Below, in pieces: positions 1-64,000 of a DNA stretch of 64,000 nt. Source of the stretch: Candidatus Omnitrophota bacterium (lineage in GTDB: Bacteria; Omnitrophota; Gorgyraeia; Gygaellales; Profunditerraquicolaceae); contig QZKA01000027.1 in NCBI GenBank assembly GCA_003598135.1, positions 20,788 through 84,787 on the forward strand. Reading direction: 5' to 3'. Positions within the stretch are counted from its first letter, which is position 1, and every line of letters starts with the position of its first letter. The position numbers and the translations under genes were made by a program. A model generated the notes under the pieces. That model did not search any database. It was not told where the DNA came from and was given only the letters and a program-made list of their open reading frames with translations.

Positions 1-1286
1 ATAGCCAGCTCACTTCCGAACTATATAAGATTACCGATTCCAAACGGGCGATCCTGGGAAGCGATCATAACTTCTTGAAAGATTATTTTTATCGTGAGTA
101 CGAAAAGGATGCACAGCCGTTATCCTATGCCCTTTATCACCGTTCATTCAATTACTCGAGCCTTGACGTCATGGTCCAGAAGCGCCTTAACCGCTGGTAT
201 TCGCAGCTTGAGAAGTTGCCGGAAGTAAAATATAGCCTGCCGAGCCTTCAGGTCGGTCAGACGCCTTTATATTTTGAAAATAATATGTCCGCAGCCAACT
301 TCAATTATAAATACGCCGTCCCTTCAGCATCGGCAAATGACGTGAGTGTCTTGAGGTTCGATACTACAAATAAAATCTTTCTCCCTTCCAGGATTGCATT
401 TATGCAGTTTACTCCTTACCTGGCCAGCCGCCAGACTTTTTATGATAGGGATATCAACGGTTCTTCTGTTGCTCCCAGGACTGTTTTCTATACGGGGGCA
501 GACATAAGTACCAAGTTTTACCGTATCTATAACGTCAACACCAATTTTCTTAAGCTTGACCTTAACGGCTTGAGGCATGTGATTACACCGACAATCGGAT
601 ATGCCTATACGCATAAACCGACGGTGAACAGTGTAAGGCTTAATCAGATTGACGCGGTTGATGCCATTGGCAAGAGCAATGCGGTTTCATTTCAACTTTC
701 GAATAAATTGCAGACAAAGCGAAAAGAGGTAAACGTTGATGTGGTTGATCTATTGGTAACTACCGATTATAAATTTTATGCAGTAGACCCAGCTTCCGGC
801 GATAAAAGCGGAGGGAGTTTTTCTGATTTCCTTATGAAGATGAAACTTTTGCCTTTTTCCTGGATGCGCATGGATGTGGATGCCACCTATAAGCCTCAAG
901 GGGATTATTTTTCCGAAGTTAACCCCAGCCTCTCCATGGAATTCGGCAAAGAGCGTTCGATTTCGTTCGGTCACCGGTATTTAAGGAAAGGCGGCAAAGA
1001 AATGACTTTTAGTAGTTCATGGCGCCTTAACCCTAAGTGGAAGCTCGGTATGTATGAACGGTATCAAATTGCCGATCTGCTTGGTAGTACGAAAGGCCTA
1101 GCAGAGCAGCAATATAGCGTTACCCGGGACTTGCATTGTTGGGAGATGGAAGTGAATCACACTACCAAGAAGAACGAAGGCAGCACTATCTGGTTAATTT
1201 TTAGGCTTAAGGCATTTCCGGAAATGGAATTTAACGTTAATCAATCGTATCACAGCCCGCAATCTGGCTCACAGTCTAATCCATAA
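1..1286 (+). CDS. lptD: LptD/OstA-family LPS-assembly outer-membrane protein, C-terminal beta-barrel portion; 5' end lies outside the window
   Basis: Frame 3 is open from position 3 with no upstream stop, so the track's TTG at 75 is not the true start. C-terminal pattern D-x-H-CW-x(6)-H...IWLIFRLKAF resembles the LptD C-terminus (DCCWAVRLVYER...IFLQLELKGL in E. coli). The stretch reads as beta-strand-rich and aromatic. Confidence 0.55.
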   Translation, partial: SQLTSELYKITDSKRAILGSDHNFLKDYFYREYEKDAQPLSYALYHRSFNYSSLDVMVQKRLNRWYSQLEKLPEVKYSLPSLQVGQTPLYFENNMSAANFNYKYAVPSASANDVSVLRFDTTNKIFLPSRIAFMQFTPYLASRQTFYDRDINGSSVAPRTVFYTGADISTKFYRIYNVNTNFLKLDLNGLRHVITPTIGYAYTHKPTVNSVRLNQIDAVDAIGKSNAVSFQLSNKLQTKRKEVNVDVVDLLVTTDYKFYAVDPASGDKSGGSFSDFLMKMKLLPFSWMRMDVDATYKPQGDYFSEVNPSLSMEFGKERSISFGHRYLRKGGKEMTFSSSWRLNPKWKLGMYERYQIADLLGSTKGLAEQQYSVTRDLHCWEMEVNHTTKKNEGSTIWLIFRLKAFPEMEFNVNQSYHSPQSGSQSNP

Positions 1287-1299
1287 CACATTAGAGGCC

Positions 1300-2610
1300 A
1301 TGGAGAATTTTGTCAGACAGTTCAGGGACAAGGTTAAGAAGAAACAGCTTAAAATCGGGGTAGTGGGCTTAGGGTATGTGGGCCTACCATTGGCTATAGA
1401 GTTTGCAAAGAAGGGGTTTTCAGTAACCGGCATAGAAGTCGATACAGACAGGCTCTCTAGCCTTAAGAAAAAAATATCGTATATTACCGATGTCAGCACC
1501 GTCGAATTACGCTGTGTCGTTGACTCTGGCGCTTTAACCGCTACTTGTGATTTCGGTGTCCTCAAGAAGATAGACGTAGTAATTATTTGCGTGCCGACCC
1601 CTTTAAAGAAAAAATACCTTCCTGACATCTCCTATATCAAGACCGCAGTCAGGGCTATAGCCGGGCATTTAAAAAAGAAGGCCCTGGTTATTCTAGAGAG
1701 CACCACTTATCCAGGCACTACCGAAGAAGTGATACGCCCATTATTTGAGGCGCGGGATTTAAGGCACGGCAGGGATTTTTATCTCTGTTTTTCTCCTGAA
1801 AGAATAGACCCTGGCAATACGGTGTTTCCGGTGCATAAAATCACCAAGGTGGTAGGCGGCATAGATAAGACCGATGCGTACCTCGCAGGATTAGTGTACG
1901 GCACCATTATTGAAAAAGTCGAATTGGTTTCTTCGGTCAGGGTAGCTGAATTCGCCAAATTACTTGAGAATACCTTTCGGCTCGTCAATATAGGCCTTAT
2001 CGATGAGATAGCCATGATGTGCCATAAGATGGACGTTAAGGTCTGGGAAGTAATCAAGGCAGCCAAAACCAAGCCTTTTGGCTTTATGCCTTTTTATCCC
2101 GGGCCGGGTGTAGGCGGCCATTGTATTCCTAAGGACCCGCTGTACCTTTACTGGAAGGCAAAAAAATTCGGTTTCAGCTCGCGTTTCATAAGACTCGCTT
2201 CTGATATCATTTCCTATATGCCGGCATATGTTACCTCAAGAGTCGCAGACTTATTGCGCAAAAAAAACAAGTCTCTTCAGAAAGCAAAGATTTTGGTAGT
2301 TGGCGTGACATACAAGAAAGATATAAAGGACCTCAGGAAATCGCCCGCGCTTGATATAATCGGGATATTGCAGGAGAAGAGATGCGCAGTTTCGTATTAC
2401 GATCCGTTAATTCCCTATTTGAAATTTAACGATATCGACCTTATTTCAATTAAACTTACTCCTTCGGCCATTAAGCGTTTTGATTGCGTAATCATTGCGA
2501 CTGACCATTCCCGCCTAGATTATGCAATGATTGCAGGGAACGCAAAGCTTGTGTTTGATACCAGGAACGTGTACAACAACCTTAGCGCAAAGAATATTTT
2601 TTTGTTATAA
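1300..2610 (+). CDS. Nucleotide-sugar 6-dehydrogenase of the UDP-ManNAc/UDP-GlcNAc dehydrogenase family (WecC/WbpA/Cap5O-like)
   Basis: N-terminal Rossmann motif IGVVGLGYVGLPLA and catalytic GGHCIPKDP motif. Length 436 aa is typical of the UDP-glucose/GDP-mannose dehydrogenase superfamily. Confidence 0.8.
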   Translation: MENFVRQFRDKVKKKQLKIGVVGLGYVGLPLAIEFAKKGFSVTGIEVDTDRLSSLKKKISYITDVSTVELRCVVDSGALTATCDFGVLKKIDVVIICVPTPLKKKYLPDISYIKTAVRAIAGHLKKKALVILESTTYPGTTEEVIRPLFEARDLRHGRDFYLCFSPERIDPGNTVFPVHKITKVVGGIDKTDAYLAGLVYGTIIEKVELVSSVRVAEFAKLLENTFRLVNIGLIDEIAMMCHKMDVKVWEVIKAAKTKPFGFMPFYPGPGVGGHCIPKDPLYLYWKAKKFGFSSRFIRLASDIISYMPAYVTSRVADLLRKKNKSLQKAKILVVGVTYKKDIKDLRKSPALDIIGILQEKRCAVSYYDPLIPYLKFNDIDLISIKLTPSAIKRFDCVIIATDHSRLDYAMIAGNAKLVFDTRNVYNNLSAKNIFLL

Positions 2611-2623
2611 TAAAGGCACGGAT

Positions 2624-3031
2624 ATGCAAAAGCGCTCATTTACGCTCGTTGAAGTAATGCTGGTAGTTACGATAATCGCCGCATTAGTTGCAATTGCCAT
2701 CCCGCAGCTTTTACGCATGCGCATAAACGCAAATGATGCAGCTGCGCAGACTACCCTCAGGACAATCGCAATTGCCTGCGAAGATTATGCCTCGGCAAAC
2801 CACGGTAACTATCCTTCTGAGTTCGGCGCCCTTCTTAATTCTACTCCTGCATACCTCAATGAAAACTACACCTCCCGAAGCAGGCAGGGTTATAATTTCA
2901 ATTGCAGTGCGCAGATGAACATGGTGGGATATAATTGTAGCGCAACGCCTGTTGCATGTAATATGACCGGTGCAAAAATTTTCACGATTACTACGGGAAG
3001 CGTATTGACCAATACCGATTGTGCGCCGTAG
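2624..3031 (+). CDS. Type IV pilin-like protein, paralog 1 (class III signal peptide; S at the -1 position)
   Basis: MQKRS-FTLVEVMLVVTIIAALVAIAIP is a prepilin cleavage/methylation N-terminus with E at +5. The track ORF at 2531 begins inside the upstream gene, and the ATG at 2624 fits the pilin N-terminus. The conserved C-terminal block PAYLNENYT..RQGYNF.C...YNC.ATP..CN.TG..F.ITTG is shared with paralogs 2-4. Confidence 0.7.
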   Translation: MQKRSFTLVEVMLVVTIIAALVAIAIPQLLRMRINANDAAAQTTLRTIAIACEDYASANHGNYPSEFGALLNSTPAYLNENYTSRSRQGYNFNCSAQMNMVGYNCSATPVACNMTGAKIFTITTGSVLTNTDCAP

Positions 3032-3049
3032 CTACTAAAGGAGTAAGGC

Positions 3050-3466
3050 ATGAAAAAAGGCCTAACACTGATAGAGGTATTTGTGACAACGGTTATTATT
3101 GTGATATTGTTTTCAATCGCAGTGCCCCGCCTGCAGCGCATGCGGATTAACAGTAACGAGGCTGCTGCCAGGGTTATTGTCCAGAAAATATCCGTTGCTG
3201 CTGAGACATACGCGTTTGCGCATAATGGAGTGTATGCGAGCAATATAATAAATCTCACTTCTTCTACTCCAAGATATCTTGAGGAAAATTATTCCGCCAA
3301 ACCCCAGCACGGTTACAATTTTGTTTACTCGTCACCAGATATTCAGGGTACGGGTTATTCGGCGACCGGTATCCCTGTATCCTGTAACAGAACCGGGACC
3401 AGGGTTTTTGTGGTTACTACGAATAATACGACGCGTGCAGCATTAAGTGTCTCAGGCTGCATTTGA
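3050..3466 (+). CDS. Type IV pilin-like protein, paralog 2
   Basis: MKKG-LTLIEVFV prepilin N-terminus; RBS AAGGAG lies 8 nt upstream. Shares the C-terminal ENYS..QHGYNF...CNRTG..F.VTT block with the other paralogs. Confidence 0.75.
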   Translation: MKKGLTLIEVFVTTVIIVILFSIAVPRLQRMRINSNEAAARVIVQKISVAAETYAFAHNGVYASNIINLTSSTPRYLEENYSAKPQHGYNFVYSSPDIQGTGYSATGIPVSCNRTGTRVFVVTTNNTTRAALSVSGCI

Positions 3467-3476
3467 CCCGCCTGTC

Positions 3477-3505
3477 TTGACAAACCCAGATATGCGTGGT
3501 ATACT
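3477..3505 (+). promoter_or_regulatory. Candidate sigma70 promoter, 11 nt downstream of the pilin-2 stop codon
   Basis: TTGACA (3477-3482), 17-nt spacer, TATACT (3500-3505). A consensus -35 with a near-consensus -10 at optimal spacing. Confidence 0.4.
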
Positions 3506-3511
3506 TTTAAT

Positions 3512-3756
3512 TGACAATTTGGTGTAACTGAAAAAGGCAAACCATTCGTAAGAATGGGACGGGTCTTTACCCGGCTTAGCGTATGTCTTTATCTATAAAG
3601 CGTAAGCCGCAAAACTAAAGGGCCCCTGAGCCGAAAATGAAGCAAGGCTCTTGAGGGTAGCCAGTTGCCAGTTAAAAGAACTCGAACCTATTCTTTCCCT
3701 TCTTAAAAGAAGGGGGGCAGTATTTTGCCTGAGTGGAGAATAGGTTTTTTATTTTT
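3512..3756 (+). ncRNA. Candidate small non-coding RNA of about 240 nt, running from the promoter at 3477-3505 to the terminator at 3687-3756; family not recognised
   Basis: The longest + strand ORF in the unit is 14 codons and has no RBS. The unit is bounded by a consensus promoter and a nested-stem intrinsic terminator, and the next gene carries its own promoter. Confidence 0.25.
3687..3756 (+). terminator. Rho-independent terminator (nested hairpins followed by a U-tract)
   Basis: Outer stem CCTATTCT (3687-3694) pairs with AGAATAGG (3737-3744). It encloses the inner hairpin CCCTTCTT-AA-AAGAAGGG (3697-3714) and is followed by TTTTTTATTTTT (3745-3756). Confidence 0.5.
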
Positions 3757-3769
3757 AGAGAAATTTTGC

Positions 3770-3798
3770 TTGACAAGAACGAAAGGAGGTGATATAAA
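3770..3798 (+). promoter_or_regulatory. Sigma70 promoter of the candidate major pilin gene
   Basis: TTGACA (3770-3775), 17-nt spacer, TATAAA (3793-3798). The predicted 5' UTR to the ATG at 3947 is about 140 nt, with GGGGG/GGAAAG RBS-like sequence ahead of the start. Confidence 0.5.
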
Positions 3799-3946
3799 GT
3801 TATAAATCAGGGGACTGGCAGGAAATCTTATTCTTTGGAACTCAATGAACAGCAATAAGTTATAATTTAGCTAGTATAAAACTAGTCATAAAGAATAAGA
3901 GAGTAATGCCCTAGTCAATCATACCTAGAAAGGGGGTATTGGAAAG

Positions 3947-4366
3947 ATGAAGAAAGGTTTTACGCTCGTAGAAATCATGATTGTTGTAGCCATTATCGCA
4001 TTGTTAGCAGCAATCGCCATACCTAACCTGTTGCGTGCAAGAGTAAATGCCAATGAATCCACCGCACAGGCTACGCTTAAGACGATTGCAACCGCAGCTG
4101 AATCTTTTGCTTCGGCGAACGCCGGCGCATACCCAAGCAACATGTCGGCTATGTTGACCGCTAATCCTGCGTATCTAAACGAAAACTATACCAATGGTAC
4201 GAGGCAGGGATATAATTTCACCTGTACCTTTACTGCAACTTCGTATGTATGCAACGCGACTCCTGCTACCATTAACCAGACAGGTACCAGGTCGTTCGCC
4301 ATTTGCACGGGTGCGGTTATGAATACGTCGGCAGTTGGTAGTGCTACAGCTCCTGCGTGTCCGTAG
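3947..4366 (+). CDS. Type IV pilin, paralog 3; candidate major pilin
   Basis: Canonical MKKG-FTLVEIMIVVAIIALLAAIAIP prepilin N-terminus. It is the only paralog flanked by both a consensus promoter and a strong terminator. It has four Cys and eight N-x-S/T sequons in 139 aa. Confidence 0.8.
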   Translation: MKKGFTLVEIMIVVAIIALLAAIAIPNLLRARVNANESTAQATLKTIATAAESFASANAGAYPSNMSAMLTANPAYLNENYTNGTRQGYNFTCTFTATSYVCNATPATINQTGTRSFAICTGAVMNTSAVGSATAPACP

Positions 4367-4393
4367 TTTTTTATACCACAGCCTGAGGATTTT

Positions 4394-4434
4394 CCCCGTA
4401 CCTACTTTTTAGTAGGTACGGGGCTTTAATTTTA
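4394..4434 (+). terminator. Strong rho-independent terminator downstream of pilin paralog 3
   Basis: CCCCGTACCTACT / AGTAGGTACGGGG forms a perfect 13-bp GC-rich stem around a TTTT loop, followed by CTTTAATTTT. Confidence 0.65.
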
Positions 4435-4562
4435 TGCGGGCAGCTAAAAGTATACCCGTTCTTTTTAATATCTAAATTTTCCTTTAGCAATAAATAAAAT
4501 AGAATACTATTGTATTCAGAAATATTTATGATAAAATAGTTTTATTCTTAAGGAGTGCGTGT

Positions 4563-4982
4563 ATGTATCGTGACAACAAAGGATTAAGCCTTATCGCCGT
4601 AATGATCAGCATCGCGGCGGTATCCTTGCTTTTAAGAATCGCAATAGGCCAGATCATTAAGATTAATATTGCGCAGAATGAAGCTGATGCTTCTAATACT
4701 ATGAAACTGATTTCAGCTGCGCTTGAAAATTATGCCAAGAATTACAAGGATGCATACCCTTCGAACCTGTCCGTCCTTATTGAAACAACGCCGCCGTACC
4801 TTGAAAAAGATTTTACCAGTTTTGAATCGATAAAGGGATACGAATACAATTGTGACAGGCTTGATCCTTTGGGTTATAACTGTCTGGCATCTCCTGTGAA
4901 ATGCATGCTCAGCGGAGAAAAAAGCTTTACCATCATTACAGGAGGAATTATTTCTTCGGAAGATTGCCGCAGGAGAGAGTAA
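4563..4982 (+). CDS. Divergent type IV pilin-like protein, paralog 4 (degenerate N-terminus)
   Basis: N-terminus NKG-LSLIAVMISIAAVSLLL lacks Glu at +5. The paralog C-terminal block is kept: YPSN...PPYLEKD..GYEYNC...GYNC.ASPVKC..SGEKSF.IITGG. RBS AAGGAG present; a possible TTGTAT-16-TAAAAT promoter lies upstream. Confidence 0.55.
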   Translation: MYRDNKGLSLIAVMISIAAVSLLLRIAIGQIIKINIAQNEADASNTMKLISAALENYAKNYKDAYPSNLSVLIETTPPYLEKDFTSFESIKGYEYNCDRLDPLGYNCLASPVKCMLSGEKSFTIITGGIISSEDCRRRE

Positions 4983-4983
4983 G

Positions 4984-5379
4984 ATGAAGCCTAGGGGTTT
5001 TACTCTGGCAGAGCTTCTTCTGGCAGCTGCGATTTTGGCGTTTGCGTTGACTAGCTTGCTTGTTCTTTTTGTAAATTGCCTGTTTCTGAATGAAAATAAC
5101 CGTAACTCAAGTATTGCCGTTGGCCATGCACAGTATGTGCTTGAGGATATCAAGAATACAGCGTTTGAGTTGATGAGCTCAAGGATTCAGAACGGTACCT
5201 GGAGTTGGAGCAGTACGGTGATAGAGTCTCGGGGCCTTACGCCCTTGAGGAATGAACTTATCACTACTTCCTGTTCAGGAACAGACCCTTTGGACGTACG
5301 GGTGAGGGTGTTCTGGCAGAGCAAGGGCCAGACCGCAGGGACGAAAAACGTTACCGTAGAAACCTTATTTAGCAGATAA
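4984..5379 (+). CDS. Minor pseudopilin with a prepilin-type N-terminal cleavage/methylation domain
   Basis: MKPRG-FTLAELLLAAAILAFALTSLLVLF matches the class III signal. The 2-nt gap to the upstream gene suggests co-translation. Confidence 0.6.
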   Translation: MKPRGFTLAELLLAAAILAFALTSLLVLFVNCLFLNENNRNSSIAVGHAQYVLEDIKNTAFELMSSRIQNGTWSWSSTVIESRGLTPLRNELITTSCSGTDPLDVRVRVFWQSKGQTAGTKNVTVETLFSR

Positions 5380-5383
5380 TGCC

Positions 5384-5923
5384 ATGAACGGTTTTACGCT
5401 GATTGAATTGCTCTTGGTGGCGGTGCTTTTTGTGTTTCTCATTAGCGGGATCTTTTTGGTGTTGGATGTAGGAGAGAAAACCTGGAATTATGATTTGGGA
5501 ATCCTGGATTTGCAGCAGTATGCCCGTAATGCGATGGACGGAATGGTGAGGGAGCTAAGACAGGCGCGCTCCAACAATATCACTATTACGAATATTACCT
5601 TAAATAGTACCAGAATCGATTTTAAAATGCCTTATAATGCCACCAATACCACGGTGAGTTATTTCTTAAACGGTACTCAGATTATAAGGGAGCAGCCAAC
5701 TGGATCGAATTGCGTCTCTGTGTGGGATGGGAACCGCTGCAGGATTCTCGCCCAGAACATTACGGTTCTTAATTTCGGACGTTCTGGCAATGTGGTGGAT
5801 GTACAATTGAGGGCGGAAAAGTCCGCAAGGGGAAGATGGCTGTATTACCCTTTAAAAAATAATCCTGCCAACGTAACCGAAGTGAGATTTTTGAAAGAAC
5901 GGGTAAGGTTAAGAAATGAATAA
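5384..5923 (+). CDS. Minor pseudopilin (PilW/GspJ-like)
   Basis: MNG-FTLIELLLVAVLFVFLISGIFL prepilin N-terminus. The protein is extremely rich in N-x-T sequons: NIT, NIT, NST, NAT, NTT, NGT, NIT, NVT. Confidence 0.6.
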   Translation: MNGFTLIELLLVAVLFVFLISGIFLVLDVGEKTWNYDLGILDLQQYARNAMDGMVRELRQARSNNITITNITLNSTRIDFKMPYNATNTTVSYFLNGTQIIREQPTGSNCVSVWDGNRCRILAQNITVLNFGRSGNVVDVQLRAEKSARGRWLYYPLKNNPANVTEVRFLKERVRLRNE

Positions 5924-7007
5924 GAAGGGCATTGCCTTGATTCTCATTTTTTCCACGATCGTGGTATTGACTGCGATAGGCGCGGCAATAGTGTTGCGCA
6001 GTGTAGCAGAGCGTGCCTATGTGCAGCAATATATGGAGTCAACCCAGGCATTCTGGCTTGCTGAAGCAGGCATCAACAGGGCTAAAAAAGAATTACGCAG
6101 TACGTATAGCGCAACAGGAACCGATATCTGGCAGGGTAATTTAACTTCAGTGCCCGGCGGCTACAATGTAAGTGTAGCGGATGTCTCTATTGACGGAAAA
6201 CCATGCAAAAACGTTACTGCATACGGGTATGTCCCCACAACTGCTCCTTACAGGGCGCGACGCGCCATTCAGGTCATTATCAAGAAACAAATTCCTGGCG
6301 GGTTTTATGATAATGCCATCTATACTGCAGGAGATTTGGATATCAATGGCGATTCATATAGCGTGACAGGGAACATCCTTTATGCCGGAGATTATGAAGT
6401 TGAGCATGATAATATCAGCGGAACCGCAACTCAGGATACCAGCATCAGCCCTTTGGCTAGGTTCGATTTTACACAACTAAAAGTCTTGAGTGAGGCGCAA
6501 GGGAATTTTTATGATATCACCCGGATTACCCGCGTGGAACATAAACAGGAAACCTTTCCTTCAACCTTCTGGTACACGCGCGCAGACGATGGTGTTGACA
6601 ATGATGGCGATGGTACTATTGATGAGGTAGATGAGTGGGTGCCGAATATCCTGTATCTCGAAGGAGATTTGACGCTTAATGGTAACATCGGGACAATCGG
6701 TGGCTTTTTTGTGGTAGTCGGCGATGTGATTACTGATCCTGATGATACAGAGGATATGACCATTAACGGCAATGGTACGATAGACGGGGTGATTTATACA
6801 AGGGGCGAGTTCAGGATAAACGGCGGCGGCGGGAATCTAAACGTAAACGGCGGAATATGGTCCGGTATTGAGGCAAGGATTAATGGTAATGCCAATATTG
6901 CCTATAACCAGGCATACATGGATTCTATTGAAGGGCTCAATATTGAGCCCGATATCCAGATAACAAACTGGAAGGAAAGCATAAATCCTTATAAAATGTA
7001 TCTTTAA
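5916..7007 (+). CDS. PilX/GspK-like minor pilin (pilus-tip adhesin or priming-subunit candidate)
   Basis: Has an N-terminal hydrophobic helix followed by YVQQY..TQAFWLAEAGI, which is the PilX_N-type motif. A 363-aa secreted domain rich in G, N and D follows. Confidence 0.5.
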   Translation: MNKKGIALILIFSTIVVLTAIGAAIVLRSVAERAYVQQYMESTQAFWLAEAGINRAKKELRSTYSATGTDIWQGNLTSVPGGYNVSVADVSIDGKPCKNVTAYGYVPTTAPYRARRAIQVIIKKQIPGGFYDNAIYTAGDLDINGDSYSVTGNILYAGDYEVEHDNISGTATQDTSISPLARFDFTQLKVLSEAQGNFYDITRITRVEHKQETFPSTFWYTRADDGVDNDGDGTIDEVDEWVPNILYLEGDLTLNGNIGTIGGFFVVVGDVITDPDDTEDMTINGNGTIDGVIYTRGEFRINGGGGNLNVNGGIWSGIEARINGNANIAYNQAYMDSIEGLNIEPDIQITNWKESINPYKMYL

Positions 7008-7017
7008 AGGCAATCCG

Positions 7018-8052
7018 ATGAAATTACCTATAGATATTTTCGTAAAAAAGGGCCCACAAGCGAAAGCCAGGGTTACTTTAGGTTTGGACGTAGGTTCAAA
7101 TTCCATAAAGTTCGTAAAGTTATTGCAAGATAAGGATGCGTTCCAGCTTGTATCGTATGCCTTAGAAGAGAAGCAGCTTGATCTGGAAGAGGTATTCAAG
7201 AAAATAATCGATCCCAAAGACTTAAAAAGGCCGGTTACTATTTCTGTATCGGGTGCTCCTACCATCATGAGGTACGTGTCGTTTCCCAAAATGAACCAGC
7301 AGGAATTAAAGCAGGCCCTTAAATTCGAGGCACAAAAGCACATTCCTTTTTCAATCGCCGAGGTCAACCTTGACAGCTGCATTTTGAAACAAGACCTGCC
7401 TGATAACAAGATGCTGGTTTTGGTAGCTGCGGTTAAGAAAGAACCGCTGGAACAGAAGCTCAGGGTTTTTAAGGAACTGAACCTCCTGATACATTTTATT
7501 GATATCGATGCCCTTGCGTTGATAAATGCGTTTACCTTTAATTATGCAGATACCGATGTCCTTAAAGGGAAGGCAGTAGCGTTGCTTAATATCGGGGCGC
7601 TTGAAAGCAACCTCGATATCCTTGAAGACGGCGTTCCCCGTCTTAGCCGGGATATACACATAGGGGGTAACCATTTTACCCAGAAGCTTGCCGATATCTT
7701 TGGCGCCGACCAGAAAGCAGCGGAAAAAATGAAGCTGTCCCCTGATAAGGAAAAAACCGAACAGATCAATGCTGCGGCTGAAAACGTACTCGTGCATCTT
7801 GCCAAGGAGTTGCGCAGCTCTTTTGATTATTATGAAAGCCAGAGCGTTTCTTCGGTAAGCAAGATTTTCCTAAGCGGAGGCTCGAGTCTGTATATGAGCC
7901 TCGGTTCTATCCTTACCACAATGCTGGGAGTTCCCGTTGAAAGATGGGATCCGTTTAGGCGGATTATTCTACCGGATTCCGCTGATATGTCGCAGCTTAA
8001 GTCAGTAGCAGGCCAATTCGCGGTAGCAGTAGGCCTGGCATTGAGGACTTAA
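7018..8052 (+). CDS. pilM: Type IV pilus assembly protein PilM (actin-like ATPase fold)
   Basis: LGLDVGSNSIKFVKL is the characteristic PilM N-terminal motif. The protein is 344 aa and sits immediately upstream of pilN. Confidence 0.8.
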   Translation: MKLPIDIFVKKGPQAKARVTLGLDVGSNSIKFVKLLQDKDAFQLVSYALEEKQLDLEEVFKKIIDPKDLKRPVTISVSGAPTIMRYVSFPKMNQQELKQALKFEAQKHIPFSIAEVNLDSCILKQDLPDNKMLVLVAAVKKEPLEQKLRVFKELNLLIHFIDIDALALINAFTFNYADTDVLKGKAVALLNIGALESNLDILEDGVPRLSRDIHIGGNHFTQKLADIFGADQKAAEKMKLSPDKEKTEQINAAAENVLVHLAKELRSSFDYYESQSVSSVSKIFLSGGSSLYMSLGSILTTMLGVPVERWDPFRRIILPDSADMSQLKSVAGQFAVAVGLALRT

Positions 8053-8060
8053 TAATCCCT

Positions 8061-8636
8061 ATGATAGAAATTAACCTTTTACCAGAAGAACTGAAGGCGA
8101 AGGCGAGAAAAATCCAGGCAAGCGAAAAATTCCAATATATCGTTTACGGGATTCTTGCGGTGTGTGTGCTTTTCATTGTCTTGCATGTTTTCTTTGGTGT
8201 AATAGCAATCGCAAAGGGCGTGCGTCTGAATTCTCTTAAGGCCCAAGGCAAAAAATTACAGCCGCAACTGAAGGCCTTGGAAGATTTCAGGAAAGAGAAC
8301 AAAGAGCTCTCAGCCGAAGAGAAGGGTATGCAGGATTTAGTTGCCAAGAGAATAAACTGGGCCGAAAAACTAAATTTCTTAAGCCGTGACCTTATCATGG
8401 GGACCTGGTTTAGGGAGTTATCCGTAACCCCTAAGGAATTAATTATAAAAGGAGCCGCGGTGTCTTTAGAGAAAGAAGAGCTGAGGCTTCTTGATAAGTT
8501 TATAGAGAACCTTAAGAAAGACGAACGTTTCTTTAAGGACTTTACCGCAATAGAATTGAAATCCGTAACGCGAGCACTGATCGGCAACTATGAAGTGGTT
8601 GATTTTACGCTGGTAGTGCCTGCGAGAGAAAGATGA
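8061..8636 (+). CDS. pilN: Type IV pilus assembly protein PilN
   Basis: Hallmark N-terminal INLLP motif (MIEINLLPEEL) followed by a single TM helix. Confidence 0.8.
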   Translation: MIEINLLPEELKAKARKIQASEKFQYIVYGILAVCVLFIVLHVFFGVIAIAKGVRLNSLKAQGKKLQPQLKALEDFRKENKELSAEEKGMQDLVAKRINWAEKLNFLSRDLIMGTWFRELSVTPKELIIKGAAVSLEKEELRLLDKFIENLKKDERFFKDFTAIELKSVTRALIGNYEVVDFTLVVPARER

Positions 8637-9181
8637 TGAATCTACCCGAATTAGACATAAAGAAAATAGCGGTTATTGTGCTTTTTTCTTTTGCGGTCCT
8701 CTATACGGACGCGGCTTTTTTGTTTAAGAAACAATTCAGTTCGTTGCGCGCAACCGGCAAGAAGATCGAGCAGTTGCAAAAAGCCATAAGCACCGTGAGT
8801 AAAGAGCTTGAAAAAATGAACGAAGAGAAGGCAAGGGCAAAGAAGGAAAACCAGGGCGGAGGCAAAACACTCATTTCCGAAGAGCAGATACCATCACTTT
8901 TGCATATCATCTCAAATTTTGCCAACGACAACAAAGTAAAAATCATGCAGATGAGGCCGGTAAAGGACACGGCGGTTCAAAGCCCTGGCCCGGGAACGCA
9001 GATTGCGCTCTCCATCATTATGGATGTATCTTGTTCGTATCACAATTTTGGGAAATTCATTAACGATCTGGAAAATGCTGGTCAATTTATGGCAATCCAA
9101 GAGATGCGGATTATGAACCGGCCGGATACAGATTTAGAGCAGAGTATATACCTAATACTGAAGACCTATGTCAAAAAATAA
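8633..9181 (+). CDS. pilO: Type IV pilus assembly protein PilO
   Basis: Sits between pilN and pilP with an overlapping stop/start. It has one N-terminal TM helix followed by a coiled-coil, at 182 aa. Confidence 0.6.
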   Translation: MMNLPELDIKKIAVIVLFSFAVLYTDAAFLFKKQFSSLRATGKKIEQLQKAISTVSKELEKMNEEKARAKKENQGGGKTLISEEQIPSLLHIISNFANDNKVKIMQMRPVKDTAVQSPGPGTQIALSIIMDVSCSYHNFGKFINDLENAGQFMAIQEMRIMNRPDTDLEQSIYLILKTYVKK

Positions 9182-9578
9182 CATTTTTGTCTTTATGCTT
9201 GCCTTAGGTTTGTATTCTTGCGTGAACTGTTTTGCGCAAAACGAGACCGTTTCTGTGCCGGCAGTCGTGCCTACGCAGGAAAACGCTGCAGAAAATAAAT
9301 TTGTCTACGATGCCCAAGGAAAACGTAATCCCTTCATTGCGCTGGTTACTTCTGACGGGCGTTTGCTTAAGATTTCCGACGAACAACAATCCGGCGGCTT
9401 GACGTTGGAAGGTATTATCTACGACGAGCAGGGGATATCGTTTGCGATGGTGAATGGCTCTGTGGTAAAGGTCGGCGATACAATAAGTGGTTATCAGGTG
9501 CTTAAAATAGAATCAAGCCGAGTTATCTTTATTAAGGACGGGGAGCCTTTTATGGCAGAATTAAAGAAGGAGGAATAA
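9168..9578 (+). CDS. pilP: PilP-like lipoprotein
   Basis: Has a signal peptide and a Cys (LGLYSC). It is a small beta-rich protein immediately upstream of the secretin, with an overlapping start. Confidence 0.5.
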   Translation: MSKNNIFVFMLALGLYSCVNCFAQNETVSVPAVVPTQENAAENKFVYDAQGKRNPFIALVTSDGRLLKISDEQQSGGLTLEGIIYDEQGISFAMVNGSVVKVGDTISGYQVLKIESSRVIFIKDGEPFMAELKKEE

Positions 9579-11182
9579 TGAAGCCTATTGTGAGGGTGAG
9601 GACAAGAATATTGCTAATTCTTTTCGGTTTAATGATAACTTTTGTTGTGCGCAGTTCTCTCGTTGCTCAAGAATCCAATGCTACATCTGTGCAGGGCAAG
9701 GATAATGAAACTGCTGTGCAGGAGCAGGCGGAGGCAGGAGAGGTTTTTGGGAATACTGCTGAATCTCCAAGCGAAATGTCGCTTAAGGCCAATGGGTCAG
9801 CGGCACAGAAAAACGTGACACTTGATTTTAAAGATGCCGATATCCGCAACGTCCTGAAAATTATTTCTTATAAGGCAGGCGTCAATATCGTGGTAACCCC
9901 GGATGTGGTCGGTAACGTGAATATGCGCCTGGTGGATGTCCCGTGGCAGAATGCACTGGATACCATTGTAAAGACCTATGGGTTCGGGTATGAATGGCTT
10001 AACGACCGCGTGATTATGGTCTCTACGCTTGCGCGGCTTGCAGAACAGAGGAAGTCGCAAGAAGAGGCGATGGAGAAAGAGCCGCTTGATACAGACACCT
10101 TCGTTTTGAACTTTTCTTCAGCCATAGATATCAAAAATGTCCTGGACAAGCTGCTTTCCGCAAGGGGAAAGATTACGGTAGAGAGCAGGACTAATACCCT
10201 GATTGTGACTGATACCAAGTCTACGCTATTGAAAATCAAAGAGGCAATCCAGCGGCTTGACAAAATGACTCCCCAGGTTATGATTGAGGCAAGGATTATT
10301 GAGACAACGCTTGGAAGTTCTGAAAAATTAGGCATTGATTGGAACCTCAGGGTTGCGTTAAGCGGTCCAAAAAGGCCGACTACCTGGCCTTTTACAGGAG
10401 AAATAAAGGGAGCAGGGTCAAAATATTTTCCCAAAACTACGGTTCCGACTTCCCTTGTGAGGGAAGCAACTACGACGTATAGCGAAACAGGGGCCGTGGT
10501 CGGTACGAGTTATTCCGAAAATACCTACCATAGCCTTGTGGCTGGTTTTCCGGATGTACCTACGGGCCTTTTTACCTTCGGTACTCTTGACATGACAGGA
10601 TTACAAGCCGTACTTGAAGTTTTAAAATCAAGCTCTGATACAAAGATAATTTCTAACCCCCGGATTACTACCTTGAATAATCAGGAGGCAAAGATCTTGG
10701 TGGGTAAGGTCGTGCCGATTCCCAAATACGAATACAGCAAAGAGACGGGAGCCTTGAGCATATCAGGCTATGAAGATAAAGAAGTCGGAGTAAAGCTTAT
10801 TGTAACGCCCAATATCAATGAGCAGGAGTATGTTACCTTGAGTGTTAAGCCAAGCGTTGAGGCTATCATTGGTTCAACCGGACCCAACGGAGAAAGGCCC
10901 GTGATTTCAACCCGAAGCGCTGAAACAAATGTTATGATAAAAAATGGGCAGACTCTCGTGATAGGGGGCTTGATTTCGGAAGATAAAATAAAGTCAAAGA
11001 ATGGAATCCCTATTTTGGGCAGCCTGCCGCTTTTAAAGTACCTATTCGGCAGGAAAGAGGACACTATTACCAAAACAGAGATGCTTATTTTTATTACTCC
11101 GCACATCATAAGAGAAAAGAAGCCTTTGCTTGAAAAAGCCGGCTCAGAAGGAATACCGGCGGTATCTCCTACTGGTGCATAG
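9578..11182 (+). CDS. pilQ: Type IV pilus secretin PilQ
   Basis: Secretin C-domain: NPRITTLNNQEAKI...TLVIGGLISED....GIPILGSLPLLKYLFG....EMLIFITPHII. An N-terminal signal peptide is present. Confidence 0.85.
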   Translation: MKPIVRVRTRILLILFGLMITFVVRSSLVAQESNATSVQGKDNETAVQEQAEAGEVFGNTAESPSEMSLKANGSAAQKNVTLDFKDADIRNVLKIISYKAGVNIVVTPDVVGNVNMRLVDVPWQNALDTIVKTYGFGYEWLNDRVIMVSTLARLAEQRKSQEEAMEKEPLDTDTFVLNFSSAIDIKNVLDKLLSARGKITVESRTNTLIVTDTKSTLLKIKEAIQRLDKMTPQVMIEARIIETTLGSSEKLGIDWNLRVALSGPKRPTTWPFTGEIKGAGSKYFPKTTVPTSLVREATTTYSETGAVVGTSYSENTYHSLVAGFPDVPTGLFTFGTLDMTGLQAVLEVLKSSSDTKIISNPRITTLNNQEAKILVGKVVPIPKYEYSKETGALSISGYEDKEVGVKLIVTPNINEQEYVTLSVKPSVEAIIGSTGPNGERPVISTRSAETNVMIKNGQTLVIGGLISEDKIKSKNGIPILGSLPLLKYLFGRKEDTITKTEMLIFITPHIIREKKPLLEKAGSEGIPAVSPTGA

Positions 11183-11221
11183 TTCTGATTTTATACGATT
11201 TGGAAGGGCGCCTTTCTAAAC

Positions 11222-11539
11222 ATGTACGAAATTTCTTTCAGTTTCACTAAAAAGGGCGCAATGAGGTTTATTTCTCATCTTGATCTGTTACGTTTATTAC
11301 AGCGTGCATTACGCAGGTCAGGATTGCCCTTGAAGATGACCGAAGGATTCAGCCCCCACCCCAAACTAAGCATTATCAGGGCATTAAAGCTTGGACTTGA
11401 AAGCGAAAATGAAGAAGCGAAGGCAGTGCTTAGGGAAGTAGTTGAGCCTCATCAGGCAAAGGAATTACTCAACACACAGCTGCCCGAAGGGATAGAGATA
11501 GTAGCCCTTACCGGAAGACAGAATAGCGAGAGGGCGTAA
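11222..11539 (+). CDS. Short DUF2344/TIGR03936-like protein (radical-SAM-associated family), only about half the usual length
   Basis: N-terminus MRFISHLDLLRLLQRALRRSGLPL..GFSPHPKLS matches the conserved start of the DUF2344 family, which is commonly found next to RNase E/G genes. It is 105 aa against roughly 230 aa for typical members. Confidence 0.4.
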   Translation: MYEISFSFTKKGAMRFISHLDLLRLLQRALRRSGLPLKMTEGFSPHPKLSIIRALKLGLESENEEAKAVLREVVEPHQAKELLNTQLPEGIEIVALTGRQNSERA

Positions 11540-11544
11540 AGGAT

Positions 11545-12984
11545 ATGGCAAAAGAAATACTGATTAATATTGAACCTCGACAAAAGCGCGTTGCCATAGT
11601 AAATAACGGCAGGCTGGAAGAGTTTTATATCGAACGGCCTAGCGATAAGACTATTGTCGGGAATATTTATAAGGGCATTATTGAAGCAGTAGTGCCGTCT
11701 ATAGGAGCGGCATTTGTGGATATCGGTTTACCCAAAAAGGGTTTTTTGTACCTTTCCGAAATAGAATCCGCATATGAATCCTCCGATTCTCCGTTGTCAA
11801 AACCCCAAGAAGTAAAAAAGGGCCAGGAGATTCTTGTCCAGGTAGTCAAAGAGCAATTCGGTACTAAGGGCCCCAGGATTTCTTGTCACACTGGCCTTGC
11901 GGGTAGGTATTTGGTGATGATGCCGCAGGATCAGCAGATAGGTATTTCCCGCAGGATAGAAGACGACGAGGAAAGAAGGCGGCTCAGGCAGATTTTAGCG
12001 GAATTGCGCCTTCCAAAAAATATAGGTTTTATTGTCAGGACTGCGGCGTTCGGCATGTCGAAAAAAGAGCTCTTAAGAGACGCGCATTTCCTGATCAAGT
12101 TGTGGAAAAGACTTGAGAGGACGATGCGCCAAAAAAGGCCACCTTCGCTTATCTATGAAGAATATGATTTGAGTTTCAGGGCTATCAGGGATTCTTTCAC
12201 CGAAGACGTTTCCAAGTTGATCGTAGATTCAAAAGACGAATATTACCGTATTATGCGTTTTGTGAAGACTTTTCTTGGGTATCTTGCGCCCCGTATAGAA
12301 TTATACAAAGGAGATGATCTTTTTATCAGTAAAGACGTTGAACGGCAGGTAAGCCGGATTTTTGAACCTATGGTGCACCTTAAATCGAAATCGTACCTGG
12401 TAATAGAACCCACTGAAGGGCTGGTAGTCATAGATGTTAATAGCGGGGGGTTCAAAGATAAGATTAGCCAGGAAGACGCAGCCTTCAAGGTTAATTGCGA
12501 AGCGGCAACTGAAACAGCGCACCAGCTCAAGCTACGTGACCTCGGCGGTATAATCGTTATTGATTTTATCGATATGGAGAAAGAAGGGCACCGTAGGCAC
12601 GTGCTCGATACCCTTAAGCATGCCTTAAGAAGCGACAAGGCTAAATACGATATTTTGGGGATCTCAAAGTTCGGCTTGGTAGAGATGACCCGCGAGCGCA
12701 TCCATAATACGGTGCAGACCCTTTCGTTTCAGGCTTGTCCATATTGCCAGGGAAGGGGTAAGGTCAAATCGGCACTTACCGTATCCATTGATGCGCTTAA
12801 GGAACTGAAGAAGTACCTTAAAGAGAAAACCCATAAAGAGGTAAGCCTTTTTCTAAACCCTGTGGTAGTGGATGAAATACTCAAACACAAGGAGCACATC
12901 AGGTTCATTGAGCGCAAATTTGGCACAAAGGTCAACCTTATCTCCAATCCTGCCTTACACATCGAAGACATCAGAATATCTTAA
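11545..12984 (+). CDS. rng: Ribonuclease G/E family endoribonuclease (Rng/CafA-like)
   Basis: S1 domain (GNIYKGIIEAVVPSIGAAFVDIG) and RNase E/G catalytic core (GGIIVIDFIDME, RISCHTGLAGRYLV). At 479 aa it is the size of RNase G. Confidence 0.85.
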   Translation: MAKEILINIEPRQKRVAIVNNGRLEEFYIERPSDKTIVGNIYKGIIEAVVPSIGAAFVDIGLPKKGFLYLSEIESAYESSDSPLSKPQEVKKGQEILVQVVKEQFGTKGPRISCHTGLAGRYLVMMPQDQQIGISRRIEDDEERRRLRQILAELRLPKNIGFIVRTAAFGMSKKELLRDAHFLIKLWKRLERTMRQKRPPSLIYEEYDLSFRAIRDSFTEDVSKLIVDSKDEYYRIMRFVKTFLGYLAPRIELYKGDDLFISKDVERQVSRIFEPMVHLKSKSYLVIEPTEGLVVIDVNSGGFKDKISQEDAAFKVNCEAATETAHQLKLRDLGGIIVIDFIDMEKEGHRRHVLDTLKHALRSDKAKYDILGISKFGLVEMTRERIHNTVQTLSFQACPYCQGRGKVKSALTVSIDALKELKKYLKEKTHKEVSLFLNPVVVDEILKHKEHIRFIERKFGTKVNLISNPALHIEDIRIS

Positions 12985-13087
12985 AATCGCACAGCAGATT
13001 ATATTGATTACCTAAAATTCCGCTTCGCTGAATTGCGGGGCTTTTGAAAAATGGTTAATCCCGCTATTTTTCAGGAGGCAATTTTAC

Positions 13088-13115
13088 TTGATTCTTTGAT
13101 TTTATGGTGTATAAT
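13088..13115 (+). promoter_or_regulatory. Candidate sigma70 promoter for rplU-obg
   Basis: TTGATT (13088-13093), 16-nt spacer, TATAAT (13110-13115). It lies about 50 nt upstream of the GGAGG RBS of rplU. Confidence 0.45.
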
Positions 13116-13163
13116 TAAACTTCAGACTTTTTAACCGTAGTAAACCCCCAAGGAGGATGGAAA

Positions 13164-13478
13164 ATGTATGCAATAATTGAAGTTGGCGCAAAACAGTATA
13201 TCGTAAAAGAAGGCGACTCGATTGAAGTTGAGCGTCAAAAAATAGAACAACATAAAGATATTATTCTTAAGAATATTTTATTGATTTCCAATGATAAGGA
13301 AACAAAGGTCGGCCAGCCTTTTTTAAAGGACGCAACAGTCAAAGCCACGGTTGTAGAGCACACAAAAGCCGAGAAGTTAATCTCTTTTAAATACCGCCGG
13401 AGAAAATCCTCACACTGGACAAAAGGGCATCGCCAGAGGCTAACGAGGCTTACAATCAAAGAGATCAAGGCAAGCTGA
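13164..13478 (+). CDS. rplU: 50S ribosomal protein L21
   Basis: MYAIIEVGAKQYIVKEGD... is the canonical L21 N-terminus, at 104 aa. Confidence 0.9.
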   Translation: MYAIIEVGAKQYIVKEGDSIEVERQKIEQHKDIILKNILLISNDKETKVGQPFLKDATVKATVVEHTKAEKLISFKYRRRKSSHWTKGHRQRLTRLTIKEIKAS

Positions 13479-13500
13479 TACAATTGAAAGCTGGTTTTCG

Positions 13501-14454
13501 ATGTTCATTGATAGCGTCAAGATTTACGTTAAGGGCGGCCGCGGAGGAAACGGCTGCAATAGTGTATACCGGGATAAGTTAAATCGTCGAGGGTTCCCTG
13601 ATGGAGGAAGCGGCGGGAAAGGCGCCGATGTAATCCTTAAGGCCGATAGGAACTTGCGCACCCTGCTTGATTTTAAGTACAACAGGCATTTTTACGGCTT
13701 AAAAGGCAAGGACGGCTCCAGTAAAAGAAAAAAAGGAAAAACCGCCCCGGATTTATCCGTGAGGGTTCCTTGCGGGGTAGTCGTCTTAGACGCGGCAAAG
13801 AACTGTATACTCGGAAGTCTTGAGTATGACGGCCAAATGCTCGTTGTTGCTTCAGGCGGTAAACCCGGCTTGGGGAATCAGCACAACCGCGATGCAACAA
13901 GCGGCGAACCCGGAGAAGAGCGCGAGCTCCTTATTGACTTAAAGCTTATAGCGGATGTCGGGATCATAGGGTTCCCTAACGCAGGCAAATCTACCCTGAT
14001 ATCGGTAATTTCTGGGGCTCATCCGAGAATTGCACCGTATCCCTTTACTACAAAGACCCCGACTTTAGGTGTAGTCAAAGTTGCCGGCGGACATTTTGTA
14101 GCGGCAGATATACCCGGTCTGATCGAAGGTTCTCATTCTGGCAGAGGCCTAGGAGACCGTTTCTTAAGGCATGTTGAGCGCACAAAGCTGCTTGTGCACC
14201 TGATTGATATTTCAGGATGCGAAGGCAGAAACCCGCTTGAAGACTATCGGATCATTAAAGATGAGCTGCGTAGGTATAGCCCGGAGTTAGCCAAGAAGCC
14301 GCAGATCCTTGCCGCAAACAAAATGGACCTGGGGCAGGCAGCAGGAAACCTTAAAGTTTTTAGGAGCAAGATACGTAGGGTGATATACCCTATTTCGGCA
14401 TTGAATAAAGAGGGGCTCGATGAGCTTATCAACGCAATCAGAAAAAAATTATAA
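13501..14454 (+). CDS. obg: GTPase Obg/CgtA (short form without a C-terminal extension)
   Basis: Gly-rich Obg-fold N-terminus (KGGRGGNGC, GGSGGKGADV) with G1 GFPNAGKST and G3 DIPGLIEG motifs. Confidence 0.9.
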   Translation: MFIDSVKIYVKGGRGGNGCNSVYRDKLNRRGFPDGGSGGKGADVILKADRNLRTLLDFKYNRHFYGLKGKDGSSKRKKGKTAPDLSVRVPCGVVVLDAAKNCILGSLEYDGQMLVVASGGKPGLGNQHNRDATSGEPGEERELLIDLKLIADVGIIGFPNAGKSTLISVISGAHPRIAPYPFTTKTPTLGVVKVAGGHFVAADIPGLIEGSHSGRGLGDRFLRHVERTKLLVHLIDISGCEGRNPLEDYRIIKDELRRYSPELAKKPQILAANKMDLGQAAGNLKVFRSKIRRVIYPISALNKEGLDELINAIRKKL

Positions 14455-15493
14455 AAGAATCGTAATCAAGATTGGTAGCAGCCTGTTTTTTAAGGACTGT
14501 ACACAGCCGGATTTCAGGCTTTTTCATGCAATCTCCTCCCAGATTCAAGAGTTACTCAAGGATGGCAAAGAGGTAATATTGGTTTCTTCCGGGGCGATTG
14601 CCCATGGAATGTATCTTTTGCACCGCCAAGAAAGGCCAAAGGAATTGAGCCTGCTTCAGTCAATGTCAGCAATCGGCCAGAACGCGCTCATGAATGCATA
14701 CGCCGGCGCCTTTGAAGATTCAGGGTATCATGTTGCACAGATTCTTCTGACCTGGGATGATTTCGCTGATTCCGAACGTTATCTTAACGCCAAGAATACC
14801 ATATTGTCCCTTTTGAAACTAAAAGGCGTGCCGATTATTAACGAAAACGATACTATCTCAACCGAGGAGATCAAGTTCGGCGATAATGATCGGCTTTCTG
14901 CGCTTGTGGCGGGACTTGTGTTTGCGGATCTCCTCGTCATACTTTCTGACGTCGATGGACTTCTTGATAACGAAAAAAAGGTTATAAAAATCGTGAAGGA
15001 AATCACGCCTCAGATTAAGTCGCTTGCCTGCCCTACGGGCAAGAAGGTCTGCGTTGGAGGGATGGTGACTAAGATTGAGGCGGCAAGAATTGCAATTGAT
15101 TCGGGAATTCCGTGTTTGATCACCAATGGCAATATCGAAGGCAGCATTGTATCCGCGGTCAGAAACCCGGGAGGGAGCGGCACTTTATTTATGCCGAAAA
15201 AAGGCCTGAAAGCAAAAAAGCGGTGGATCGCCTTTAGCGCAAAGACGAAAGGTAAAGTTATGGTTGACGAAGGCGCGCAAAAAGCGCTGCGAGGCAACAA
15301 AAGCCTCCTTTCCGTCGGCATTATATCCTGTTCCGGTAATTTTGAGGCCGGGGATATAGTCTTTGTTGCCGATAAGGACGGGATACTCTTTGCGAAGGGC
15401 AAAATTGCTGTTTCTTCGAAACAACTGGAAAGGATTAAGGGGAGCCGTTACCACAAAGAGATAATTCATCTGGATAACATAGTCATTCTATAG
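14420..15493 (+). CDS. proB: Glutamate 5-kinase with a C-terminal PUA domain
   Basis: KRIVIKIGSSL N-terminal motif, amino-acid-kinase fold and PUA tail. It overlaps the obg 3' end by 35 nt. Confidence 0.9.
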   Translation: MSLSTQSEKNYKRIVIKIGSSLFFKDCTQPDFRLFHAISSQIQELLKDGKEVILVSSGAIAHGMYLLHRQERPKELSLLQSMSAIGQNALMNAYAGAFEDSGYHVAQILLTWDDFADSERYLNAKNTILSLLKLKGVPIINENDTISTEEIKFGDNDRLSALVAGLVFADLLVILSDVDGLLDNEKKVIKIVKEITPQIKSLACPTGKKVCVGGMVTKIEAARIAIDSGIPCLITNGNIEGSIVSAVRNPGGSGTLFMPKKGLKAKKRWIAFSAKTKGKVMVDEGAQKALRGNKSLLSVGIISCSGNFEAGDIVFVADKDGILFAKGKIAVSSKQLERIKGSRYHKEIIHLDNIVIL

Positions 15494-15509
15494 AAGTACG
15501 GGATTACGC

Positions 15510-16775
15510 ATGGAACTTAAAAAATATCTTACCACAATAGGGAAATTGGCAAAAGAGGCGTCATACGGGGCAATGTGTCTTTCGACCAAAGTAAAAAACT
15601 TAGCTCTTAAGGATATGGCAAAGTCTCTCTGTGCGCATAATTCCGCCATCTTGAAAGCGAATGCCAGAGATGTGCGCGCAGCGTTAAAAAAGAAACTGCC
15701 ATTACCTCTTATCGACAGGTTGCAATTGAATGCTAAAAGGATTCGCGTAATGGCTGATTCCTTAGCTGAAATCGCAACGCTCGACGACCCTGTGGGGGAG
15801 GTACTAAAGGCTTGGCGTAGGCCAAACGGCTTATGGATTCATAAGGTGCGCGTGCCCATAGGCGTTATTGCCATTATTTATGAATCGAGGCCGAACGTGA
15901 CTTCTGATTGTATCGGGCTTTGTGTGAAATCCGGCAACAGTGTTATTTTAAGGGGCGGAAGCGAAGCGATGCATTCAAACCTGAGTATTTACGCAAGCAT
16001 CAAAGGGGCCTTGAAAAAGCACCGTATTCATGAAGGCATGGTTAATATGGTTTCGACGTGCGACAGAAAAGCGCTTGATGTGTTGCTTAGGCTTAATGAG
16101 TACATTGATTTAGTAATGCCTCGGGGTGGCGAAGGACTAATTAAACGAGTGATGCAGATATCGCGCATCCCTGTGATTAAACATTATAAGGGCATCTGTG
16201 CGGTCTATGTCGATGAATCGGCGGACGTAAAAATGGCGAAAGAGGTTTGTTTCAACGCAAAAGTTCAGCGTCCGGGCGTCTGCAATGCGATGGAAACTAT
16301 GTTAGTGCACAGAAGGATTGCGAAGAAGTTTCTTCCTTCTATGCTTGCCGATTTCAGAAAGGCAAACGTTGAGATACGCGGCTGTCCGTACACGAGGAGG
16401 CTTTTTAAGGGAGCAAAAGCCGCAACTCAGGCAGATTACCGGACTGAGTTTCTCGGCTTGATACTTAGCGTCAAAGTGGTCAAAGACGTAGCTGAGGCAA
16501 CCGCACACATCAACACCTGCGGTACGCATCATTCGGATAGCATTATTACCGAAGATTACCGTAATGCCCTCTCATTTTTGAGGAACGTTGATTCGGCCTG
16601 CGTCTATGTGAACGCCTCTACCCGCTTTACGGACGGTTATCAGTTTGGTATGGGTGCAGAGGTAGGGATTTCGACCGATAAGTTGCATGCCCGCGGGCCC
16701 ATGGCCCTGGAAGAATTGACGACCTATAAATATATGGTGTTTGGCAAGGGCCAGGTGAGGACTGAGTTAAAATGA
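15510..16775 (+). CDS. proA: Gamma-glutamyl phosphate reductase
   Basis: Aldehyde-dehydrogenase-family ProA pattern with the catalytic Cys region (NTCGTHHSD), at 421 aa. Confidence 0.9.
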   Translation: MELKKYLTTIGKLAKEASYGAMCLSTKVKNLALKDMAKSLCAHNSAILKANARDVRAALKKKLPLPLIDRLQLNAKRIRVMADSLAEIATLDDPVGEVLKAWRRPNGLWIHKVRVPIGVIAIIYESRPNVTSDCIGLCVKSGNSVILRGGSEAMHSNLSIYASIKGALKKHRIHEGMVNMVSTCDRKALDVLLRLNEYIDLVMPRGGEGLIKRVMQISRIPVIKHYKGICAVYVDESADVKMAKEVCFNAKVQRPGVCNAMETMLVHRRIAKKFLPSMLADFRKANVEIRGCPYTRRLFKGAKAATQADYRTEFLGLILSVKVVKDVAEATAHINTCGTHHSDSIITEDYRNALSFLRNVDSACVYVNASTRFTDGYQFGMGAEVGISTDKLHARGPMALEELTTYKYMVFGKGQVRTELK

Positions 16776-17338
16776 AAATTGGTATTCTTGGAGGGACGTT
16801 TAACCCCATACATCTGGGGCATCTTATTCTGGCTGAGGAGGTCAGGGAACAGATGAATCTGGAGAAAATAATTTTTGTTCCAACGTTTCTGGCGCCTCAT
16901 AAAGATAACTCCAATGTTGCTTCAGCGAAAGATAGGCATGAAATGATTACACTTGCCATCCGCGGGAATAGACATTTTTCTGTCTCTGATATCGAAATTG
17001 CCAGAAAGGGCCGTTCTTATACCATTGATACGCTTAAAGAGCTGGTAAGGAGGTTTTCTTCCGACGAATTATCGTTTATCACCGGTTCTGACCTGTTGAA
17101 TTACCTCGACGAATGGAAGGATTTACAGGATATCATCAAGTTGGTGCGATTTATTGTCGCTACAAGGCCGGGATACCCTTTGGAAAAGATTCCTTCCTAT
17201 ATCGATACGGTCGAGATCAGGGCAGTAGATATTTCTGCGTTTGAAATACGTAAGCGCATACAACAACGTCAATCATTTCGTTACCTTGTTCCTGAGGCGG
17301 TGTATGCCTACATCGCCAGGAAAAGATTATATTCCTAA
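16772..17338 (+). CDS. nadD: Nicotinate-nucleotide adenylyltransferase
   Basis: GILGGTFNPIHLGH is the (H/T)xGH nucleotidyltransferase motif. It overlaps proA with ATGA. Confidence 0.85.
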   Translation: MKIGILGGTFNPIHLGHLILAEEVREQMNLEKIIFVPTFLAPHKDNSNVASAKDRHEMITLAIRGNRHFSVSDIEIARKGRSYTIDTLKELVRRFSSDELSFITGSDLLNYLDEWKDLQDIIKLVRFIVATRPGYPLEKIPSYIDTVEIRAVDISAFEIRKRIQQRQSFRYLVPEAVYAYIARKRLYS

Positions 17339-17342
17339 AGAG

Positions 17343-17987
17343 ATGAAAATAAAAATCGCAGCTTCAATACTGTCGGCAGATTTCAGCTGTTTGAATGAAG
17401 AGATCAGAAAGGTAGAAAGTGCAGGCGCGGACATGCTGCATATTGACGTCATGGACGGCCATTTTGTTCCTAACATTACCATCGGGCCTATGGTGGTTGA
17501 GGATATCCGTAAATCAACCGCCCTTCCGCTTGATGTGCATTTGATGATTGAGAAGCCACAGGATTTTATCGATGACTTTGTCAAGGCCGGCAGTAACCTT
17601 ATAACCGTGCACATCGAAACGGTTACGGAGAGAAAGGCCAGAGAGATAAAAGAGAGATTGCAGAAGAAGGGTGTGCGGCTGGGTATTTCGCTTAACCCCT
17701 TAACTGCGCTACATACGATTGATAAAACGCTTGCGTTTGTTGATTTCGTGTTAGTGATGTCAGTCAATCCCGGTTTTGGTGGCCAGGAGTTTATCGGGTC
17801 AGTAGTCCCGAAGATTAAAGAGCTGCGTTCGTTTTTTAAAGGCGACATTGCAGTGGATGGCGGCATTAATGAAACGACCGGTAAACAGGTGGTGGCAGCG
17901 GGTGCTTCGATTTTGGCTGCGGGCTCATATATTTTTAAATCAAAAGATTATGCGGATTCAATAAGGAGATTGAAATGTCAGGCGTAA
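17343..17987 (+). CDS. rpe: Ribulose-phosphate 3-epimerase
   Basis: MKIKIAASILSADFSCLNEEI...DVMDGHFVPNITIGP matches Rpe. The start is placed 4 nt after the nadD stop rather than at the track's 17241, which would overlap nadD in another frame. Confidence 0.85.
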   Translation: MKIKIAASILSADFSCLNEEIRKVESAGADMLHIDVMDGHFVPNITIGPMVVEDIRKSTALPLDVHLMIEKPQDFIDDFVKAGSNLITVHIETVTERKAREIKERLQKKGVRLGISLNPLTALHTIDKTLAFVDFVLVMSVNPGFGGQEFIGSVVPKIKELRSFFKGDIAVDGGINETTGKQVVAAGASILAAGSYIFKSKDYADSIRRLKCQA

Positions 17988-19390
17988 AGAGAGAGATCAA
18001 GTTCGGGACCGATGGCTGGCGGGGGGTTATCGGCGATAATTTTACTTTTAAGAATGTCGGGAGGGTGGCCAAGGCAGTTGCTGATTATTATAATCTCAAG
18101 GCCCGAGAACATAGCAAGGCCTGCGTCCGCATAGCTGTCGGTTATGATACTCGCTTCTTGTCTGAAAAATTCGCACGCATCGTCAGTGAAGTGCTTGTCC
18201 GGGAAGGTATCAGTGTTATTGTATCTAACCGGTCAATACCCACGCCTACTTTAAGTTTCGCCGTAGAAAAAAGGAAACTCACTGCTGGAATTATGATTAC
18301 TGCCAGCCATAATCCTTGCGAATACAACGGCATTAAGATCAAGACTGCTTCAGGTGGAGCTGCCGGAATAGAGGTTACCTCTGAAGTCGAAAAATTAGTC
18401 GAGAGGCCCAAGAAAGCAGGATGGATAGGTAAGAACGCAAAGATAGAAGAGGCCGATTTTGTCAAAGACTATATCCGGTTCTTAAAGGGCTACATTGATT
18501 TTGAAAGACTGCGCAATATGAAGTTTAGGGTGCTTGTGGATGCGATGCACGGAAGCGGAAACAGCTTTATCGCAGAAATCTTGAAAGGCTCTCGCATAAA
18601 AGTAGAATTCATTCGTTCCGACATCAATCCTTCATTCGGAGGCTTAAGGCCAGAACCGGTCCTTGAGAATCTCGCTCCCACGGTCGCAAGGTTAAAGAAA
18701 GACCGTTTTGACCTTTGTTTGGTTTTAGATGGGGATGCAGATAGGATAGCTGCCTTTGCGGGCAATGGTGAGTTTATTTATCCGCAGAAAATATTGGGTT
18801 TATTGACGTTGCATTTGCGCCAGGACCGTAAGATGTCAGGAGGGGTGGTAAAGACGATAGTTGGCACTAATATGATTGATGCGATTGCCAAAAAATTAGG
18901 TTTGCCGTTATATGAAACACCGGTAGGGTTCAAATATATTTCTGAATTAATGGTAAAAAAAGAGATTCTTGTGGGTGGAGAAGAAGCCGGAGGCATGGGT
19001 TTTAAAGGGTACATTCCTGAAAGGGACGGCAGTCTTGCCGGACTTTTGCTTCTTGAAATGATGGCGTACCGCAAAAAGAATATGCTCGCCATCTTGCGCG
19101 AAATGGAAAAAGAGTTCGGCAGGTATTATTACTGGCGCGATGATTTAAAGCTCAAACAGTCAAAGGTTAATGTTCGTAATTTTAAAAAGATAAAACGGAT
19201 CTTAGGGCAGGATGTTGTTTTAGTCAAAGACTATGACGGAGTGAAATTGATCCGACAAGATACTAGCTGGCTGATGCTTAGGGCTTCAGGCACTGAGCCG
19301 ATTGTCAGGGTCTACGCGGAATCAAAGAGCCAGGCGACTTCCCGAAGGCTGGTTGAATTCGGTAGCAGATTGATTAAAAATGTTTTATAA
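17975..19390 (+). CDS. Phosphoglucomutase/phosphomannomutase family protein
   Basis: Active-site serine loop ITASHNPCEYNGIKI and N-terminal GTDGWRG motif. Confidence 0.8.
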   Translation: MSGVKREIKFGTDGWRGVIGDNFTFKNVGRVAKAVADYYNLKAREHSKACVRIAVGYDTRFLSEKFARIVSEVLVREGISVIVSNRSIPTPTLSFAVEKRKLTAGIMITASHNPCEYNGIKIKTASGGAAGIEVTSEVEKLVERPKKAGWIGKNAKIEEADFVKDYIRFLKGYIDFERLRNMKFRVLVDAMHGSGNSFIAEILKGSRIKVEFIRSDINPSFGGLRPEPVLENLAPTVARLKKDRFDLCLVLDGDADRIAAFAGNGEFIYPQKILGLLTLHLRQDRKMSGGVVKTIVGTNMIDAIAKKLGLPLYETPVGFKYISELMVKKEILVGGEEAGGMGFKGYIPERDGSLAGLLLLEMMAYRKKNMLAILREMEKEFGRYYYWRDDLKLKQSKVNVRNFKKIKRILGQDVVLVKDYDGVKLIRQDTSWLMLRASGTEPIVRVYAESKSQATSRRLVEFGSRLIKNVL

Positions 19391-19976
19391 TATAGTAAGA
19401 TTTTTTCTCTTTATTCTCTTGAAGTTGTCATGCAGGATCACTGCAACCGGCAGGGCATATATACCGAGGAAAGGCGGGTTCATCCTGGCAAGCAATCATA
19501 CCAGCTACCTTGATCCCATGGTTCTGGCAGTTACCTGTTTTCGTAGGCTCAATTTTATGGCCAGACATGACCTGTTTATTAATCCGCTGTTTGCTTGGCT
19601 TATTAGGCAGCTCGGCGCTTTTCCGGTGAAACGTAAGACTACAGACTTTTCAGCCTTTAAGGAAGCTATCCGGAGGCTGCGCAGGGGAGAGTCTTTAGTT
19701 ATTTTTCCCGAAGGTACACGCCAGGGCGAAGGGGTTCTCGGCGATCCCGAAAAGGGGGTAGGGCTTTTGGCAGCAAAGCTCAATGTCCCCATTGTTCCCG
19801 TTTTCATACATGGCGCAGAGCGCGTGTTGCCAAAAAATGCACGTTCTCTCAATGCATCGAAAATCTCTGTATATTTCGGCAAACAAATATTTGTAGAAAG
19901 GAGGACGCCTTATCAGGAAACAGCTCAGATGGTTATGGAATCCATCAGGCGCCTTTCATGGTCAGTATCAAAATAG
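19380..19976 (+). CDS. plsC: 1-acyl-sn-glycerol-3-phosphate acyltransferase
   Basis: Acyltransferase motifs NHTSYLD (HxxxxD) and FPEGTR. Confidence 0.75.
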   Translation: MFYNIVRFFLFILLKLSCRITATGRAYIPRKGGFILASNHTSYLDPMVLAVTCFRRLNFMARHDLFINPLFAWLIRQLGAFPVKRKTTDFSAFKEAIRRLRRGESLVIFPEGTRQGEGVLGDPEKGVGLLAAKLNVPIVPVFIHGAERVLPKNARSLNASKISVYFGKQIFVERRTPYQETAQMVMESIRRLSWSVSK

Positions 19977-20821
19977 CCACACACACAGGATTTTGCTCTG
20001 GAGTCAAAAGGGCAGTTCAGTTAGTTCAACAAAGTCTCTCCACGCATAAGGGTAGCGTTTATTCCCTCGGTCCGGTGATACACAATCACCGCGTCATGGA
20101 AATACTTAAGCACAATAAGCTGCGTATTGTCAGTTCTATCGACAATATCAAACCCGGCGCAACGCTTATTCTTCCTTCGCATGGGAGTTCTCATCTTACA
20201 GAATTCAAGGCAAGCCAGAAGCGTTTGAGGCTAGTCAATACCATGTGCCCTTACGTTTCTCTGGTACAGAAGATTTGTGCAAAGCTTAACCGTGACGGCC
20301 TCCAGGTGCTTATTGTAGGAGATAGGGCGCATCCTGAGATTAAGGCGTTGCTTGATATCGTCCCTACTGCGCGGGTAATTACACGCATGAAAGAAGTCAG
20401 GGCGAATATTTTTTCGGGCAAGAGGATAGGGATAATTTCACAAACCACCCAGTCCAGGAGGTTCTTTATAGACGTCGTTAACAGTATCCTTAAAAAAAAT
20501 CAAAAAGTATCGGAAGTCCATATATTCAATACCATATGTTTGGATACGAGTCGTAGGCAAGAGGAGGTGAAAGAATTAGCGGGTTTGGTCGATGTATTGC
20601 TGGTGATTGGTTCTAAGTCCAGTGCTAATACTAAACGGCTTTTGGTAATCGGCCAAGCCATCAATAAAAATAGTTATTTAGTCGAATCAGAACGTTCTCG
20701 ATTCCCCGCCGTTATCAAAAAGGCCCGCCGGGTGGGTGTTATCAGCGGAGCTTCTACGCCCAGCTGGCTTGTTGAAAAGGTGGTAGAGAAACTAAAAAAA
20801 TACGGAGGAAACAAAAAATGA
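19958..20821 (+). CDS. ispH: 4-hydroxy-3-methylbut-2-enyl diphosphate reductase (IspH/LytB)
   Basis: N-terminus GFCSGVKRAV carries the first cluster Cys. Length 287 aa. It is adjacent to rpsA, as in many bacteria. Confidence 0.9.
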   Translation: MVSIKIATHTGFCSGVKRAVQLVQQSLSTHKGSVYSLGPVIHNHRVMEILKHNKLRIVSSIDNIKPGATLILPSHGSSHLTEFKASQKRLRLVNTMCPYVSLVQKICAKLNRDGLQVLIVGDRAHPEIKALLDIVPTARVITRMKEVRANIFSGKRIGIISQTTQSRRFFIDVVNSILKKNQKVSEVHIFNTICLDTSRRQEEVKELAGLVDVLLVIGSKSSANTKRLLVIGQAINKNSYLVESERSRFPAVIKKARRVGVISGASTPSWLVEKVVEKLKKYGGNKK

Positions 20822-22368
20822 GCGAAACTAAAAGTACCCTTGAACAACTGTACAATGAAACTATCAAGATAATAAAAGAAGGCGAGGTGATTAAGGGTAA
20901 GATTGTATCCGTCAGGAATAAAGACGTCATTGTCGACGTGGGTTTTAAATCCGAAGGAGTTGTTACTATCACGGAGTTCAACACAAGCGAACTTCAGGTA
21001 GGTAGAGAGATAGAGTTTTTTGTCGAATCCATAGAGGATGATTCGGGCTCGATAGTTCTTTCCCGGGAGAAGGCAAGCCGCATCCACGGCTGGGGAAGTG
21101 TTATGGACTGCTATAATAAGGGGGACCTTATTGAAGGCAAGCCCATGAAGAAGGTCAAGGGAGGGTTCTTAGTGGATGTGATGGGGATCGAAGGGTTCCT
21201 GCCTTCTTCGCTTTCAGCGTTTAAGAACGTGGCGGACAGGGACATACTCAGCAAGCCCTTTAAGTTTAAGATCATCAAGGTGAATAAGCTTAGGTACAGC
21301 GTGATTCTTTCCCGCAAAGAGGCGGCCATGAAGGAACGGGAAGAAGCAAAGGAAAAAATATGGCAGGACCTAAAAGTAGGGAGTATCTATCCAGGATTAG
21401 TTAAGGCAATAACCGATTTTGGGGCTTTTATTGACTTAGGCGGCGTTGACGGGCTTCTTTACATTACGGATATGTCCTGGTCGAAAATCTCCCATCCTTC
21501 AGAAGTAGTAGCGGTAGGAGACAAAATCGAAGTACTGATATTGAATGTAGATAAGGAATCAGGAAAAATCTCGCTTGGCCTGAAGCAGCGTTTCCCTGAT
21601 CCATGGCAGGATATTGAGACGAAGTATAGCGTAGGCGCTAAAGTAAAAGGAAAAATTGTCAACATTGTCCCCTACGGCATATTCGTCGAAATCGAAAACG
21701 GCATCGAAGGATTGATTCATATCTCTGAGATTTCCTGGACAAAAAAGATTAGCAACCCGGTTGAGCTCTTTGCAATCGGAGACACCATTGAAAGCCATGT
21801 CATCAGCATCGATAAGGATGCCAGAAAAATAGCCCTGAGCATCAAGCAGCTTGAGCAAAATCCATGGCAGGATATCGAGGGCAAATATACCAAAGGCACA
21901 CGGGTGCATGGCAAAGTCAAGGGGTTTACTAAATACGGGGTCTTTGTTGAGCTTGATAATAGTATCGAAGGCATGGTCCATATTTCGGATATTTCTTGGA
22001 CCAAAAGGGTAGTCAACCCCCAGGATATACTTAAGAAAGGGCAGAAAGTAGAAGTGGAGGTTTTGTCAGTTGATGCCCAGAATCAGCGGATTGCGCTTGG
22101 CCTAAAACAACTGCAGACTAATCCGTGGCCTGAGATCGCGCAAAAGTATCCCTTAAACAGCACTGTGGAAGCGGAGGTGTCAAATATTACCGATTTCGGC
22201 GTATTCGTAAAGATCGAAGAAGACCTTGAAGGCTTGATTTTCGCCAATGAGATCAACCAGGAGCAGCTGAAACAATTAAAGCCTCAGGATAAAATCAAGG
22301 CCAAGGTAATCAAGGTTGATACCGAACAGGGCAAAATTGGGTTATCGGCGAAAGTTGAAAACGTATAG
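20818..22368 (+). CDS. rpsA: 30S ribosomal protein S1
   Basis: Carries six S1-domain repeats (GxV.G.V..I.DFG.FV..xG..GL.H.SE.SW), at 516 aa. Confidence 0.85.
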   Translation: MSETKSTLEQLYNETIKIIKEGEVIKGKIVSVRNKDVIVDVGFKSEGVVTITEFNTSELQVGREIEFFVESIEDDSGSIVLSREKASRIHGWGSVMDCYNKGDLIEGKPMKKVKGGFLVDVMGIEGFLPSSLSAFKNVADRDILSKPFKFKIIKVNKLRYSVILSRKEAAMKEREEAKEKIWQDLKVGSIYPGLVKAITDFGAFIDLGGVDGLLYITDMSWSKISHPSEVVAVGDKIEVLILNVDKESGKISLGLKQRFPDPWQDIETKYSVGAKVKGKIVNIVPYGIFVEIENGIEGLIHISEISWTKKISNPVELFAIGDTIESHVISIDKDARKIALSIKQLEQNPWQDIEGKYTKGTRVHGKVKGFTKYGVFVELDNSIEGMVHISDISWTKRVVNPQDILKKGQKVEVEVLSVDAQNQRIALGLKQLQTNPWPEIAQKYPLNSTVEAEVSNITDFGVFVKIEEDLEGLIFANEINQEQLKQLKPQDKIKAKVIKVDTEQGKIGLSAKVENV

Positions 22369-22398
22369 CCTGATTGGGTAACGAAAGAGGGCCTGGCA

Positions 22399-23586
22399 AT
22401 GAAAAGTGCGGAAGAACAGCTTAAGATAATTAAACGCGGGACAGTTGATATTATTTCTGAAGAGGAACTGTCGCAAAAATTGAAGAAATCATTGAGGGAT
22501 AAACGTCCGCTGTGCATCAAAGCTGGTTTTGACCCTACTGCGCCGGATATCCACCTGGGCCATACGGTGCTGCTGAATAAATTGCGGCAGTTCCAGGAAC
22601 TGGGCCATACGGTGTATTTCTTGATAGGAGATTTTACTGCGCGTATCGGTGATCCCTCGGGCCGCACCCAGGTCCGTAAACCCATGGGCAGGGTTGAAAT
22701 AGTCAAGAATGCCCTTACCTACAAAAGGCAGGTCGGCAAGATCCTTGATTTGCGCAAGACCAAGGTCGTCTTTAACAGCCGCTGGTTTGAAAGAATGCGC
22801 CTCGCTGATTTTTTGCGGCTCACTATGAAGGTGACTGTTAGCCAGATGATTGCCCGCCAGGATTTCAAGAAGAGGCTTGAGAATAACCAGGATGTTTCAC
22901 TTCTTGAGTTTATGTACCCTGTGTTGCAGGGGTATGACTCGGTAGTGGTACGCAGCGATATAGAACTAGGCGGGACCGACCAGATTTTTAATTTATTGGT
23001 AGGCAGAGACTTGCAAAAAGATTTTGCGCAGGAGCCCCAGGTAGTCATTACGCTTCCTCTCCTTGAGGGGACCGACGGCCTGCAAAAGATGAGCAAATCA
23101 CTGGGTAATTATATCTCTATCAACGATAAGCCCGGGGAGATATTCGGGAAGATCATGTCTATCCCAGATGAATTAATGCATAAATACTACACCCTCCTGA
23201 CCGATGAAGACCTTGAGCAGATAAAGCGCCAGCATCCAAAAGAGTCAAAAGAAAAGCTAGGAAAGCTTATCGTAAGCAGGTACTATTCTCAAAGGTCAGC
23301 GCAAGCCTGCGCAGAAGAATTTAAGAGGGTATTTACGCAGCGAAGCATTCCCGAAGAAGTAGAGGCCATAACCTTAGACGCAAATACTTCAATACTGCAG
23401 TCAATGAGTGCGGCAAAAGTTGTGAAGAGCAAAAACGAAGGCAGAAGGCTTATCAGGCAGAATGCAGTCGAGTTCGATGGCAAGAAAGTGACTGATGAGA
23501 ACATGCTGATCACCCAGCCGGGAATATTGAAGGTTGGAAGCCGTCAATTTCGTAGAATAGTGATAAAGAAAAAGAGCAGCACTTAG
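22399..23586 (+). CDS. tyrS: Tyrosyl-tRNA synthetase with a C-terminal S4 domain
   Basis: Class I motifs HLGH (PDIHLGHTV) and KMSKS, plus an S4-like C-terminus. Confidence 0.9.
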
Positions 23587-23606
23587 TTTTTTATGAAGGA
23601 GGTTTT

Positions 23607-24557
23607 ATGGGGCGATTCTTGGTAACCGGCGGTGCAGGCTTCATCGGATCGCATATCGTGGAGAGGTTGCTTAAAGAAGGCAATTTTGTAAGGGTTCTTG
23701 ATAATTTCTCAAGCGGTAAAGAAAAGAACCTTGCGTTTACTAATGAGTTGTCAGCTACGAACTACGAACTCATTCGCGCAGATATCCGTGACTTTACAGC
23801 CTGCCAGGACGCCTGTAAAGGTATTGACTATGTACTGCACCAGGCAGCGCTGCGGTCTGTCCCAAAGTCGCTGCTCGATCCTTATGTGTACAACAGTGTG
23901 AATATAGACGGTACGTTGAATATGCTCAGGGCTGCGCATGAGAAAAAAGCGAAGCGGTTTGTCCTTGCTTCCTCAAGTTCGGTATACGGAGATATTGATG
24001 TATTTCCCGAAAAGGAAACCGATTACCCTCAATTGATTTCACCTTATGCGTTAACAAAGCTGGCGGGCGAATATTATTGCCGTATTTTTTCTACGATCTA
24101 CGGCCTTACGACTGTCTCGTTGCGTTATTTCAATGTTTTTGGTCCCCGTCAGGCAGTAGATGATGAATATGCGGTAGTAATCCCAAAATTTATCACCTGC
24201 ATGCTTAAGGGCGAAGAGCCTCCTATTTTTGGAACGGGCAAACAATCGCGTGATTTCACTTATGTTGATAATGTAGCGGAGGCAAACATATTGGCCGCGA
24301 CTACGCCGGGAATACAGTGTGAGGTTTTTAATGTTGCCAACGGCAAGGACCACTCGGTGCTTGAGCTCGTCGATACTATTAACAAAATCCTCAATCTCCG
24401 CATAAAGCCTTTGTTTTTAGATAAACGCCCCGGAGACGTATATAAGACTCTTGCGGACATACGCAGCGTTAGGAAAATACTAGGGTTGCGTATGAAGGTG
24501 GATTTTGTTGAGGGACTGAAAAGAACAATTGAGTACTTTAAAAATGTCTCGGCATAA
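23607..24557 (+). CDS. NAD-dependent sugar-nucleotide 4-epimerase of the WbpP/WbgU/GalE SDR family
   Basis: N-terminus FLVTGGAGFIGSH...VLDNFSSGKEKNL is the extended-SDR Rossmann region; the motif assignment YxxxK is assumed rather than checked, the sequence reading YALTK. RBS GGAGG present. Confidence 0.7.
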   Translation: MGRFLVTGGAGFIGSHIVERLLKEGNFVRVLDNFSSGKEKNLAFTNELSATNYELIRADIRDFTACQDACKGIDYVLHQAALRSVPKSLLDPYVYNSVNIDGTLNMLRAAHEKKAKRFVLASSSSVYGDIDVFPEKETDYPQLISPYALTKLAGEYYCRIFSTIYGLTTVSLRYFNVFGPRQAVDDEYAVVIPKFITCMLKGEEPPIFGTGKQSRDFTYVDNVAEANILAATTPGIQCEVFNVANGKDHSVLELVDTINKILNLRIKPLFLDKRPGDVYKTLADIRSVRKILGLRMKVDFVEGLKRTIEYFKNVSA

Positions 24558-25950
24558 CTTCGCGATACTTTTAGCTGGCGGGCAGGGAAGCAGGTTCTGG
24601 CCTTTAAGCCGTACCTTAGAACCAAAACAGTTCTTATCGCTACATGTCAATGGGAGCCTTTTTGAGCAGACGGTACTACGAATCCGCCCTCTTATCCCTG
24701 CCGAAAATATTTTTATTGTTACTTCGCAGCTCTACCGATTTCAGGTACTAGAGTATATTGCTGTATTGAAAATCCCCGTGGCCAACGTTATATTCGAGCC
24801 GGAAGCGAAAAATACCTCTGCTTCCATTTGTGCGGGAGTGCAGCTTGTTTATGCCAAAGACCGGTTGGCGAGAGTTTGTGTGTTGCCTTGCGATCACCTC
24901 ATCGGGAAAAAGAAGTGGTTTTTGTCGTTGTTGCAAAAAGCCTTTCGCGTATGCGAAGATTCCCTTGTCGTGTTTGGGATCCCGCCCACAAGGCCGGCAA
25001 CAGGTTACGGCTATATTAAGGCGGCTCGAGAGCCTCTGCACAAGAGCAGGGTAATGGTATACAGGGTAGAAAGGTTTACGGAGAAGCCCGATAGAAAAAC
25101 CGCACAGGGATTTCTAAAAAGCGGCTTATTTTTTTGGAACAGCGGTATCTTTGTGGGCTCAGTCTCGGTATTTTTGAACGAGTTTAAAACACATCTGCCT
25201 GCGCTTTATTCCCAGCTTCGCCGTATTCAACAGGCTCAGGATATTGAGAAGGCCTGGAATAGGGTTCAAGCGGTGTCATTTGATTACGGAGTCCTTGAGA
25301 AATCACGCAATATTCTCATGCTTAAGGCGCAAGGGTTAGGGTGGTCTGACCTAGGCAGCTGGCAGGCCTGGGATGAGCTCCTCAAAAAAGACAGTCAGGG
25401 AAACTCACTCGGCCAGGACGTGATCAGCCTGAAAAACAAAAACCTGACTGTCTTAGGCAAGAATCGCCTTGTTGCCGCTATCGGCCTCGAAGATATAATC
25501 GTAATAGATACACCTGATGCGCTTCTGATTACGAAAAAAGACAGAAGCGAAGAGGTCAAAAAGGTTGTTGATGTTCTTAGGCGCACAAAGAGGCAGGAGC
25601 ATTATTATCACCGCACCGTGAAAAGACCATGGGGAAGCTATACGGTTCTTGATATGGGCAGGGGGTTTAAAATCAAGCTCGTTGAAGTAAAGCCGCGCAG
25701 CGCGTTAAGCCTTCAGTACCATCGTAAGAGAAGCGAGCATTGGGTAGTGGTGGAGGGGCAGGCCAAGATCATAAAAAGAAAAAAAAGCATTTATCTTAAT
25801 GCCAATGAAAGCACCTTTATCCCTTTATCTTGTACTCATCGGATTACTAACCCCAAAGATACCTGGCTTAGGATTGTTGAGGTACAGGCAGGCAGTTATC
25901 TTGAGGAAGACGATATCGTGCGATTAAAAGATTATTTCGGAAGGAGCTAA
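24544..25950 (+). CDS. manC: Mannose-1-phosphate guanylyltransferase / mannose-6-phosphate isomerase (bifunctional type II, cupin C-terminus)
   Basis: AILLAGGQGSRFWPLSR nucleotidyltransferase motif and a C-terminal cupin (QYHRKRSEHWVVVEG). Confidence 0.8.
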   Translation: MSRHNFAILLAGGQGSRFWPLSRTLEPKQFLSLHVNGSLFEQTVLRIRPLIPAENIFIVTSQLYRFQVLEYIAVLKIPVANVIFEPEAKNTSASICAGVQLVYAKDRLARVCVLPCDHLIGKKKWFLSLLQKAFRVCEDSLVVFGIPPTRPATGYGYIKAAREPLHKSRVMVYRVERFTEKPDRKTAQGFLKSGLFFWNSGIFVGSVSVFLNEFKTHLPALYSQLRRIQQAQDIEKAWNRVQAVSFDYGVLEKSRNILMLKAQGLGWSDLGSWQAWDELLKKDSQGNSLGQDVISLKNKNLTVLGKNRLVAAIGLEDIIVIDTPDALLITKKDRSEEVKKVVDVLRRTKRQEHYYHRTVKRPWGSYTVLDMGRGFKIKLVEVKPRSALSLQYHRKRSEHWVVVEGQAKIIKRKKSIYLNANESTFIPLSCTHRITNPKDTWLRIVEVQAGSYLEEDDIVRLKDYFGRS

Positions 25951-25953
25951 ACG

Positions 25954-27255
25954 ATGCAAAAAATTGCGGTGATAGGGGCCGGTTACGTCGGCCTTGTGAC
26001 TGCGGCCGCTCTTGCGGAAACAGGCAACAAGGTGCTGTGCGTAGACAGCGATACGGAAAAAATAAGAAAACTAAAAAATGGGGCAATTCCCATTTATGAA
26101 CCGGGCCTTGAGAAAATCATTTTAAAAAATAAGAATCTCAAAAGGCTTCTCTTTTCAACCAACATTAAAGAGGCTACCGTATCAGCACAGATTATTTTTA
26201 TATGCGTAGGCACTCCGTCTCGGCATGACGGCAGTGCTGACCTATCGGCCGTACAAAAAGTAGCGCAGGAAATCGCCCGGAACATGAAAGAGTACAAAGT
26301 AATCGTTGAAAAAAGCACGGTTCCCGCAGAGACAGGAGAAAAGATTAAGCATACAATAGAGATGAATAATCCAGGAGGGGTTGCGTTCGATGTAGTCTCA
26401 AACCCGGAATTTTTACGCGAAGGTTCGGCAATGCACGATGCCTTCCATCCGGACAGGATTGTGATCGGGGTAGAGAGCGAGCGTGCAGAGAAAATAATGC
26501 GGCAATTGTACAAACCCTTTAAGGCACCCATTGTTGCTACTAATATTAATACTGCTGAATTGATAAAACACGCCTGTAATTCATTCCTGGCAACCAAAAT
26601 CTCTTTTATCAATGCGATCTCAAACATCTGCGAAAGAGTTAATGCCGATGTGGAAAAAGTAGCGCTCGCTATGGGCCTGGATACGCGTATCGGCAAGGAA
26701 TTCTTACAGGCCGGCATCGGGTTTGGTGGTTCTTGTTTTCCCAAGGATGTAGATGCTTTTATATACCTGGCAGCGCAGAAGGGATACGATTTCGAGCTGC
26801 TTAAAGCCGCCCGTAAGATAAACCAAGAGCGCAAGGACGTGCTTTTAAAAAAAATTGAGGAGGCGCTCTGGATTATCAAAGATAAAACCATTGGCGTCCT
26901 TGGTTTGAGTTTTAAGCCGGACACCGATGATATCCGCTCATCGGTTGCCATTGACATAATAAAGCTTTTGCTTTACGCCGGCGCAAAAGTGAAAGCCTAT
27001 GATCCTAAGGCTATGGAGAAAGCAAGGTCGCAGCTTAAGGGCGTCATATTCTGCGCCAACCCTTATGAGGTTGCCCGCAAGAGCGATTGCGTGGCGATTC
27101 TGACTGAATGGCAGGAATTCAGAGAGTTGGATTTGAAAAAAATCAAAAAACTCTTACGCCAACCGGTAATCATTGACGGGCGAAATATGTTTGAGCCGCA
27201 GCAGATGCATGCAATGGGTTTCGTATATAAAAGCATCGGACGGAGAAGAAAATGA
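25954..27255 (+). CDS. ugd: UDP-glucose 6-dehydrogenase
   Basis: IAVIGAGYVGLVTAA Rossmann fold and catalytic GFGGSCFPKD. Confidence 0.85.
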   Translation: MQKIAVIGAGYVGLVTAAALAETGNKVLCVDSDTEKIRKLKNGAIPIYEPGLEKIILKNKNLKRLLFSTNIKEATVSAQIIFICVGTPSRHDGSADLSAVQKVAQEIARNMKEYKVIVEKSTVPAETGEKIKHTIEMNNPGGVAFDVVSNPEFLREGSAMHDAFHPDRIVIGVESERAEKIMRQLYKPFKAPIVATNINTAELIKHACNSFLATKISFINAISNICERVNADVEKVALAMGLDTRIGKEFLQAGIGFGGSCFPKDVDAFIYLAAQKGYDFELLKAARKINQERKDVLLKKIEEALWIIKDKTIGVLGLSFKPDTDDIRSSVAIDIIKLLLYAGAKVKAYDPKAMEKARSQLKGVIFCANPYEVARKSDCVAILTEWQEFRELDLKKIKKLLRQPVIIDGRNMFEPQQMHAMGFVYKSIGRRRK

Positions 27256-28190
27256 GGCTACTCATTACTGGAGGCTCAGGGTTTATCGGCAGTCATTTGT
27301 GCCGCACGCTGCTTGCGCAGGGAAATACCGTCATTTGCGTGGATAATTTTATTACAGGGGATAGGGACAATATCAAGGATTTAATCGATAATCCTTCTTT
27401 TGTCCTGATAGAGCATGATATTTCAGAGCCCCTGAAAATTTCTGAAAAACTGGACTGGATCCTGCATTTTGCATCTCCTGCTTCGCCGAAAGATTACCTG
27501 AAGCATCCTATCAAAACCTTAAAAGTAGGGACCTTAGGGACACATAATTGTTTGGGAATCTCCAGGCTCCATAATGCCAGGTTTTTCCTGGCATCTACCT
27601 CTGAAGTATACGGCGATCCCGCGATAAGCCCCCAGCCGGAGGAGTATTGGGGTAATGTCAATCCCGTAGGAGTGCGTTCCTGTTACGATGAAGCAAAAAG
27701 GGCAGCCGAGGCATTGACGTCTGCGTATCGTAGGGAACATAATATCGATACCAAAATAGTCAGGATATTCAATACCTACGGCCCTTCGATGCGGCTTGAC
27801 GACGGAAGGGTGGTATCAAATTTTATTTACCAGGCTCTTACAGGAAAGAATCTAACCATATATGGTAAAGGAGACCAGACACGTTCATTTTGCTACATCG
27901 ACGATTTGGTTGAAGGCATACTGAAGTTTTTAGAGGTCGATTACCCGGGTCCTCTGAACCTTGGGACGGAATTTGAATTTACGATACTAGAATTGGCAAA
28001 ACAGGTGATCGAGGTGACAGGGTCAACTTCAAGGGCAACTTTTTTGCCGCTTCCTGAAGATGACCCCAAACAGCGACGGCCTGATCTTTCCAAAGCTAAA
28101 AAATTACTTACGTGGAATCCGCGCATCGGCATCAAAGAAGGGTTAGAGAGGACAATCCCTTATTTTAGAAAAAAATTGGGCAGTTCTTGA
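27252..28190 (+). CDS. UDP-glucuronate decarboxylase (UDP-xylose synthase, UXS-like SDR)
   Basis: LITGGSGFIGSHL...VICVDNFITG matches the UXS/ArnA-decarboxylase N-terminus. It sits directly after ugd with an ATGA overlap. Confidence 0.7.
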   Translation: MRLLITGGSGFIGSHLCRTLLAQGNTVICVDNFITGDRDNIKDLIDNPSFVLIEHDISEPLKISEKLDWILHFASPASPKDYLKHPIKTLKVGTLGTHNCLGISRLHNARFFLASTSEVYGDPAISPQPEEYWGNVNPVGVRSCYDEAKRAAEALTSAYRREHNIDTKIVRIFNTYGPSMRLDDGRVVSNFIYQALTGKNLTIYGKGDQTRSFCYIDDLVEGILKFLEVDYPGPLNLGTEFEFTILELAKQVIEVTGSTSRATFLPLPEDDPKQRRPDLSKAKKLLTWNPRIGIKEGLERTIPYFRKKLGSS

Positions 28191-28219
28191 TATCGTTTTA
28201 AAACAAAAGAGGCAGGCAA

Positions 28220-29086
28220 ATGAAAGGGATTATATTAGCAGGTGGTAAAGCGACACGTCTCTATCCCATTACCAGGGCTGTGTGCAAACAATTGCTACCG
28301 GTCTATGATAAGCCGATGGTGTATTACCCCCTTTCATTGCTCATGCTTGCCGGCATCAAGGACATTTTGTTGATATCCACTCCTGAGGCGCTCCCCCGTT
28401 TCAAAGACTTGCTTGGCAACGGTTCAGAAATAGGGATCAAAATACGTTTTGCTGAACAACGAACGCCAAGAGGCATAGCGCAGGCATTAACTATCGCAGA
28501 GGGCTTTATCGGAAAAGACAAAGTATGCCTGGTGCTTGGGGATAATGTATTTTTCGGGCAGGGTTTATCCTCGCTTTTGAAAGAAGCAGTACGCCAGAAA
28601 GAAGGGGCAACTATTTTTGGCTATTATGTAAACGACCCTGCACGCTACGGAGTAATTGGGTTCGACCGTAAAGGCGGGGTATCTTCCATCGAGGAGAAGC
28701 CCAAGCGGCCAAAATCAAATTACGTGATCACCGGTATTTATTTTTATGATCATCTTGCCTGCAGCATTGCCAAGGCGCTGAAACCGTCGCAAAGGAAAGA
28801 GTTTGAGATTACCGATGTGAATAGGTATTATTTAGAACGCGGAAAGCTTAAGGTAAAATTGCTGGGTAGGGGGTATGCGTGGCTTGATATGGGAACGTAC
28901 GAGTCCCTAATGGAGGCATCAGAGTTTATTAAGACGATGGAACAGCGGCAGGGTGTCAAGGTCGGCTGCATCGAGGAAGTCGCCTACAAAAAAAGATATA
29001 TCGACGAAAGGCAATTACGTAAACTTGCAAAAGAAATACCTACCAGCTACGGTGACTATTTAAGGCGGTTGCTAAAAAATGAATGA
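28220..29086 (+). CDS. rfbA: Glucose-1-phosphate thymidylyltransferase
   Basis: MKGIILAGGKATRLYPIT...KQLLPVYDKPMVYYPLS is the canonical RmlA N-terminus. Confidence 0.85.
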   Translation: MKGIILAGGKATRLYPITRAVCKQLLPVYDKPMVYYPLSLLMLAGIKDILLISTPEALPRFKDLLGNGSEIGIKIRFAEQRTPRGIAQALTIAEGFIGKDKVCLVLGDNVFFGQGLSSLLKEAVRQKEGATIFGYYVNDPARYGVIGFDRKGGVSSIEEKPKRPKSNYVITGIYFYDHLACSIAKALKPSQRKEFEITDVNRYYLERGKLKVKLLGRGYAWLDMGTYESLMEASEFIKTMEQRQGVKVGCIEEVAYKKRYIDERQLRKLAKEIPTSYGDYLRRLLKNE

Positions 29087-29912
29087 AAGAATACTGATTC
29101 TGGGGAATGGGTATATCGGACAGAGATTGCATGAGGGCTTGGGGTGTGAGGTTTCTGAGCGCAAGATTTACTCGTTAGCTGACGCAGAGGAAGAAATAAA
29201 AAAATTTAAGCCCGCAGTCTTGATTAATGCAATAGGCTATATTGGTAATACGGTTGATGACTGCGAACAGGATAAAGATAAGGCGCTTATGGCCAATGCC
29301 TTTGTCCCGCTTATTCTCGGCGAAGCCGCAATAAGAAACCACATCAAGCTGGTCCATATAAGCAGCGGCTGTATTTATCGGTTCGATTACCTTTGTGATG
29401 ACCCGATTGCGGAAGAGAAGGTCCCGGATTATTTCGACCTTTTCTACAGCCGCACAAAGATATATTCGGAGCAACCCTTGCTCATTCTTTCGAAATCATA
29501 CCCGATTTTGATAGTAAGGATACGTGTGCCGCTTGACAACCGCCCCCACCCTAGAAACCTGCTAGATAAACTCATCAAGTATAAGAAAATTATCGATGTC
29601 CCCAATTCGCTTACCTATGTGCCTGATTTTATCCAGGCAATGAAGCACCTGCTTAAAGTTGATGCCCGGGGTATTTATAACGTAGTGAATAAAGGGAGCT
29701 TAAAGTACCCAGACCTAATGTATGTGTATAAAAAATATGTACCCGCCTTTGAGTATGAGGTAGTGGATCTTAAAAATCTTTCGCTTAAACGCACTAATCT
29801 GATTATGTCGTGCGAAAAACTTGAGAAAACGGGATTCAAGATGAGGAATATCAAGGATGTGTTGGAAGAATGCGTGAGGGAATACTTAAACGCCAGGGGA
29901 TCAACTCGATGA
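29079..29912 (+). CDS. dTDP-4-dehydro-6-deoxyhexose reductase-like SDR (RfbD/RmlD-like)
   Basis: Short 277-aa SDR with ILILGNGYIG. It sits between rfbA and rfbB with overlapping stop/starts. A specific RmlD assignment is tentative. Confidence 0.5.
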   Translation: MNERILILGNGYIGQRLHEGLGCEVSERKIYSLADAEEEIKKFKPAVLINAIGYIGNTVDDCEQDKDKALMANAFVPLILGEAAIRNHIKLVHISSGCIYRFDYLCDDPIAEEKVPDYFDLFYSRTKIYSEQPLLILSKSYPILIVRIRVPLDNRPHPRNLLDKLIKYKKIIDVPNSLTYVPDFIQAMKHLLKVDARGIYNVVNKGSLKYPDLMYVYKKYVPAFEYEVVDLKNLSLKRTNLIMSCEKLEKTGFKMRNIKDVLEECVREYLNARGSTR

Positions 29913-30901
29913 AAAGAGAGAAGTTATTGATTACCGGGGGGGCTGGTTTTATCGGGAGCACTTTCGTGAAGGAAGTTTTACAGGACGGCTTTACCCTGCC
30001 TGTTGTAGTAGATAAGCTTACCTATGCCGGCGACCTCTTGAGGTTGCAGGCAGTAAAAGGCCGTTATGTATTTTATAAAGCCGATATTATCGACAAGCAG
30101 TCCCTTAGGTCTGTTTTTAAAAAAGAGAAGCCGCACGCCGTCGTACATTTTGCCGCAGAGTCGCACGTCGACAGGAGTATCAGGGATGCGAGTACTTTTA
30201 TAGAAACGAATGTCCGCGGAACTCAGGTGCTTGCTGACGTGGCTAGAGAATATAATGTTAAGAGGTTTATTCATATTTCAACCGACGAGGTATACGGAGA
30301 AATTAGAAAAGGGGGTTTTCCCGAATCGCATCCACTATGCCCGAGTTCGCCTTATTCTGCAGCAAAGGCAGCAGCTGACTTGTTGGTGATTTCTTATATC
30401 AGGACGCACGGCTTTCCGGCTATTATAGTCAGGCCCAGTAATATTTATGGCCCCTGGCAATACCCGGAGAAATTAGTACCTTGGGCAGTGCTGTGCCTGC
30501 TTAAAAAGCAAAAAATTCCCGTTTACGGCAGGGGGCAAAACATAAGGGAGTGGCTTTTTGTAGGCGATTGCGTTGCCGGAATACTTGATATTTTAAAAAG
30601 GGGCAGAGCCGGAGAAATCTATAATCTAGGTAGTGGTGAGGAAAGAAAAAATATGGAGGTGGTACAGGCAATCCTTACGCAGGCGCATAAGGGAAGGTCC
30701 TGGATTGTGTTTGTGAAGGACCGGCAAGGCCACGATATCCGCTATAGAATGGATTCCCGTAAGATACGAAAAGAACTCGGATGGAAGCCGTCATTGGATT
30801 TTGAAAAAGGTCTCAAAGCAACGGTTGAGTGGTGCCTGGATAACAGGGAATGGCTTTTGCGCAAATGGCGTTATATCGCGCCATTTTATCATAGAGAATA
30901 A
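29909..30901 (+). CDS. rfbB: dTDP-glucose 4,6-dehydratase
   Basis: LLITGGAGFIGS...VVVDKLTYAGDL matches RmlB. The start at 29909 (MKREK) gives the typical ATGA overlap with the upstream gene; the track's 29870 start is rejected. Confidence 0.85.
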   Translation: MKREKLLITGGAGFIGSTFVKEVLQDGFTLPVVVDKLTYAGDLLRLQAVKGRYVFYKADIIDKQSLRSVFKKEKPHAVVHFAAESHVDRSIRDASTFIETNVRGTQVLADVAREYNVKRFIHISTDEVYGEIRKGGFPESHPLCPSSPYSAAKAAADLLVISYIRTHGFPAIIVRPSNIYGPWQYPEKLVPWAVLCLLKKQKIPVYGRGQNIREWLFVGDCVAGILDILKRGRAGEIYNLGSGEERKNMEVVQAILTQAHKGRSWIVFVKDRQGHDIRYRMDSRKIRKELGWKPSLDFEKGLKATVEWCLDNREWLLRKWRYIAPFYHRE

Positions 30902-31165
30902 ATGTGGCTTGTAATCGGTTCTCTGGCGGCTTGTTGTACCATGTTTGCCTTTATTCCGCAAATCATCAAAGTCGTAAGGACAAAATCCGCTAAAGACGTA
31001 AGCGCTATTACCGTCTTACAGCTTTCTTTCGGGGTGACTTTGTGGATAGCCTACGGCATACACCTTAAAGATGCGGTGATTATCGTTGCAAATAGCATTA
31101 CCCTGTGCAGTACTATTGTGCTTTATTTGCTCTATTTAAGATATAAAGAAGGAAGCCGGCACTAA
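30902..31165 (+). CDS. SemiSWEET / PQ-loop family 3-TM membrane protein
   Basis: An 87-aa, 3-helix protein with the signature FIPQIIKVVRTKS...LW.AYG......IIVAN....L. This fits the bacterial SemiSWEET pattern (F.PQ..K..RT.S / LW..YG / N). Confidence 0.6.
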   Translation: MWLVIGSLAACCTMFAFIPQIIKVVRTKSAKDVSAITVLQLSFGVTLWIAYGIHLKDAVIIVANSITLCSTIVLYLLYLRYKEGSRH

Positions 31166-31228
31166 AAGAGGCCTACGGGGTTTTGTGTTACCATAGTGCG
31201 CATCTTAAAAAAGAAAGCATAGACGACG

Positions 31229-32482
31229 ATGTTTTCACTTGGCAAATTCTTTAAGGGCGGTGACGGGTTTGGCCGCAACGTGCTTGTGGTGTTCTTCGGT
31301 ACTTCCCTGCTCAGTATCTTTAATCTTCTTTATCAGCTCCTTATAGCGCACCGGCTCAGCCCTGTGGATTTCGCCGTATTTAATTCTTTATTATCCCTGT
31401 TTCTCATATTCTCCGCTCCTTTGCTTACCCTGCAGGCTGTAACTGCAAAGTTTGCCGCTGAATTTGCCGCACGCAGCGAGGTCAATAAAATCAAAACCTT
31501 ATTTTCCGGGCTTCTTTTAAAGAGCGTGCTTTTCTCCCTTGGGACTTTTTTTGTCTTTCTTGTATGTGCTCCCCGCATTGCCTCAAGTTTAAAAATACCC
31601 TCTTATGGGCCGGTGTATATGCTTATGTGGTTGGTTGCGTTTGCATGGATTCTGCCCGTATTATTGGGCGGCCTCCAGGGGCTAAAAAAATTTAACTGGT
31701 TCGTATTTTCTTCGATAAGCGGCGGAGGGCTGAAACTGGTTTTGGCATTTGTATTCATTAGTTTTGGCTTCGGCATAAGCGGGGCGCTCGGCGGATATCT
31801 GGTCGCTACTATCGTTACTATCCTTATTGCAATGGTTGCGCTGCGGTCTTTTATCGTTGGGAAGGAGCAATGGGTTTATGTACATTTTAAGGAAATTTAC
31901 AGATATTTCTTCCCCCTCATTATCAGTAACCTCTGTTTTACGGGGCTGGTGAATAGCGATATGGTGTTGGTAAAATACTATTTTAGCCCTGAGAAGGCAG
32001 GCCTTTATTCCCTATCTCAAATGGTCGGAAAGATTTTTTTATTCCTTCCGATGGCTATCAGCGTAGTCATGTTTCCCCATGCCAGTTCCTTAAACGCCAA
32101 GGCGCAAGATGCCCGCCCCGTTCTGAATAAGTCGCTTTTATATGCCACGACCTTATGCGTCGCTGCAATCCTTTTTTATAACCTTTTCCCGGAGCGGACG
32201 CTTATTTTACTTACAGGCAAGATTTACCCGGAGTCGATTTTTGTTGGAAGGCTTTTCAGTGTTTCCATGACCGGCTTTGCATTATCTTTTCTGTTAATGA
32301 ATTATTTTCTCTCCGTTAAGGACCTGCGTTTTATCAAATTCATTTTTATAATTGCGGGTATACAGCTATTGTCGATTTTGATTATTCATCGCAGCCTCGC
32401 AGAGGTCCAGTATATTCTCTGCGTGAGCGCGCTTGTACTTTTTTCATCGTTATTCATATTATCCAGGAAGAGTTCGGCATGA
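31229..32482 (+). CDS. wzx: Wzx-like oligosaccharide/polysaccharide flippase (MOP superfamily)
   Basis: A 417-aa protein with about 12 TM helices and the polysaccharide-biosynthesis-protein topology. Confidence 0.7.
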   Translation: MFSLGKFFKGGDGFGRNVLVVFFGTSLLSIFNLLYQLLIAHRLSPVDFAVFNSLLSLFLIFSAPLLTLQAVTAKFAAEFAARSEVNKIKTLFSGLLLKSVLFSLGTFFVFLVCAPRIASSLKIPSYGPVYMLMWLVAFAWILPVLLGGLQGLKKFNWFVFSSISGGGLKLVLAFVFISFGFGISGALGGYLVATIVTILIAMVALRSFIVGKEQWVYVHFKEIYRYFFPLIISNLCFTGLVNSDMVLVKYYFSPEKAGLYSLSQMVGKIFLFLPMAISVVMFPHASSLNAKAQDARPVLNKSLLYATTLCVAAILFYNLFPERTLILLTGKIYPESIFVGRLFSVSMTGFALSFLLMNYFLSVKDLRFIKFIFIIAGIQLLSILIIHRSLAEVQYILCVSALVLFSSLFILSRKSSA

Positions 32483-33279
32483 AGAACCTGACAACAGAAA
32501 AAGTCTCTATTATCATGCCTGCGTTTAACGAGGCAGAACATATCGTCAATAGCATCAGAGAGACTGCCAAGACTTTTCAGGAATTTGGATGCGCCTGGGA
32601 GTTGATTGTTATTGATGACGGTTCCACCGATTCTACGTTCGAATTGGCAAGATCCCTCTGTAGCGAATTCCCCGGGAATCTTATCGTGAAGAAAAATGCT
32701 CATCGAGCCAGGGGAAAAGGGCGAGCATTCAAAAAGGCGTTTCATTATGTAAGTGGTGATTATGTTGTTTTTTTGGATGCGGATATGGACCTGCATCCTA
32801 TTCAGGTACAAACGCTCTTTGATATCATGAGATTCGATAATGCAGACGTGGTTATCGGTTCAAAGCTACACCCTAACTCGATCGTAAATTATCCAGGGCA
32901 TCGTCGGATAATGAGTCTTGTATATTATTACCTCATTAAGATCTTGTTTAACTTGCCTTGCCGCGATACCCAGACCGGGCTAAAATTATTCAAGACCGAG
33001 GTATTACGTAAAGTCTTTCCGCGCCTATTAGTCAAAAAATTTGCCTACGATTTAGAAGTTTTGGTAAATGCGCACCATCTGGGATTTCAGATTGCTGAGG
33101 CCCCTATAAAGCTTAGTTCTCAGAGGAAGTACGGAAGGATAGGCCTCAGGGCCGTATGTGCCACTACTTGGGATACTCTGGCTATATTTTACCGCATGTA
33201 TGTCTTGAAATATTATGACCGTATCGATTATCATCGCCGTAAAAACCTGGCAAAGGAATTTAGAAGAATGCGTCGTTAG
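32479..33279 (+). CDS. GT2 glycosyltransferase, Dpm1/GtrB-like (polyprenyl-phosphate sugar synthase type)
   Basis: VSIIMPAFNEAEHI...LIVIDDGSTDST and DADMD (DxD). Length 266 aa. Confidence 0.75.
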   Translation: MKNLTTEKVSIIMPAFNEAEHIVNSIRETAKTFQEFGCAWELIVIDDGSTDSTFELARSLCSEFPGNLIVKKNAHRARGKGRAFKKAFHYVSGDYVVFLDADMDLHPIQVQTLFDIMRFDNADVVIGSKLHPNSIVNYPGHRRIMSLVYYYLIKILFNLPCRDTQTGLKLFKTEVLRKVFPRLLVKKFAYDLEVLVNAHHLGFQIAEAPIKLSSQRKYGRIGLRAVCATTWDTLAIFYRMYVLKYYDRIDYHRRKNLAKEFRRMRR

Positions 33280-34189
33280 GTGCATTGAGCTGTCGCAGAG
33301 CAATTTTGAAATCATCATCTTGCCCGACGAACCTTTCTCTTTCGATTTATTGCCAAGGCAGGCATCTGTTCCTATTGCGATTATCCCCACCGGAAGCGTG
33401 ACTCCCGCAAAAAAAAGAGATCTTGGTGTTACGCATGCAAAAGGCGAAATACTGGCATTTTTGGATGATGACGCCTATCCCGACAAAAACTGGCTGGTAA
33501 ACGCAGTGAGGCATTTTCAAGACTCCAAAGTTGCGGCTGTTGCCGGCCCAGCAGTGACACCGACAACTGATTCGATAAAACAGAGGGCAAGCGGGGAGGT
33601 GTATTCCTCGTTTCTGGTGAGCGGCAGTTACGCCTACCGTTATTTTCCGAATCGACAAAGAGAAGTTGACGACTATCCGAGCTGTAATTTCCTGGTCCGT
33701 AAATCCGTAATGGAAGAGATAGGGGGGTTCAATACCAATTTTTGGCCGGGTGAAGATACCAAGCTGTGCTTAGAGATAACGAAGAAACTGCATAAAAAAA
33801 TCACCTACGATCCGAAAGTCCTGGTCTTTCATCACCGCAGGCCCTTGTTTATTCCTCATTTAAAACAAATTGCAAGTTACGCATTGCATCGCGGCTACTT
33901 TGTAAAAAAGTACCCTGAAACTTCTTTAAGGGTTGCATATTTTATACCAAGCGTCTTTCTTGCTGCGCTTGTCATCGGCGCAGTATTTTCTCTATTCTTC
34001 CCAGCCCTAATCAACATTTATATTGCTGGCCTGCTATGTTACTTCGTACTTGTGCTCTTGGAAGCTATACGTAAAAACCCTCGTTTGATTTTTTATGTAT
34101 TCCTTGGGATAATCCTGACGCACCTGACATACGGAGCTTATTTTATAAAAGGCTTATTCCGAAAAAGGCTCCCGGAGGAGGAAGAATGA
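33215..34189 (+). CDS. GT2 glycosyltransferase with a C-terminal transmembrane anchor
   Basis: VSIIIAVKTW...LDDDAYPD (DxD) is the GT-A core. Three predicted C-terminal TM helices follow. It overlaps the upstream GT2 by 65 nt. Confidence 0.65.
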   Translation: MTVSIIIAVKTWQRNLEECVVRCIELSQSNFEIIILPDEPFSFDLLPRQASVPIAIIPTGSVTPAKKRDLGVTHAKGEILAFLDDDAYPDKNWLVNAVRHFQDSKVAAVAGPAVTPTTDSIKQRASGEVYSSFLVSGSYAYRYFPNRQREVDDYPSCNFLVRKSVMEEIGGFNTNFWPGEDTKLCLEITKKLHKKITYDPKVLVFHHRRPLFIPHLKQIASYALHRGYFVKKYPETSLRVAYFIPSVFLAALVIGAVFSLFFPALINIYIAGLLCYFVLVLLEAIRKNPRLIFYVFLGIILTHLTYGAYFIKGLFRKRLPEEEE

Positions 34190-35697
34190 AGGTCATTATC
34201 TCATACCCTCCGCTTGATGCAGCGAAAGGCTGTCCGACTCTCGGCCAGAACAGGCAGTTCCAATATTTTAAAGACCCTACCTTTATTTATCCGGTAGTAC
34301 CGGCACAGGCCGCCACATTACTTAAAAACTCAGGTTTCAAGGTAATCTGGAATGATTGCATTGCCTTGGGCTGGACATATGAGCAGTTTCTAGACTTCGT
34401 AAAAGAGGAAAAGCCTGACTTAATCGCCTTTGAGACCAAAACTCCCGTAATCAAGCAGCATTGGCAGATTATCAATAATATCAAACGACTTTCGTCAGCC
34501 GGCTGCCGTCCGTGGATAGTGCTCTTCGGCGACCACGTGACTGCGCTTCCCGAAGAGTCGTTTCAAAATTCAGAGGTTGATTATGTTCTTACCGGAGGCG
34601 ATTACGACTTTTTGCTGCTTAACCTGTGCAAATTTCTATCTTCTCAACTCAATACTCAATACTCAATACACAATACATCACTAGAGCCCGGAATCTATTA
34701 TCGCGAACATAAAGAAGTAAAAAACACCGGAAAATTCCAGCTCAATCATGACTTGAGCCAACTCCCTTTTATAGACCGTGATCTTACAGGCTGGGAAATG
34801 TACGCGTATCAAAACGGAAACTATAAACGGACTCCGGGGACTTATATTATGAGCGGCAGGGATTGCTGGTGGGCGCGCTGTTCTTTTTGCTCATGGCCGA
34901 CTCTCTATCCGTCGTTTAGGGTAAGAAATATAGATAATGTATTGGATGAAATAGGCATGCTTTTGGAGCGTTACAAGGTACGCGAAATAATGGATGATAC
35001 GGGATGTTTTCCTGCTGGGGATTGGCTTGGAGATTTTTGTTGCGGTTTGCTGAAACGGGGATACGAGAAGAAAATGTACATAGATTGCAATGCCCGGTTC
35101 GGCGCTCTGAGTAAGATTGATTTCAAGTTAATGAGAAAGGCAGGGTTTCGTTTGTTGCTATTTGGCCTTGAGTCCGCCAATCAAAAGACACTCGATAGAA
35201 TAAATAAGAACGTCAAGGTAGAAAGAATGATCGCCGATTGTCAGAATGCCTCCAGGGCAGGCCTCTTTCCACACATCACTATTATGTTTGGCTATCCCTG
35301 GGAATCGTTCGAAGATGCATCCCGAACGCTTCAATTGGGGTCATGGTTGTTGAAAAAGGGATATGCGTACACTATGCAGGCGACTATTGTCATACCATAT
35401 CCCGGGACTCCTTTATTTCAGGAGTGTAAAGAAGAGGGATGGCTTAAGACCGTTGATTGGGATAGGTATGATATGAAAGAAGCAGTGATGCGTATTCCTT
35501 TTGCCGAAGATGCGATGCGCCAGTTGGTACAAGGCATGTATAAAGTCTCTTTCGGCCCTGAGTTTATCGCAAGAAGGTTATTCTCAATCAGAGACACGGA
35601 TGACGTAGCGTATTTCCTCCGTGCTGCAAAAAAAGTGCTCGGGCATATTTTTGACTTTAGGAATAAAAAGTCATGTAATGGAAAAAAGCAAGTATAG
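34186..35697 (+). CDS. Cobalamin-binding (class B) radical SAM protein with a non-canonical Cx4Cx2C cluster motif
   Basis: Has an N-terminal B12-binding-like Rossmann domain and the motif CWWARCSFC in place of the usual CxxxCxxC. A downstream GLESANQKTLD motif is typical of radical SAM proteins. The start overlaps the upstream GT2 stop (ATGA). Confidence 0.7.
   Translation: MKVIISYPPLDAAKGCPTLGQNRQFQYFKDPTFIYPVVPAQAATLLKNSGFKVIWNDCIALGWTYEQFLDFVKEEKPDLIAFETKTPVIKQHWQIINNIKRLSSAGCRPWIVLFGDHVTALPEESFQNSEVDYVLTGGDYDFLLLNLCKFLSSQLNTQYSIHNTSLEPGIYYREHKEVKNTGKFQLNHDLSQLPFIDRDLTGWEMYAYQNGNYKRTPGTYIMSGRDCWWARCSFCSWPTLYPSFRVRNIDNVLDEIGMLLERYKVREIMDDTGCFPAGDWLGDFCCGLLKRGYEKKMYIDCNARFGALSKIDFKLMRKAGFRLLLFGLESANQKTLDRINKNVKVERMIADCQNASRAGLFPHITIMFGYPWESFEDASRTLQLGSWLLKKGYAYTMQATIVIPYPGTPLFQECKEEGWLKTVDWDRYDMKEAVMRIPFAEDAMRQLVQGMYKVSFGPEFIARRLFSIRDTDDVAYFLRAAKKVLGHIFDFRNKKSCNGKKQV
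34649..34676 (+). repeat. Imperfect tandem heptanucleotide repeat (TCAATAC x3 perfect plus one ACAATAC) inside the radical SAM CDS
   Basis: Read directly from the sequence: tcaatac tcaatac tcaatac acaatac. The encoded peptide is NTQYSIHNT. Confidence 0.5.
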
Positions 35698-36703
35698 CTA
35701 TTCAGTCGACGGACATAACCGGCTTCTGATAAAATCCCCAGGAAGCAAAAAAGCTGTTTCCCCCAACGGACAATTCCGGGTAACCAGAGATAACGGACTT
35801 TCGTTTTGGCTCAATGAGCCTCCTTCCTGGAGAAAAGAAAACAACCTTCCTAAGAAAATTACTTTTACCGGAACCTGGCAGCTGGATGAAAAGAACGGCC
35901 TGGAGTTCATTCTGGATAAAAGCAGATATCAAAATGCAGGAGAGAAGATTAGCTTTAAAGGCAAGCTCTTTGCGGTTGACGGAAATTCTGTCGCCTTTTC
36001 GATTTCCAGTTATAAAGAAGCGGCTTTGCGCTTGAGCCGTATCCAGACATTCAGGCTTGCCGGCTTATGGCAGGCAGATAAATATAACCGCCTCAATTTT
36101 ATTATCAGCCGGAAATTGCATTCTGATACGCTTACATTTGAGGGCGGCTGGCAGATCAACAAAAACCAGCAGATTGTGTATATATGCGAGAAGACAGGCC
36201 TCAAGAACAAAACCAGGATTTCTGAAGAAGTGGTATTGCGGGGTTATTGGCAGATAGTAAATAATAGAAGGTTAGTATATATACTTTCCCATAACGGCGA
36301 TTCCTGTCTTGAGTTCCGCGTCCAGCTCGAAACACCTAATCTCTACCCTCAAAAGGGAAAAATAAAGTTTCGTCTTGGAGTAGGCCTTAAAAAGAACAGG
36401 CCACCTGTGCCAAAAACTATTTGTCTTTACGGAGAGTGGAAGTTTTCCCACAAGTGGGGGTTAGTTTTTGCAATGGATTACGGGGCAGGAACAGTACACA
36501 ACATTGAGTTCGGTTTTACAGTTGCAGTACATAACGCAGACAGTATTTCGGTAAGTTTGACAAACAAACAAAACGAACCCCTTGGTATTACGGTTACTTT
36601 TACGCATCGTTTTTTAAAAGAACATGGCGCGCAAGGTTTTATCCGGTTAAAACCGGAAAGGAAAAGGTCGGGCCTGGAAGCAGGATTTACTTTTCCGTTT
36701 TAA
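35678..36703 (+). CDS. Uncharacterised cytoplasmic protein with five internal G-x-W-Q beta-hairpin-like repeats
   Basis: The repeats are TGTWQLDEKNGLEFIL, AGLWQADKYNRLNFII, EGGWQINKNQQIVYIC, RGYWQIVNNRRLVYIL and YGEWKFSHKWGLVFAM. It has no signal peptide. The start is taken at MEKSK (35678), overlapping the upstream gene by 20 nt. Confidence 0.5.
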   Translation: MEKSKYSYSVDGHNRLLIKSPGSKKAVSPNGQFRVTRDNGLSFWLNEPPSWRKENNLPKKITFTGTWQLDEKNGLEFILDKSRYQNAGEKISFKGKLFAVDGNSVAFSISSYKEAALRLSRIQTFRLAGLWQADKYNRLNFIISRKLHSDTLTFEGGWQINKNQQIVYICEKTGLKNKTRISEEVVLRGYWQIVNNRRLVYILSHNGDSCLEFRVQLETPNLYPQKGKIKFRLGVGLKKNRPPVPKTICLYGEWKFSHKWGLVFAMDYGAGTVHNIEFGFTVAVHNADSISVSLTNKQNEPLGITVTFTHRFLKEHGAQGFIRLKPERKRSGLEAGFTFPF

Positions 36704-36876
36704 AGCCATTTCTGCAGCATAAAAAGCTTTTAAAAGTTCATAACGTATGGGATAATAATAAGTTAAATACCTTTTAAAACAAAGAATCTTTTAGAAAAAT
36801 GCGGCTGTACGGTTAATAGGGATAAACAGGCGCGTTGCTGGTTTATAATAAATTTTGCTTTGTAGAGGAGCCTAAA

Positions 36877-37905
36877 GTGAAAAAGATTAATTTAGGGATA
36901 ATCGGGTGTGGGCATTGGGGGCCGAATTATGTGAGGAACTTTAGTACGATGCCTGAAGCAAGAGTTGTATGGGTAAGCGACCTGAAGGAAGAAAGGCTCA
37001 CGCATATCAGGCAATTGTTCCCTGGCGTAAAGGTTTCCAAGGATAGTAATCGCGTCATCAACGACGATACAATTGACGCAGTAGTGATTGCTACCCCGAC
37101 GGTTACCCACTACAAAATGGCCCTACGGTGCCTGCAGGCGGGTAAACACGTGTTGGTTGAGAAGCCGATGACTACCGCTATCAAGGAGGCAGAAACACTC
37201 CTCAGTCTTGCCTCAAGGTGCAAAAAGACGTTGATGGTAGGCCATACCTTCACCTATAACAGTGCAGTGCAGGCAATAAAGGAACTTATCGGCCAGGACA
37301 AATTGGGCAGGCTTTACTATCTCTATTCTTCGCGGACCAATTTAGGGCCGTTACGCAGCGACGTGAATGTGTTATGGGATTTAGCTCCGCATGACGTCTC
37401 TGTATTTTCTTATCTGCTTGGCTGCCTGCCGGTCAAAGTAAGCGCTCAAGGCGCATCTTATTTGCGCAAGGGTATCGAGGACGTGGTGTTCATTACGCTC
37501 TACTTCCCGCGTAATATAATCGCCGGTATACATCTTAGCTGGCTTAATCCCCGCAAGGTCAGAGAGATAACGATTGTGGGGAACAAAAAGATGCTGGTGT
37601 TTGACGATCTCAACACTGCTAATCCCATTTATCTCTATAGTAAAGGAGTTATCCGTAAACAGATATCTCTTCCTTACTACGATACATTCGGTGAATTCCA
37701 GTATATCATCCGCGACGGTGACGCAACTATTCCTAAGGTGGCAATGAAGGAGCCTCTTACGGCTGAATGCCGCCACTTTTTGGAATGCGTTATGACAAGA
37801 AAAGAGCCCCATAGTAGCGGCAGGGACGGCTTAAATGTAGTACGGGTGCTTGCAGCTATCCAGAGTTCCCTGGAAGATAAAGGCCGCTTAAAGGAGGTGC
37901 GTTAA
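36877..37905 (+). CDS. Gfo/Idh/MocA-family NAD(P)-dependent sugar oxidoreductase (WbpB-like), copy 1
   Basis: KINLGIIGCGHWGPNYVRNF Rossmann fold plus the EKPMT family motif. A GTG start at 36877 sits 6 nt after a GAGGAG RBS and is preferred over the track's ATG at 36835. Confidence 0.75.
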   Translation: MKKINLGIIGCGHWGPNYVRNFSTMPEARVVWVSDLKEERLTHIRQLFPGVKVSKDSNRVINDDTIDAVVIATPTVTHYKMALRCLQAGKHVLVEKPMTTAIKEAETLLSLASRCKKTLMVGHTFTYNSAVQAIKELIGQDKLGRLYYLYSSRTNLGPLRSDVNVLWDLAPHDVSVFSYLLGCLPVKVSAQGASYLRKGIEDVVFITLYFPRNIIAGIHLSWLNPRKVREITIVGNKKMLVFDDLNTANPIYLYSKGVIRKQISLPYYDTFGEFQYIIRDGDATIPKVAMKEPLTAECRHFLECVMTRKEPHSSGRDGLNVVRVLAAIQSSLEDKGRLKEVR

Positions 37906-38565
37906 TTGAAAACAGCAGCCAATAAATCAGGAAGAGTTCGGTTTGGAAAGGATTGTTTGATTGACGAAGGAGTAATCTTGGGCTATCGTTCCGGCAGAAA
38001 GGGCTTGACCGGTATTTTGGTTATCGGCGCAGGAGCCCATTTGCGCAGTGGCACTGTTATTTATCAATCGAGCATAATAGGGAATCATCTAGAGACAGGC
38101 CATAATGTCGTAATCAGGGAACAGAACCATATTGGAAATAACTTTGCAATCTGGAATAATTCAACGGTTGATTACGGCTGTAAAATAGGAAATAATGTAA
38201 AAATTCATTCTAATTGTTATATAGCCCAATTTACCGTTCTTGAAGATGATGTATTTCTTGCGCCAGGCACTAGCATAGCCAATGACCTTCACCCGGGCTG
38301 TGACTTTTCTAAAAAGTGCCTTCGCGGCCCGACTATAAAAAAGGGAGCGCAGATAGGGGTCGGCTGCACCCTGCTTCCTTATGTTACGATTGGGGAAGGG
38401 GCCTTGATTGGCGCGGGCAGTGTAGTAACCAAGGATATACCTGCGCACTCGGTTGCCTACGGGAACCCAGCCAGGGTAGCAGGCTCTGCTTTTGATCTTA
38501 CGTGTAGATTCGAATTCACCGATAAGCCTTATCGCGAGGCGACCAAGGCTAAGCGTCGTAAGTAA
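37906..38565 (+). CDS. Left-handed beta-helix (hexapeptide-repeat) acetyltransferase, WbpD-like
   Basis: Hexapeptide repeats ([28 protein letters not shown]...[25 protein letters not shown]). It follows the Gfo oxidoreductase with a 0-nt gap. Confidence 0.75.
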
Positions 38566-38661
38566 TATTTTAGAATTCTGGCCACACCTTGGACTAAAGC
38601 AATAGGCGGTAGGCGCATAACGGCAAATTCTCAACACCTTCAAAAATTATTTGATTGTACT

Positions 38662-39969
38662 ATGCCTGAACAGCCGGTTGTATTAATTAATCCCCCAAGC
38701 CCTTTTTTGATTAACCAAAAAAGCTTTTCTCCGCTTGGCATACTCTATCTTGCCGCCGAATTGGAAAAAAATAACCTACCCGTGCGGGTTGTCGATTTGG
38801 CGGACTCAGAGAATGATATGGAGGCGGCCTTACGTTCGTATTTGGATGCCGAGCTATTTGGTATCAGCGCAACAACCCCGCAATATCCTTATGCAAGAGC
38901 GATAAAGGATGCGATCAAGAGAGCGCACCCTGAGGCGAAAGTAGTATTGGGTGGCGTTCATGGAACAGACCTCACTGAAAAGTGTCTTAATGACGGGTTT
39001 GATATCGTGGTTAAGGGAGAAGGTGAGAAGGCAATAGTTAAGATCGTGCACGATTTCGCAACGCATTCCCTTGATTACAGGACTTTGCAATTGCCTTATG
39101 AAAAAGATATGGATTCTTTGCCTCTTCCTGCGCGGCACCTGATTCCCCTGAAGGAGTACGGTTATGATATTGATGGTGTACCTGGGGCAAGCGTTATTAC
39201 CAGCAGGGGCTGTCCGTATCATTGCGTTTTTTGTTCAAAAGGCGTCTGGGAACAGGGGGTAAGGCTTCATAGCGTTGAGTACGTCGTAAGGGAGCTGGTC
39301 TCAATCATACAAAACTATACGATTAGCCATTTTCTTTTCCTTGATGATGCCATTAATATTGATAGAAACAGGTTGGTGCGGTTATGCACTGCGATAAAAC
39401 CGCTTGGAATAAAATGGCGTTGCTATGCGCGGGCGGATTTTCACGCCAAGGGTATGCTTATTGCGATGAAGGAAGCAGGTTGCGTGGAGATAGGTGTGGG
39501 CATTGAGAGCGGTTCGCAGAAGATATTAGACATCGTAGGCAAAGGGAGCACTGTGGAAAAGAATACCAGTTTTGTTAAAGAATGCAAATCTGTTGGCGTG
39601 GCGGTGAATGCCTTTGTGATGATTGGGCTACCCGGTGAGACGCATGAAACGGTCGAAGCCACAAAAAAATGGATAGGAGATGCAATGCCGGATAAGTTTG
39701 GTTTTAATATTTTTATGCCTTATGCTGGCACTCCGGTCTGGCGCAACCTAGAAAAATATGATTTGTGTATCGCAGATATTCCCGAGGAACATAGCTGGGT
39801 AAAGGGCAGGCCAGGCCAGCACCATTGTTATGTCTCGACAAACGAGTTGAGCTCTAGTGAAATCTTAAGGTTGTTCAACGAGTTGTTTGATTATTACACA
39901 CAATTGTTACATTGGAGGCCCGGAGTAGGCAGGGTAAAGCAGACTGTCCCGGGTAACACAGTATGCTGA
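38662..39969 (+). CDS. Cobalamin-binding (class B) radical SAM protein, copy 2
   Basis: N-terminal B12-binding domain (VVLINPPSP...PLGILYLAAEL) and a canonical cluster motif, RGCPYHCVFCSK. Confidence 0.85.
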   Translation: MPEQPVVLINPPSPFLINQKSFSPLGILYLAAELEKNNLPVRVVDLADSENDMEAALRSYLDAELFGISATTPQYPYARAIKDAIKRAHPEAKVVLGGVHGTDLTEKCLNDGFDIVVKGEGEKAIVKIVHDFATHSLDYRTLQLPYEKDMDSLPLPARHLIPLKEYGYDIDGVPGASVITSRGCPYHCVFCSKGVWEQGVRLHSVEYVVRELVSIIQNYTISHFLFLDDAINIDRNRLVRLCTAIKPLGIKWRCYARADFHAKGMLIAMKEAGCVEIGVGIESGSQKILDIVGKGSTVEKNTSFVKECKSVGVAVNAFVMIGLPGETHETVEATKKWIGDAMPDKFGFNIFMPYAGTPVWRNLEKYDLCIADIPEEHSWVKGRPGQHHCYVSTNELSSSEILRLFNELFDYYTQLLHWRPGVGRVKQTVPGNTVC

Positions 39970-41483
39970 TAGGCGCGTTGTTGTTTTTTGTGGGGTATCT
40001 GTTTCAGTGCTGGCCGCGGTTTTTTAACCCTTATTTCGGGGTGGATGTATGGAGGAATCTTTCTATCGCCGATGAAATCAGAAAGTATAAGCGGCTGCCC
40101 AGGCGCAATCTTCCCAAATATATGTTAAAGGGGCCGTTTGACTATCCGCCGCTGCTCAATATATTTCTGTCGCTTTTTTCTAAAAAGTGGCTAGAAAAAT
40201 ACCAGGGTTTTATCGCGCCTCTTTTTGATGCAATCACCGGATTTATCCTTTTTTCATTCACCCTTTTCCTTACGAGAGAAGTCGCAGTTGCGCTCCTGGC
40301 GCAGCTTCTTTTTGTTACTAATCCCCTTGCAGCTATGGAAAACGCAAGCCTTACTGCGAGAAGCCTGGGTAATTTGACTTTTTCATTGACATTCCTTTTT
40401 ATTATTCTTTTCACCGTATTCCATTCATGGGCCTATTTTCTGTTGGCAATCATTTTTGGATTTTTGGTGATTTTTGCCCAGAAAATGGCATCCCAGGCCT
40501 TGATTATGATATCCGTTATCTTTATGCTCTTCAGAATGGATGTTTCCTATGTTCTTATCGTTTCTCTAAGTATACTGGTTGCACTCTTATTGGCAGGCGA
40601 TTTGTATGTCCGGATCGCCAGTGGACATCTTTCTGTGCTTAGATACTTTAGAAAGATTCTTGATAATCGCTATGCGCATCAGGTATCAGGCAATATTGCA
40701 TTAAAAGGCGGGAATGATTTCATCGATAAAGTTAAGTCTTATGTGAATAAACAACCGTTTTTGGCAATGCTGGCCAGTGCTCCTCTTGTCACCATGGGGT
40801 TGGTGCTGTCCTTGTGGGGACTAATTTTTATACCGAAGAGTTTTTCGATACCCCCCGAGCTTTATCTTTACCATATATTGTTTCAATTTTGTCTATGGCT
40901 AATAGTACTGTATTACTTTGGGATTCTTACCGCGCAAGTGCGCGCTATACAATTTTTAGGCGAGGGCATGAAATACTTGGTCTTTGCAAGTTTCCCTGCT
41001 TCTTTTATCGTGGCATACGTGTCGTTTTATGAAATCCGGTTAAACGCTAATTTCATTCCTTTAGTGTTTAGTTTGGTTGTTGTCGCAATGAGCGTAGCCC
41101 AAACGGTTTTCCTTCAGAAGAAAGGGATCGTCAACGACCGGCAGCGCACCCTTACCCCGGTTTTGCGGCAAGTTATGGATTTTTTACAGAATGAGCCTGG
41201 CGAAATCCGTCTGGCGACTATACCTTTTTCGCTCTCGGATATCATTGCCTATTTTACAAAGTGTAATGTTTTTTCATCCGATTCGGCGTTTGTCTTGGGC
41301 AATGATCCTGCGTATACTGACTTTTATCCGGTGTTAAAGAGGCCGCTTGAAGAAATCCTAAGCGTCCACAATATCAATTATTTGCTGATAGATAAGAACT
41401 ATGTGAACCCTGAGGCTTTGCAACTTGCGGCGGGCTCAAAGATTGTCCTTGAGAGAGAGAACCTGTGTCTGATAAAACGCTAA
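39963..41483 (+). CDS. Polytopic membrane protein (about 12 TM helices plus a C-terminal soluble domain of about 110 aa); possible GT-C-fold glycosyltransferase or polymerase/ligase-like protein
   Basis: The first extracytoplasmic loop reads GVDVWRNLSIADEIRKYKR, a DE..R(Y/K) motif reminiscent of the ArnT/PMT loop-1 DE(x)RY. There is no WWDYG motif. Topology only; no confident family assignment. Confidence 0.4.
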   Translation: MLIGALLFFVGYLFQCWPRFFNPYFGVDVWRNLSIADEIRKYKRLPRRNLPKYMLKGPFDYPPLLNIFLSLFSKKWLEKYQGFIAPLFDAITGFILFSFTLFLTREVAVALLAQLLFVTNPLAAMENASLTARSLGNLTFSLTFLFIILFTVFHSWAYFLLAIIFGFLVIFAQKMASQALIMISVIFMLFRMDVSYVLIVSLSILVALLLAGDLYVRIASGHLSVLRYFRKILDNRYAHQVSGNIALKGGNDFIDKVKSYVNKQPFLAMLASAPLVTMGLVLSLWGLIFIPKSFSIPPELYLYHILFQFCLWLIVLYYFGILTAQVRAIQFLGEGMKYLVFASFPASFIVAYVSFYEIRLNANFIPLVFSLVVVAMSVAQTVFLQKKGIVNDRQRTLTPVLRQVMDFLQNEPGEIRLATIPFSLSDIIAYFTKCNVFSSDSAFVLGNDPAYTDFYPVLKRPLEEILSVHNINYLLIDKNYVNPEALQLAAGSKIVLERENLCLIKR

Positions 41484-42724
41484 ATACCAATTTCAGAGTT
41501 TCGTTATTGCGGTGTCAGTCAGCAAAGCAGATACGGCAAAAGCTATATGCGGCCCTTGTTTCTTTTTCGGATATTTTTCCGACCTCTAAAGATGCGCATA
41601 TCCTAATCAAGCCGAATTTAAACAGCAACATGAACGCGTTAACAGGCAATACGACTGATTTGAGGCTACTGGATGCGCTTTTAAGCTACTTGCGCGATCA
41701 AGGGTATGGCGCTATTACGATAGGGGAAGGAACCAGTAGCGGCTTTCATAGAGAAAAAATCAATATATTCACTCGTCTTTGCATTGACAAGCTGGCTAGG
41801 CGCTTCAATGCGAAACTGCTCGATCTTAATTATGCCCCTTATGAGTATGTCGAGTTTGAGCACGGGGAAAAAGCAGCCGTGGCTCGAATATGCAAGGAAG
41901 CGGATTTTTTTATCAACCTTCCTAAATTAAAGACGCATTTTGAGGCCCTTCTTTCTGTGTGTTTGAAAAATATGATGGGTGCGTTAGTGGGCCTTCCCAA
42001 CAAACAAAAGACCCACCGCAGCCTTTTTAAAAATATTCTCAATCTCAATAAATTCGTAAAGCCGCATTTGCACATTATTGACGGCCTTATTGCCATGGAG
42101 GGCACAGGTCCTTCATCAGGGACTCCGATCAAGACTGATGTGGTGCTTATTGGCACCGATCCATATCTGTTGGATTTAGCGTGTGCTAAAATCGCAGGCT
42201 TTGATTATAAAGAGATTCCCTATTTGAGGTTGGCAGAAGAGCGAGGCATCATTAATCAAGATTATTTAAATTTTGTTGAAGCGTTTATCCCTAAAGAAGT
42301 TATCAGGATTTTCAAAAGGCCACACGTCAACTCGCTAGTCAGGTTCGTTAATCATCCTAATTGGCAGTATAGTTTTATCAAAATAAGGCTATCTCCTTTA
42401 GTGAATAAGCTGTTTTCTTTTAAAAGCTTTGGGAGGCTGCTTAATGCGGCAGGCCTACGCCAGGATGTTTTTGACAAGCAGGATTTGTGCCTTAAGGATA
42501 TCTATTTTGAGGCCTCGTTGTGCGATAACTGTAAAAAGTGCCAAGCCTATTGTCCGGTTGGTCTTGTTTTGCCTGAACAGTTACATCCGCTGCATGAACA
42601 GTGTATCGGCTGCCTTTATTGTTTTTTGGTCTGTCCTAAAAAGGCAATCAAAATAAAGGGAACCCTTGGGTTTTTTAAGGAGCAGTTAAAACGTTACGAC
42701 AACATTACGCGCTCAATAGCATAG
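41465..42724 (+). CDS. DUF362 domain protein fused to a C-terminal di-[4Fe-4S] ferredoxin domain
   Basis: DUF362 signatures (ILIKPNLN, KTH, NMMG, IIDGLIAMEGTGPSSGTP) plus two CxxCxxCxxxCP motifs (CDNCKKCQAYCP; CIGCLYCFLVCP). The start codon is uncertain; a GTG at 41465 overlaps the upstream gene by 19 nt. Confidence 0.7.
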   Translation: MSDKTLNTNFRVSLLRCQSAKQIRQKLYAALVSFSDIFPTSKDAHILIKPNLNSNMNALTGNTTDLRLLDALLSYLRDQGYGAITIGEGTSSGFHREKINIFTRLCIDKLARRFNAKLLDLNYAPYEYVEFEHGEKAAVARICKEADFFINLPKLKTHFEALLSVCLKNMMGALVGLPNKQKTHRSLFKNILNLNKFVKPHLHIIDGLIAMEGTGPSSGTPIKTDVVLIGTDPYLLDLACAKIAGFDYKEIPYLRLAEERGIINQDYLNFVEAFIPKEVIRIFKRPHVNSLVRFVNHPNWQYSFIKIRLSPLVNKLFSFKSFGRLLNAAGLRQDVFDKQDLCLKDIYFEASLCDNCKKCQAYCPVGLVLPEQLHPLHEQCIGCLYCFLVCPKKAIKIKGTLGFFKEQLKRYDNITRSIA

Positions 42725-42740
42725 CGCAAGGAGCCCGGAG

Positions 42741-43754
42741 ATGATTAGAATAGGCGTAATCGGTTGCGGATACTGGGGGCCTAACCTTATCAGGAATTTC
42801 AGTGAAGTCAGGGACGCGCACGTGATCGTCTGTGCAGACGTTAGGGAGGACCGCTTACAATTTGTAAAACAAAGATACCCGGCTGTTGAGGTTACGAAAG
42901 ATTACAAGAGGCTGTTGCAGCGTAAAGATATTGACGCGGTAAGCATTGCGACGCCAGCGTCAACCCATTTTTCTCTTGCGCGCGAGGCCCTTTCGTACAA
43001 TAAGCACGTGCTTATAGAAAAGCCTATGACTAAGACCTCAGGTCAAGCAGAAGAGCTTATACGAGCGGCAAAAAGCAAGAAAAGGGTTTTGATGGTCGGC
43101 CATACCTTTGAGTATGCGGGAGCAGTGCGCAAGATCAGAGAGCTCTTGAGCCGCGGGGAAATCGGCGATATCTTTTATTTTGATTCAACCAGGGCAAATT
43201 TGGGCCTTTTCCAGAAAGACGTCAATGTTATTTGGGACCTTGCTCCTCATGATCTCTCTATTATGCTCTACGCACTCAAACTGCATCCTGTTCGGGTACT
43301 GGCGGTAGGAAGCGCCTTTGTCAATTCTTCGATAGAGGATATTTGCTATATAACTTTGTTTTTTCCTAAGAAGATCATCGGGCATATACATATTAGTTGG
43401 CTGGCGCCTGTCAAATTTAGACGCACGGTTATTGCGGGGAGCAGGAAAATGATCGTATATGATGATGTCGAGAATATTGAAAAGATAAAGGTGTTTGAAC
43501 GCGGAGTCACGATTAAAGAAAACAACGGGCCCAAAGGGATACTGGAACGCCAGCTCTTTTACCAGATGGGAGACGTTTGGAGTCCCCGGATTGACACTCA
43601 GGAGCCCTTAAAAATCGAATGCGAGCATTTTATTGATTGCGTCAAAAAAGGCAAGACGCCTTCCAGTGATGGGAAAAATGGCCTTGAGATCGTGAGGATT
43701 CTGGAGGCGGTGGATGAATCGCTTAAGGAGGGCGGGAAAATAATAGATATTTAG
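42741..43754 (+). CDS. Gfo/Idh/MocA-family oxidoreductase, copy 2
   Basis: IRIGVIGCGYWGPNLIRNF and EKPMT motifs. About 45% identical by eye to copy 1. Confidence 0.8.
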   Translation: MIRIGVIGCGYWGPNLIRNFSEVRDAHVIVCADVREDRLQFVKQRYPAVEVTKDYKRLLQRKDIDAVSIATPASTHFSLAREALSYNKHVLIEKPMTKTSGQAEELIRAAKSKKRVLMVGHTFEYAGAVRKIRELLSRGEIGDIFYFDSTRANLGLFQKDVNVIWDLAPHDLSIMLYALKLHPVRVLAVGSAFVNSSIEDICYITLFFPKKIIGHIHISWLAPVKFRRTVIAGSRKMIVYDDVENIEKIKVFERGVTIKENNGPKGILERQLFYQMGDVWSPRIDTQEPLKIECEHFIDCVKKGKTPSSDGKNGLEIVRILEAVDESLKEGGKIIDI

Positions 43755-44483
43755 ATGGATGGACGGCTAAACCAGAAAGAACAAGTAGGTGTAAGTATTA
43801 TTCTGCCCGCTTTCAACGAGCGGAATAACCTTAAAACGGTGGTTGAATCCGTGATTGCCTCTGTTGCTTGCGCTGTGAATACGTACGAAGTTATCATAGT
43901 TGATGACGGAAGCAATGACGGGACCGGTGAAGTGGCGCGTTTATTGACAAGCCTGCCAAATGTAAAGTTTTTTCGGCACGAGGCCAATTTGGGGATGGGT
44001 GAGGCGGTCAAGACAGGCATCCGTCACGCTGTGTTTCCGATAGTAATGGATATCCCTTGCGATAATCAGTTTAATGCGAAAGATATTTTGTCATTTATCG
44101 AAAAAATTAAAGTCGCCGATATCGTGGTGGGGTATCGGATCAATAAAGCCCAGGGATTCAGGCGGAAATTTTTTAGCGGATTCAATATCCTGCTGCTTAA
44201 GGTACTTTTTGGGCTCAGGCTTAAGGACCCTACATGGGTGAAAATGTGCAGGAAACAAATTTTTGACAGCATCGGAATAGAATCTAAAGGATTTTTCTGG
44301 GAGACGGAAGTTCTGGTAAAGGCTAAGAATCAAGGGCTAAGAATCGAAGAAGTGCCCACGACCATGCAGCCAAGGCTTAGCGGCCAGTCAAAGGGAAATA
44401 GTTTTTTTAGGGCTGTTGATGTATTGTTCTCAATGTTACGCTTGAAAACTGCTTTTGTATTTTCAAATTTTCCGAAGAGATGA
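43755..44483 (+). CDS. GT2 glycosyltransferase, Dpm1-like (polyprenyl-phosphate sugar synthase type)
   Basis: VSIILPAFNERNNL...VIIVDDGSNDGT. Length 242 aa. The start abuts the Gfo-2 stop (TAGATG). Confidence 0.8.
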   Translation: MDGRLNQKEQVGVSIILPAFNERNNLKTVVESVIASVACAVNTYEVIIVDDGSNDGTGEVARLLTSLPNVKFFRHEANLGMGEAVKTGIRHAVFPIVMDIPCDNQFNAKDILSFIEKIKVADIVVGYRINKAQGFRRKFFSGFNILLLKVLFGLRLKDPTWVKMCRKQIFDSIGIESKGFFWETEVLVKAKNQGLRIEEVPTTMQPRLSGQSKGNSFFRAVDVLFSMLRLKTAFVFSNFPKR

Positions 44484-45871
44484 AAGTTGCGCTAATAAAC
44501 CCTTCAGTACAAAAGGTAATCGAACGTCGCTATGACAGGCCGGTATTTCCACACTTGGGGCTTGGCTATATTGCCTCTTATTTGCGTAAGCGTGACGTTG
44601 ATTGCCATGTGGTAGACGCAAAGATGGAAGGCTTAAGTCTTCCTGGGCTTTTGGGGCGCTTGAAAGAAATCAGGCCGCATTTAGTCGGCTTGACATCTAT
44701 GACGCACGAAATAGGCAGTGTGCATTGCGTTGCCAAGCGGATAAGGGAATTATTTCCAGATGCCAAGATTGCTTTGGGTGGAGTGCATGCAACTTTCTTA
44801 CCCGCAGAAACTTTGCGTGATTATCCAGAATTTGACTTTGTAGTTTCCGGGGAAGGTGAAGAGACTTTTTTTGATCTTTATAACACGTTATCCTGCGGTA
44901 AACCGAACGTAAGTACTGTTGCAGGCTTAAGTTTTCTTGAGGGTGGTACTATCAAAACGAATCCTTCCCGGGAGAAGATCTACAATCTTGATGCTCTGCC
45001 TTTTCCTGACTGGGAAAATTTTCCTGTGGCAAGGGAATATCCGGTGATGACAAGTAGGGGATGTCCGTTTGAGTGTATTTTTTGCGCCAACCCTAACGGA
45101 AGGGTCTTGCGCGCGCGTTCCGCTGAAAGTGTAGTAAGTGAGTTCGAATGGGTAGTGAATAGGTTTCATCCCCAAAGGATTGTTTTCTGGGATGAAGGCT
45201 TGACGTTTGACCGAAGGAGGGCAGAAGCAATTTTTGATGCACTGATTAAGAAAGGTTTGCAGAAGAAGGTAAAATGGTATGCTCAGACCCATGTCTTGAG
45301 TGTCGATTACCTTCTTTTTAAAAAGATGAAAGAGGCAGGTTGTGTTTCTATCGGGTTAGGGATTGAGTCTGGCAATGAAAAAATCCTATCCCGCCTTCAG
45401 AAGAAGACAAATATTGCAAAGATTAAAATGGCCGTCAAAGATGCCAAAAGAGCGGGCTTGCCGGTTGAGGGGTATTTTATTTTTGGCCATCCCTATGAAA
45501 CGAAAGAAACCGCCATTGATACCATTCGGTTTGCAGTAAAGCTTAACCCCGAATATCCTGTATTCGGTATTATGGTTCCTTATCCAGGCACCGAGGTCCT
45601 GCGTATGGCTCAGAAGGGAGAAGGGGATTACCGTTTGCTTTCAAAAGATTGGTCTGACTATAATAAACAACTGGGCCATGCACTTGAGCTTGCCCATTTG
45701 AATCGCCGCCAGCTTGAGCTATTTCAGCTTAAGGGATATATATATGTGTTTATCTGTAACTTAAGACTAATAAGCCTAGTGAGGTTCTTTTTTAAGTACA
45801 GAAAAGAAGCGGTTGCCTTTATGAAAAAAATGCTGTTACGAAAGGAAAATCATGGACCTGAGGCAATTTAA
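44480..45871 (+). CDS. Cobalamin-binding (class B) radical SAM protein, copy 3
   Basis: B12-binding N-terminus (KVALINPS...LGLGYIASYL) and TSRGCPFECIFCANP. Its start overlaps the upstream GT2 stop. Confidence 0.85.
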   Translation: MKVALINPSVQKVIERRYDRPVFPHLGLGYIASYLRKRDVDCHVVDAKMEGLSLPGLLGRLKEIRPHLVGLTSMTHEIGSVHCVAKRIRELFPDAKIALGGVHATFLPAETLRDYPEFDFVVSGEGEETFFDLYNTLSCGKPNVSTVAGLSFLEGGTIKTNPSREKIYNLDALPFPDWENFPVAREYPVMTSRGCPFECIFCANPNGRVLRARSAESVVSEFEWVVNRFHPQRIVFWDEGLTFDRRRAEAIFDALIKKGLQKKVKWYAQTHVLSVDYLLFKKMKEAGCVSIGLGIESGNEKILSRLQKKTNIAKIKMAVKDAKRAGLPVEGYFIFGHPYETKETAIDTIRFAVKLNPEYPVFGIMVPYPGTEVLRMAQKGEGDYRLLSKDWSDYNKQLGHALELAHLNRRQLELFQLKGYIYVFICNLRLISLVRFFFKYRKEAVAFMKKMLLRKENHGPEAI

Positions 45872-46907
45872 CCCCTTAAAGGTATTAAACCATTGGGAGA
45901 CGCTTAAGGTGGTTATCGAAGGGAAGAACCCTTATCCGGTCTCCTGCGAAATTGACCCGAGCAATATCTGTAACCATAATTGTATCTGGTGTATTAATGA
46001 CCGTTTTAGAAAGTCGAACAAAGCAATGATTCCAAAAGAGTTAATGTGTAGGATCATTAAGGAAATTGCTGCGTGTGGCGTAAAGTCCATTGCGTTTACG
46101 GGCGGAGGAGAGCCGTTAATGAACCCGGCAAGCATAGAGGCTATTCAGTTGACGAGACGAAAGCGGATGGATGTCGGAATTGTAACTAATGGCGAGCTTC
46201 TCGATCCTGAGAAATGCCGGGTTATTGTGGATAATTGTAGTTATGTTCGTATAAGCCTTGATGCCGGTACCCGCAAGACGCATACCGTTGTCCACGCGCC
46301 CCTTAACAAGCGACAGGATGTGTATAGAAAAATCCTGGACAATATAGGTTTACTCGTAAAATACCGGCAGAAAAATAAAAGGAATATTACGATAGGGATT
46401 GGATATTTGGTAAATTTAGATAATTATCACGAAATAGCCAGGGCTGCGAAATTGGTACGGGATTCAGGTGTTGATTATATGCAGATCCGTCCTGCATTCA
46501 TGCCTGGAAAGCAGCTTTCCGAAAGAATCCGTTTTGAGGCAGAGCGTTTGATCCAAGAAACTCTTGCGTTATCCGATGGGCGGTTTTATGTGTTTCCGAT
46601 TCTGCACCGTTTCGATGAGGTAATAAACCTTGACCGTGCATACGACCGTTGCTTGGGCCACGGCCTCGTGGGAGTAGTTGCGGCAAACGCAAAGATGTAT
46701 ATCTGCTGTCAGCTAAGGGGGGAGGAGGCATTTTGTATCGGCGACCTGCGCCGGGCATCATTTTCTCAAATATGGAAAGGCAAAAGGAGGAAGTCAGTAA
46801 TTAAGTCGATAAACCTCGACCGTTGCCCTCCTTGTCGTTACAACAAATATAACGAAATCTTGGATTATCTTGCGAGTGAAAATAAGACACACAAAAATTT
46901 TCTATAA
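45852..46907 (+). CDS. Radical SAM protein without a B12 domain, with a C-terminal Cys cluster (SPASM/twitch-like); paralog a
   Basis: CNHNCIWC is the CxxxCxxC cluster motif, near the N-terminus. C-terminal cysteines sit at CPPCRYNKYNE. The N-terminus MDLRQFN is shared with paralog a' at 47860. Confidence 0.75.
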   Translation: MDLRQFNPLKVLNHWETLKVVIEGKNPYPVSCEIDPSNICNHNCIWCINDRFRKSNKAMIPKELMCRIIKEIAACGVKSIAFTGGGEPLMNPASIEAIQLTRRKRMDVGIVTNGELLDPEKCRVIVDNCSYVRISLDAGTRKTHTVVHAPLNKRQDVYRKILDNIGLLVKYRQKNKRNITIGIGYLVNLDNYHEIARAAKLVRDSGVDYMQIRPAFMPGKQLSERIRFEAERLIQETLALSDGRFYVFPILHRFDEVINLDRAYDRCLGHGLVGVVAANAKMYICCQLRGEEAFCIGDLRRASFSQIWKGKRRKSVIKSINLDRCPPCRYNKYNEILDYLASENKTHKNFL

Positions 46908-46910
46908 CGT

Positions 46911-47879
46911 ATGGAACTAAAAGGAAAAAACATTCTAGTTACCGGAGGTACGGGTTTCCTGGGCAGCTACATTGTCCAGCGTTGCCTTGATGAGAAGGCG
47001 CGGGTGCGGGTTTTTTCTACGGGAGCGCAGCTAGACAATATAAGGCATCTTTTAAAGAACCCAAGGCTGCATTTTATCGCATCTGATATGAGCGATGCTG
47101 CTTCTTTGGGGAAGGCGGTGAGAGGGGTTGACCTGGTGTTTCATTTCGCCTCTTTTACCAAGACCCAAGAATCGTATCAATACCCCATGAAGGATTTCCA
47201 GACCAATGTGGTGGGCTCGATGCTTCTTCTGGAGGCGATGAGGGCTCACGGAGTGAAACAAATTGTTTTTGCTTCTACGGGAAAGGTGTATGGCCAGCCC
47301 CGCTATTCCCCGGTGGACGAAAATCATCCTATCAGCCCCCAGGAACCTTATAGCGTAGGTAAATATTCGATAGAAAGGTATATCTTGCTTTACCACAAGC
47401 TATACCAGATGAATTACCTCATACTAAGAATATTCGGCATTTATGGCCCCCGGCAACTCCCTAAACCCGGTTCTCTGGTGGGTGTGATCAGCATCCTCGT
47501 TGAAAATATATTAAAATACGGGAAAGTTGACATTTATGGCAACGGCTCGCTTAAAAGGGATTTTCTTTATATCGATGATTTTGTGGAATTTTGCTGCGCT
47601 CTCATAAAAAGAAACCGCTGGCAGCATATACTCAACGTTGCTTCCGGAAAGACTGTCGACCTAAACGGGGTCTTAAAAATCATCTCCAAGGAAATTTACC
47701 CCGATACATTTAAGGTTAATTATAAGCCTTCCTTAAAGAGCGACATAGACCTTTGTCCGGATGTTTCTTTATTAAAGAAAATTTCTTGCTACAAACCTAA
47801 GGTAACCCTACGGAGCGGGATCTCTCGCTATATAGCCTGGTATAAGGACATAAAAAGACATGGATCTGCAGCAGTTTAA
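46911..47879 (+). CDS. NAD-dependent epimerase/dehydratase (extended SDR)
   Basis: ILVTGGTGFLGSYIV plus an SDR Tyr (YSVGK). Confidence 0.75.
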   Translation: MELKGKNILVTGGTGFLGSYIVQRCLDEKARVRVFSTGAQLDNIRHLLKNPRLHFIASDMSDAASLGKAVRGVDLVFHFASFTKTQESYQYPMKDFQTNVVGSMLLLEAMRAHGVKQIVFASTGKVYGQPRYSPVDENHPISPQEPYSVGKYSIERYILLYHKLYQMNYLILRIFGIYGPRQLPKPGSLVGVISILVENILKYGKVDIYGNGSLKRDFLYIDDFVEFCCALIKRNRWQHILNVASGKTVDLNGVLKIISKEIYPDTFKVNYKPSLKSDIDLCPDVSLLKKISCYKPKVTLRSGISRYIAWYKDIKRHGSAAV

Positions 47880-48915
47880 TAGCTACAAAATATTAACACA
47901 CCTGGGAACGATTCGTAAATTCTCAAGGGGCAATAATCCCTTTCCTGTTTCCTGCGAAATTGACCCGAGCAATCTATGCAACCATGATTGCCTCTGGTGT
48001 TATTTCGTTGACAGCCGTAAAGGCACCAGGACAAACCTGAAAAAAGAAACCCTGCTTAGTTTAATTGATGACCTGGCTAAGGGAGGCACTAAGTCTGTTA
48101 CGCTTACCGGGGGAGGCGAGCCCCTGGTCAATCCCGCCACGATGGAAGCCATTGCCAGGACGCATGCAAAGGGAATGCGCGTCGGCCTGGTAACCAATGG
48201 CGGGCTCTTGGATGAAGGAAAAAACAAGGTTATTGTTTCTTGCTGTGATTTTGTCAGGATAAGCCTTGATGCGGTTGACCGGAAATCGCATAGTAAGTTG
48301 CATAAGCCGCATAACCCTACGGCGGATAATTTCGAGATGGTCCTTAAGAATCTTTCTTCTTTGGTGGCACTGCGCAGGAAGTTACGAAAAAAAATAACCA
48401 TAGGAATCGGTTTTCTCGTACATAGCGATAACTATAGAAAACTTTCATCTTTAGCCTCATGGCTTAAAAAAGCGGGCGCGGATTACCTGCAGATTAGGCC
48501 AATCTTTATACCGGGAAATGAGGCGATTACCAGGGTTTGGGTAACTGCCTATAAAGAGATCCGCAAGGCAATTGCCTTGACAGATCGTTCATTTTATGTG
48601 TTTCCCATAAAGCAGCGCTACGAAGAAATTATGAGCCGGCATAAAAATTATAGTTGTTGTAATATTCACAATTTGTTATCGGTTGTTGGTGCTGATGCAA
48701 ACGTATATATGTGTAGCCTATTCCGTGGTGATGGCCGGTTCAGTTTTGGCAGCCTTTATGAGAATTCGTTTGCTGAAATCTGGAACGGCAAAAGAAGGAA
48801 AGAGGTACTAAGGTCATTTGATATCAGAAAGTGTCCGGCGTGTCGTTATAATACGTATAACGAGATCCTCCAGTATGTATTGAACCCTAAGAAGCCGCAT
48901 GCAGAATTTTTATGA
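47860..48915 (+). CDS. Radical SAM protein, paralog a' of 45852..46907
   Basis: CNHDCLWC, with C-terminal CPACRYNTYNE. A 24-nt stretch (tcctgcgaaattgacccgagcaat) is identical in the two paralog genes. Confidence 0.75.
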   Translation: MDLQQFNSYKILTHLGTIRKFSRGNNPFPVSCEIDPSNLCNHDCLWCYFVDSRKGTRTNLKKETLLSLIDDLAKGGTKSVTLTGGGEPLVNPATMEAIARTHAKGMRVGLVTNGGLLDEGKNKVIVSCCDFVRISLDAVDRKSHSKLHKPHNPTADNFEMVLKNLSSLVALRRKLRKKITIGIGFLVHSDNYRKLSSLASWLKKAGADYLQIRPIFIPGNEAITRVWVTAYKEIRKAIALTDRSFYVFPIKQRYEEIMSRHKNYSCCNIHNLLSVVGADANVYMCSLFRGDGRFSFGSLYENSFAEIWNGKRRKEVLRSFDIRKCPACRYNTYNEILQYVLNPKKPHAEFL

Positions 48916-50069
48916 TGAAAATAGCCGATATAAAGGCGGTCGTAGTAACCCATGTGACTATTTCAGAGCCTTCTTTGGCTGAAGTATACGGCCAGTGTCA
49001 CGCAATAGCCGACTTTTTAAAAGAAAATGCGCAAGAGCTACTTTTTATCCGTCATCCGCTTAACGGAAAATTTTGCTCCCGGGCAGAACGATTCTCAAAA
49101 GATACCGTTGTCCCAACTGATACGGGCAAGAATACTGCTTCGGGGATAATGAGATACATCGCCGATGTTTTGACTACCCTGAAGGTAACATACTCGTCAA
49201 GCAAAAGCTGGGATGTGTTCATCGGCGTAAATAGCCTTAATGCATTCAGCGGAATTCTGCTTAAGCGGATGAAGAAGGTAAAGCGGGTTATTTTCTATAC
49301 TGCAGACTACGTTCCGTTACGTTTTAAGAACAGGATTATGAATTCAACATACCATTGGTTTGATAGGTTTTGCATAAGGAACGCTGATTTTGTCTGGAAT
49401 ATTTCTCAGGCCCAGGTTGCGATAAGGCGTACACAAGGCGTTTCAGATGCGCACAATATTCATGTGCCCCACGGCATAGATACGGAAAAGATAAAGCCCC
49501 AGCCAGTTGAGAATATAGACAGGTTCAGCTTTGTTATCGCAGCCAACCTTACCCGGGCTTTCAATCATACGCTTATTCTGGATGCATTTAGCGAGACGGT
49601 AAAACGGATACCTCACGCCAGGTTATTTATTGTCGGTACAGGTGAGTCAGAACAAGAGATTCAACATTACATCAATCTAAAAAATATAGAAAATTCAGTT
49701 TTTATGGAGGGTTGGATGCCTCATGAGAAATTACTCGCTTTTCTATCGCGCTGCGGGGTAGGGATAGCCATTTATACTTCTGAGTGCAGTTGGACTAATT
49801 TCTCCGATTCTTTTAAAACCAAGGAATACCTCGGTTGCGGCTGCCCTGTTATTATTTCCGGCGCCCAAGGCGCCATTAGTGAGGCGAAAGAAAGCAATGC
49901 CCTTATCGTTGTAGAGCAGACAAAAGACTCCCTCTCGCAGGCAATGTTGAAAATGCTGCAAGACGAAACGTTCTATATGCAATGCCGTAAGAACGCAATT
50001 AATTTCATGAAAAACCTTGATTGGCGCGCGATTTACGGGCGCAGCCTCAAGTTTCTTAATTCAAACTAA
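48912..50069 (+). CDS. GT4-family (GT-B fold) glycosyltransferase
   Basis: C-terminal E..K motif region (EGWMPHEKLLAFLSRCGVGIAIYTS...KTKEYLGCGCPVIIS), typical of retaining GT4 enzymes. Confidence 0.6.
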   Translation: MMKIADIKAVVVTHVTISEPSLAEVYGQCHAIADFLKENAQELLFIRHPLNGKFCSRAERFSKDTVVPTDTGKNTASGIMRYIADVLTTLKVTYSSSKSWDVFIGVNSLNAFSGILLKRMKKVKRVIFYTADYVPLRFKNRIMNSTYHWFDRFCIRNADFVWNISQAQVAIRRTQGVSDAHNIHVPHGIDTEKIKPQPVENIDRFSFVIAANLTRAFNHTLILDAFSETVKRIPHARLFIVGTGESEQEIQHYINLKNIENSVFMEGWMPHEKLLAFLSRCGVGIAIYTSECSWTNFSDSFKTKEYLGCGCPVIISGAQGAISEAKESNALIVVEQTKDSLSQAMLKMLQDETFYMQCRKNAINFMKNLDWRAIYGRSLKFLNSN

Positions 50070-50073
50070 GGAT

Positions 50074-51507
50074 ATGGACACACGCAGGGTAGTTTTATTC
50101 AATGCGCCGGTCTGCCAAAGCAAGAAAGACGAGATAGAGGAGGGTAATGAACACTTGCGTATCGGCATCGCTTCAATAGCGGCATATTTGAAAAGCAAAG
50201 GTGTTTCAGTCTTGATGATAGATACCGAAGATTTACCCAGCATTAAAAAGATGCTACGGGTCTTCTCTCCTCAATTCGCCGGACTTCCGGCATATACCTG
50301 CGAGGTGTATGATACCGCTAGAACGGCTAAGATGGTGAAAGAGATAGTACCAGAGTCCAGAATTGTAGTAGGAGGCCCGCATCCTAGTGCGCTTCCGGAA
50401 GAGACGCTGCGCGAATTTCCCGTGTTTGATCTGGCCGTTATCGGTGAAGGGGAAAAGACTTTTTATGAAATCGTGCGAGGGGATACGCGGATTGAGGAGC
50501 TCAAAGGGGTTGCATATGCCAGAAACGGTTCAATTTATGTTAATCCTAAAGCGGGTCCTTTAGAGTCTCTGGACGCGCTTCCGGATCCGGCCTGGGACCT
50601 CTATAACCTGGTTCGTTATAAGAAAATTTTTTGGGGTAAAACACGCAATGCGTTTAAAATTGTAAAAGATAATGATATGCTGTTTCTGCCAATTGAGAGT
50701 ATGCGAGGGTGTCCTTTTGAATGCCTCTTTTGTTTCCGTTTAAATGACAGGAGCGTACGCTATAAGTCACCTTTGCGGGTAGCAGAGGAGCTAGAGCGTG
50801 GCATCGAACAGTTTAATGCAGGCAGGTTTTATTTCGTTGATCCTACTTTCGGTATCAATAAGCAATACACACTTGAATTGTGTGATTTGATAGTAAAGAA
50901 AAGGCTGCAGGAAAGAATCGGCTGGGAAGTAAGCTCAAGGGTAGATGTGATGGATGAGGAATTATTGAAGAGCATGAAAAAGGCAGGGTGCGATACTATC
51001 GGTTTCGGGATAGAATCAGGCAACGATGACGTCCTTGAACATACAGGAAAGCATACGAATAAAAAGATGATCCTTGATGTCATAAGACTTTGCAATAAGA
51101 TCGGGATAACCGTAGGCAGCACTTTTATTTTCGGCCATCCGCATGAGTCCAAGCAAAGAATAAATGAAACCATCAAATTTGCAAGGAGCCTGCCTATTGC
51201 TACCGCAAGTTTCGCTATTATGGTCCCTTTCCCAGGCACAAAGATATATGAAATGGCCAAACAGGACCTCGGAGGATTCAGGATTCTGACAAAACAGTGG
51301 GATGCCTACGGCAAACAGGTAGGGATGGCTATGGAATTAGAAAATGTTCCCCAAAAGGAATTATTAAAGTTGCAAGCCAAGGCATACATTTATTTTTATT
51401 GCAGTTTTCGCAGGATTGCATTTCTTTTGCGTCATCTTACGTTTGCAAGGGCGCTGTATGCTTTTAAAAGATCCTTGTTTTTATTACGCGTTGATAAAAG
51501 ATCTTAA
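50074..51507 (+). CDS. Cobalamin-binding (class B) radical SAM protein, copy 4
   Basis: B12-binding N-terminus (RVVLFNAP...IGIASIAAYL) and MRGCPFECLFCFR. The start at MDTRR has an AAGGA RBS. Confidence 0.85.
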   Translation: MDTRRVVLFNAPVCQSKKDEIEEGNEHLRIGIASIAAYLKSKGVSVLMIDTEDLPSIKKMLRVFSPQFAGLPAYTCEVYDTARTAKMVKEIVPESRIVVGGPHPSALPEETLREFPVFDLAVIGEGEKTFYEIVRGDTRIEELKGVAYARNGSIYVNPKAGPLESLDALPDPAWDLYNLVRYKKIFWGKTRNAFKIVKDNDMLFLPIESMRGCPFECLFCFRLNDRSVRYKSPLRVAEELERGIEQFNAGRFYFVDPTFGINKQYTLELCDLIVKKRLQERIGWEVSSRVDVMDEELLKSMKKAGCDTIGFGIESGNDDVLEHTGKHTNKKMILDVIRLCNKIGITVGSTFIFGHPHESKQRINETIKFARSLPIATASFAIMVPFPGTKIYEMAKQDLGGFRILTKQWDAYGKQVGMAMELENVPQKELLKLQAKAYIYFYCSFRRIAFLLRHLTFARALYAFKRSLFLLRVDKRS

Positions 51508-51552
51508 TAGTGCTTTTAACGAAATACTATAATGAAGGGAGATTAAAATAGT

Positions 51553-52584
51553 ATGCTTAAAATAGGAATAATCGGGGCAGGCGGTTGGGGCCAGAATTTG
51601 GTGCGTGTATTTAGTCAGCTTCCGAATGCGCAGGTCTTAAGCATATGCGATTCTAATGCAAGCCGTTTAGAGTTCATAAAATCAAAATATCACCCTTTAA
51701 AGAGCGCTACGGATTATCGCGAGCTTCTTAAGGACGCCGAGATTGATGCAGTGGTAATTGCAACTTCTGCGGCGAGCCATTTCCCGATCGCCAAAGATGT
51801 ACTCACGCACAACAAGCATGTATTTGTAGAAAAGCCGCTGGCCCTCTCGTCAGCTGAGTGTGAAACGCTCATTACGATGGCTCAAGGCCGGCATTTAACG
51901 CTGATGGTAGGGCATACGTTCCTCTACAATCCCGCTGTCCGCAAGGCTAAAGAATACCTGGAAAAGAAATACTTAGGAGACATTTATTATATTTACACGC
52001 AACGGCTTAACTTAGGCATAGTCCGCAGGGACGTGAATGCGATGTGGAATTTTGCTCCTCATGATATTTCTATCATCATGTATCTTTTGGATAAGCTTCC
52101 TTCGGCGGTTTCTGCCCGAGGGCTTTCCTATATCCAGGAGAATATTGAAGACGTGGTATTTTTGAACCTCGATTTCCCCGGAGGCGCTTCCGCGCATATC
52201 CATATCAGCTGGTTGGATCCGAATAAAACGAGAAAGGTAACGATTATCGGCAGCGAAAGGATGATTGTCTACGATGACATCAACTCCGATGCCAGGATCC
52301 AGATTTACGACAAGGGGATTACGAAAAAGGCGAACGTCTCTCTTGAAGAATTCAATTCCTACGGCCAGTTCCAGCTTATTCATCGCGCAGGAGACGTGCT
52401 TATCCCTAAGGTAGATACCACAGAAGCGCTGCAGACAGAAGCTGAGCATTTCGTCGATTGTATCATCAATAAGAAAAAGCCGCTTTCTGACGGGACTAAT
52501 GGCCTTGCGGTCGTAAAGATCCTTGAAGCAGCAGACAGGTCCATAAAGGCAGGCGGCACAGTACAGCAGGTTACCTGGAGGTAG
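51553..52584 (+). CDS. Gfo/Idh/MocA-family oxidoreductase, copy 3
   Basis: LKIGIIGAGGWGQNLVRVF and EKPLA motifs. Confidence 0.8.
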   Translation: MLKIGIIGAGGWGQNLVRVFSQLPNAQVLSICDSNASRLEFIKSKYHPLKSATDYRELLKDAEIDAVVIATSAASHFPIAKDVLTHNKHVFVEKPLALSSAECETLITMAQGRHLTLMVGHTFLYNPAVRKAKEYLEKKYLGDIYYIYTQRLNLGIVRRDVNAMWNFAPHDISIIMYLLDKLPSAVSARGLSYIQENIEDVVFLNLDFPGGASAHIHISWLDPNKTRKVTIIGSERMIVYDDINSDARIQIYDKGITKKANVSLEEFNSYGQFQLIHRAGDVLIPKVDTTEALQTEAEHFVDCIINKKKPLSDGTNGLAVVKILEAADRSIKAGGTVQQVTWR

Positions 52585-52590
52585 CAAGAT

Positions 52591-53649
52591 ATGAAGGTCG
52601 CATCGATTATCGGGACAAGGCCTAATTTTATCAAAGAATATTCCATTAATCGCGCCTTTAAGAACAAGGGCATTAAGGAAGTCATTATTCACACCGGTCA
52701 GCATTACGATTTCGCTATGTCCAACATCTTTTTTAAGGAACTCAATATCCCCCAACCCGATTATATTGCTGAAATACTAAAGGGGCGGCACGGGCAGGAA
52801 ACCGCGGCTATGCTGTCTTTTATAGAAGATATCTTAATTCAGGAAAAGCCTACTCTCACGCTTGTCTATGGTGATGTGAATTCGACCGTTGCCGGCGCTT
52901 TGGCTTCAGCAAAGCTTAAAATCCCCGTAGCCCACATAGAGGCGGGGTTACGGACTGAATCCAGGCATAATCCCGAGGAAATCAACCGCAGGGTTGCTGA
53001 TACCCTTTCATCTGTTTTATTTCCGCACATAAAGGAGGCATATGATTCCCTCCTTAATGAAAGTTACCACAAGGATGATGTTTTTTTGGTAGGGGACGTA
53101 ATGTTAGACAGCCTCACCAGGGCAATAAAGGAGTTTTCGATAAAAGTAACGAAAGGAGACTATCTCCTTGTGACTCTTCACAGGGAAGAGAACACCGATA
53201 CGCGGCAGCGCCTGTCGAATGTTATCGATGCCCTGATTGAGTGTAAAGAAAAGGTCAAATTTCCTGTGCATCCTAGGACTGAAAAGAAGCTGCGAGAATA
53301 TAAACTTTACGAAAAACTTGCCCGTGCGCCCTCAGTTGAGATTTTGAAGCCGCTAGGCTACGTTGATTTTGTCCGTTTGCTCGCTGGTGCAAAAAAGGTG
53401 CTTACGGATTCGGGAGGAGTAAGGCGTGAGGCATACATGTTGAAAAAGCCGGTGATAACCCTGATTGATATAATCTGGGTCCCGCGCATGGTAGAGATCG
53501 GCTGGAGCAGGGTGGTTGATGTTGATAAGAAAAAAATTCTTGATGCTATCCGTACCCATGACCCAAAACTAAATACTTGGGAAAATATCTTTGGAGACGG
53601 TAAGGCATCAGAGAGGGTCGCTGACATTTTAATGAAAAGGTACGGGTGA
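52591..53649 (+). CDS. UDP-N-acetylglucosamine 2-epimerase-like (non-hydrolysing WecB/Cap5P family)
   Basis: IGTRPNFIKEYSI...HTGQHYDFAMSNIFF...VHIEAGLRT matches the WecB fold signatures. Confidence 0.75.
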   Translation: MKVASIIGTRPNFIKEYSINRAFKNKGIKEVIIHTGQHYDFAMSNIFFKELNIPQPDYIAEILKGRHGQETAAMLSFIEDILIQEKPTLTLVYGDVNSTVAGALASAKLKIPVAHIEAGLRTESRHNPEEINRRVADTLSSVLFPHIKEAYDSLLNESYHKDDVFLVGDVMLDSLTRAIKEFSIKVTKGDYLLVTLHREENTDTRQRLSNVIDALIECKEKVKFPVHPRTEKKLREYKLYEKLARAPSVEILKPLGYVDFVRLLAGAKKVLTDSGGVRREAYMLKKPVITLIDIIWVPRMVEIGWSRVVDVDKKKILDAIRTHDPKLNTWENIFGDGKASERVADILMKRYG

Positions 53650-53652
53650 AGC

Positions 53653-54381
53653 ATGAAAAAAACAAGACTTTCTGTCGTAACTCCCTGCTACAACGAAGAA
53701 GATTCTCTTCCTATGATATTTTACCGCTTTGATCTGTTAGAAAGGCTTATGAATGACTCTGCCTACGATATCGAGTTCGTCATAGTTGATGACGGAAGCC
53801 GCGATAAGACCCCTACAATGCTGGCGTTAAAATACGGCAATAAGCAAAACGTCAAGATAATTACACATCCTACTAACAAAGGATTCGGCGCTGCCCTTAA
53901 AACCGGGCTGCGTGCGGCAAGCGGTGAGGTGGTGGTAACTATTGATGCAGACACCAACTATGACCACGAGGAGATTCCGGAAATTCTTGAGCATCTGTCT
54001 GAAGGGGTAGACGTAGTGACCGCATCGCCTTTTCATCCGGAAGGTAAATGGAATTATCCTGTTCACCGGTTTATTCCTAGCCGTACCGTAGTAGCGCTGT
54101 ACAAGTTCGTATTAAGAGGCAAGGCGGATTTTATGCATACTATGACCAGCGGTTTCCGGGTGTACCGTAAGTATGTCCTCGCAGATATTATGCCCGAAGC
54201 CAATGATTTTCTAGCCACCGCAGAATTGCTTGTCCGGGCATTGCTTAAGGGTTACCAGGTGAAGGAATATCCTACTGTGTTATACGAAAGAAAATTCGGC
54301 GTATCGAAACTAAAGACTTTTAAGACCACAATGAGCCATTTACGCTTTATGTGGAAGATTTACAGGGGGAAAATCCGATAA
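53653..54381 (+). CDS. GT2 glycosyltransferase, Dpm1-like
   Basis: LSVVTPCYNEEDSL...FVIVDDGSRDKT and DADTN. Confidence 0.8.
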   Translation: MKKTRLSVVTPCYNEEDSLPMIFYRFDLLERLMNDSAYDIEFVIVDDGSRDKTPTMLALKYGNKQNVKIITHPTNKGFGAALKTGLRAASGEVVVTIDADTNYDHEEIPEILEHLSEGVDVVTASPFHPEGKWNYPVHRFIPSRTVVALYKFVLRGKADFMHTMTSGFRVYRKYVLADIMPEANDFLATAELLVRALLKGYQVKEYPTVLYERKFGVSKLKTFKTTMSHLRFMWKIYRGKIR

Positions 54382-54383
54382 CT

Positions 54384-56258
54384 ATGTGCGGTATCTGTGG
54401 CATATACCATTTTTCGGGCAAAAGGGTAGATAAGGAATCTCTAGTTGCGATGAGGGATATTATGATCCATCGCGGTCCGGATGGGGAGGGTTTGTTCCTT
54501 GAAAAAAATGTGGGCTTGGGCCACAGGAGACTAAGTATTATCGATATTTCAGGTGGAGCCCAACCGATGTTTAACGAAGATGGCTCGATTGTTCTGGTTC
54601 TTAACGGAGAGATCTACAACTACCTGGAACTAAAAGAAGACTTAAAAAAACGTAACCACGTATTTAAGACCTACAGCGATGCCGAAGTAGTCCTGCATCT
54701 TTACGAAGAATATGGACAAAACTTCCTGCCGTATCTAAATGGAATGTACGCGTTTGCGCTTTATGATAAAAGGAAGAAAAGGCTGTTTATGGCCCGGGAC
54801 CCGTTCGGGATAAAACCCCTTTATTATAAAAGGACCGGCGAAGGATTGCTTTTCGCTTCAGAAATCAAGGCATTGTTGCAATACCCGGGAGAGCGGCCTT
54901 GTATGGATAAGGAAGCATTGATGGATTATTTGACCTTTCAGTATGTGTTAGGAGAAAAAACTTTTTTTAAAAATATCAAAAAAATACTTCCCGGGCATAT
55001 GGTAGTAATTAACAATAGCGAATTCAGCATGAGTCGTTTTTGGGACTTGCCGGCGCAGGAAGAAACAAATCTTAGCGAAGGAGAGTGTCAAGAAGCGCTC
55101 TTATTAGCCTTGAAGGATTCAGTAAGGATTCAGCTGCGAAGCGACGTGCCTGTGGGGAGTTACTTAAGCGGCGGTATCGACACATCTTCAATAGTTTGCT
55201 TAGCTTCCAGGCATTTAGGATATCAACTCAAGACTTTTACTGCCGGATTTAAGGAGGGGGGGGTGTATGATGATACGGAGTTCGCGCGTGTAACCTCCCG
55301 ATACGCCGATACGCGACATTATGAAATTTTTCCGACTTCCGCTGACTTCAGTAATTCTTTTGATAAAATAATATGGCATTTGGATGAGCCTGTTGCAGCC
55401 CAAGGGATATTTCCGCAATATATGGTCTCAAGGCTCGCCAGTGAAAATGTAAAGGTGGCTTTGGGAGGCCAGGGGGCAGATGAAATTATCGGAGGGTATA
55501 CCCGCTACTATTTGCTCTACTTAGAAAGACTACTCCAAGAAAGGATAAGCGGAGTAAAAGACAAAAGCATTTCTTCCTTTCCTTTAGAAGGCGCTCTTTC
55601 GAATATCTCACAGTTGACAAGATATATCCCTCTCTTGCACTATTTTTTTAAAGAAAATTTATTCGGTCCGGTTGAAGAGAGATATTTCAGGTTGATTTGC
55701 AGGTGCGAAAACTTAAATAGCATTTTGTCGGAAGAATTTTTGCAGGACTCCAAGAATTATTCTCCGTTTGAAAGTTTCCTTGAGGTTTTTAAAGGAGGCG
55801 GATATACTCAACTGCTTAATAGGGTACTGCGCTATGAAACAAAAGCGTGGCTTCCGGCATTGCTTCAGGTAGAGGATAGGGTGAGCATGGCTTGCTCTCT
55901 GGAATCACGGGTTCCGTTTCTTGATACGCGTATTGCCCAGTTGATTTTCGGCATGCCGGTCAGCATAAAGTTCAAAAACGGGCAGACCAAATCTATCCTG
56001 CGCAAAACCGTAAAAGGAATTATTCCTGATGCAATCGATGAAAGGAAAGACAAAATAGGGTTTCCGGTCCCGCTTTTTAAATGGTTAAAAAACGACTTAA
56101 ATGATTTTCTTCATGAGAGGGTTGGCGATACTTGTTGTCTCAATGGAATTTTTAAACCCGCTGCCATTCATAAGATTATTGAAGGCAGTCGCGAGTTTGA
56201 CCGTGATGTCTGGGGCATTATGTGTCTGGAATCATGGTACCGGCAGTTTTTTCTTTAA
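54384..56258 (+). CDS. Asparagine synthase (glutamine-hydrolysing)-like amidotransferase
   Basis: N-terminal nucleophile MCGICGI and the PP-loop SGGIDTSS of the AsnB family. Length 625 aa. Confidence 0.8.
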   Translation: MCGICGIYHFSGKRVDKESLVAMRDIMIHRGPDGEGLFLEKNVGLGHRRLSIIDISGGAQPMFNEDGSIVLVLNGEIYNYLELKEDLKKRNHVFKTYSDAEVVLHLYEEYGQNFLPYLNGMYAFALYDKRKKRLFMARDPFGIKPLYYKRTGEGLLFASEIKALLQYPGERPCMDKEALMDYLTFQYVLGEKTFFKNIKKILPGHMVVINNSEFSMSRFWDLPAQEETNLSEGECQEALLLALKDSVRIQLRSDVPVGSYLSGGIDTSSIVCLASRHLGYQLKTFTAGFKEGGVYDDTEFARVTSRYADTRHYEIFPTSADFSNSFDKIIWHLDEPVAAQGIFPQYMVSRLASENVKVALGGQGADEIIGGYTRYYLLYLERLLQERISGVKDKSISSFPLEGALSNISQLTRYIPLLHYFFKENLFGPVEERYFRLICRCENLNSILSEEFLQDSKNYSPFESFLEVFKGGGYTQLLNRVLRYETKAWLPALLQVEDRVSMACSLESRVPFLDTRIAQLIFGMPVSIKFKNGQTKSILRKTVKGIIPDAIDERKDKIGFPVPLFKWLKNDLNDFLHERVGDTCCLNGIFKPAAIHKIIEGSREFDRDVWGIMCLESWYRQFFL

Positions 56259-56264
56259 AAAGAA

Positions 56265-57794
56265 ATGACCATATTTATACAAACTTCCGACGATGCGCAG
56301 GATTTAAAATATGTAGCATTTATTTGCGAGACATTTAAACACGTTACCAAGACGGCGGTTGAGTTCAGGTTTCGAAAAGAAAACGATCCCATAGAATCGC
56401 AAGATTGTCTTATCAATTACGGGTTGCCGCCGAAAGAAGGCTGTATCAATATCCCAAGGGTGCGCTCTCGCATGCAGGAAGGTTATTGTTACGGCAAGTG
56501 CGATAGTTCATTCTTTACCGATGCGCGCCTGAGCGATACCGCACTACCCGTATACCGGCAGCTTCTCAGTAACCAGCAGGTCAGGGGTAGCGTAGTTTTT
56601 TCTGAGGCAAGCACCAAAGCGCCCTTAATTAGCAGCGCAGGCAGCGGGACCAAGGGAATCAATGTCCATTTCGACTTTTTTTACAACATCTTTTGTTTTT
56701 TGGGGAATATCCCTGATATTGCCTTTGAAGAGAAGCACGGGATTGCACACTCTTACGCAAAATTTATACGCCGAGATCAGGCGTTTTACGGTAAACCTTG
56801 GGTCAATTATTTTTTTATCATATTTCAGTCGTTGATAGAAGCGGTTTCAGGTAAAAGCCTTGATTGCCAAAAGTCGCCTCGCCGTTTAGGTTTTCAGGTT
56901 CTTATGATGTATGATGTCGATGCGATAAGAAAGACGCCGATCATGCAGGCAAAACAACTTTTGTTTATTGTCATTAACCTTTTCCGATCCCTTTTTGAAA
57001 TGGATTTTAAGAAATCCCGTGAAGAGGGGAAGCGTTTTTTTCGCTTTATTTTTTTTCGTTGTAATTATTTATGTTTTGAAGTAATTGCCTCAGGTGAGGA
57101 GTCGTTAAAGGTCCCTTCAATATTTAATATTTATCAAAAAATTAGATACGGGAGGATAAAGAAAATAAAAAGCCTGATCTTTGACCCCGCATATGATATT
57201 TCCAAAGAAGCGGTTTTAAAGGATTCGATTAAAATGTTGATTCGCAAAGGAAAAGGTATTGGGTTGCACTCAGGCTATAATTCCTATGCCTCAAGCGGTG
57301 AACTGTTATTACAGAAGTCCATGCTTTCTCGGACCCTAAATTATTCGGTAAGGGGGTTACGGCAGCACTGGTTGAGGTTTTCTGTTAAGAATACCTGGAA
57401 AGCGCAAGAGGAGGCAGGGTTTTTGTATGATGCCAGTTTTGGTTTTAACGATGCGATAGGGTTCAGGTCCGGGCTGGCGCATCCTTACTTTCCCTATTCG
57501 CACGAAGAAGGGAGAAGTTACAGGATTTTGGAGGTTCCGCCTGTATTGATGGATTCAACGCTCATGCATTATGGCAATCGTACAGAGGAGAGTGCATTTA
57601 CAGAAGCGGTCTGCGTGCTTAAAGAGGTGAAAAAATTCGCCGGAACCTGCGTGATGGTTTGGCATCAGGAATCTTTCTGTCGGGATTATGGATGGGGGAA
57701 CCTGTTGAAACGAATCCTTGGCTGGGTTGCCGATAGCGGAGGCAGCTTTATTTCAGAACAAGAGCTACTATCGCAATACAATCTTTTACATTAA
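56265..57794 (+). CDS. Hypothetical protein; the C-terminal half is weakly similar to a CE4/NodB-type polysaccharide deacetylase (DUF3473-like)
   Basis: Motif order YDVDA ... GLHSGYN ... HPYFPY ... VWHQ loosely follows the CE4 motif series (DxD, HSxxN, RxPY, ...H). The N-terminal roughly 200 aa are unrecognised. Confidence 0.3.
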   Translation: MTIFIQTSDDAQDLKYVAFICETFKHVTKTAVEFRFRKENDPIESQDCLINYGLPPKEGCINIPRVRSRMQEGYCYGKCDSSFFTDARLSDTALPVYRQLLSNQQVRGSVVFSEASTKAPLISSAGSGTKGINVHFDFFYNIFCFLGNIPDIAFEEKHGIAHSYAKFIRRDQAFYGKPWVNYFFIIFQSLIEAVSGKSLDCQKSPRRLGFQVLMMYDVDAIRKTPIMQAKQLLFIVINLFRSLFEMDFKKSREEGKRFFRFIFFRCNYLCFEVIASGEESLKVPSIFNIYQKIRYGRIKKIKSLIFDPAYDISKEAVLKDSIKMLIRKGKGIGLHSGYNSYASSGELLLQKSMLSRTLNYSVRGLRQHWLRFSVKNTWKAQEEAGFLYDASFGFNDAIGFRSGLAHPYFPYSHEEGRSYRILEVPPVLMDSTLMHYGNRTEESAFTEAVCVLKEVKKFAGTCVMVWHQESFCRDYGWGNLLKRILGWVADSGGSFISEQELLSQYNLLH

Positions 57795-57803
57795 AGGGCT
57801 CCA

Positions 57804-58985
57804 TTGAAAACAAAGAATGTATTAATACTGGATGGCTTTACCAAGCATTCCCTCCCCTTTGTTCGGTCCCTGGGAAAAGAGGGGATCAGGATTACCCTCG
57901 GTTCTCCGGTGAAGTACCTGTCATTATCTTTTTATTCTAAATTCGTAAACAGGTTTTTCAGGTATCCCGAACCCGAAAGTAATCCCCAAGGCTTTGTTGA
58001 AGCCTTATTAGAAGAAGTCAAAAAGACCCATTATGACGCTATTTTTCCTTTAAGGGATGCTTCTACGTATCTTGTCTCCCGCCATAAGAAAGAGTTCCTC
58101 AAGCATACGAATACCGCTGTTGCCGATTTTAATCAGATGGAGATCGCTTCAGATAAATCTAAGACTATAACCTTTGCGCGAGGGCTGGGCGTAGCAATAC
58201 CCGTAACAAAAACTATCGATGAACAGGGTTTTTCCAGCCTTTGCGATTCAGACTTTCCCGCGGTTTTGAAGTTACCGATGAAATCCGGAGGGGTAAGGTA
58301 TGTAAACTCAAAGAGTGAGTTTCTCGGAGCTTTCAGGGCATTACGCAGCGAAAAGAGCGTTCTTTCTACCGGGCGAGTGTTGTTACAGGAATATATACCC
58401 GGACAGGGCTATGGCTACTTTGCGCTTTGTGACCAAGGCAGGGTTATTGCGCATTTCATGCATAAAAGAATCAGGGAGTATCCGGTAACTGGCGGCATCA
58501 GCGCGGCAGCCGAAAGTGTTTACGAAGATGGCCTGAAGTCTATCGGAGAATTAATCTTGAGCAGGCTACGGTGGCACGGGGTTATCATGATGGAATTCAA
58601 GCGCGATGCGCGCGATAACTCTTTTAAGCTTATGGAGCTCAATCCTAAATTCTGGGGGTCACTGGATTTAGCTATCGCCTGCGGGGTGGATTTTCCTGTT
58701 CTTGCCTATCGTCTTGCAACGCAGGAAGCATTAATTCCCCCTTTAAGCTATAACGTGGGAACGAAATTCCGATGGCTTATTCCGTGGGAGATCCTGCATG
58801 TATGTGCGAAGCCCGCTTCTCTGCCGGCTTTTATACGTGATTTTAAAGAAAAGAATGTTTTCTATGACATAGACTACCGGGACTTAAAACCTAACCTTTT
58901 TCAATGGCTTCTATTTTTAGGGTATGCGCGATACTATAAAGGCAAGCTGAAATTCCCTCACGGAAGGCCGCCATGTATACGGTAG
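57804..58985 (+). CDS. ATP-grasp domain protein (carboxylate-amine ligase-like)
   Basis: ATP-grasp signatures (LKLPMKSGGVRYV, LLQEYIPG, MELNPKFWGS). A TTG start at 57804 is the first in-frame start after the upstream stop; the start is uncertain. Confidence 0.55.
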   Translation: MKTKNVLILDGFTKHSLPFVRSLGKEGIRITLGSPVKYLSLSFYSKFVNRFFRYPEPESNPQGFVEALLEEVKKTHYDAIFPLRDASTYLVSRHKKEFLKHTNTAVADFNQMEIASDKSKTITFARGLGVAIPVTKTIDEQGFSSLCDSDFPAVLKLPMKSGGVRYVNSKSEFLGAFRALRSEKSVLSTGRVLLQEYIPGQGYGYFALCDQGRVIAHFMHKRIREYPVTGGISAAAESVYEDGLKSIGELILSRLRWHGVIMMEFKRDARDNSFKLMELNPKFWGSLDLAIACGVDFPVLAYRLATQEALIPPLSYNVGTKFRWLIPWEILHVCAKPASLPAFIRDFKEKNVFYDIDYRDLKPNLFQWLLFLGYARYYKGKLKFPHGRPPCIR

Positions 58986-59605
58986 ATTTTCATATTCATT
59001 CACGGTACTCTTTCGACGCGCTTTCTTCCATAGACGGATTGCTCTGCAAAGCAAAGAAGTGCGGTTTAGACGCAATCGCGATTACCGACCACAATACGAT
59101 ACGGGGAAGCGTTGAGGCTGCGCGAAGAAACACAGACCCGGGATTTTTGGTAATCTGTGCTTCTGAGGTTGCTACGGAATTCGGGGATATGATCGGTTTG
59201 TTTCTCAATAAAGAAATCACCTCGCGAAAGTGTGCTGATGTAATCGAGGAAATAAAAGGGCAGGGTGGAGTAGTATTGATTCCGCATCCGGACTTACGCA
59301 GGCTGCCGTTATCCATTCTTAAGTCCGCCGATTTGATAGAACTTTACAGTGCCCGCAGTCCTGCGAAAGAGGAATTACGAATTGCGCAGATTGCCGAGGA
59401 GTGCTCTTTGATACCTGTAGGAGGTAGTGACGCGCACTTTGTTTCCGATGTGGGTAGCTGTCTGAATACGTATGAGGAAAAAATAGCCAACATGGAATCG
59501 CTTAAAGCGGTCGTTACCCGCAGTGCTCCCGATGTCAAGATACTGAAGAAAGCGTCGTTTCTTAAATTTTGCGCCAGCCAGCTCATAAAGCATATTAAAT
59601 CATGA
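58973..59605 (+). CDS. PHP-domain metal-dependent phosphoesterase
   Basis: N-terminal DFHIHSRYSFDA...AIAITDHN is the His-rich PHP motif. Length 210 aa. Confidence 0.65.
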   Translation: MYTVDFHIHSRYSFDALSSIDGLLCKAKKCGLDAIAITDHNTIRGSVEAARRNTDPGFLVICASEVATEFGDMIGLFLNKEITSRKCADVIEEIKGQGGVVLIPHPDLRRLPLSILKSADLIELYSARSPAKEELRIAQIAEECSLIPVGGSDAHFVSDVGSCLNTYEEKIANMESLKAVVTRSAPDVKILKKASFLKFCASQLIKHIKS

Positions 59606-60585
59606 AAACGCAATTATGGGACAGCCTTATTAAGGTTTTGGGCCGGGTGATTGCCAGGTACTATTTAAAAAAGCCTTCATTTGAGTATATTATTTCCACT
59701 CGCTACCCAAGCGCATCCGCGTTTTTTTTAGACTCCTTGAATCAATTGATGAGGGGCTTGGGTTCAACGTTTGTGTTTGGCCTGACTACCGTGACGTTTG
59801 AGTTGACAAATGTATGTAACCTAAAATGCTCTATCTGTCCGGTAAATTCTGGAATGAAGCGGAAAAGGGGCCTTTTTCCGCTCAAGGAGTACAAAAGAAT
59901 AATTGATGCAAATCCTCTTATAAGAAGGGTAGGTTTGGTAAATTGGGGGGAGCCGCTTCTGCATCCGGAATTCGTAGAATTTATTACGTATGCTTCTTCT
60001 AAGGGCATCCATACGTCAACCACGACTAATGCAGTATTACTTAACGAAGGCAAATGTAAAGAAATAATAAGTAGCGGGTTAGATATTATGAGATTTTCCA
60101 TGGATGCAGTCGGAAAAGAATACGAGAAAATACGAGGGCATAATTATCTAGAAGTAAAACAGAATATCGAGCGCTTCATAGAATATAGGAACCGAAACAA
60201 CCCGCGGATGAAGATTGAAATAACCGCAGTGATTGGTAATGATAACGAAGCGGACATCGGGGCGCTTAAAGAAGAGTGGAAAGGCAAAGTCGATTTCATC
60301 AATTTTCAACCGTTGTTGTTATTCCAAAAGCATTCAAGGCAACAGGCGTGCAGGGAATTATGGAGGAGCCTCTACGTGCTCGTTGACGGAACCGTTATTC
60401 CCTGTTGCGCTGATTATGAAGGATTGCTTGATGTAGGGAATGCGTTTACTCAGGATTTAGAGAAAATATGGAACGGCAGGCTGATTCGGGAACTAAGGCG
60501 CGGGCATTTATCTAGGAGGTTTCAAGCTACATGTGCTCTTTGCTCGGAATTTTCGTCCAGCCGGATAGAAAGCAGGTTTCAATAA
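59602..60585 (+). CDS. Radical SAM protein with a C-terminal Cys-rich (SPASM/twitch-like) region
   Basis: CNLKCSICPV is the CxxxCxxC cluster motif, near the N-terminus. C-terminal cysteines sit at CCADYEGL...CALCSE. Confidence 0.7.
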   Translation: MKTQLWDSLIKVLGRVIARYYLKKPSFEYIISTRYPSASAFFLDSLNQLMRGLGSTFVFGLTTVTFELTNVCNLKCSICPVNSGMKRKRGLFPLKEYKRIIDANPLIRRVGLVNWGEPLLHPEFVEFITYASSKGIHTSTTTNAVLLNEGKCKEIISSGLDIMRFSMDAVGKEYEKIRGHNYLEVKQNIERFIEYRNRNNPRMKIEITAVIGNDNEADIGALKEEWKGKVDFINFQPLLLFQKHSRQQACRELWRSLYVLVDGTVIPCCADYEGLLDVGNAFTQDLEKIWNGRLIRELRRGHLSRRFQATCALCSEFSSSRIESRFQ

Positions 60586-60588
60586 GAT

Positions 60589-62061
60589 ATGAAAATTTTG
60601 CTTATTTTTCCTCCGCTTGTTCATAAACAGATATATGACCTTCCTGAGTTTGTTGAAAATGAAGCGTCTTTGCATCCTCCTTTAGGCTTAATGTCTTTGG
60701 CTGGCTACCTGCAACGCTTCAGTAGGCATGAAGTGAGGATCCTTGATGCCAATGCGCAAAAAATGGAGTATCGTCAATTAAGTCAGGCCCTGCAGGAATA
60801 TGGGCCGGATCTGGTAGGGATAACCGTAAATACCACCTTTTTATACGATGCAGCGTTAACTGCCAAAACGGTGAAGGAAGTAGACAGAGATATCCATGTC
60901 TGCCTTGGCGGCGCCCATGTGAATTTGTATCCAAACCAGACCATGCGCCTGGAAGGGGTTGATTCAGTGGTGGTAGGTGACGGAGAATTATCCTTCATGA
61001 AGTTGGCCGATTCTCTTAGCGAAGAAAAAAATGGGTCAGGCATTGACGGCGTTTTCATAAGTAAGACAGACAGAGATAAAAAAATAAATCCCATGAATCC
61101 TGCCTATTATATCGATGACCTCGATTCTTTGCCGTTTCCTGCGCGCGGCCTGGTAAACCCACAAGATTATTACTCGGTTTTTTCTTCAGGAAAGACAAAA
61201 TTGATGACTTCACTCGTTACCAGCAGGGGGTGTCCTTTCAGGTGTTCTTTTTGCCAGCTGCCTTTTGAGAAACTCAGGATGCGCTCCCCAAAGAATGTTA
61301 TTGAAGAAATAGAAGAGTGTGTCGAAAACGGTTATGCAGAATTTGATATTTACGATGACACATTCAATTTTTCCATAGACAGGGTAATTGAGATATGCAA
61401 GCTTATTTGTGAGAAGAAGTTTAAGATCGAGTGGTCATTCAGGGGAAGGGTGGATAGGGTTAATAGAGAAATGTTGCAATGGGCAAAAAAGGCAGGATGC
61501 AGCCGGATTCAGTTCGGAATTGAGTCTGGGTCACAGCGGATATTATCCGCATACAACAAAGGAATATCCTTAAGCGATGTCTATGAGGCATTCAGGCTTA
61601 TGCGCCAAGTCGGTATCGCTTCTTTTGCCTATTTTATTGTGGGAGGGCCTGGTGAGACACTGCAAGATTTCGAGGAGTCGCTTACGTTGATTAAAAAGAT
61701 AAAGCCCGACTACATCACCTTTTCCATCTTAAAACCGATGCCCGGAACAGCCATATACGACTTAAGCCTAAAAAAAGGGTTACGAAAAAATGATTACTGG
61801 GAGGGGTTCGCACGTAATCCTACAAAAGACTTTATCCCTCCGCTATGGGAGGAGAACTTTACTCTTAGTGAATTGATAGCGTTGCGTAACCGTGCGCTGA
61901 GAAGTTTTTATTTCCGCCTTTCGTATATCGCACGCAGGGCAACTACTATAAAGAGCCTCAATGAACTAACGAATATGGTCAAATCGGGAATTTTACTTTT
62001 TAGGGATATCTGCGTAAGTCCGATATTCAAGGCCTCTATACAACATGTTAAGAAAACTTAA
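60589..62061 (+). CDS. Cobalamin-binding (class B) radical SAM protein, copy 5
   Basis: B12-binding N-terminus (ILLIFPPLV...PLGLMSLAGYL) and TSRGCPFRCSFCQLP. Confidence 0.85.
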   Translation: MKILLIFPPLVHKQIYDLPEFVENEASLHPPLGLMSLAGYLQRFSRHEVRILDANAQKMEYRQLSQALQEYGPDLVGITVNTTFLYDAALTAKTVKEVDRDIHVCLGGAHVNLYPNQTMRLEGVDSVVVGDGELSFMKLADSLSEEKNGSGIDGVFISKTDRDKKINPMNPAYYIDDLDSLPFPARGLVNPQDYYSVFSSGKTKLMTSLVTSRGCPFRCSFCQLPFEKLRMRSPKNVIEEIEECVENGYAEFDIYDDTFNFSIDRVIEICKLICEKKFKIEWSFRGRVDRVNREMLQWAKKAGCSRIQFGIESGSQRILSAYNKGISLSDVYEAFRLMRQVGIASFAYFIVGGPGETLQDFEESLTLIKKIKPDYITFSILKPMPGTAIYDLSLKKGLRKNDYWEGFARNPTKDFIPPLWEENFTLSELIALRNRALRSFYFRLSYIARRATTIKSLNELTNMVKSGILLFRDICVSPIFKASIQHVKKT

Positions 62062-63196
62062 AAAGAGGATCGATAGTTTTATCGCCCATCCTAACTCCCA
62101 GGACGAAGGAATATTTTCGCTTCTGTGGCAGGCAATGCCATATTACGTCTCGAGGAAGGGCTTTAGCCTTTTCCCTAAAATAATTTATCTGGTTGTCAAT
62201 AGCGTCTGCAATCTTCATTGTAAAATGTGCGATGTGGGAATGAATGATAAGGAGACCTATTTTTATAAGAACATGGTGGCAGATGCGCGCCAGGAACTCG
62301 ACCCCACCCGGCTTAAAGCACTTTTTGAAGAAGTAAAAAAGTTCAAACCGCTTATTTCCATCACCTCAACCGAGCCACTTTTGTACGGTCCTTTGCTGGA
62401 AGTCTGTGAATATGCTACAAAGAAATGCGGCTTAAAAGTTTCCATAAATACCAACGGACTGCTATTGGAGGATATGGCAGAAGGACTTCTTCGTGCCGGA
62501 ATTACAAGGATTGTAGTTTCACTGGACGGGCCGCCTGAGGTTAACGATATGATACGCGGTTTTTCCGGTGGTTTTAACCGCGTTTTGGCCGGAATGCGCA
62601 AAATCGACCGGATTAAAAAACAGAGAAAGCTGCGATACCCGCGTTTTGCCACTATCCATGTAGTCACCAATTATAATTATGATTCGCTTGACCGCATCCC
62701 GGATTACTTCAGCGGTATTGACATAGAAAAATTTATTTTTTCGCATATGACATTCATTACGCAGGAGATGGCTGATGCCCATAACCGCATATATGCGCAT
62801 ATCTATCCCATTACGCACTCCTGTATCGGGGGAGGGATTGATCCGAAAAAGGTTGATGTTGAGGTACTCTGGGACCAGCTTAATAAGGTCAAAAGAATGC
62901 TTAAAAATAAAGCATTCTTCAGCCCGACAATGGATAAAGAGGATTTGCAGAAATACTACCTTGAGCCTGATAGTTTTGTCGGCGGACACCGTTGCTATAT
63001 TCCCTGGGGGGTAAGCCAGATTACTGCCAGCGGCGATGTGATTGGCCTTACCCGCTGTTTTCATTACCCGATGGGCAATATATATGAGAATAGCTTTAAG
63101 GAGATATGGAACGGAGATAAATTGAGAAGATTCAGGAAGGATTTACGCGCAAAAGGTGCTTTTGTTGCCTGTAGCCGTTGCCGCGGAGTGTTATAG
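62045..63196 (+). CDS. Radical SAM protein with a C-terminal Cys cluster
   Basis: CNLHCKMCDV is the CxxxCxxC cluster motif, near the N-terminus. C-terminal cysteines sit at CFHYP...CSRCRG. Confidence 0.7.
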   Translation: MLRKLKKRIDSFIAHPNSQDEGIFSLLWQAMPYYVSRKGFSLFPKIIYLVVNSVCNLHCKMCDVGMNDKETYFYKNMVADARQELDPTRLKALFEEVKKFKPLISITSTEPLLYGPLLEVCEYATKKCGLKVSINTNGLLLEDMAEGLLRAGITRIVVSLDGPPEVNDMIRGFSGGFNRVLAGMRKIDRIKKQRKLRYPRFATIHVVTNYNYDSLDRIPDYFSGIDIEKFIFSHMTFITQEMADAHNRIYAHIYPITHSCIGGGIDPKKVDVEVLWDQLNKVKRMLKNKAFFSPTMDKEDLQKYYLEPDSFVGGHRCYIPWGVSQITASGDVIGLTRCFHYPMGNIYENSFKEIWNGDKLRRFRKDLRAKGAFVACSRCRGVL

Positions 63197-63198
63197 AG

Positions 63199-63927
63199 AT
63201 GCGCGAGCTTTCTTTGGTTATTCCTTTATACAATGAAGCAGATAATATCAGCGAATTGATTGAAACACTATCCCGTGCGTTGGATAAAGAGAAAATAGAT
63301 TACGAGCTTGTGCTTGTGGATAATGGCTCATGCGATGCGACAGGAGACTTGATTGAAAAATACTCAAGGACCAACAATCGCATACGTAAAGTAACAGTGG
63401 TTAAGAATCGTGGCTATGGCTGGGGGATTATTAAAGGCCTGGAAGGGGCTTGCGGTGAGTATCTCGGTTTTATGTGCGGAGACGGCCAGATAAAGCCGGC
63501 AGATGTCGTAAAGGTATATAGAAAATTAACAGAAAAACGCCTGGATTTATGTAAAGTCAGGAGGGTTTTCCGGGAAGACGGGTTGCAACGTAAAGTCATA
63601 TCGTTTTTCTATAACGCGATTTTCGGCGTTCTTTTTAAGGCACACACCGATGATATAAACGGCACCCCCAAGATATTTGCGCGCCGCTTATATGAGGCGC
63701 TTAAGCCCGTTTCAAAAGATTGGTTCATCGATGCGGAGATCATTCTGAAGTGCGCGCAATTGCGCGGTAAGGTTGGGTCAGTACCGGTAACATTCTACAA
63801 GAGGAAGTGCGGCTCAACCAATGTGGGGCTGGCTACGATTATGGAGTTCCTTAAAAACATTACATTATATTATTTCATGCCGGAGAAATTCAGAAGGGAA
63901 CATGGAGACGTCACTAAAAGGCTGTAG
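63199..63927 (+). CDS. GT2 glycosyltransferase, Dpm1-like
   Basis: LSLVIPLYNEADNI...LVLVDNGSCDAT. The start at 63199 falls 3 nt after the upstream stop. Confidence 0.75.
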   Translation: MRELSLVIPLYNEADNISELIETLSRALDKEKIDYELVLVDNGSCDATGDLIEKYSRTNNRIRKVTVVKNRGYGWGIIKGLEGACGEYLGFMCGDGQIKPADVVKVYRKLTEKRLDLCKVRRVFREDGLQRKVISFFYNAIFGVLFKAHTDDINGTPKIFARRLYEALKPVSKDWFIDAEIILKCAQLRGKVGSVPVTFYKRKCGSTNVGLATIMEFLKNITLYYFMPEKFRREHGDVTKRL

Positions 63928-64000
63928 AGTCCTGGTTACGGGCATAAACGGTTTTATCGGCTCTCATCTAGCGCGGGAGTTGATTGCGACCGGAGCAGAG
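63902..64000 (+). CDS. NAD-dependent epimerase/dehydratase (SDR); 5' end only, the gene continues past the window
   Basis: METSLKGCRVLVTGINGFIGSHLARELIATGAE is a Rossmann GxxGxxG N-terminus. Confidence 0.55.
   Translation, partial: METSLKGCRVLVTGINGFIGSHLARELIATGAE

Follow-up and report, generated by a model that had tools for sequence, protein, structure and literature searches.

Do the N-x-S/T sequons that crowd the pilus subunits of an uncultivated bacterium mark N-glycosylated pili, and if so, which enzyme would attach the glycan? The window analysed here, a 64 kb stretch of Candidatus Omnitrophota DNA with 63 proteins, carries a run of seven pilus subunit genes and, at 23.6-64 kb, a glycan block whose sugar-nucleotide genes start at 23607. 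Sequons were scored as N-x-S/T, where x is any residue other than P.

By its class III signal pilins and its assembly genes, the locus is a type IV pilus operon (Table 1). The N-termini of the subunits fit the prepilin cleavage/methylation pattern (G|F/L-T-L-x-E, then a hydrophobic helix), the paralog at 4563 being without Glu5. PF07963 matches the products at 2624, 3947, 4984 and 5384 with E values from 1e-7 to 4e-3, the one at 5384 falling under the Pfam cut-off, and all seven subunits have NCBIfam matches of the pilin, GspG, ComGC, GspH or GspK type, all far under the cut-offs. PilM (PF11104), PilO (PF04350) and the secretin (PF00263) follow downstream. The leader of the pilin 3 gene is long and conserved, and the gene is followed by a strong terminator of its own (4394-4423).

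Table 1. Features of the window, with sequon counts, expectations from each protein's own composition and shuffle p values
Feature	Position	Strand	Length (aa)	Sequons	Expected	p	Remarks
Nucleotide-sugar dehydrogenase	1300..2610	+					Best match UDP-ManNAc dehydrogenase type; directly upstream of pilins
Pilin 1	2624..3031	+	135	5	2.1	0.04	Class III signal; GFTLVE-type N-terminus; PF07963
Pilin 2	3050..3466	+	138	5	1.9	0.02	Sole -2 E (EENYS)
Pilin 3	3947..4366	+	139	8	2.5	0.001	Probable major pilin
Pilin-like paralog	4563..4982	+		1			Without Glu5; unenriched, internal negative control
Minor pilin, GspI/XpsI-like	4984..5379	+		3		n.s.
PilW/GspH-like minor pilin	5384..5923	+	179	8	2.1	0.0005	All sequons N-x-T
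PilX/GspK-like minor pilin	5916..7007	+		5	3.4	0.25 (n.s.)
PilM, PilN-like, PilO, PilP-like, PilQ secretin	7018..11182	+					Assembly machinery; none sequon-enriched
Wzx-type flippase	31229..32482	+					12 TM; PF01943; near head of glycosyltransferase part of glycan block
GT-C_A-fold membrane protein, unannotated family	39963..41483	+	506				Nearest folds AglB/STT3; no WWD motif

Pooled, the seven subunits hold 35 sequons where 15.1 are expected (z 5.85; 0 of 5000 composition-preserving shuffles). The whole of this excess is N-x-T (25 against 8.7, z 6.1), which stands at about two to four times chance level in the pilus proteins, while N-x-S is not enriched. Four of the seven genes, those of pilins 1, 2 and 3 and of the PilW-like protein, are enriched individually; their head domains contain 26 sequons against 9.2 expected (z 6.5), and no N-P-S/T. 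For pilin 3 our recount returned exactly the triplets listed in the initial annotation, and its counts for the PilW-like protein and for pilins 1 and 2 were likewise reproduced; the PilX-like protein, credited there with about six, has five, and the chance level, put there at about 1 per 140 aa, comes to 1.9-2.5 per protein when each enriched pilin's own composition is used. The window background is 0.47 sequons per 100 aa; the 56 non-pilus proteins are at expectation (92 against 84.4, z 0.9), and no enrichment was found among the other envelope proteins LptD and PilN/O/P/Q (12 against 10.4).

Might the pattern reflect nothing more than a Thr/Asn bias, as had been suggested as an alternative? 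Asn does make up 7-11% of the pilins, where the other window proteins have 2-7% (mostly about 4%). The excess is, however, specific to orientation, spacing and Thr, and is therefore not a compositional bias. Across the seven subunits the mirror pattern S/T-x-N is at chance (16 against 15.1, z 0.3), the spacing controls N-S/T (10 against 15.5) and N-x-x-S/T (12 against 15.5) fall below expectation, and neither S/T-x-S/T nor Q/D-x-S/T is significant; the full set shows a mild rise of N-x-N (14 against 7.6, z 2.6) that is not seen in the enriched subset. Together with the composition-preserving shuffles, the mirror and spacing controls (z 5.8 against 0.3) exclude plain composition and beta-strand periodicity.

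How widespread is the excess? As far as the sequences compared here go, it is lineage-specific. Syntenic operons at about 50% identity are not enriched, nor are most of the 119 pilin homologs (median 2 sequons), and across these 119 there is no coupling between Asn and a Ser or Thr at +2 (MH odds ratio 0.79). The Thr at +2 predates the Asn: D-I-T or NEDYT stands in homologs where this lineage has N-I-T or NENYT. In the sister species the sequon count of each protein is the same with some sites moved, and the PilW-like protein keeps 8 of its 8; losses between the two species run at the neutral rate (5 against 6.3), with turnover statistics that are marginal. The same N-x-T-only signal is found in the minor pilins of a lineage that is not related (L021), and also in pilins that lie outside the operon (L023). 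The missing coupling, the neutral-rate losses and the unenriched state of other periplasm-exposed proteins are observations that weigh against N-glycosylation.

On balance N-glycosylated pili seem to us the best reading of the sequon excess, and we hold this reading with about even confidence. The pilin head domains would be N-glycosylated at the sequons while they face the periplasm, either ahead of pilus assembly or in the course of it. As the initial annotation pointed out, the sequons lack the D/E at -2 of Campylobacter-type PglB acceptors, the one exception among the 35 being that in pilin 2, and the enzyme would be an oligosaccharyltransferase (OST) without an acidic -2 requirement, either eukaryote- or archaeon-like or resembling the relaxed PglBs of Desulfovibrio. 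As donor one would expect a lipid-linked glycan, brought to the periplasmic face by a Wzx-type flippase such as that of the glycan block. Selection might then act on glycan density, as a coat on the fibre, and not on fixed positions.

Which gene might encode such an enzyme? The search for STT3, PglB, AglB or GT41 homologs proposed earlier gave, at the scope of the window, no Pfam-detectable match: among the 63 proteins there is no Pfam or NCBIfam STT3, no GT41 (HMW1C/NGT) domain and no Wzy_C (PF04932) O-OTase. A WWDxG-like motif is absent from all six frames, and the window also lacks an initiating phosphoglycosyl transferase. No canonical OST is present there, and no N-glycosylating enzyme is identifiable with confidence. 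The dehydrogenase upstream of the pilins had been taken as a hint of glycosylation; the gene is real, yet its adjacency is conserved synteny, shared with a locus (L010) whose pilins have no sequon excess, and it therefore provides no evidence for glycosylation.

The GT-C-like protein at 39963 deserves closer consideration. It has the GT-C_A membrane fold with a C-terminal periplasmic alpha/beta domain, and archaeal AglB, the nearest, and STT3 give the best matches both at full length and for the C-terminal domain; Pmt4 and ALG12 score nearly as high as AglB, and DPY19, AftD and AftA domains only slightly lower than AglB/STT3. The protein has no Pfam or NCBIfam match, and neither phmmer nor the family profile found an OST among PDB sequences. 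Its family comprises about 1,800 clusters at 50% identity, with named members from Omnitrophota and Patescibacteria; 2 of 40 divergent members match PMT_2 weakly, below threshold, and 0 of 40 match STT3. Among 52 homologs of the protein, none came from the sister MAG, which is fragmentary. OSTs share a catalytic set of an Asp in external loop 1, a D-x-D/E, a Glu in EL5 and a pyrophosphate-binding Arg. In the 39963 family D28, W30 and R395 are invariant and D89, E126 and E334 (in G-E-G) are conserved in at least 90% of sequences, positions read from the family alignment; the PglB residues to which they might correspond are D56, D154/D156, E319 and R375. After the last helix the alignment has I-I-x-D-x-x-R-S-x-T and no Trp pair. 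The earlier proposal of a GT-C glycosylation gene stands as regards the fold and its nearest neighbours, and falters on the missing WWD motif, the lack of STT3 homology and the occurrence of the family in polysaccharide loci only. The 39963 protein is the only candidate periplasmic protein glycosyltransferase in the window and is more probably a glycan-assembly enzyme; that it is the pilin transferase we consider doubtful, and a gene elsewhere in the genome is at least as likely to supply that activity. The most ambitious version, in which this family of about 500 aa would be a minimal AglB-like OST, its WWD pocket replaced, that N-glycosylates type IV pilins at N-x-T, is a long shot.

One might think, then, that the glycan block is unrelated to the pilins, and that it is an LPS/O-antigen-like or surface-polysaccharide locus in which the 39963 protein adds or polymerises sugars from polyprenyl-linked donors. 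We find this rather probable. At five loci (L002, L004, L006, L024 and L025) the GT-C homolog is always surrounded by sugar-nucleotide enzymes, GT2/GT4 and radical-SAM genes, and no pilin occurs within 10 kb of it; at L024 the homolog is flanked by two further GT-C genes, and L002 also has a GT9 heptosyltransferase-type gene. Gene couplings are kept across loci, a B12-radical-SAM gene upstream of the GT-C in four and a DUF362-ferredoxin gene downstream in three (the window, L002 and L025). The neighbours of the homologs have no comparable sequon excess, the best z, 3.5, being that of one GT-C homolog itself, and the WWD motif is lacking. The fold, with AglB and STT3 as best matches and not like Wzy or WaaL, points the other way, as does the absence from the block of recognisable Wzy, WaaL or Wzz, which leaves room for an en-bloc transferase role. 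The occurrence of the family in Patescibacteria, which are not known to have LPS, likewise speaks against this reading. An unrelated block is compatible with N-glycosylation of the pilins by an enzyme encoded elsewhere.

Could the glycans be O-linked instead, placed on Thr or Ser by a GT-C enzyme or an O-OTase, with N-x-T as recognition context or by-product? All bacterial pilin glycosylation in the literature searched is O-linked (PilO/TfpO, PglL, PglS, cyanobacterial Ogt), PMT_2 is the sole Pfam link of the 39963 family, and at one other locus (L011) the major pilin is immediately followed by a polytopic TPR membrane protein. Several small GT2s of the block have polyprenyl-phosphate sugar synthases as best matches, and such sugars are donors for GT-C enzymes other than OSTs. 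We nonetheless think O-glycosylation unlikely. The excess demands Asn exactly two residues before Thr, with no positional excess of S/T-x-S/T, D/Q-x-S/T or S/T content; O-transferases normally take Ser, whereas N-x-S is unenriched; and the window holds no Wzy_C-type enzyme. O-glycosylation motifs in which Asn stands at -2 are not known.

Selection on structure or surface chemistry in the head domain, for example conservative D/N exchange on exposed Thr-bearing strands in N-rich lineages, might produce N-x-T with no glycosylation at all. The older +2 Thr, the uncoupled wider family, the neutral-rate losses and the Asn-rich pilins favour such a course. Against it stand the shuffle, mirror and spacing controls, the preservation of the count despite site turnover and the appearance of the same signal in L021 and L023, and we judge it improbable. 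That a cytoplasmic HMW1C/NGT-type (GT41) enzyme adds hexoses before export, an option raised in the initial annotation, is very improbable, for although NGT enzymes likewise recognise N-x-S/T with no need for an acid at -2, the window has no GT41 domain and type IV prepilins are inserted in the membrane co-translationally, which leaves the head domain little cytoplasmic exposure.

In the literature searched, accounts of N-glycosylated type IV pili concern archaea, and bacterial pilins are described as O-glycosylated only. If the pili discussed here are N-glycosylated, the modification extends to a new phylum, Omnitrophota, and to a new class of substrate. In bacteria, N-glycosylation is otherwise known almost only from Campylobacterota and Desulfobacterota. 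Omnitrophota are ultrasmall bacteria that may live as predators or depend on a host, and pili are thought central to their lifestyle. A further implication of N-glycosylated pili would be an OST whose sequon specificity is minimal and eukaryote-like, of interest for glycoengineering, and the pilin N-x-T z-score would become a simple signature for finding such systems in metagenomes. Were the 39963 protein the enzyme, the first case of an N-glycosylated type IV pilus in bacteria would come with a new N-OST lineage outside STT3/AglB/PglB. Independently of these possibilities, the analysis assigns a fold to a large unannotated GT-C family and shows its genomic setting to be consistent.

Among known systems, the O-glycosylated pilins (PilO/TfpO, PglL, PglS and TfpW, the last itself a GT-C) resemble the present case in being pilin-specific and lineage-variable, with glycans drawn from surface-polysaccharide pathways. 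They differ in using Ser/Thr, often at one or a few sites, with the transferase usually beside the pilin gene; the window pilins have Asn-x-Thr at 5-8 sites and no transferase in the operon. The PglBs of Campylobacter and the relaxed ones of Desulfovibrio provide bacterial periplasmic N-glycosylation from undecaprenyl-PP-glycan, with the OST inside the glycan-assembly locus, and the Desulfovibrio enzymes accept a minimal N-x-T (PMC4894442). Unlike C. jejuni PglB acceptors, 34 of the 35 pilus sequons are without D/E at -2, and no PglB homolog was detected in the window. We know of no type IV pilins that are PglB substrates. Compared with the short archaeal OSTs of GT-C_A, AfAglB-S1 and AfAglB-S2, the 39963 protein is about 90 aa shorter and has no WWDYG, no recognisable DK/MI motif and no detectable sequence homology. 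Archaea differ from the present bacterium in that the window has a PilMNOPQ secretin-type machine and yielded no AglB/STT3 sequence homolog or WWD motif. The archaeal type IV pilins and archaellins modified by AglB are nevertheless much like the pilins described here, with class III signal peptides, heads dense in N-x-S/T and no acid at -2; there the glycan is moved from its lipid carrier outside the membrane by AglB, and it is an archaeal AglB that comes structurally closest to the GT-C protein of the window.

The sequon (N-x-S/T, x not P) enrichment that the initial annotation reported for the pilus subunits is real, as the pooled motif counts make plain. Its counts of 5, 5 and 8 for pilins 1, 2 and 3 were confirmed, as were the 8 sequons of the PilW-like protein, every one of them N-x-T; the PilX-like protein has 5 rather than about 6. 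Its chance expectation was too low, the own-composition value being 1.9-2.5 sequons per protein, and the excess still passes every control. Could composition account for the signal? Shuffling, whether protein by protein or pooled, rules out chance and composition, as do the mirror (S/T-x-N) and spacing controls. S/T-x-S/T, Q-x-S/T, D-x-S/T and N-x-A/G show no notable deviation in the seven subunits, and N-x-N, slightly up in the full set (14 vs 7.6, z 2.6), is not up in the enriched subset of pilins 1-3 and the PilW-like protein. Because mirror, spacing and substitute-residue motifs are unremarkable, N/T richness and beta-strand i/i+2 periodicity are excluded. Sequons are as expected in the other 56 window proteins (92 vs 84.4), and likewise in LptD and PilN/O/P/Q, which also belong to the envelope (12 vs 10.4). 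The Campylobacter-type acidic residue at -2, which had been noted as missing, occurs in just 1 of the 35 sequons.

Motif counts in the seven pilus subunits, pooled
Motif	Observed	Expected	Outcome
N-x-S/T	35	15.1	z 5.85, reached in 0/5000 shuffles
N-x-T	25	8.7	z 6.1
N-x-S	10	6.4	n.s.
S/T-x-N (mirror)	16	15.1	n.s.
N-S/T	10	15.5	under expectation
N-x-x-S/T	12	15.5	under expectation
S/T-x-x-N	4	15.5	under expectation

How widely is the signal shared? A family-wide trait is ruled out, the 119 pilin homologs (60-79% identical) carrying 2 sequons at the median and 7 at most. Among these homologs a column-wise test finds Asn and Ser/Thr at +2 uncoupled (Mantel-Haenszel OR 0.79), and N and T are even anti-correlated at the site NE[N/D]Y[T/I/L]. 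PilM scans for further operons gave 6 loci in genomes and 7 in metagenomes. The sister species (L008, MAG GCA_028717045.1; PilM 89% identical) has the same operon, with sequon counts of 5, 6, 8, 1, 3, 8 and 5; four more distant syntenic operons (L010, L011, L015, L018; ~50% PilM identity) lack the excess, with 0 sequons in their major pilins. The sister MAG's orphan pilin (P0015, beside rpoN) and second minor-pilin cluster (L023) together have 19 N-x-T vs 7.5 expected (z 4.8). That orphan pilin, with 5 N-x-T and a mirror count of 1, also adjoins a sigma-54-dependent two-component system, and the cluster, with 3, 5 and 6 N-x-T, lies beside a B12-radical-SAM gene. An unrelated lineage (L021), reached via the PilW-like protein at 41% identity, also shows enrichment: each of two minor pilins carries 7 sequons vs 2.2 expected, and pooled N-x-T is 21 vs 7.2 (z 5.4). 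Since enrichment is found both in the window/L008 lineage and in L021, the signal arose more than once, limited to pilus subunits.

The fourth pilin paralog (4563-4982) lacks the usual Glu5 at its N-terminus (GLSLIAV...) and has no Pfam N_methyl match. It is conserved, with orthologs in L008, L010, L011, L015 and L021, and has few sequons even within the enriched lineage.

Between the window and L008, per-protein sequon counts are kept while sites shift, 5 having been lost and 6 gained. The gains lie above a substitution null (6 vs 2.6 expected, P 0.04), the losses are indistinguishable from neutral (5 vs 6.3 expected), and overall retention (36 vs 31-33) is marginal, at P 0.05-0.07. All 8 sites of the PilW-like protein are conserved, vs 20 substitutions elsewhere in it, and the cytoplasmic nucleotide-sugar dehydrogenase beside the pilins has had both its sequons lost. 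In more distant homologs the corresponding sites read D-I-T or NEDYT, so the Thr came first, and a D-to-N change makes the sequon. Small as the numbers are, this pattern fits selection on the number of sites.

Features of the window (strand where reported) and of the sister lineage
Feature	Position	Strand	Remark
LptD	75-1286	+
Nucleotide-sugar dehydrogenase	1300-2610	+	between LptD and pilins
Four pilin paralogs	starts 2624, 3050, 3947, 4563	+
Near-consensus sigma-70 promoter	3477-3505		upstream of pilin 3
Riboswitch-like element	3527-3612		upstream of pilin 3, after promoter
Hairpins	3683-3745		upstream of pilin 3
Terminator	4394-4423		after pilin 3
Minor pilin, GspI-like	start 4984	+
Minor pilin, PilW/GspH-like	start 5384	+
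Minor pilin, PilX/GspK-like	start 5916	+
PilM, PilN-like, PilO, PilP-like, PilQ secretin	7018-11182	+
Housekeeping genes	11.2-23.6 kb	+	between pilus operon and glycan block
Glycan block	23.6 kb to window end	+
Wzx-type flippase	start 31229	+	in glycan block
506-aa membrane protein, GT-C (C4540_05465)	39963-41483	+	in glycan block
Orphan pilin and second minor-pilin cluster	L022 8752-9141; L023 722-1111, 7684-10361		GCA_028717045.1 and JGI 3300029288

What enzyme might act on the pilins? No canonical oligosaccharyltransferase (OST) was found within the window: Pfam and NCBIfam detect no STT3 in it, and a six-frame scan shows no WWDxG motif. An initiating phosphoglycosyl transferase is likewise absent from it. 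The initial annotation also argued from genomic adjacency, and here it was not borne out. The dehydrogenase beside the pilins is ruled out as evidence of glycosylation by identical synteny in L010, which lacks the sequon excess, and homologs of the window's GT-C protein in five other loci lie inside glycan clusters, never near pilins.

That this 506-aa protein is a GT-C is correct. It has no family annotation in Pfam or NCBIfam and no PDB sequence match, and a sequence link to OSTs was searched for and none found. The family is uniform (~500 aa), with 52 word-index matches and 1,798 representative clusters in an exhaustive profile search, and its few organism-named members come from Omnitrophota and Patescibacteria. 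Modelled alone, the C-terminal domain best matches AfAglB-S2 (9.8), AglB-L (8.0) and STT3B (8.0), followed by DPY19 (7.8), AftD (7.4) and AftA (7.2); the model thus places OSTs as nearest neighbours, by a small margin inside a shared superfamily fold. D28 and W30 (loop 1) and R395 are invariant, and D89, E126 and G-E334-G occur in at least 90% of sequences; these residues would fit a putative GT-C active site. Against an OST role count the family's sole faint Pfam link, to PMT_2, and the small GT2s of the block, whose best matches are polyprenyl-phosphate sugar synthases, under their cut-offs. In L024 the homolog is flanked by PMT_2 and YfhO/PTPS-like GT-C genes, and neighbours of the homologs have no sequon excess comparable to the pilins'. 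The sister MAG is fragmentary, and the 52 homologs include no close NCBI-sourced ortholog from it. Weighing the OST-like fold against the PMT_2 link, the GT2s, the glycan-locus context and neighbours without a comparable sequon excess, we think it unlikely that this GT-C glycosylates the pilins, and rather probable that it acts on a surface glycan.

The window belongs to a MAG of Candidatus Omnitrophota, and its pilin 3 is 100% identical to an NCBI/JGI protein encoded on a 159-kb contig. All 63 genes of the window lie on the + strand, and over 1-64000 cumulative GC skew climbs monotonically through the full 64 kb (63/63 genes co-directional). The glycan block holds sugar-nucleotide enzymes, six GT2, one GT4, an AsnB-like amidotransferase and, over ~30 kb (34186-63196), nine radical-SAM enzymes, of which five bind B12 and four are of the SPASM type. 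A B12-radical-SAM gene lies directly upstream of the GT-C gene in L002, L024, L025 and the window, where a DUF362-ferredoxin gene start overlaps the end of the GT-C gene; L002 and L025 share this conserved trio. The nine radical-SAM enzymes and this trio imply unusual sugar chemistry, possibly C-methylation. The B12-radical-SAM gene at 34186-35697 in the window has a 989-aa ortholog in L002 (3827-6796), where Pfam matches to intein/LAGLIDADG families (PF14890, PF14528) are weak to faint; the ortholog is followed by an 87-aa PQ-loop (SemiSWEET-like) gene that the window lacks. Two block proteins have no Pfam family: a 360-aa soluble protein (35621-36703) with a repeated W-x-hydrophobic pattern, and a 509-aa protein (56265-57794) whose C-terminal part weakly matches a VimE-type UDP-diacetamido-glucuronate deacetylase (NCBIfam E 4e-15, under cut-off). 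Elsewhere, L011 encodes, directly after its sequon-free major pilin, a 655-aa polytopic membrane protein (4826-6793) with C-terminal TPR repeats, all that Pfam detects, and an N-terminal loop 'FQNPFLWDDE'; it resembles TMTC/PMT-type GT-C O-glycosyltransferases.

Pilin 3 is preceded by a 480-nt gap (3467-3946; folding z -3.3). Over its full length the riboswitch-like element there matches the c-di-GMP-I clan (RF03167), but at 29.5 bits it stays under the gathering threshold of 59 (E 5e-5, 521 nt searched). It contains the core AAAGGCAAACC...GGGACG and is kept in L008 with identical score. Because a promoter and this conserved sub-threshold match precede it, pilin 3, richest in sequons, may be under c-di-GMP control.

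What, then, is the cause of the signal? We put about an even chance on the best single explanation, that pilus subunits would be N-glycosylated in the window's lineage, because the sole biochemical reader of Asn-x-Thr with such orientation, spacing and Thr preference known to us is an N-glycosylation enzyme. The glycosylated pili first proposed are partly supported: the sequon signal and the GT-C stand, the adjacency arguments fall, and no transferase was identified in the window. O-glycosylation of the pilins, in an unusual sequence context, seems unlikely; Pfam and NCBIfam find no Wzy_C O-oligosaccharyltransferase in the window. A structural, non-glycan cause of the N-x-T excess is a little less likely still. 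Modification by a cytoplasmic NGT is very improbable, the same searches finding no GT41 in the window. If the subunits are N-glycosylated, the glycans likely form a dense coat, with selection on site number and not position. No paper in the literature searched ties Omnitrophota to STT3, AglB or N-glycosylation. Two known systems also favor N-glycosylation: some bacterial OSTs accept a minimal N-x-T (PMC4894442), and AglB N-glycosylates archaeal type IV pilins; if the same holds here, this would be a bacterium with N-glycosylated type IV pili.

What the first reader, a model, noticed from the sequence alone, without database searches (positions are those of the whole stretch)
32479..64000. Glycan locus of more than 30 kb carrying nine radical SAM enzymes, five of them cobalamin-binding, interleaved with Dpm1-like GT2s and Gfo/Idh/MocA oxidoreductases
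On the + strand, in order, the block reads: GT2, GT2, B12-rSAM, repeat protein, Gfo, LbH acetyltransferase, B12-rSAM, GT-C-like membrane protein, DUF362-ferredoxin, Gfo, GT2, B12-rSAM, rSAM, SDR, rSAM, GT4, B12-rSAM, Gfo, WecB-like, GT2, AsnB-like, CE4-like, ATP-grasp, PHP, rSAM, B12-rSAM, rSAM, GT2, SDR. Most junctions have overlapping or abutting stop/start codons. Polysaccharide clusters usually contain zero or one radical SAM gene. Nine of them, mixing class B enzymes (known chemistry includes C-methylation, ring contraction and cyclisation at unactivated carbons) with SPASM/twitch-like enzymes (known dehydrogenation, epimerisation and C-C/C-S crosslinking), point to a heavily radical-tailored glycan or glycolipid. 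I do not know of a described pathway with this architecture. The block continues past the window end.
Basis: partly seen in the sequence, partly recalled or inferred. Interest (0 to 1): 0.9.

Follow-up and report, generated by a model that had tools for sequence, protein, structure and literature searches.

The report
Radical-SAM-rich surface glycan gene cluster
An uncultured Omnitrophota bacterium has a cell-surface sugar-polymer gene cluster of at least 46 kb that contains nine radical SAM enzymes, which suggests sugar chemistry that has not been characterised; related clusters turn out to be widespread, including in culturable Flavobacteria.

Summary
Nine carry a radical SAM domain: four have a clear N-terminal B12-binding domain, one has a marginal B12 domain and a conserved CX4CX2C motif, and four have a SPASM/twitch domain.

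The block is part of a larger Wzx-type surface-glycan locus. It starts at 23607, just after tyrS, with ManC, Ugd, RmlABD and Wzx. It continues at least 5 kb past the window with an SDR, RfbH and two GT-C-like proteins. The organism is an Omnitrophota MAG.

No rSAM reaches any curated NCBIfam cut-off. The closest solved relatives are carbohydrate-tailoring enzymes: AprD4, BlsE, DesII and BtrN. The GT2s tested against solved structures resemble DPMS/ArnC. The Pfam-less membrane protein folds as a GT-C.

My best explanation is inferred, not shown. SPASM enzymes remodel nucleotide sugars. B12 enzymes alkylate or rearrange polyprenyl-phosphate-linked sugars made by the adjacent GT2s. GT-C enzymes then transfer these sugars outside the cytoplasm.

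The architecture is not unique. Colinear or related rSAM-rich glycan loci occur across Omnitrophota, Armatimonadota, Bacteroidota and other phyla. I found no published description.

The parts
23607..30901 (+). Nucleotide-sugar supply genes at the true 5' end of the locus, directly after tyrS (22399-23586): TviC/GalE-like SDR 23607-24557, ManC 24529-25950, Ugd 25954-27255, SDR 27252-28190, RmlA 28220-29086, RmlD 29079-29912, RmlB 29870-30901.
   Evidence: Pfam; NCBIfam.
31229..32482 (+). Wzx-type flippase with 12 predicted TM segments.
   Evidence: PF01943, 38 bits against a cut-off of 28.2. Hydropathy scan. Conserved as Wzx-GT2-GT2-rSAM in L001, L088, L097, L099, L106, L107 and L110.
32479..33279 (+). 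GT2_1, a soluble ArnC/DPMS-like GT2.
   Evidence: PF00535. Best PDB hits are ArnC at 1.5e-16 and DPMS at 1.3e-15.
33215..34189 (+). GT2_2, a GT2 with two C-terminal TM helices.
   Evidence: PF00535; hydropathy; only a generic PDB match.
34186..35697 (+). B12rSAM_1, a radical SAM enzyme with a diverged B12-like N-terminal domain and a CX4CX2C cluster motif.
   Evidence: PF04055, 46.6 bits. PF02310, 28 bits, below the 32.1 cut-off. The motif is conserved in homologues. 279 representatives at E < 1e-30.
35678..36703 (+). 'rep', an all-beta repeat protein of 341 aa with no signal peptide. Among the homologues that carry a source name, all are Omnitrophota, and the family is found in glycan loci.
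   Evidence: No Pfam hit. 64 homologue clusters, of which all named ones are Omnitrophota. AF2 model is poor, pLDDT 58.7. Genomic contexts.
36835..37905 (+). Gfo_1, a Gfo/Idh/MocA oxidoreductase that best resembles UDP-GlcNAc 3-dehydrogenase.
   Evidence: Pfam. NF040723, 189 bits against a cut-off of 450.
37906..38565 (+). LbH sugar N-acetyltransferase, NeuD/PglB/VioB-like.
   Evidence: PF00132. TIGR03570, 96 bits against a cut-off of 161.
38662..39969 (+). B12rSAM_2, a class B radical SAM enzyme.
   Evidence: PF02310, 68 bits; PF04055, 78 bits; CPYHCVFC motif.
39963..41483 (+). GT-C-fold membrane glycosyltransferase from a family with no Pfam model. Has an invariant Asp28 in the first loop.
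   Evidence: AF2 pLDDT 92.3. Foldseek matches STT3/AglB/PglB/DPY19/ArnT/ALG9/AftA at probability 1.0, TMq 0.54-0.60. Alignment.
41465..42724 (+). DUF362 protein with a C-terminal 2x[4Fe-4S] ferredoxin domain. Candidate electron donor for the rSAMs; this role is inferred.
   Evidence: PF04015, 151 bits, plus Fer4. Conserved next to B12 rSAMs in L001, L002, L084 and L089.
42741..43754 (+). Gfo_2.
   Evidence: Pfam. NF040723, 196 bits against 450.
43755..44483 (+). GT2_3, a DPMS-like polyprenyl-phosphate sugar synthase candidate.
   Evidence: PDB best hit is DPMS 5mlz at 1.2e-17 over residues 10-228, then ArnC and GtrB. NCBIfam best hit is PpgS, below cut-off.
44480..45871 (+). B12rSAM_3, class B rSAM with a hydrophobic C-terminal segment.
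   Evidence: PF02310, 73 bits; PF04055, 78 bits. PDB best hit is AprD4 at 2e-18. 2,856 homologues scored E <= 1e-10 among the 8,000 candidates examined.
45852..46907 (+). SPASM_1, a SPASM/twitch rSAM.
   Evidence: PF04055 and PF13186. 47% identical to SPASM_2.
46911..47879 (+). SDR_c, an NDP-sugar 4,6-dehydratase/epimerase-like SDR flanked by the two paralogous SPASM rSAMs.
   Evidence: Pfam; NCBIfam.
47860..48915 (+). SPASM_2, a SPASM/twitch rSAM.
   Evidence: Pfam. PDB best hits are BlsE, SkfB and DesII.
48912..50069 (+). GT4 glycosyltransferase.
   Evidence: PF00534.
50074..51507 (+). B12rSAM_4, class B rSAM. The ORF extends back to 50017, but the likely start is the Met at 50074.
   Evidence: PF02310, 65 bits; PF04055, 98 bits.
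51553..52584 (+). Gfo_3.
   Evidence: Pfam. NF040723, 207 bits against 450.
52591..53649 (+). WecB, a non-hydrolysing UDP-GlcNAc 2-epimerase.
   Evidence: TIGR00236, 286 bits, above the 210 cut-off.
53653..54381 (+). GT2_4, a Dol-P-hexose transferase/ArnC-like GT2.
   Evidence: NCBIfam best hits, below cut-off. Part of the cassette conserved in L006, L009 and L011.
54384..56258 (+). AsnB-type glutamine amidotransferase.
   Evidence: TIGR01536, 496 bits, above the 267 cut-off.
56265..57794 (+). Putative sugar de-N-acetylase, distantly VimE-like. Co-occurs with SPASM_4 across phyla.
   Evidence: NF053580, 55 bits against 440. No Pfam or PDB hit. Co-occurrence.
57804..58985 (+). ATP-grasp ligase.
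   Evidence: PF15632.
58973..59605 (+). PHP-domain metallohydrolase.
   Evidence: PF02811 and PF13263.
59602..60585 (+). SPASM_3, a SPASM/twitch rSAM. The public gene call starts after the Cys motif.
   Evidence: Pfam. Motif at residues 72-79. JGI call of 243 aa.
60589..62061 (+). B12rSAM_5, class B rSAM.
   Evidence: PF02310, 74 bits; PF04055, 100 bits.
62045..63196 (+). SPASM_4, a SPASM/twitch rSAM.
   Evidence: Pfam. PDB best hit is BlsE at 1e-10, also BtrN. 378 relatives confirmed among GTDB species-representative genomes in many phyla.
63199..63927 (+). GT2_5, an ArnC/PgfS-like GT2.
   Evidence: Pfam; NCBIfam. Exact product found on JGI/NCBI contig Ga0394679_019197.
63902..64000 (+). 5' end of an SDR of 319 aa. 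Beyond the window follow RfbH (447 aa), a PMT_2 GT-C (489 aa) and a second weakly PMT_2-like membrane protein (at least 467 aa).
   Evidence: locus L087; L087 position 1 corresponds to window 53199.

Best explanation
This is one long, co-oriented Wzx-dependent cell-envelope glycan locus, of the O-antigen or EPS type, in a diderm anaerobic Omnitrophota bacterium.

Shown:
- The locus encodes supply routes for dTDP-rhamnose, GDP-mannose, UDP-glucuronate, a 3,6-dideoxyhexose (RfbH) and UDP-ManNAc (WecB).
- It encodes a Wzx flippase, five small GT2s plus one GT4, and three GT-C-fold or GT-C-like membrane transferases.
- It encodes nine radical SAM enzymes with intact cluster motifs and a DUF362-ferredoxin.

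Inferred mechanism:
1. The four SPASM/twitch rSAMs act on nucleotide-linked sugars. They would perform BlsE/DesII/BtrN-type redox chemistry: dehydrogenation, decarboxylation, deamination or epimerisation. They would work with the SDRs and with the three Gfo enzymes that resemble UDP-GlcNAc 3-dehydrogenase.
2. Each DPMS/ArnC-like GT2 loads one sugar onto polyprenyl phosphate.
3. The adjacent B12-type rSAM modifies that lipid-linked sugar at an unactivated carbon. C-methylation or C-alkylation is most likely; ring rearrangement of the HpnJ or OxsB type is the alternative. The DUF362-ferredoxin would supply electrons.
4. In the 52591-63927 sub-cassette an amino sugar is de-N-acetylated, then re-acylated or amidated by the ATP-grasp ligase and AsnB. 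This follows Arn-like and HpnI/K/J-like logic.
5. After flipping, GT-C enzymes transfer the modified sugars onto the glycan outside the cytoplasm.
For: Domain content.

Glycan-locus identity:
- Wzx, RmlABD, ManC and Ugd are upstream, and RfbH is downstream above its curated cut-off.
- A related Omnitrophota locus carries the same Wzx-GT2-GT2-B12rSAM_1-rep core together with a phosphoglycosyl transferase, Wzy_C and DegT.
- An Armatimonadota relative has Wza/Wzz next to B12 rSAMs and AsnB.

Polyprenyl-phosphate route:
- GT2_1 and GT2_3 match ArnC/DPMS/GtrB best among solved structures.
- 'memb' has a GT-C fold.
- Further PMT_2, YfhO or GT87 GT-Cs are present in the downstream region and in related loci.
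- B12 rSAMs lie next to a GT2 in the window (33215/34186 and 43755/44480) and in L001, L084 and L088.

Sugar substrates:
- The best solved relatives are AprD4 for B12rSAM_3 and BlsE, DesII and BtrN for SPASM_2 and SPASM_4.
- SPASM_1 and SPASM_2 flank an NDP-sugar SDR.

Cassette logic:
- WecB-GT2-AsnB-deacetylase...SPASM_4 is conserved in Syntrophorhabdaceae, Betaproteobacteria and Phycisphaerae.
- In L009 it sits with DegT, a formyltransferase, a CE4 deacetylase and a FemAB-like acyltransferase. That is an ArnB/A/C/D-like set.

rSAMs working as a unit: a 1,696-aa protein fuses a B12 rSAM, a SPASM rSAM and a second B12 rSAM.

Distinct conserved functions: orthologues in other genomes are 48-87% identical, while the B12 rSAM paralogues within the window are only 22-34% identical.
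Against: - No substrate, product or activity is known for any of the nine enzymes.
- None reaches any NCBIfam equivalog cut-off.
- Sequence cannot separate B12-dependent methylases from non-methylating class B enzymes. The best profile hits (HpnJ, BchE) and the best structural hit (AprD4) are in fact non-methylases.
- B12rSAM_1 has only a marginal B12 domain.
- No Wzy, WaaL or initiating phosphoglycosyl transferase was found inside the window or in the 5 kb downstream.
- No aminotransferase accompanies the three 3-dehydrogenase-like Gfo enzymes. The only DegT-family gene is the dehydrase RfbH. The Gfo role is therefore unclear.
- GT2/rSAM adjacency is an observation on a handful of loci, not a statistical test.
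- A 45%-identical homologue of B12rSAM_3 sits in a lipid context with UbiA, a polyprenyl synthase and a desaturase.
Confidence: 0.55

Rival explanations
1. The locus makes the same glycan, but all nine rSAMs act only at the soluble nucleotide-sugar stage. They produce unusual NDP-sugars that ordinary GTs then use. The GT2/GT-C pairs are simply Gtr-like side-branch glycosylation systems that happen to lie next to the rSAMs.
For: The best solved relatives act on soluble nucleoside-linked or free sugars: BlsE, DesII, BtrN and AprD4. SPASM_1 and SPASM_2 flank an SDR. None of the rSAMs has a clear TM helix apart from one weak C-terminal segment in B12rSAM_3.
Against: B12 rSAM/GT2 adjacency recurs across divergent loci. 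Modification at the lipid-linked stage has precedents in ArnD, DprE1/2 and HpnK/J (established knowledge, recalled from memory). The number of DPMS-like GT2s (5) matches the number of B12 rSAMs (5).
Confidence: 0.25
2. The rSAMs tailor a lipid rather than sugars, for example polyprenyl, ether or membrane-spanning chains as done by GrsA/B, Tes, Gmm or HpnP/R. The GTs then glycosylate that lipid, so the product is a radical-modified glycolipid.
For: Class B rSAMs have well-documented lipid chemistry (review PMC13459092). A 45%-identical homologue of B12rSAM_3 lies beside UbiA, a polyprenyl synthase and a fatty-acid desaturase. Bacteroidota relatives sit with an MsbA-like ABC exporter and a GT9.
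Against: There are no lipid-synthesis genes inside the locus; PlsC and IspH at 19-21 kb lie among housekeeping genes. The context is dominated by nucleotide-sugar enzymes, Wzx and RfbH. The SPASM members resemble sugar-acting enzymes.
Confidence: 0.1
3. The rSAMs mature a peptide or protein, as in a RiPP or a glycoprotein such as an S-layer protein. The glycan genes would glycosylate that product.
For: B12 and SPASM rSAMs, ATP-grasp and AsnB-like (lasso-cyclase-like) enzymes are typical RiPP tools. NCBIfam lists many RiPP maturases among the sub-threshold hits. The best fold matches for 'memb' are oligosaccharyltransferases.
Against: There is no room for a precursor gene; the largest intergenic gap inside the block is about 170 nt. 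No leader peptidase or RiPP exporter is present. No RiPP rSAM model reaches its cut-off. 'memb' has only a small C-terminal domain of about 120 aa, and I saw no WWDYG-type motif by eye.
Confidence: 0.05
4. This is not one pathway. It is a mosaic of independent cassettes for several different glycans (O-antigen, side-branch decorations, a second polymer) that accumulated at a variable surface-glycan hotspot downstream of tyrS.
For: The 52591-63196 cassette occurs on its own in other phyla. L001 shares the tyrS-proximal position and the first modules, then diverges. 'rep' and the Wzx-GT2-GT2-rSAM core occur with different partners. Omnitrophota polysaccharide cassettes are reported as hypervariable (bioRxiv 10.64898/2026.06.07.730766).
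Against: There is a single strand, near-continuous translational coupling and uniform GC of 0.42-0.46. Gene order is identical in relatives whose proteins are about 71-97% identical, on two contigs. This rival is compatible with the best explanation rather than exclusive of it.
Confidence: 0.3

Closest known systems
Hopanoid side-chain module HpnI (GT2) / HpnK (deacetylase) / HpnJ (B12-type rSAM, proposed ring contraction to cyclitol ether)
   Same: It combines a GT2 that puts an N-acetyl-hexosamine on a lipid, a de-N-acetylase and a class B rSAM. HpnJ is the first or second NCBIfam hit for all five B12 rSAMs. The pathway is described in PMC13459092.
   Different: Scores are 131-174 bits against a cut-off of 578, so these are not HpnJ orthologues. 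No hopanoid genes are present. The context here is a Wzx glycan locus with nine rSAMs.
Arn pathway (ArnB/A/C/D/T): modification of an aminosugar on undecaprenyl phosphate, then GT-C transfer
   Same: It uses ArnC-like GT2s, a deacylase step, GT-C transferases and a flippase. The related L009 cassette also has DegT, a formyltransferase and a CE4 enzyme.
   Different: Arn has no radical SAM enzymes and transfers a single sugar to lipid A. Here several GT2/GT-C sets coexist with rSAMs.
Aminoglycoside sugar-tailoring rSAMs (GenK, GenD1 as C-methylases; AprD4 as diol dehydratase; BtrN as dehydrogenase)
   Same: These are class B and twitch rSAMs acting on sugars. AprD4 is the best solved match for B12rSAM_3 (2e-18), and BtrN matches the SPASM region of SPASM_4.
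   Different: They belong to secondary-metabolite pseudo-oligosaccharide pathways in Actinobacteria, with one to three rSAMs per cluster. Identity is low and NCBIfam cut-offs are not met (AprD4 model: 84-110 bits against 500).
BlsE (cytosylglucuronate decarboxylase) and DesII (TDP-4-amino-4,6-dideoxyglucose deaminase)
   Same: They are the best solved relatives of SPASM_2 and SPASM_4 and are rSAMs acting on nucleoside-linked sugars.
   Different: E-values are only 1e-10 to 3e-6, over the rSAM core. NCBIfam BlsE and DesII scores are 39-56 bits against cut-offs of 400-450.
Canonical Wzx/Wzy O-antigen loci with rfb genes (RmlABD, ManC, RfbH)
   Same: Wzx, RmlA/B/D, ManC, Ugd, WecB and RfbH are present. 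A related locus carries a PGT and Wzy_C.
   Different: Wzy and a PGT were not found in the sequence available here.
Three-component extracytoplasmic glycosylation (GtrA/B/C; CsbB-GtcA-YfhO)
   Same: It pairs a DPMS-like GT2 with a GT-C transferase. YfhO and PMT_2 homologues sit next to B12 rSAMs in L003, L001, L084 and L022.
   Different: No rSAM is part of the known systems.

Membership tests
Radical SAM superfamily | PF04055 domain with a three-Cys [4Fe-4S] motif (CX3CX2C or a recognised variant) | tested here: met
   Nine proteins match PF04055 at 47-100 bits against a cut-off of 29.5. Eight have CX3CX2C. One has CX4CX2C, conserved in its family.
Class B (cobalamin-dependent) radical SAM | N-terminal B12-binding Rossmann domain (PF02310) preceding the rSAM core | tested here: met
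   Met for 38662, 44480, 50017 and 60589 (65-74 bits against 32.1). Inconclusive for 34186-35697 (28 bits, below cut-off).
Class B (cobalamin-dependent) radical SAM | Actual cobalamin binding or use | not testable with these tools
   AprD4, the best solved match, is a class-B-like enzyme that I recall does not use cobalamin (from memory). Domain presence is therefore not proof of cobalamin use.
SPASM/twitch radical SAM | C-terminal PF13186 domain with Cys ligands for auxiliary cluster(s) | tested here: met
   PF13186 scores 27-53 bits against a cut-off of 21.5 in 45852, 47860, 59602 and 62045. Only 4-6 C-terminal Cys are present, enough for one auxiliary cluster, so they look twitch-like.
HpnJ / BchE / PhpK / HpnR / ladderane B12 rSAM / AprD4 / RiPP C-methylase equivalogs | Score at or above the curated NCBIfam cut-off | tested here: not met
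   All scores are far below cut-off. Examples: HpnJ 131-174 against 578; BchE 80-182 against 481.
Only HMM and PDB proxies were used.
GT-C glycosyltransferases | GT-C fold: a multi-TM core with a conserved acidic residue in the first extracytoplasmic loop, plus a C-terminal soluble domain | tested here: met
   The model has pLDDT 92.3 and pTM 0.91. All 24 Foldseek hits at E <= 0.001 are GT-C enzymes. Asp28 is invariant. There is no Pfam hit, so this is an undescribed family.
Polyprenyl-phosphate sugar synthases (DPM1/DPMS, ArnC, GtrB) | Sequence membership | tested here: inconclusive
   Best PDB hits are DPMS and ArnC (1e-17 and 1.5e-16). Best NCBIfam hits are PpgS, Dol-P-hexose transferase and ArnC, all below cut-off. 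Four of the five GT2s lack the C-terminal TM helices of ArnC/GtrB.
Polyprenyl-phosphate sugar synthases (DPM1/DPMS, ArnC, GtrB) | Transfer of a single sugar to polyprenyl phosphate | not testable with these tools
   This needs a biochemical assay.
Wzx/Wzy-dependent O-antigen locus | Wzx flippase | tested here: met
   PF01943 is above its cut-off and 12 TM segments are predicted.
Wzx/Wzy-dependent O-antigen locus | Wzy polymerase (or WaaL) and an initiating phosphoglycosyl transferase | tested here: not met
   Neither was found in 23607-64000 or in the 5 kb downstream. Both are present in the related locus L088. They may lie elsewhere in the genome.
UDP-2,3-diacetamido-2,3-dideoxy-(manno)uronate pathway (WbpA/B/E/D/I) | A 3-dehydrogenase, aminotransferase, N-acetyltransferase and 2-epimerase set | tested here: not met
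   Gfo x3, LbH and WecB are present. No aminotransferase is present. The only DegT-family gene is RfbH, a dehydrase with 'YPAHH' in place of the catalytic Lys.
RiPP biosynthetic cluster | Precursor peptide gene plus cognate maturase families | tested here: not met
   No intergenic space exceeds about 170 nt in the block. No RiPP maturase model is above its cut-off.

The most novel reading that the evidence does not exclude
These loci define an unrecognised and phylogenetically widespread route of envelope-glycan diversification, mainly in anaerobes. In this route, monosaccharides already mounted on polyprenyl phosphate by DPMS/ArnC-like GT2s are rebuilt by dedicated cobalamin-type radical SAM enzymes through C-alkylation, ring contraction or carbocycle formation. 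GT-C enzymes then install them on the cell surface. The resulting sugar types would be unknown in bacterial polysaccharides.
Probability: 0.3. Interest if true: 0.85.

Novelty: new variant of a known kind. Interest (0 to 1): 0.68.

Why it matters
Radical SAM chemistry on sugars is so far known almost only from antibiotic and hopanoid pathways. If envelope polysaccharides of Omnitrophota, Bacteroidota and other phyla are routinely tailored by several class B and twitch rSAMs, three things follow:
- There is a large untapped set of sugar structures and enzyme reactions, including C-methyl or C-alkyl branched sugars, carbocyclic sugars and anaerobic alternatives to oxygenase chemistry.
- Surface glycans of ultra-small, possibly host-attached Omnitrophota may be chemically unusual. 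That would bear on phage and host recognition and on resistance to glycosidases.
- Thousands of 'B12-binding radical SAM protein' annotations gain a testable functional context.

Related clusters in cultured Flavobacterium enshiense, Crocinitomix catalasitica, Roseivirga and Winogradskyella make the question experimentally approachable.

Tried and rejected
- Exact-product look-up of B12rSAM_3 failed, probably because the public gene call uses a different start. The look-up succeeded with GT2_5 from its internal Met.
- The 'VimE' literature search returned only vimentin papers.
- Five literature searches combining radical SAM or cobalamin with polysaccharide, O-antigen, S-layer glycan or Omnitrophota found no description of such loci. 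My recollection that the Kuenenia S-layer glycan paper mentioned radical SAM genes was wrong: the term occurs zero times in it.
- The AF2 model of the 'rep' protein was too poor (pLDDT 58.7) for a fold search.
- I rejected 'rep' as an obligate partner or substrate of B12rSAM_1. About half of its closer homologues sit in glycan loci without that rSAM.
- I rejected the long homologues of B12rSAM_1 as GT2-rSAM fusions. They carry inteins instead.
- I rejected the UDP-ManNAc3NAcA pathway reading because no aminotransferase is present.
- Promoter and terminator scans were near shuffle expectation and uninformative.
- There were no tRNA or Rfam hits.
- GC is uniform, so there is no compositional sign of recent transfer.

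Full report
OBSERVATION

The region 32479-64000 is an unbroken run of + strand genes.

Nine proteins carry PF04055, with E-values from 6e-12 to 1e-28. HMMs I built locally find exactly five B12-type and four SPASM-type rSAM ORFs in the 64-kb window, all inside 34186-63196.

Four B12 domains are secure, at 65-74 bits against a gathering score of 32.1. The fifth protein (34186-35697) scores only 28 bits and has CX4CX2C instead of CX3CX2C. That variant ('RDCWWxxCTFC') is conserved in its family.

With start sites corrected against public gene calls and orthologues, 13 junctions overlap, 12 have gaps of 16 nt or less, and 3 have gaps of 45-173 nt. The caveats are that only '4 + 1' B12 domains are supported, and that the 'CE4-like' call rests on a single sub-threshold match to the VimE deacetylase model, with no Pfam or PDB match.

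TRUE EXTENT AND ORGANISM

Upstream Pfam scans show housekeeping genes up to tyrS (22399-23586). They are followed by an SDR, ManC, Ugd, an SDR, RmlA, RmlD, RmlB and a 12-TM Wzx (31229-32482). The glycan locus therefore begins at 23607. LptD and a secretin further upstream indicate a diderm.

The GT-C-like protein is 100% identical to 'C4540_05465, Candidatus Omnitrophota bacterium'. The best hits of other genes are also Omnitrophota.

An exact-product look-up of GT2_5 recovered a public contig that extends 5.2 kb past the window. It encodes an SDR, a DegT-family protein that passes the curated RfbH model (570 bits against 423) and has the 'YPAHH' dehydrase signature, a PMT_2 GT-C, and a second membrane protein with a weak PMT_2 match.

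The locus is therefore at least 46 kb and contains classical O-antigen markers. GC is uniform at 0.42-0.46. There are no tRNA or Rfam hits.

WHAT THE PARTS RESEMBLE

None of the nine rSAMs reaches any NCBIfam equivalog cut-off. The B12 types score best against HpnJ and BchE (80-182 bits against 481-578). The SPASM types score best against the tungsten-cofactor maturase model (86-112 bits against 380).

Among solved structures, B12rSAM_3 is closest to AprD4, followed by an unnamed rSAM (9ccb), CysS, TokK and OxsB. SPASM_2 and SPASM_4 are closest to BlsE, and also match DesII and BtrN. The nearest characterised relatives are thus carbohydrate-tailoring enzymes, although only at superfamily-level similarity.

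The three Gfo enzymes are 44% identical to each other and best match UDP-GlcNAc 3-dehydrogenase, below cut-off. WecB and AsnB pass their curated models.

GT2_1 and GT2_3 match ArnC, Pyrococcus DPMS and GtrB best among solved structures. GT2_3, GT2_4 and GT2_5 have polyprenyl-phosphate sugar synthases as their best NCBIfam hits.

The Pfam-less membrane protein (39963-41483) gave a confident AF2 model, with pLDDT 92.3 and pTM 0.91. Its significant Foldseek hits are exclusively GT-C enzymes: STT3/AglB/PglB, DPY19, ArnT, ALG9/12 and AftA. An Asp in the first loop is invariant across 30 homologues.

COMPARATIVE GENOMICS

Relatives whose proteins are about 71-97% identical (GCA_028717045.1; MAG207) are colinear over both contigs available.

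A relative with proteins 26-74% identical (JGI 3300013138) has tyrS-Wzx-GT2-GT2-B12rSAM_1-rep, then LbH-Gfo-GT2-B12rSAM_3-DUF362-GT2-SDR-rSAM-GT4-3x B12 rSAM-PMT_2. It occupies the same chromosomal position, shares the early modules and then diverges, as expected for a surface-glycan locus.

Other Omnitrophota loci show:
- GT2-YfhO-3x B12 rSAM.
- DUF362-GT2-SDR-rSAM-GT4-2x B12 rSAM-Gfo-B12 rSAM-GT2-B12 rSAM...PMT_2.
- A canonical PGT-Wzy-DegT-Wzx set directly preceding GT2-GT2-B12rSAM_1-rep.

A metagenome scan seeded with 'rep' found 12 more loci with the B12rSAM_1-rep pair. Two of them continue Gfo_1-LbH-B12rSAM_2(-memb-DUF362) as in the window.

An Armatimonadota homologue sits beside Wza/Wzz and AsnB.

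The sub-cassette WecB-GT2_4-AsnB-deacetylase...SPASM_4 recurs in Syntrophorhabdaceae, a Betaproteobacterium and Phycisphaerae. In the Betaproteobacterium it is embedded in an Arn-like set: DegT, a formyltransferase, a CE4 deacetylase, a FemAB-like acyltransferase and a Wzx-like protein.

SPASM_4 relatives (31-37% identical) occur in about 70 Bacteroidota, Ignavibacteria and Gemmatimonadota genomes, usually with one to six B12 rSAMs within 10 kb. In Flavobacterium enshiense DK69 the cluster reads NTase-B12 rSAM-MT-MT-GT-C-GT4-ABC exporter-GT2-SPASM-B12 rSAM. In Crocinitomix catalasitica ATCC 23190 it reads SPASM-MT-B12 rSAM-GT9-rSAM-GT87-...-B12 rSAM-MT.

Across the loci of at least 15 kb that I fetched, the mean is 3.2 rSAMs and the maximum 7 per 21 kb. 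The window's density of nine in 31 kb is at the high end but of the same kind.

A 1,696-aa protein fuses a B12 rSAM, a SPASM rSAM and a second B12 rSAM. This is consistent with the two enzyme classes working together.

Orthologues of the window's B12 rSAMs in other genomes are 48-87% identical, while the paralogues in the window are only 22-34% identical. These are old, functionally distinct enzymes, not recent duplicates. SPASM_1 and SPASM_2, at 47% identity, are the exception.

MECHANISM (INFERRED)

The most economical reading is a Wzx-dependent envelope glycan whose sugars are tailored at two stages.

First, nucleotide sugars are remodelled by SDRs, 3-dehydrogenase-like Gfo enzymes, RfbH and the twitch/SPASM rSAMs, which would perform BlsE/DesII/BtrN-type chemistry.

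Second, DPMS/ArnC-like GT2s mount single sugars on polyprenyl phosphate. The adjacent class B rSAMs, reduced by the DUF362-ferredoxin, modify unactivated carbons of these lipid-linked sugars. C-methylation or C-alkylation is the commonest class B reaction. HpnJ/OxsB-type rearrangement is an alternative, and it is worth noting because the best profile and structural hits are non-methylases. GT-C enzymes then deliver the products to the glycan outside the cytoplasm.

The 52591-63927 cassette adds de-N-acetylation followed by amidation or N-acylation through AsnB and ATP-grasp. A FemAB-like enzyme substitutes for the ATP-grasp in L009.

Precedents for modifying a sugar after it is mounted on a lipid are ArnD, DprE1/E2 and HpnK/HpnJ. 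This is established knowledge; HpnI/K/J is as summarised in PMC13459092.

I put about 0.55 on this overall picture, and about 0.3 on the specific claim that the B12 enzymes act at the polyprenyl-phosphate stage.

WEAKNESSES

- No chemistry is shown.
- No Wzy, WaaL or PGT is present in the available sequence.
- The three Gfo enzymes lack a partner aminotransferase.
- The GT2/rSAM adjacency has not been tested statistically.
- A 45%-identical homologue of B12rSAM_3 lies in an isoprenoid-lipid context, so a glycolipid or lipid role cannot be excluded.
- A RiPP or protein target is unlikely: there is no space for a precursor gene and no maturase model is above its cut-off.

NOVELTY

Searches of the paper library found nothing describing multi-rSAM polysaccharide loci. 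A 2026 Omnitrophota preprint mentions polysaccharide cassettes only as hypervariable regions.

The locus is a new variant of a known kind, a Wzx surface-glycan locus. It belongs to a widespread but uncharacterised class of rSAM-rich glycan clusters. It is not a one-off, which lowers the element of surprise but increases its reach and makes it testable in cultured Bacteroidota.

Noticed in passing
Homologues of window 34186-35697 (P0237, P0238, P0241, P0249, P0252): Several homologues of B12rSAM_1 are 665-972 aa long because an intein is inserted in or next to the Fe-S cluster motif (RDCWWGKCTFC|intein|...NC|SWT). Most of these inteins include what looks like a homing-endonuclease region. One homologue (P0246) has lost the Cys motif altogether.
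   Followed up: partly
L088:11406-13415 (GCA_043808095.1, Omnitrophota): An NDP-sugar epimerase/dehydratase of 669 aa is split by a LAGLIDADG-type insertion, a likely intein. This is a second intein within the same type of glycan locus.
   Followed up: no
window 59602-60585 and 62045-63196 (compare L087 gene calls): The public (JGI) gene calls for SPASM_3 (243 aa) and SPASM_4 (323 aa) start after or inside the CX3CX2C motif. A spurious 56-aa minus-strand gene is called in the gap. The longer ORFs that overlap the upstream stop codons contain the motif and fit the Pfam model.
   Followed up: yes
window 35678-36703: 'rep' is a 341-aa cytoplasmic all-beta protein with about five 'GxWxl..N.L.f' repeats. 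It has no Pfam family. All homologues that carry a source name are Omnitrophota, and the closer homologues sit in glycan loci, either after B12rSAM_1 or between Wzx/Ugd/RmlB and RmlA. Its function is unknown and AF2 could not fold it confidently.
   Followed up: partly
window 39963-41483: This GT-C-fold glycosyltransferase family has no Pfam model. 52 homologue clusters were found; the few that carry a source name are Omnitrophota, plus one Patescibacteria. Invariant residues are G26, D28, W30, Y61-P62-P63, R133, H239, D252 and G333-E334-G335.
   Followed up: partly
P0374 (1696 aa) and P0376 (1268 aa): These giant fusion proteins carry a shared N-terminal domain of about 300 aa of unknown function. 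It is followed by B12 rSAM-SPASM rSAM-B12 rSAM in P0374 and by two B12 rSAMs in P0376.
   Followed up: partly
L022 (Flavobacterium enshiense DK69) and L031 (Crocinitomix catalasitica ATCC 23190): Cultured Bacteroidota carry conserved clusters that combine B12 rSAMs, a SPASM rSAM, class I methyltransferases, GT-C (PMT_2 or GT87), GT2/GT4/GT9 and, in F. enshiense, an MsbA-like ABC exporter. To my knowledge they are uncharacterised, and they are tractable models.
   Followed up: partly
L085 (JGI 3300035696): A 45%-identical homologue of B12rSAM_3 lies with two more B12 rSAMs, UbiA, a polyprenyl synthase and a fatty-acid desaturase. Next to these is a run of five further rSAM genes plus an HxsD-like gene. 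This is an rSAM-dense locus of a different kind, lipid- or peptide-related.
   Followed up: no
window 1-13000: An LptD-like protein lies at 75-1286 and a second UDP-sugar dehydrogenase at 1300-2610. Small genes lead to a secretin at 9578-11182, probably a type IV pilus or T2SS operon. RNase E/G is at 11545-12984. The small genes at 2531-9578 were not annotated.
   Followed up: no
window 22399-23586 versus L001:549-1730: In two Omnitrophota whose shared locus proteins are only 26-74% identical, the glycan locus starts immediately downstream of tyrS. This suggests a conserved chromosomal site with variable cassette content.
   Followed up: partly

Follow-up and report, generated by a model that had tools for sequence, protein, structure and literature searches.

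Two GT2 glycosyltransferase genes in a surface-glycan operon of a Candidatus Omnitrophota MAG are each followed directly by a radical SAM (rSAM) gene, and the question arises whether such a pair is a functional unit and on which sugar it may act. The window analyzed, the whole stretch of 64,000 nucleotides, contains at least 40 kb of this operon. The two pairs are designated GT2_A plus rSAM_A (pair A) and GT2_B plus rSAM_B (pair B). According to an earlier reading made from the sequence only, both GT2s were Dpm1-like, both rSAMs were of class B, a Gfo/Idh/MocA oxidoreductase was located near each pair, and the same unit occurred twice. The open reading frames and junctions of this sequence-only reading were all confirmed (Table 1): ATGA is common to the end of GT2_A and the start of rSAM_A and likewise to GT2_B and rSAM_B, and the TAG of the oxidoreductase gene Gfo2 directly precedes the ATG of GT2_B, which gives TAGATG.

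Gene content of the window and relation of the two pairs

The operon encodes five B12-type and four SPASM-type rSAMs and is rich in nucleotide-sugar enzymes (RmlA/B/D, ManC, UGDH, SDRs, Gfo), together with a hexapeptide acyltransferase. Gfo/Idh/MocA genes of the window start at 36835, 42741, and 51553. No initiating phosphoglycosyltransferase was found in the window, and the cluster extends past the window end. The chromosomal site downstream of PGM–PlsC–S1–TyrRS is common to the window and to one related locus, L003.

Table 1. Positions of the genes discussed, given in window coordinates
Feature	Position	Strand	Basis
PQ-loop/SemiSWEET-like protein, 87 aa, beside the cassette	30902–31165	+	Pfam PQ-loop and MtN3_slv
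Wzx-like MOP flippase, first cassette gene	31229–32482	+	Pfam Polysacc_synt, 38 bits (GA 28.2)
GT2, 266 aa, without TM helix, Dpm1/AglJ/ArnC-like catalytic domain	32479–33279	+	Pfam Glycos_transf_2, 101 bits
GT2_A, membrane GT2, 324 aa, first GT2 of the sequence-only reading	33215–34189	+	Pfam Glycos_transf_2
rSAM_A, radical SAM enzyme, 503 aa, hallmark gene of the cassette	34186–35697	+	Pfam Radical_SAM, 46.6 bits (GA 29.5)
Polytopic membrane protein, 506 aa, then DUF362 plus 4Fe-4S ferredoxin protein, upstream of Gfo2	39963–42724	+	Hydropathy; DUF362 and Fer4
Gfo/Idh/MocA oxidoreductase 2 (Gfo2), conserved partner of rSAM_B	42741–43754	+	Pfam
GT2_B, soluble Dpm1/DPMS/ArnC-like GT2, 242 aa, optional block member	43755–44483	+	Pfam Glycos_transf_2; PDB matches
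rSAM_B, canonical class-B-type rSAM, 463 aa	44480–45871	+	Pfam B12-binding, 72.9 bits; Radical_SAM, 77.8 bits
SPASM-rSAM, SDR epimerase/dehydratase, SPASM-rSAM, travelling with rSAM_B	45852–48915	+	Pfam

Evaluation of the two adjacencies needs to consider how densely the genes are packed. Neighboring genes overlap at 21 of 39 junctions, seven of them by 4 nt, and two or more GT2-to-B12-rSAM adjacencies arose in 19% of permutations of 29 genes that included five GT2 and five B12-rSAM genes (P≈0.19). The pattern inside the window alone is not beyond chance; it takes other genomes to exceed chance, which they do for pair A only.

No significant similarity was found between GT2_A and GT2_B, and the two rSAMs have an identity of 27%. 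These sequence comparisons contradict the claim of a single unit seen twice: neither pair is a repeat of the other. A search for GT2–B12-rSAM fusions, which had been suggested as a check of the linkage, yielded none in the top 120 homologues of each protein. The one fusion found is a 688-aa protein from an Omnitrophota glycan locus, in which a membrane GT2 similar to GT2_A is joined with an rSAM of the SPASM type, not the B12 type.

Pair A as part of a conserved four-gene cassette

Positions 31229 to 35697 of the window contain a cassette of four genes, encoding a Wzx flippase, a soluble Dpm1-like GT2, GT2_A, and rSAM_A. This cassette stays together in most of the Candidatus Omnitrophota genomes sampled, where it heads a hypervariable surface-glycan locus. 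The sample consisted of 80 species-representative genomes, the best 80 of at least 470 that encode an rSAM_A relative, and nearly all of them were labelled Omnitrophota. Some of the loci bear the recorded taxon labels Planctomycetia or Nitrospirota.

The gene immediately before the rSAM_A orthologue was a GT2_A orthologue in 63 of the 71 evaluable loci, which became 64 of 71 with one additional overlapping case. The spacing between stop and start was −4 nt in 24 of 69 pairs, −1 nt in 7, and between −17 and +19 nt in 48. Orthologues of the soluble Dpm1-like GT2 (median identity 63%) directly preceded GT2_A in 52 of 62 loci. The cassette included a Wzx homologue (median identity 38%) in 51 of 56 evaluable loci, with the gene upstream of the rSAM gene in 44 and just downstream of it in 7. 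The flanks vary between loci; a homologue of the PQ-loop protein was present there in 27 of 80 loci, and a Gfo gene near the pair was conserved in just 6 of 31, so that the proposed association with an oxidoreductase did not hold for pair A. The conserved cassette around rSAM_A is devoid of nucleotide-sugar enzymes and offers only the two GT2s and the flippase as partners. Because the adjacency is conserved in 64 of 71 species genomes, chance is excluded for pair A, and the functional linkage of a GT2 with a B12-type rSAM is real and conserved in this case. A description of the cassette was not found in the literature. Its role is probably the building and chemical tailoring of a lipid-linked surface sugar.

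The flippase matches positions 2 to 272 of the 274 positions of its Pfam profile, above threshold. The GT2 encoded next to it had its best PDB matches to ArnC (1.5e-16) and DPMS (5mlz, 1.3e-15) and its best NCBIfam matches to AglJ, GpgS, and ArnC, all of them far below the cut-offs, and is a candidate polyprenyl-phosphate sugar synthase.

GT2_A was rejected as an enzyme of the Dpm1/GtrB/ArnC type, since its closest relatives in sequence and structure are not DPMS, GtrB, or ArnC. It does possess a DXD-type GT-A domain with an invariant D84-D85-D86 and a C-terminal membrane anchor, but both features are also found in synthase-like GT2s and do not discriminate between these types. The model predicts a minimal cellulose/hyaluronan-synthase-like fold, composed of the synthase-type GT-A domain, an interface helix, and three C-terminal membrane helices (residues 240 to 261, 264 to 287, and 289 to 315), which bear invariant His/Tyr residues. 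Of the hallmarks of processive membrane synthases such as BcsA, HAS, NodC, and PgaC, neither a QxxRW acceptor-binding motif nor a multi-helix translocation channel was found in sequence or model; GT2_A contains the conserved residues HHRR...Q218...H225-R-G instead of QxxRW and reached 26.7 bits with the NCBIfam model PgaC_IcaA, which has a cut-off of 422. The synthase-like fold leaves open whether GT2_A may perform a short processive polymerization instead of a single transfer. GT2_A goes in this respect part of the way toward the processive GT2s to which the Dpm1 assignment had been opposed, and GT2_B stays Dpm1-like.

rSAM_A belongs to a large and well-conserved family, with more than 120 homologue clusters at 65 to 88% identity and about 66% identity across the sampled phylum. 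The assignment of both rSAMs to class B stands for rSAM_B, with both domains above threshold and a CX3CX2C motif, and is less certain for rSAM_A. For the B12-binding domain of Pfam, which has a GA of 32.1, the window protein reached only 28.0 bits, and four intein-bearing homologues scored 34 to 40 bits. Alignment of the profiles with hhalign gave a probability of 100 for the match to the rSAM_B family from residue 40 onward, following an N-terminal insertion at residues ~8 to 39 that this family does not have. The invariant cluster motif of rSAM_A is C227-x4-C232-x2-C235, a CX4CX2C rather than a CX3CX2C motif. Inteins in members of the family are inserted at this Cys motif and at a GGDYDFLL motif, which indicates that both sites are strongly constrained.

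The best fold matches of the rSAM_A model were AprD4, MgmA, OxsB, and TsrM, with AprD4 (PDB 6fd2) at the top (Foldseek E 1e-19, TM 0.69/0.75), so that the fold resembles that of sugar- or nucleoside-modifying B12-type rSAMs such as AprD4, which acts on paromamine, and OxsB. The best NCBIfam model was HpnJ (TIGR03471), matched over the full length with 131.4 bits at a cut-off of 577.6. As AprD4, which does not bind cobalamin, and ArsL demonstrate, cobalamin binding does not follow from a B12-type fold by itself (PMC12931638). rSAM_A may be classified among the B12-type radical SAM enzymes as an atypical member, and its cobalamin dependence is putative.

Pair B and its oxidoreductase partner

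GT2_B resembles the Dpm1-type enzymes over its whole catalytic domain, with matches to DPMS (5mlz, E 1.2e-17, residues 10 to 228) and to ArnC (about 1e-9, residues 13 to 230). Its best NCBIfam models were PpgS, AglJ, and ArnC, below the cut-offs (64.6 bits versus 370 for PpgS and 46.3 versus 529 for ArnC), and the Dol-P-hexose transferase cut-off was likewise not reached. The CX3CX2C motif of rSAM_B is CPFECIFC at residue 195, and the identity of its homologues drops fast, from 87 to 61, 55, 53 and further to 45%.

Eight contexts of rSAM_B orthologues were compared. A Gfo gene was located at most two genes upstream of the rSAM_B orthologue in six of them, in agreement with the proposed association, and a GT2_B orthologue directly upstream in four. 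L168 and L007 are syntenic but have no GT2_B in the position before rSAM_B, and in L006 the adjacency of the two is inverted, so that the adjacency is not conserved for pair B as it is for pair A. The order rSAM_B–SPASM–SDR is repeated in L171 and L168, and L007 has rSAM_B–SPASM–further B12-rSAM–SDR. Upstream, L168 agrees with the window in the order of a B12-rSAM, a 502-aa protein without a Pfam match, DUF362, Gfo, and rSAM_B; the corresponding 506-aa membrane protein of the window contains several hydrophobic segments and had no Pfam match even at E≤10.

A block for sugar tailoring recurs around rSAM_B in the order Gfo/Idh/MocA–[optional Dpm1-like GT2]–B12-rSAM–SPASM-rSAM–SDR. The constant partner of rSAM_B is the oxidoreductase and not the GT2, and pair B is a loose, optional neighborhood. 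Genes for GT-C proteins (YfhO, PMT_2, DUF2079) are present in L006, L007, L168, and L170, and the Dpm1-like GT2 of the block probably supplies a polyprenyl-phosphate sugar donor to periplasmic GT-C enzymes such as those of these related loci.

Possible pathways and comparison with known systems

A pathway for the tailoring of a lipid-linked glycan is the best explanation for the cassette, with a probability of roughly 45%. It builds on the gene order, the tight coupling, the family assignments, and the conservation, and proposes from these a carrier, an order of steps, and a chemistry. The soluble Dpm1-like GT2 would load a sugar onto a membrane lipid carrier, most likely polyprenyl phosphate, and GT2_A would lengthen this lipid-bound sugar on the cytoplasmic side of the membrane. 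The rSAM_A gene is translationally coupled to that of GT2_A, and its product would tailor the lipid-linked glycan by radical chemistry, for which deoxygenation/dehydration, C-methylation, and ring contraction are candidates, and Wzx would flip the product outward. All NCBIfam matches were far below the curated cut-offs. In a bolder and rather unlikely version, a conserved Omnitrophota envelope glycan would be primed on polyprenyl-monophosphate, an archaeal logic like that of AglJ/AglG/AglR replacing the phosphoglycosyltransferase start, and the CX4CX2C rSAM, possibly independent of cobalamin, would rewrite the lipid-bound sugar into a deoxy, C-branched, or carbocyclic form. Radical SAM chemistry on a polyprenyl-phosphate-linked sugar would then be seen for the first time, as an envelope trait that defines the phylum.

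Because the evidence is one of gene adjacency, tailoring before transfer is not separable from tailoring after it, and a soluble nucleotide sugar may be the substrate of rSAM_A instead. In this somewhat unlikely case, nucleotide sugars would be modified in the cytoplasm by rSAM_A and its fellow rSAMs of the locus before the GT2s use the modified donors, and the genes would be adjacent because a transferase is coexpressed with the enzyme that makes its donor. The abundance of nucleotide-sugar enzymes in the locus agrees with this, as does the Gfo–rSAM_B–SPASM–SDR block, which persists without a GT2 as expected for a soluble intermediate. The cassette around rSAM_A, however, lacks such enzymes, and its rSAM gene is coupled most tightly to that of a membrane GT2. 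A fusion of a membrane GT2 with an rSAM also exists, and NDP-sugars are not the substrates of AprD4 and OxsB, which are closest to rSAM_A in structure.

Alternatively, the cassette may produce a stable envelope glycolipid rather than feed a glycan polymer, with rSAM_A turning the sugar into a carbocyclic or acid-stable head group as in the HpnI/HpnJ hopanoids or the Cds calditol lipids. Such precedents have been reviewed (PMC13459092), HpnJ is the best full-length NCBIfam model, the ring-contracting OxsB is among the top fold matches, and the identity across the sampled phylum is far above that of typical O-antigen genes. This explanation is nevertheless quite improbable: the HpnJ score is less than its cut-off requires, hopanoid or other lipid-synthesis genes are not located nearby, the Dpm1-like GT2 and Wzx point to a polyprenyl-phosphate carrier, and the cassette always heads a glycan locus.

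Very unlikely is the pathway of the sequence-only reading, in which each GT2 would form a monosaccharide linked to polyprenyl phosphate, and this Und-P sugar would be C-methylated by the class B rSAM encoded directly downstream with the assistance of Gfo. The fold of GT2_A partly refutes it for pair A, the Gfo near that pair is not conserved, the pairs are unrelated in sequence, and methylase chemistry is putative for both rSAMs; the properties of pair B, a Dpm1/ArnC-like GT2 directly upstream of a canonical B12-binding rSAM in half of the contexts, are in its favor, but syntenic relatives have lost or inverted this adjacency. Finally, mere packing of genes in a crowded operon rich in both families, although in line with the permutation result and the many overlapping junctions, is hardly credible, being refuted for pair A by the survey of genomes and only partly excluded for pair B by the four of eight contexts.

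Among known systems, gentamicin tailoring employs GenD2, a Gfo/Idh/MocA protein, together with the B12-rSAM C-methylases GenD1 and GenK. A Gfo-family dehydrogenase accompanied by a B12-rSAM in sugar tailoring recalls Gfo2 and rSAM_B, which is a resemblance only, and the product here is a cell-surface glycan and not an aminoglycoside. Similarity to Dpm1, DPMS, GtrB, and ArnC concerns the catalytic domains of GT2_B and the soluble cassette GT2, plus the GT-C users of such donors in related loci. Different from these enzymes, both GT2s are without TM helices and far below the NCBIfam equivalog cut-offs, and GT2_A, which is coupled to rSAM_A, is of another type. Compared to the Pyrobaculum membrane mannosyltransferase PcManGT (PDB 6yv7) and the hyaluronan and cellulose synthases, with an identity of about 15%, GT2_A is without QxxRW and has only three C-terminal helices, which leaves no obvious translocation channel.

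AprD4, the radical SAM 1,2-diol dehydratase of apramycin biosynthesis, modifies a sugar and has an N-terminal Rossmann domain similar to a B12 domain, a feature that rSAM_A also appears to have. It partners with the reductase AprD3, whereas the cassette contains no conserved reductase; moreover, AprD4 acts on a free pseudodisaccharide, is 15 to 16% identical to rSAM_A, and its NCBIfam model gave no match to rSAM_A at E≤1e-5.

The statement of the sequence-only reading that no precedent was known for such rSAMs acting on Und-P sugars is too strong, since HpnI (GT2)/HpnK/HpnJ (B12-type rSAM) of the hopanoids and Cds include rSAMs assigned to lipid-linked hexoses, albeit not Und-P sugars (PMC13459092). 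The Omnitrophota cassette differs from HpnI/HpnK/HpnJ in having no deacetylase and in opening a glycan locus with two GT2s and Wzx; rSAM_A stands apart by its CX4CX2C motif and N-terminal insertion, and no hpn or shc genes were found in the window or related loci. The common feature of the Hpn and Cds systems and the proposed pathway would be that a glycosyltransferase puts a hexose onto a membrane lipid and an rSAM remodels it, and HpnJ is at the same time the best curated model for rSAM_A.

The four-gene cassette is a conserved, translationally coupled module

The reading frames given by the sequence-only reading for two pairs of a GT2 glycosyltransferase and a B12-type (class-B-type) radical SAM protein, GT2_A/rSAM_A (pair A) and GT2_B/rSAM_B (pair B), were found as described, each pair with an ATGA overlap, and so was the junction upstream of pair B, where the TAG of the gene for the Gfo/Idh/MocA oxidoreductase Gfo2 directly precedes the ATG of GT2_B. 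A GGAGG box is located within the final codons of GT2_A, and Pfam assigned Glycos_transf_2 to both GT2s. Inside the window, the pair pattern is not more than chance: when 29 genes, including five for GT2s and five for B12-rSAMs, were permuted, 19% of the permutations had at least two GT2-to-rSAM adjacencies. A total of 21 of the 39 junctions in the operon overlap, 7 of these by 4 nt. The two pairs are not copies of one unit: GT2_A and GT2_B gave no significant similarity on comparison, and rSAM_A and rSAM_B are 27% identical, yet clearly homologous at profile level. A promoter and terminator scan of positions 22300 to 39000 yielded no callable operon boundary; promoter-like matches (41 versus a shuffle mean of 27.3, sd 5.8) were above expectation but scattered within genes, and terminator-like matches were about as many as expected.

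Features of the window. Only the start is indicated for single radical SAM genes.
Feature	Position	Strand	Product
RmlA-, RmlD-, RmlB-like genes	28220-30901	+
PQ-loop/SemiSWEET-like gene	30902-31165	+	87 aa
Wzx-like flippase (cassette)	31229-32482	+
Dpm1-like GT2 (cassette)	32479-33279	+	266 aa
GT2_A (cassette)	33215-34189	+	324 aa
rSAM_A (cassette)	34186-35697	+	503 aa
Repeat protein	35621-36703	+
Polytopic membrane protein	39963-41483	+	506 aa
DUF362-ferredoxin	41465-42724	+
Gfo2	42741-43754	+
GT2_B	43755-44483	+	242 aa
rSAM_B	44480-45871	+	463 aa
Amidotransferase sub-block	54351-59605	+
B12-type radical SAM genes (five)	34186, 38662, 44480, 50017, 60589	+
SPASM-type radical SAM genes (four)	45852, 47860, 59602, 62045	+

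A Candidatus Omnitrophota MAG contains the identical rSAM_A sequence. More than 120 homologue clusters (90% identity clustering) were found for rSAM_A, 65 to 88% identical to the window copy, with a similar picture for GT2_A (57 to 89%), and three long contigs carried, consecutively, a Wzx, two GT2s (the first about 265 aa, the second about 290 to 345 aa) and an rSAM (about 500 aa), within differing flanks. When each species was represented by a single genome, at least 470 genomes had an rSAM_A relative, and the best 80 of these, almost all labelled Omnitrophota, were used for neighbourhood counts. For pair A, the co-occurrence of GT2 and rSAM across genomes, proposed as a check, was borne out in this set: of 71 evaluable loci, 63 have a GT2_A orthologue immediately upstream of the rSAM and one more has it overlapping, five have it 1 to 3 kb away, and only two lack it. 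Of 62 loci, 52 have the first cassette GT2 immediately upstream of GT2_A, and a Wzx homologue was within the cassette in 51 of 56. In 48 of 69 pairs, the distance from the GT2_A stop to the rSAM start falls within −17 to +19 nt, with 24 pairs at −4 nt and 7 at −1 nt. Median identity to the window copies was 66% for the rSAM, 63% for the first GT2, 56% for GT2_A and 38% for Wzx. Flippase, Dpm1-like GT2, membrane synthase-like GT2 and rSAM form a conserved, translationally coupled module. A Gfo gene, named as a neighbour of pair A as well, is not conserved there (6 of 31 loci).

In the window and in L003, a homologous locus from another genome, the cassette follows a common PGM–PlsC–S1–TyrRS block. 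Between the two GT2 genes of the cassette there is a 65-nt overlap, read in different frames, so that the sequence at the GT2_A start also encodes the basic tail that ends the first GT2; an overlap of about 60 to 65 nt was also present in loci L002 and L004 and in many of the 80 loci. The PQ-loop gene adjoining the cassette, possibly encoding a small flippase or sugar transporter, has a homologue flanking the cassette in 27 of the 80 loci, often directly 3' of the rSAM. In the window, this 3' position is occupied by the gene of the repeat protein (probable start near 35678), which has no domain match, contains five copies of "G-x-W-Q/K ... N ... L-x-F/Y-I" at an irregular spacing of 27 to 64 residues, and has a homologue in 17 of the 80 loci.

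The check for GT2–rSAM fusions suggested from the sequence alone returned one, of the SPASM type, and none among the 120 top-ranking homologues of either rSAM_A or GT2_A. This 688-aa protein (locus L172, 16354-18420, Ga0378408_0001269, Omnitrophota) joins a GT2_A-like membrane GT2, aligning with its helices to GT2_A residues 3-306, to a Fer4_12/SPASM-type rSAM that aligns to the window protein starting at 62045. The surrounding 21 kb contain eleven radical SAM genes in total, the match of the first gene being partial at the locus end. Homologues of rSAM_A with 640 to 972 aa, considered as GT2 fusions, are actually intein-bearing rSAMs.

Enzymes of the cassette

Within the cassette, the Dpm1-like enzyme is the first GT2, which has no TM helix and is nearest to ArnC, DPMS and AglJ. 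GT2_A had been assigned to the same type, which was not so: DPMS, ArnC and GtrB scored 15.0, 14.7 and 13.5 against it. Its model (pLDDT 90) combines a GT-A domain with an interface helix and, at the C-terminus, three long helices; DDD, the GED catalytic region and conserved His, Arg and Gln residues are retained, and a QxxRW motif is absent from GT2_A.

rSAM_A is the hallmark enzyme of the cassette, a radical SAM protein without a characterised close relative. Pfam matched Radical_SAM; the B12-binding match, at 28.0 bits, fell short of its gathering score (32.1), and no curated family cut-off was reached. The best family was HpnJ, with 131 bits versus a cut-off of 578, and with the hpn context absent as well, rSAM_A was rejected as an HpnJ orthologue. 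Invariant in the rSAM_A family are CX4CX2C, the other eight radical SAM proteins of the window having CX3CX2C, and an N-terminal insertion, KG..L.QNRQ.Q.F. The rSAM_A model (pLDDT 76) matched AprD4 best, followed by MgmA, OxsB, TsrM and CysS. AprD4 is a sugar diol-dehydratase that binds no cobalamin (PMC12931638), so that "class B" is a statement on the fold and not on the cofactor.

Several rSAM_A homologues contain inteins (P0361, P0362, P0365, P0373, P0376, P0407 and P0493); the window copy does not. Of six homologues scanned for domains, four matched Intein_splicing, LAGLIDADG_3 and Radical_SAM of Pfam, P0407 the first two without Radical_SAM, and P0493 LAGLIDADG_3 only. As judged by eye, the insertions are at the third Cys of CX4CX2C, including P0376 from outside the domain scan, at the first Cys in P0362, and just ahead of the invariant TGGDYDFLL in P0407. 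The sites that inteins occupy are usually those under the strongest constraint in important proteins.

Pair B and the glycan locus

GT2_B matched DPMS (5mlz) at an E value of 1e-17 across the whole catalytic domain, and also ArnC, in agreement with its assignment as Dpm1-like, and rSAM_B possesses both Radical_SAM and B12-binding (Pfam). Identity of rSAM_B homologues falls fast (87, 61, 55, 53 ... 45%), and eight contexts, the window included, were compared.

Gene order around rSAM_B orthologues, with identity to rSAM_B.
Locus	Identity	Order
Window		Gfo–GT2–rSAM–SPASM–SDR–SPASM
L171	55%	Gfo–GT2–rSAM–SPASM–SDR–SPASM
L005	61%	Gfo–GT2–rSAM–DUF362
L006	51%	Gfo–rSAM–GT2
L007	53%	Gfo–rSAM–SPASM–...–SDR, GT2 absent between
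L168	53%	Gfo–rSAM–SPASM–...–SDR, GT2 absent between
L169	49%	amidotransferase–rSAM
L170	46%	PMT_2–GT2–rSAM

From these orders, the neighbourhood claimed for pair B stood for Gfo, at most two genes upstream in six of eight, but not for GT2, directly upstream in just four of eight; SPASM followed downstream in four, with SDR directly behind or one gene later. We take rSAM_B to be a probable part of a Gfo-centred sugar-tailoring block, in which GT2 would be an optional neighbour. The specific reading from the sequence alone was only partly right as a whole: the linkage of pair A held, the type of GT2_A and the adjacency in pair B did not. A metagenome scan with the rSAM_B alignment was uninformative on orthologues; 77 of 80 returned loci were just 28 to 38% identical because the patterns are generic for B12-rSAMs (RGCP[FY]xCxFC), and GT2, Gfo, SPASM or DUF362 neighbours were almost lacking in 47 evaluable loci. 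YfhO, PMT_2 and DUF2079 genes (GT-C) occur in several pair B loci; GT-C enzymes use polyprenyl-phosphate sugars.

L168 repeats the window order of B12-rSAM, protein of about 500 aa without Pfam match, DUF362 and Gfo. The DUF362 protein carries a 2x[4Fe-4S] ferredoxin domain at its C-terminus. In both L005 and L168, such a protein adjoins the Gfo/B12-rSAM block, and in L007 it is encoded about 5 kb upstream; the protein is a candidate partner of the rSAMs or their dedicated electron donor. The polytopic membrane protein, without a Pfam match even at E≤10, could be an unrecognised polymerase or GT-C-type transferase, and a 502-aa protein of L168, also without Pfam match, is alike by position and size. 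Pfam at E≤10 gave nothing usable for the domain-less frames starting at 35621, 39963 and 56265.

One glycan locus, with every gene on the + strand, extends from about 23600 to where the window ends; on its 5' side are housekeeping genes, among them LptD, S1, TyrRS and those of the type IV pilus. The locus contains nucleotide-sugar genes (SDRs, ManC, UDP-Glc/GDP-Man dehydrogenase, RmlA/D/B-like), five GT2s, four of them Dpm1-like, one GT4, the PQ-loop protein and the flippase, three Gfo/Idh/MocA paralogues 44% identical to one another, a hexapeptide acyltransferase, a UDP-GlcNAc 2-epimerase, AsnB-like, ATP-grasp and PHP proteins, and the DUF362-ferredoxin. A phosphoglycosyltransferase (Bac_transf or Glycos_transf_4) was not among the annotated frames of window positions 1-64000, which is no proof of absence since the locus continues past the window end. 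RmlC (3,5-epimerase) was not seen in the window, the RmlD-like match to its Pfam family is weak (44 bits), and the product of the Rml-like genes may be a 6-deoxyhexose other than L-rhamnose. The sub-block encodes an AsnB-like amidotransferase, a 509-aa protein of no assigned family, an ATP-grasp enzyme and a PHP phosphoesterase, and may serve to amidate a sugar acid or to decorate it with amino acids.

Nine radical SAM genes are distributed across about 30 kb (34186-63196) of this operon, the SPASM genes at 45852 and 47860, 47% identical, flanking an SDR. Such richness is common to some related loci (L004 to L007, L168, L172); as a general trait of cassette flanks it was rejected, the median within ±8 kb being the rSAM_A orthologue alone (31 loci).

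Proposed route and comparison with known systems

In the route proposed for the cassette, the Dpm1-like GT2 would load polyprenyl phosphate, GT2_A would extend the lipid-linked sugar, rSAM_A would tailor it at the membrane, and Wzx would export the product. Radical SAM proteins acting on lipid-linked hexoses have a precedent in HpnI/HpnK/HpnJ and Cds (PMC13459092). The main alternative is a soluble nucleotide sugar tailored by the rSAM before transfer, and the gene order is compatible with such a pre-transfer step as well. By analogy to HpnJ and Cds, the substrate may, in second place, be the head group of a stable glycolipid.

Omnitrophota are widespread nanobacteria, mostly uncultured, and we know of no envelope chemistry for them. 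No description of the cassette was found in the searchable literature (Omnitrophota with radical SAM or glycosyltransferase; B12-rSAM with undecaprenyl). An identity of about 60 to 66% over hundreds of species, together with the overlapping genes, points to a conserved envelope component and not to a strain-variable antigen. With four genes in 4.5 kb, the cassette is compact enough for heterologous expression, and it could double as a phylogenetic marker for the phylum. Radical SAM tailoring tied to glycosyl transfer on lipids is already known, and glycolipid radical chemistry has so far comprised two special cases, hopanoid cyclitol ethers and calditol; if rSAM_A acts on a lipid-linked sugar, as in the proposed route, this chemistry would reach mainstream bacterial surface-glycan assembly.
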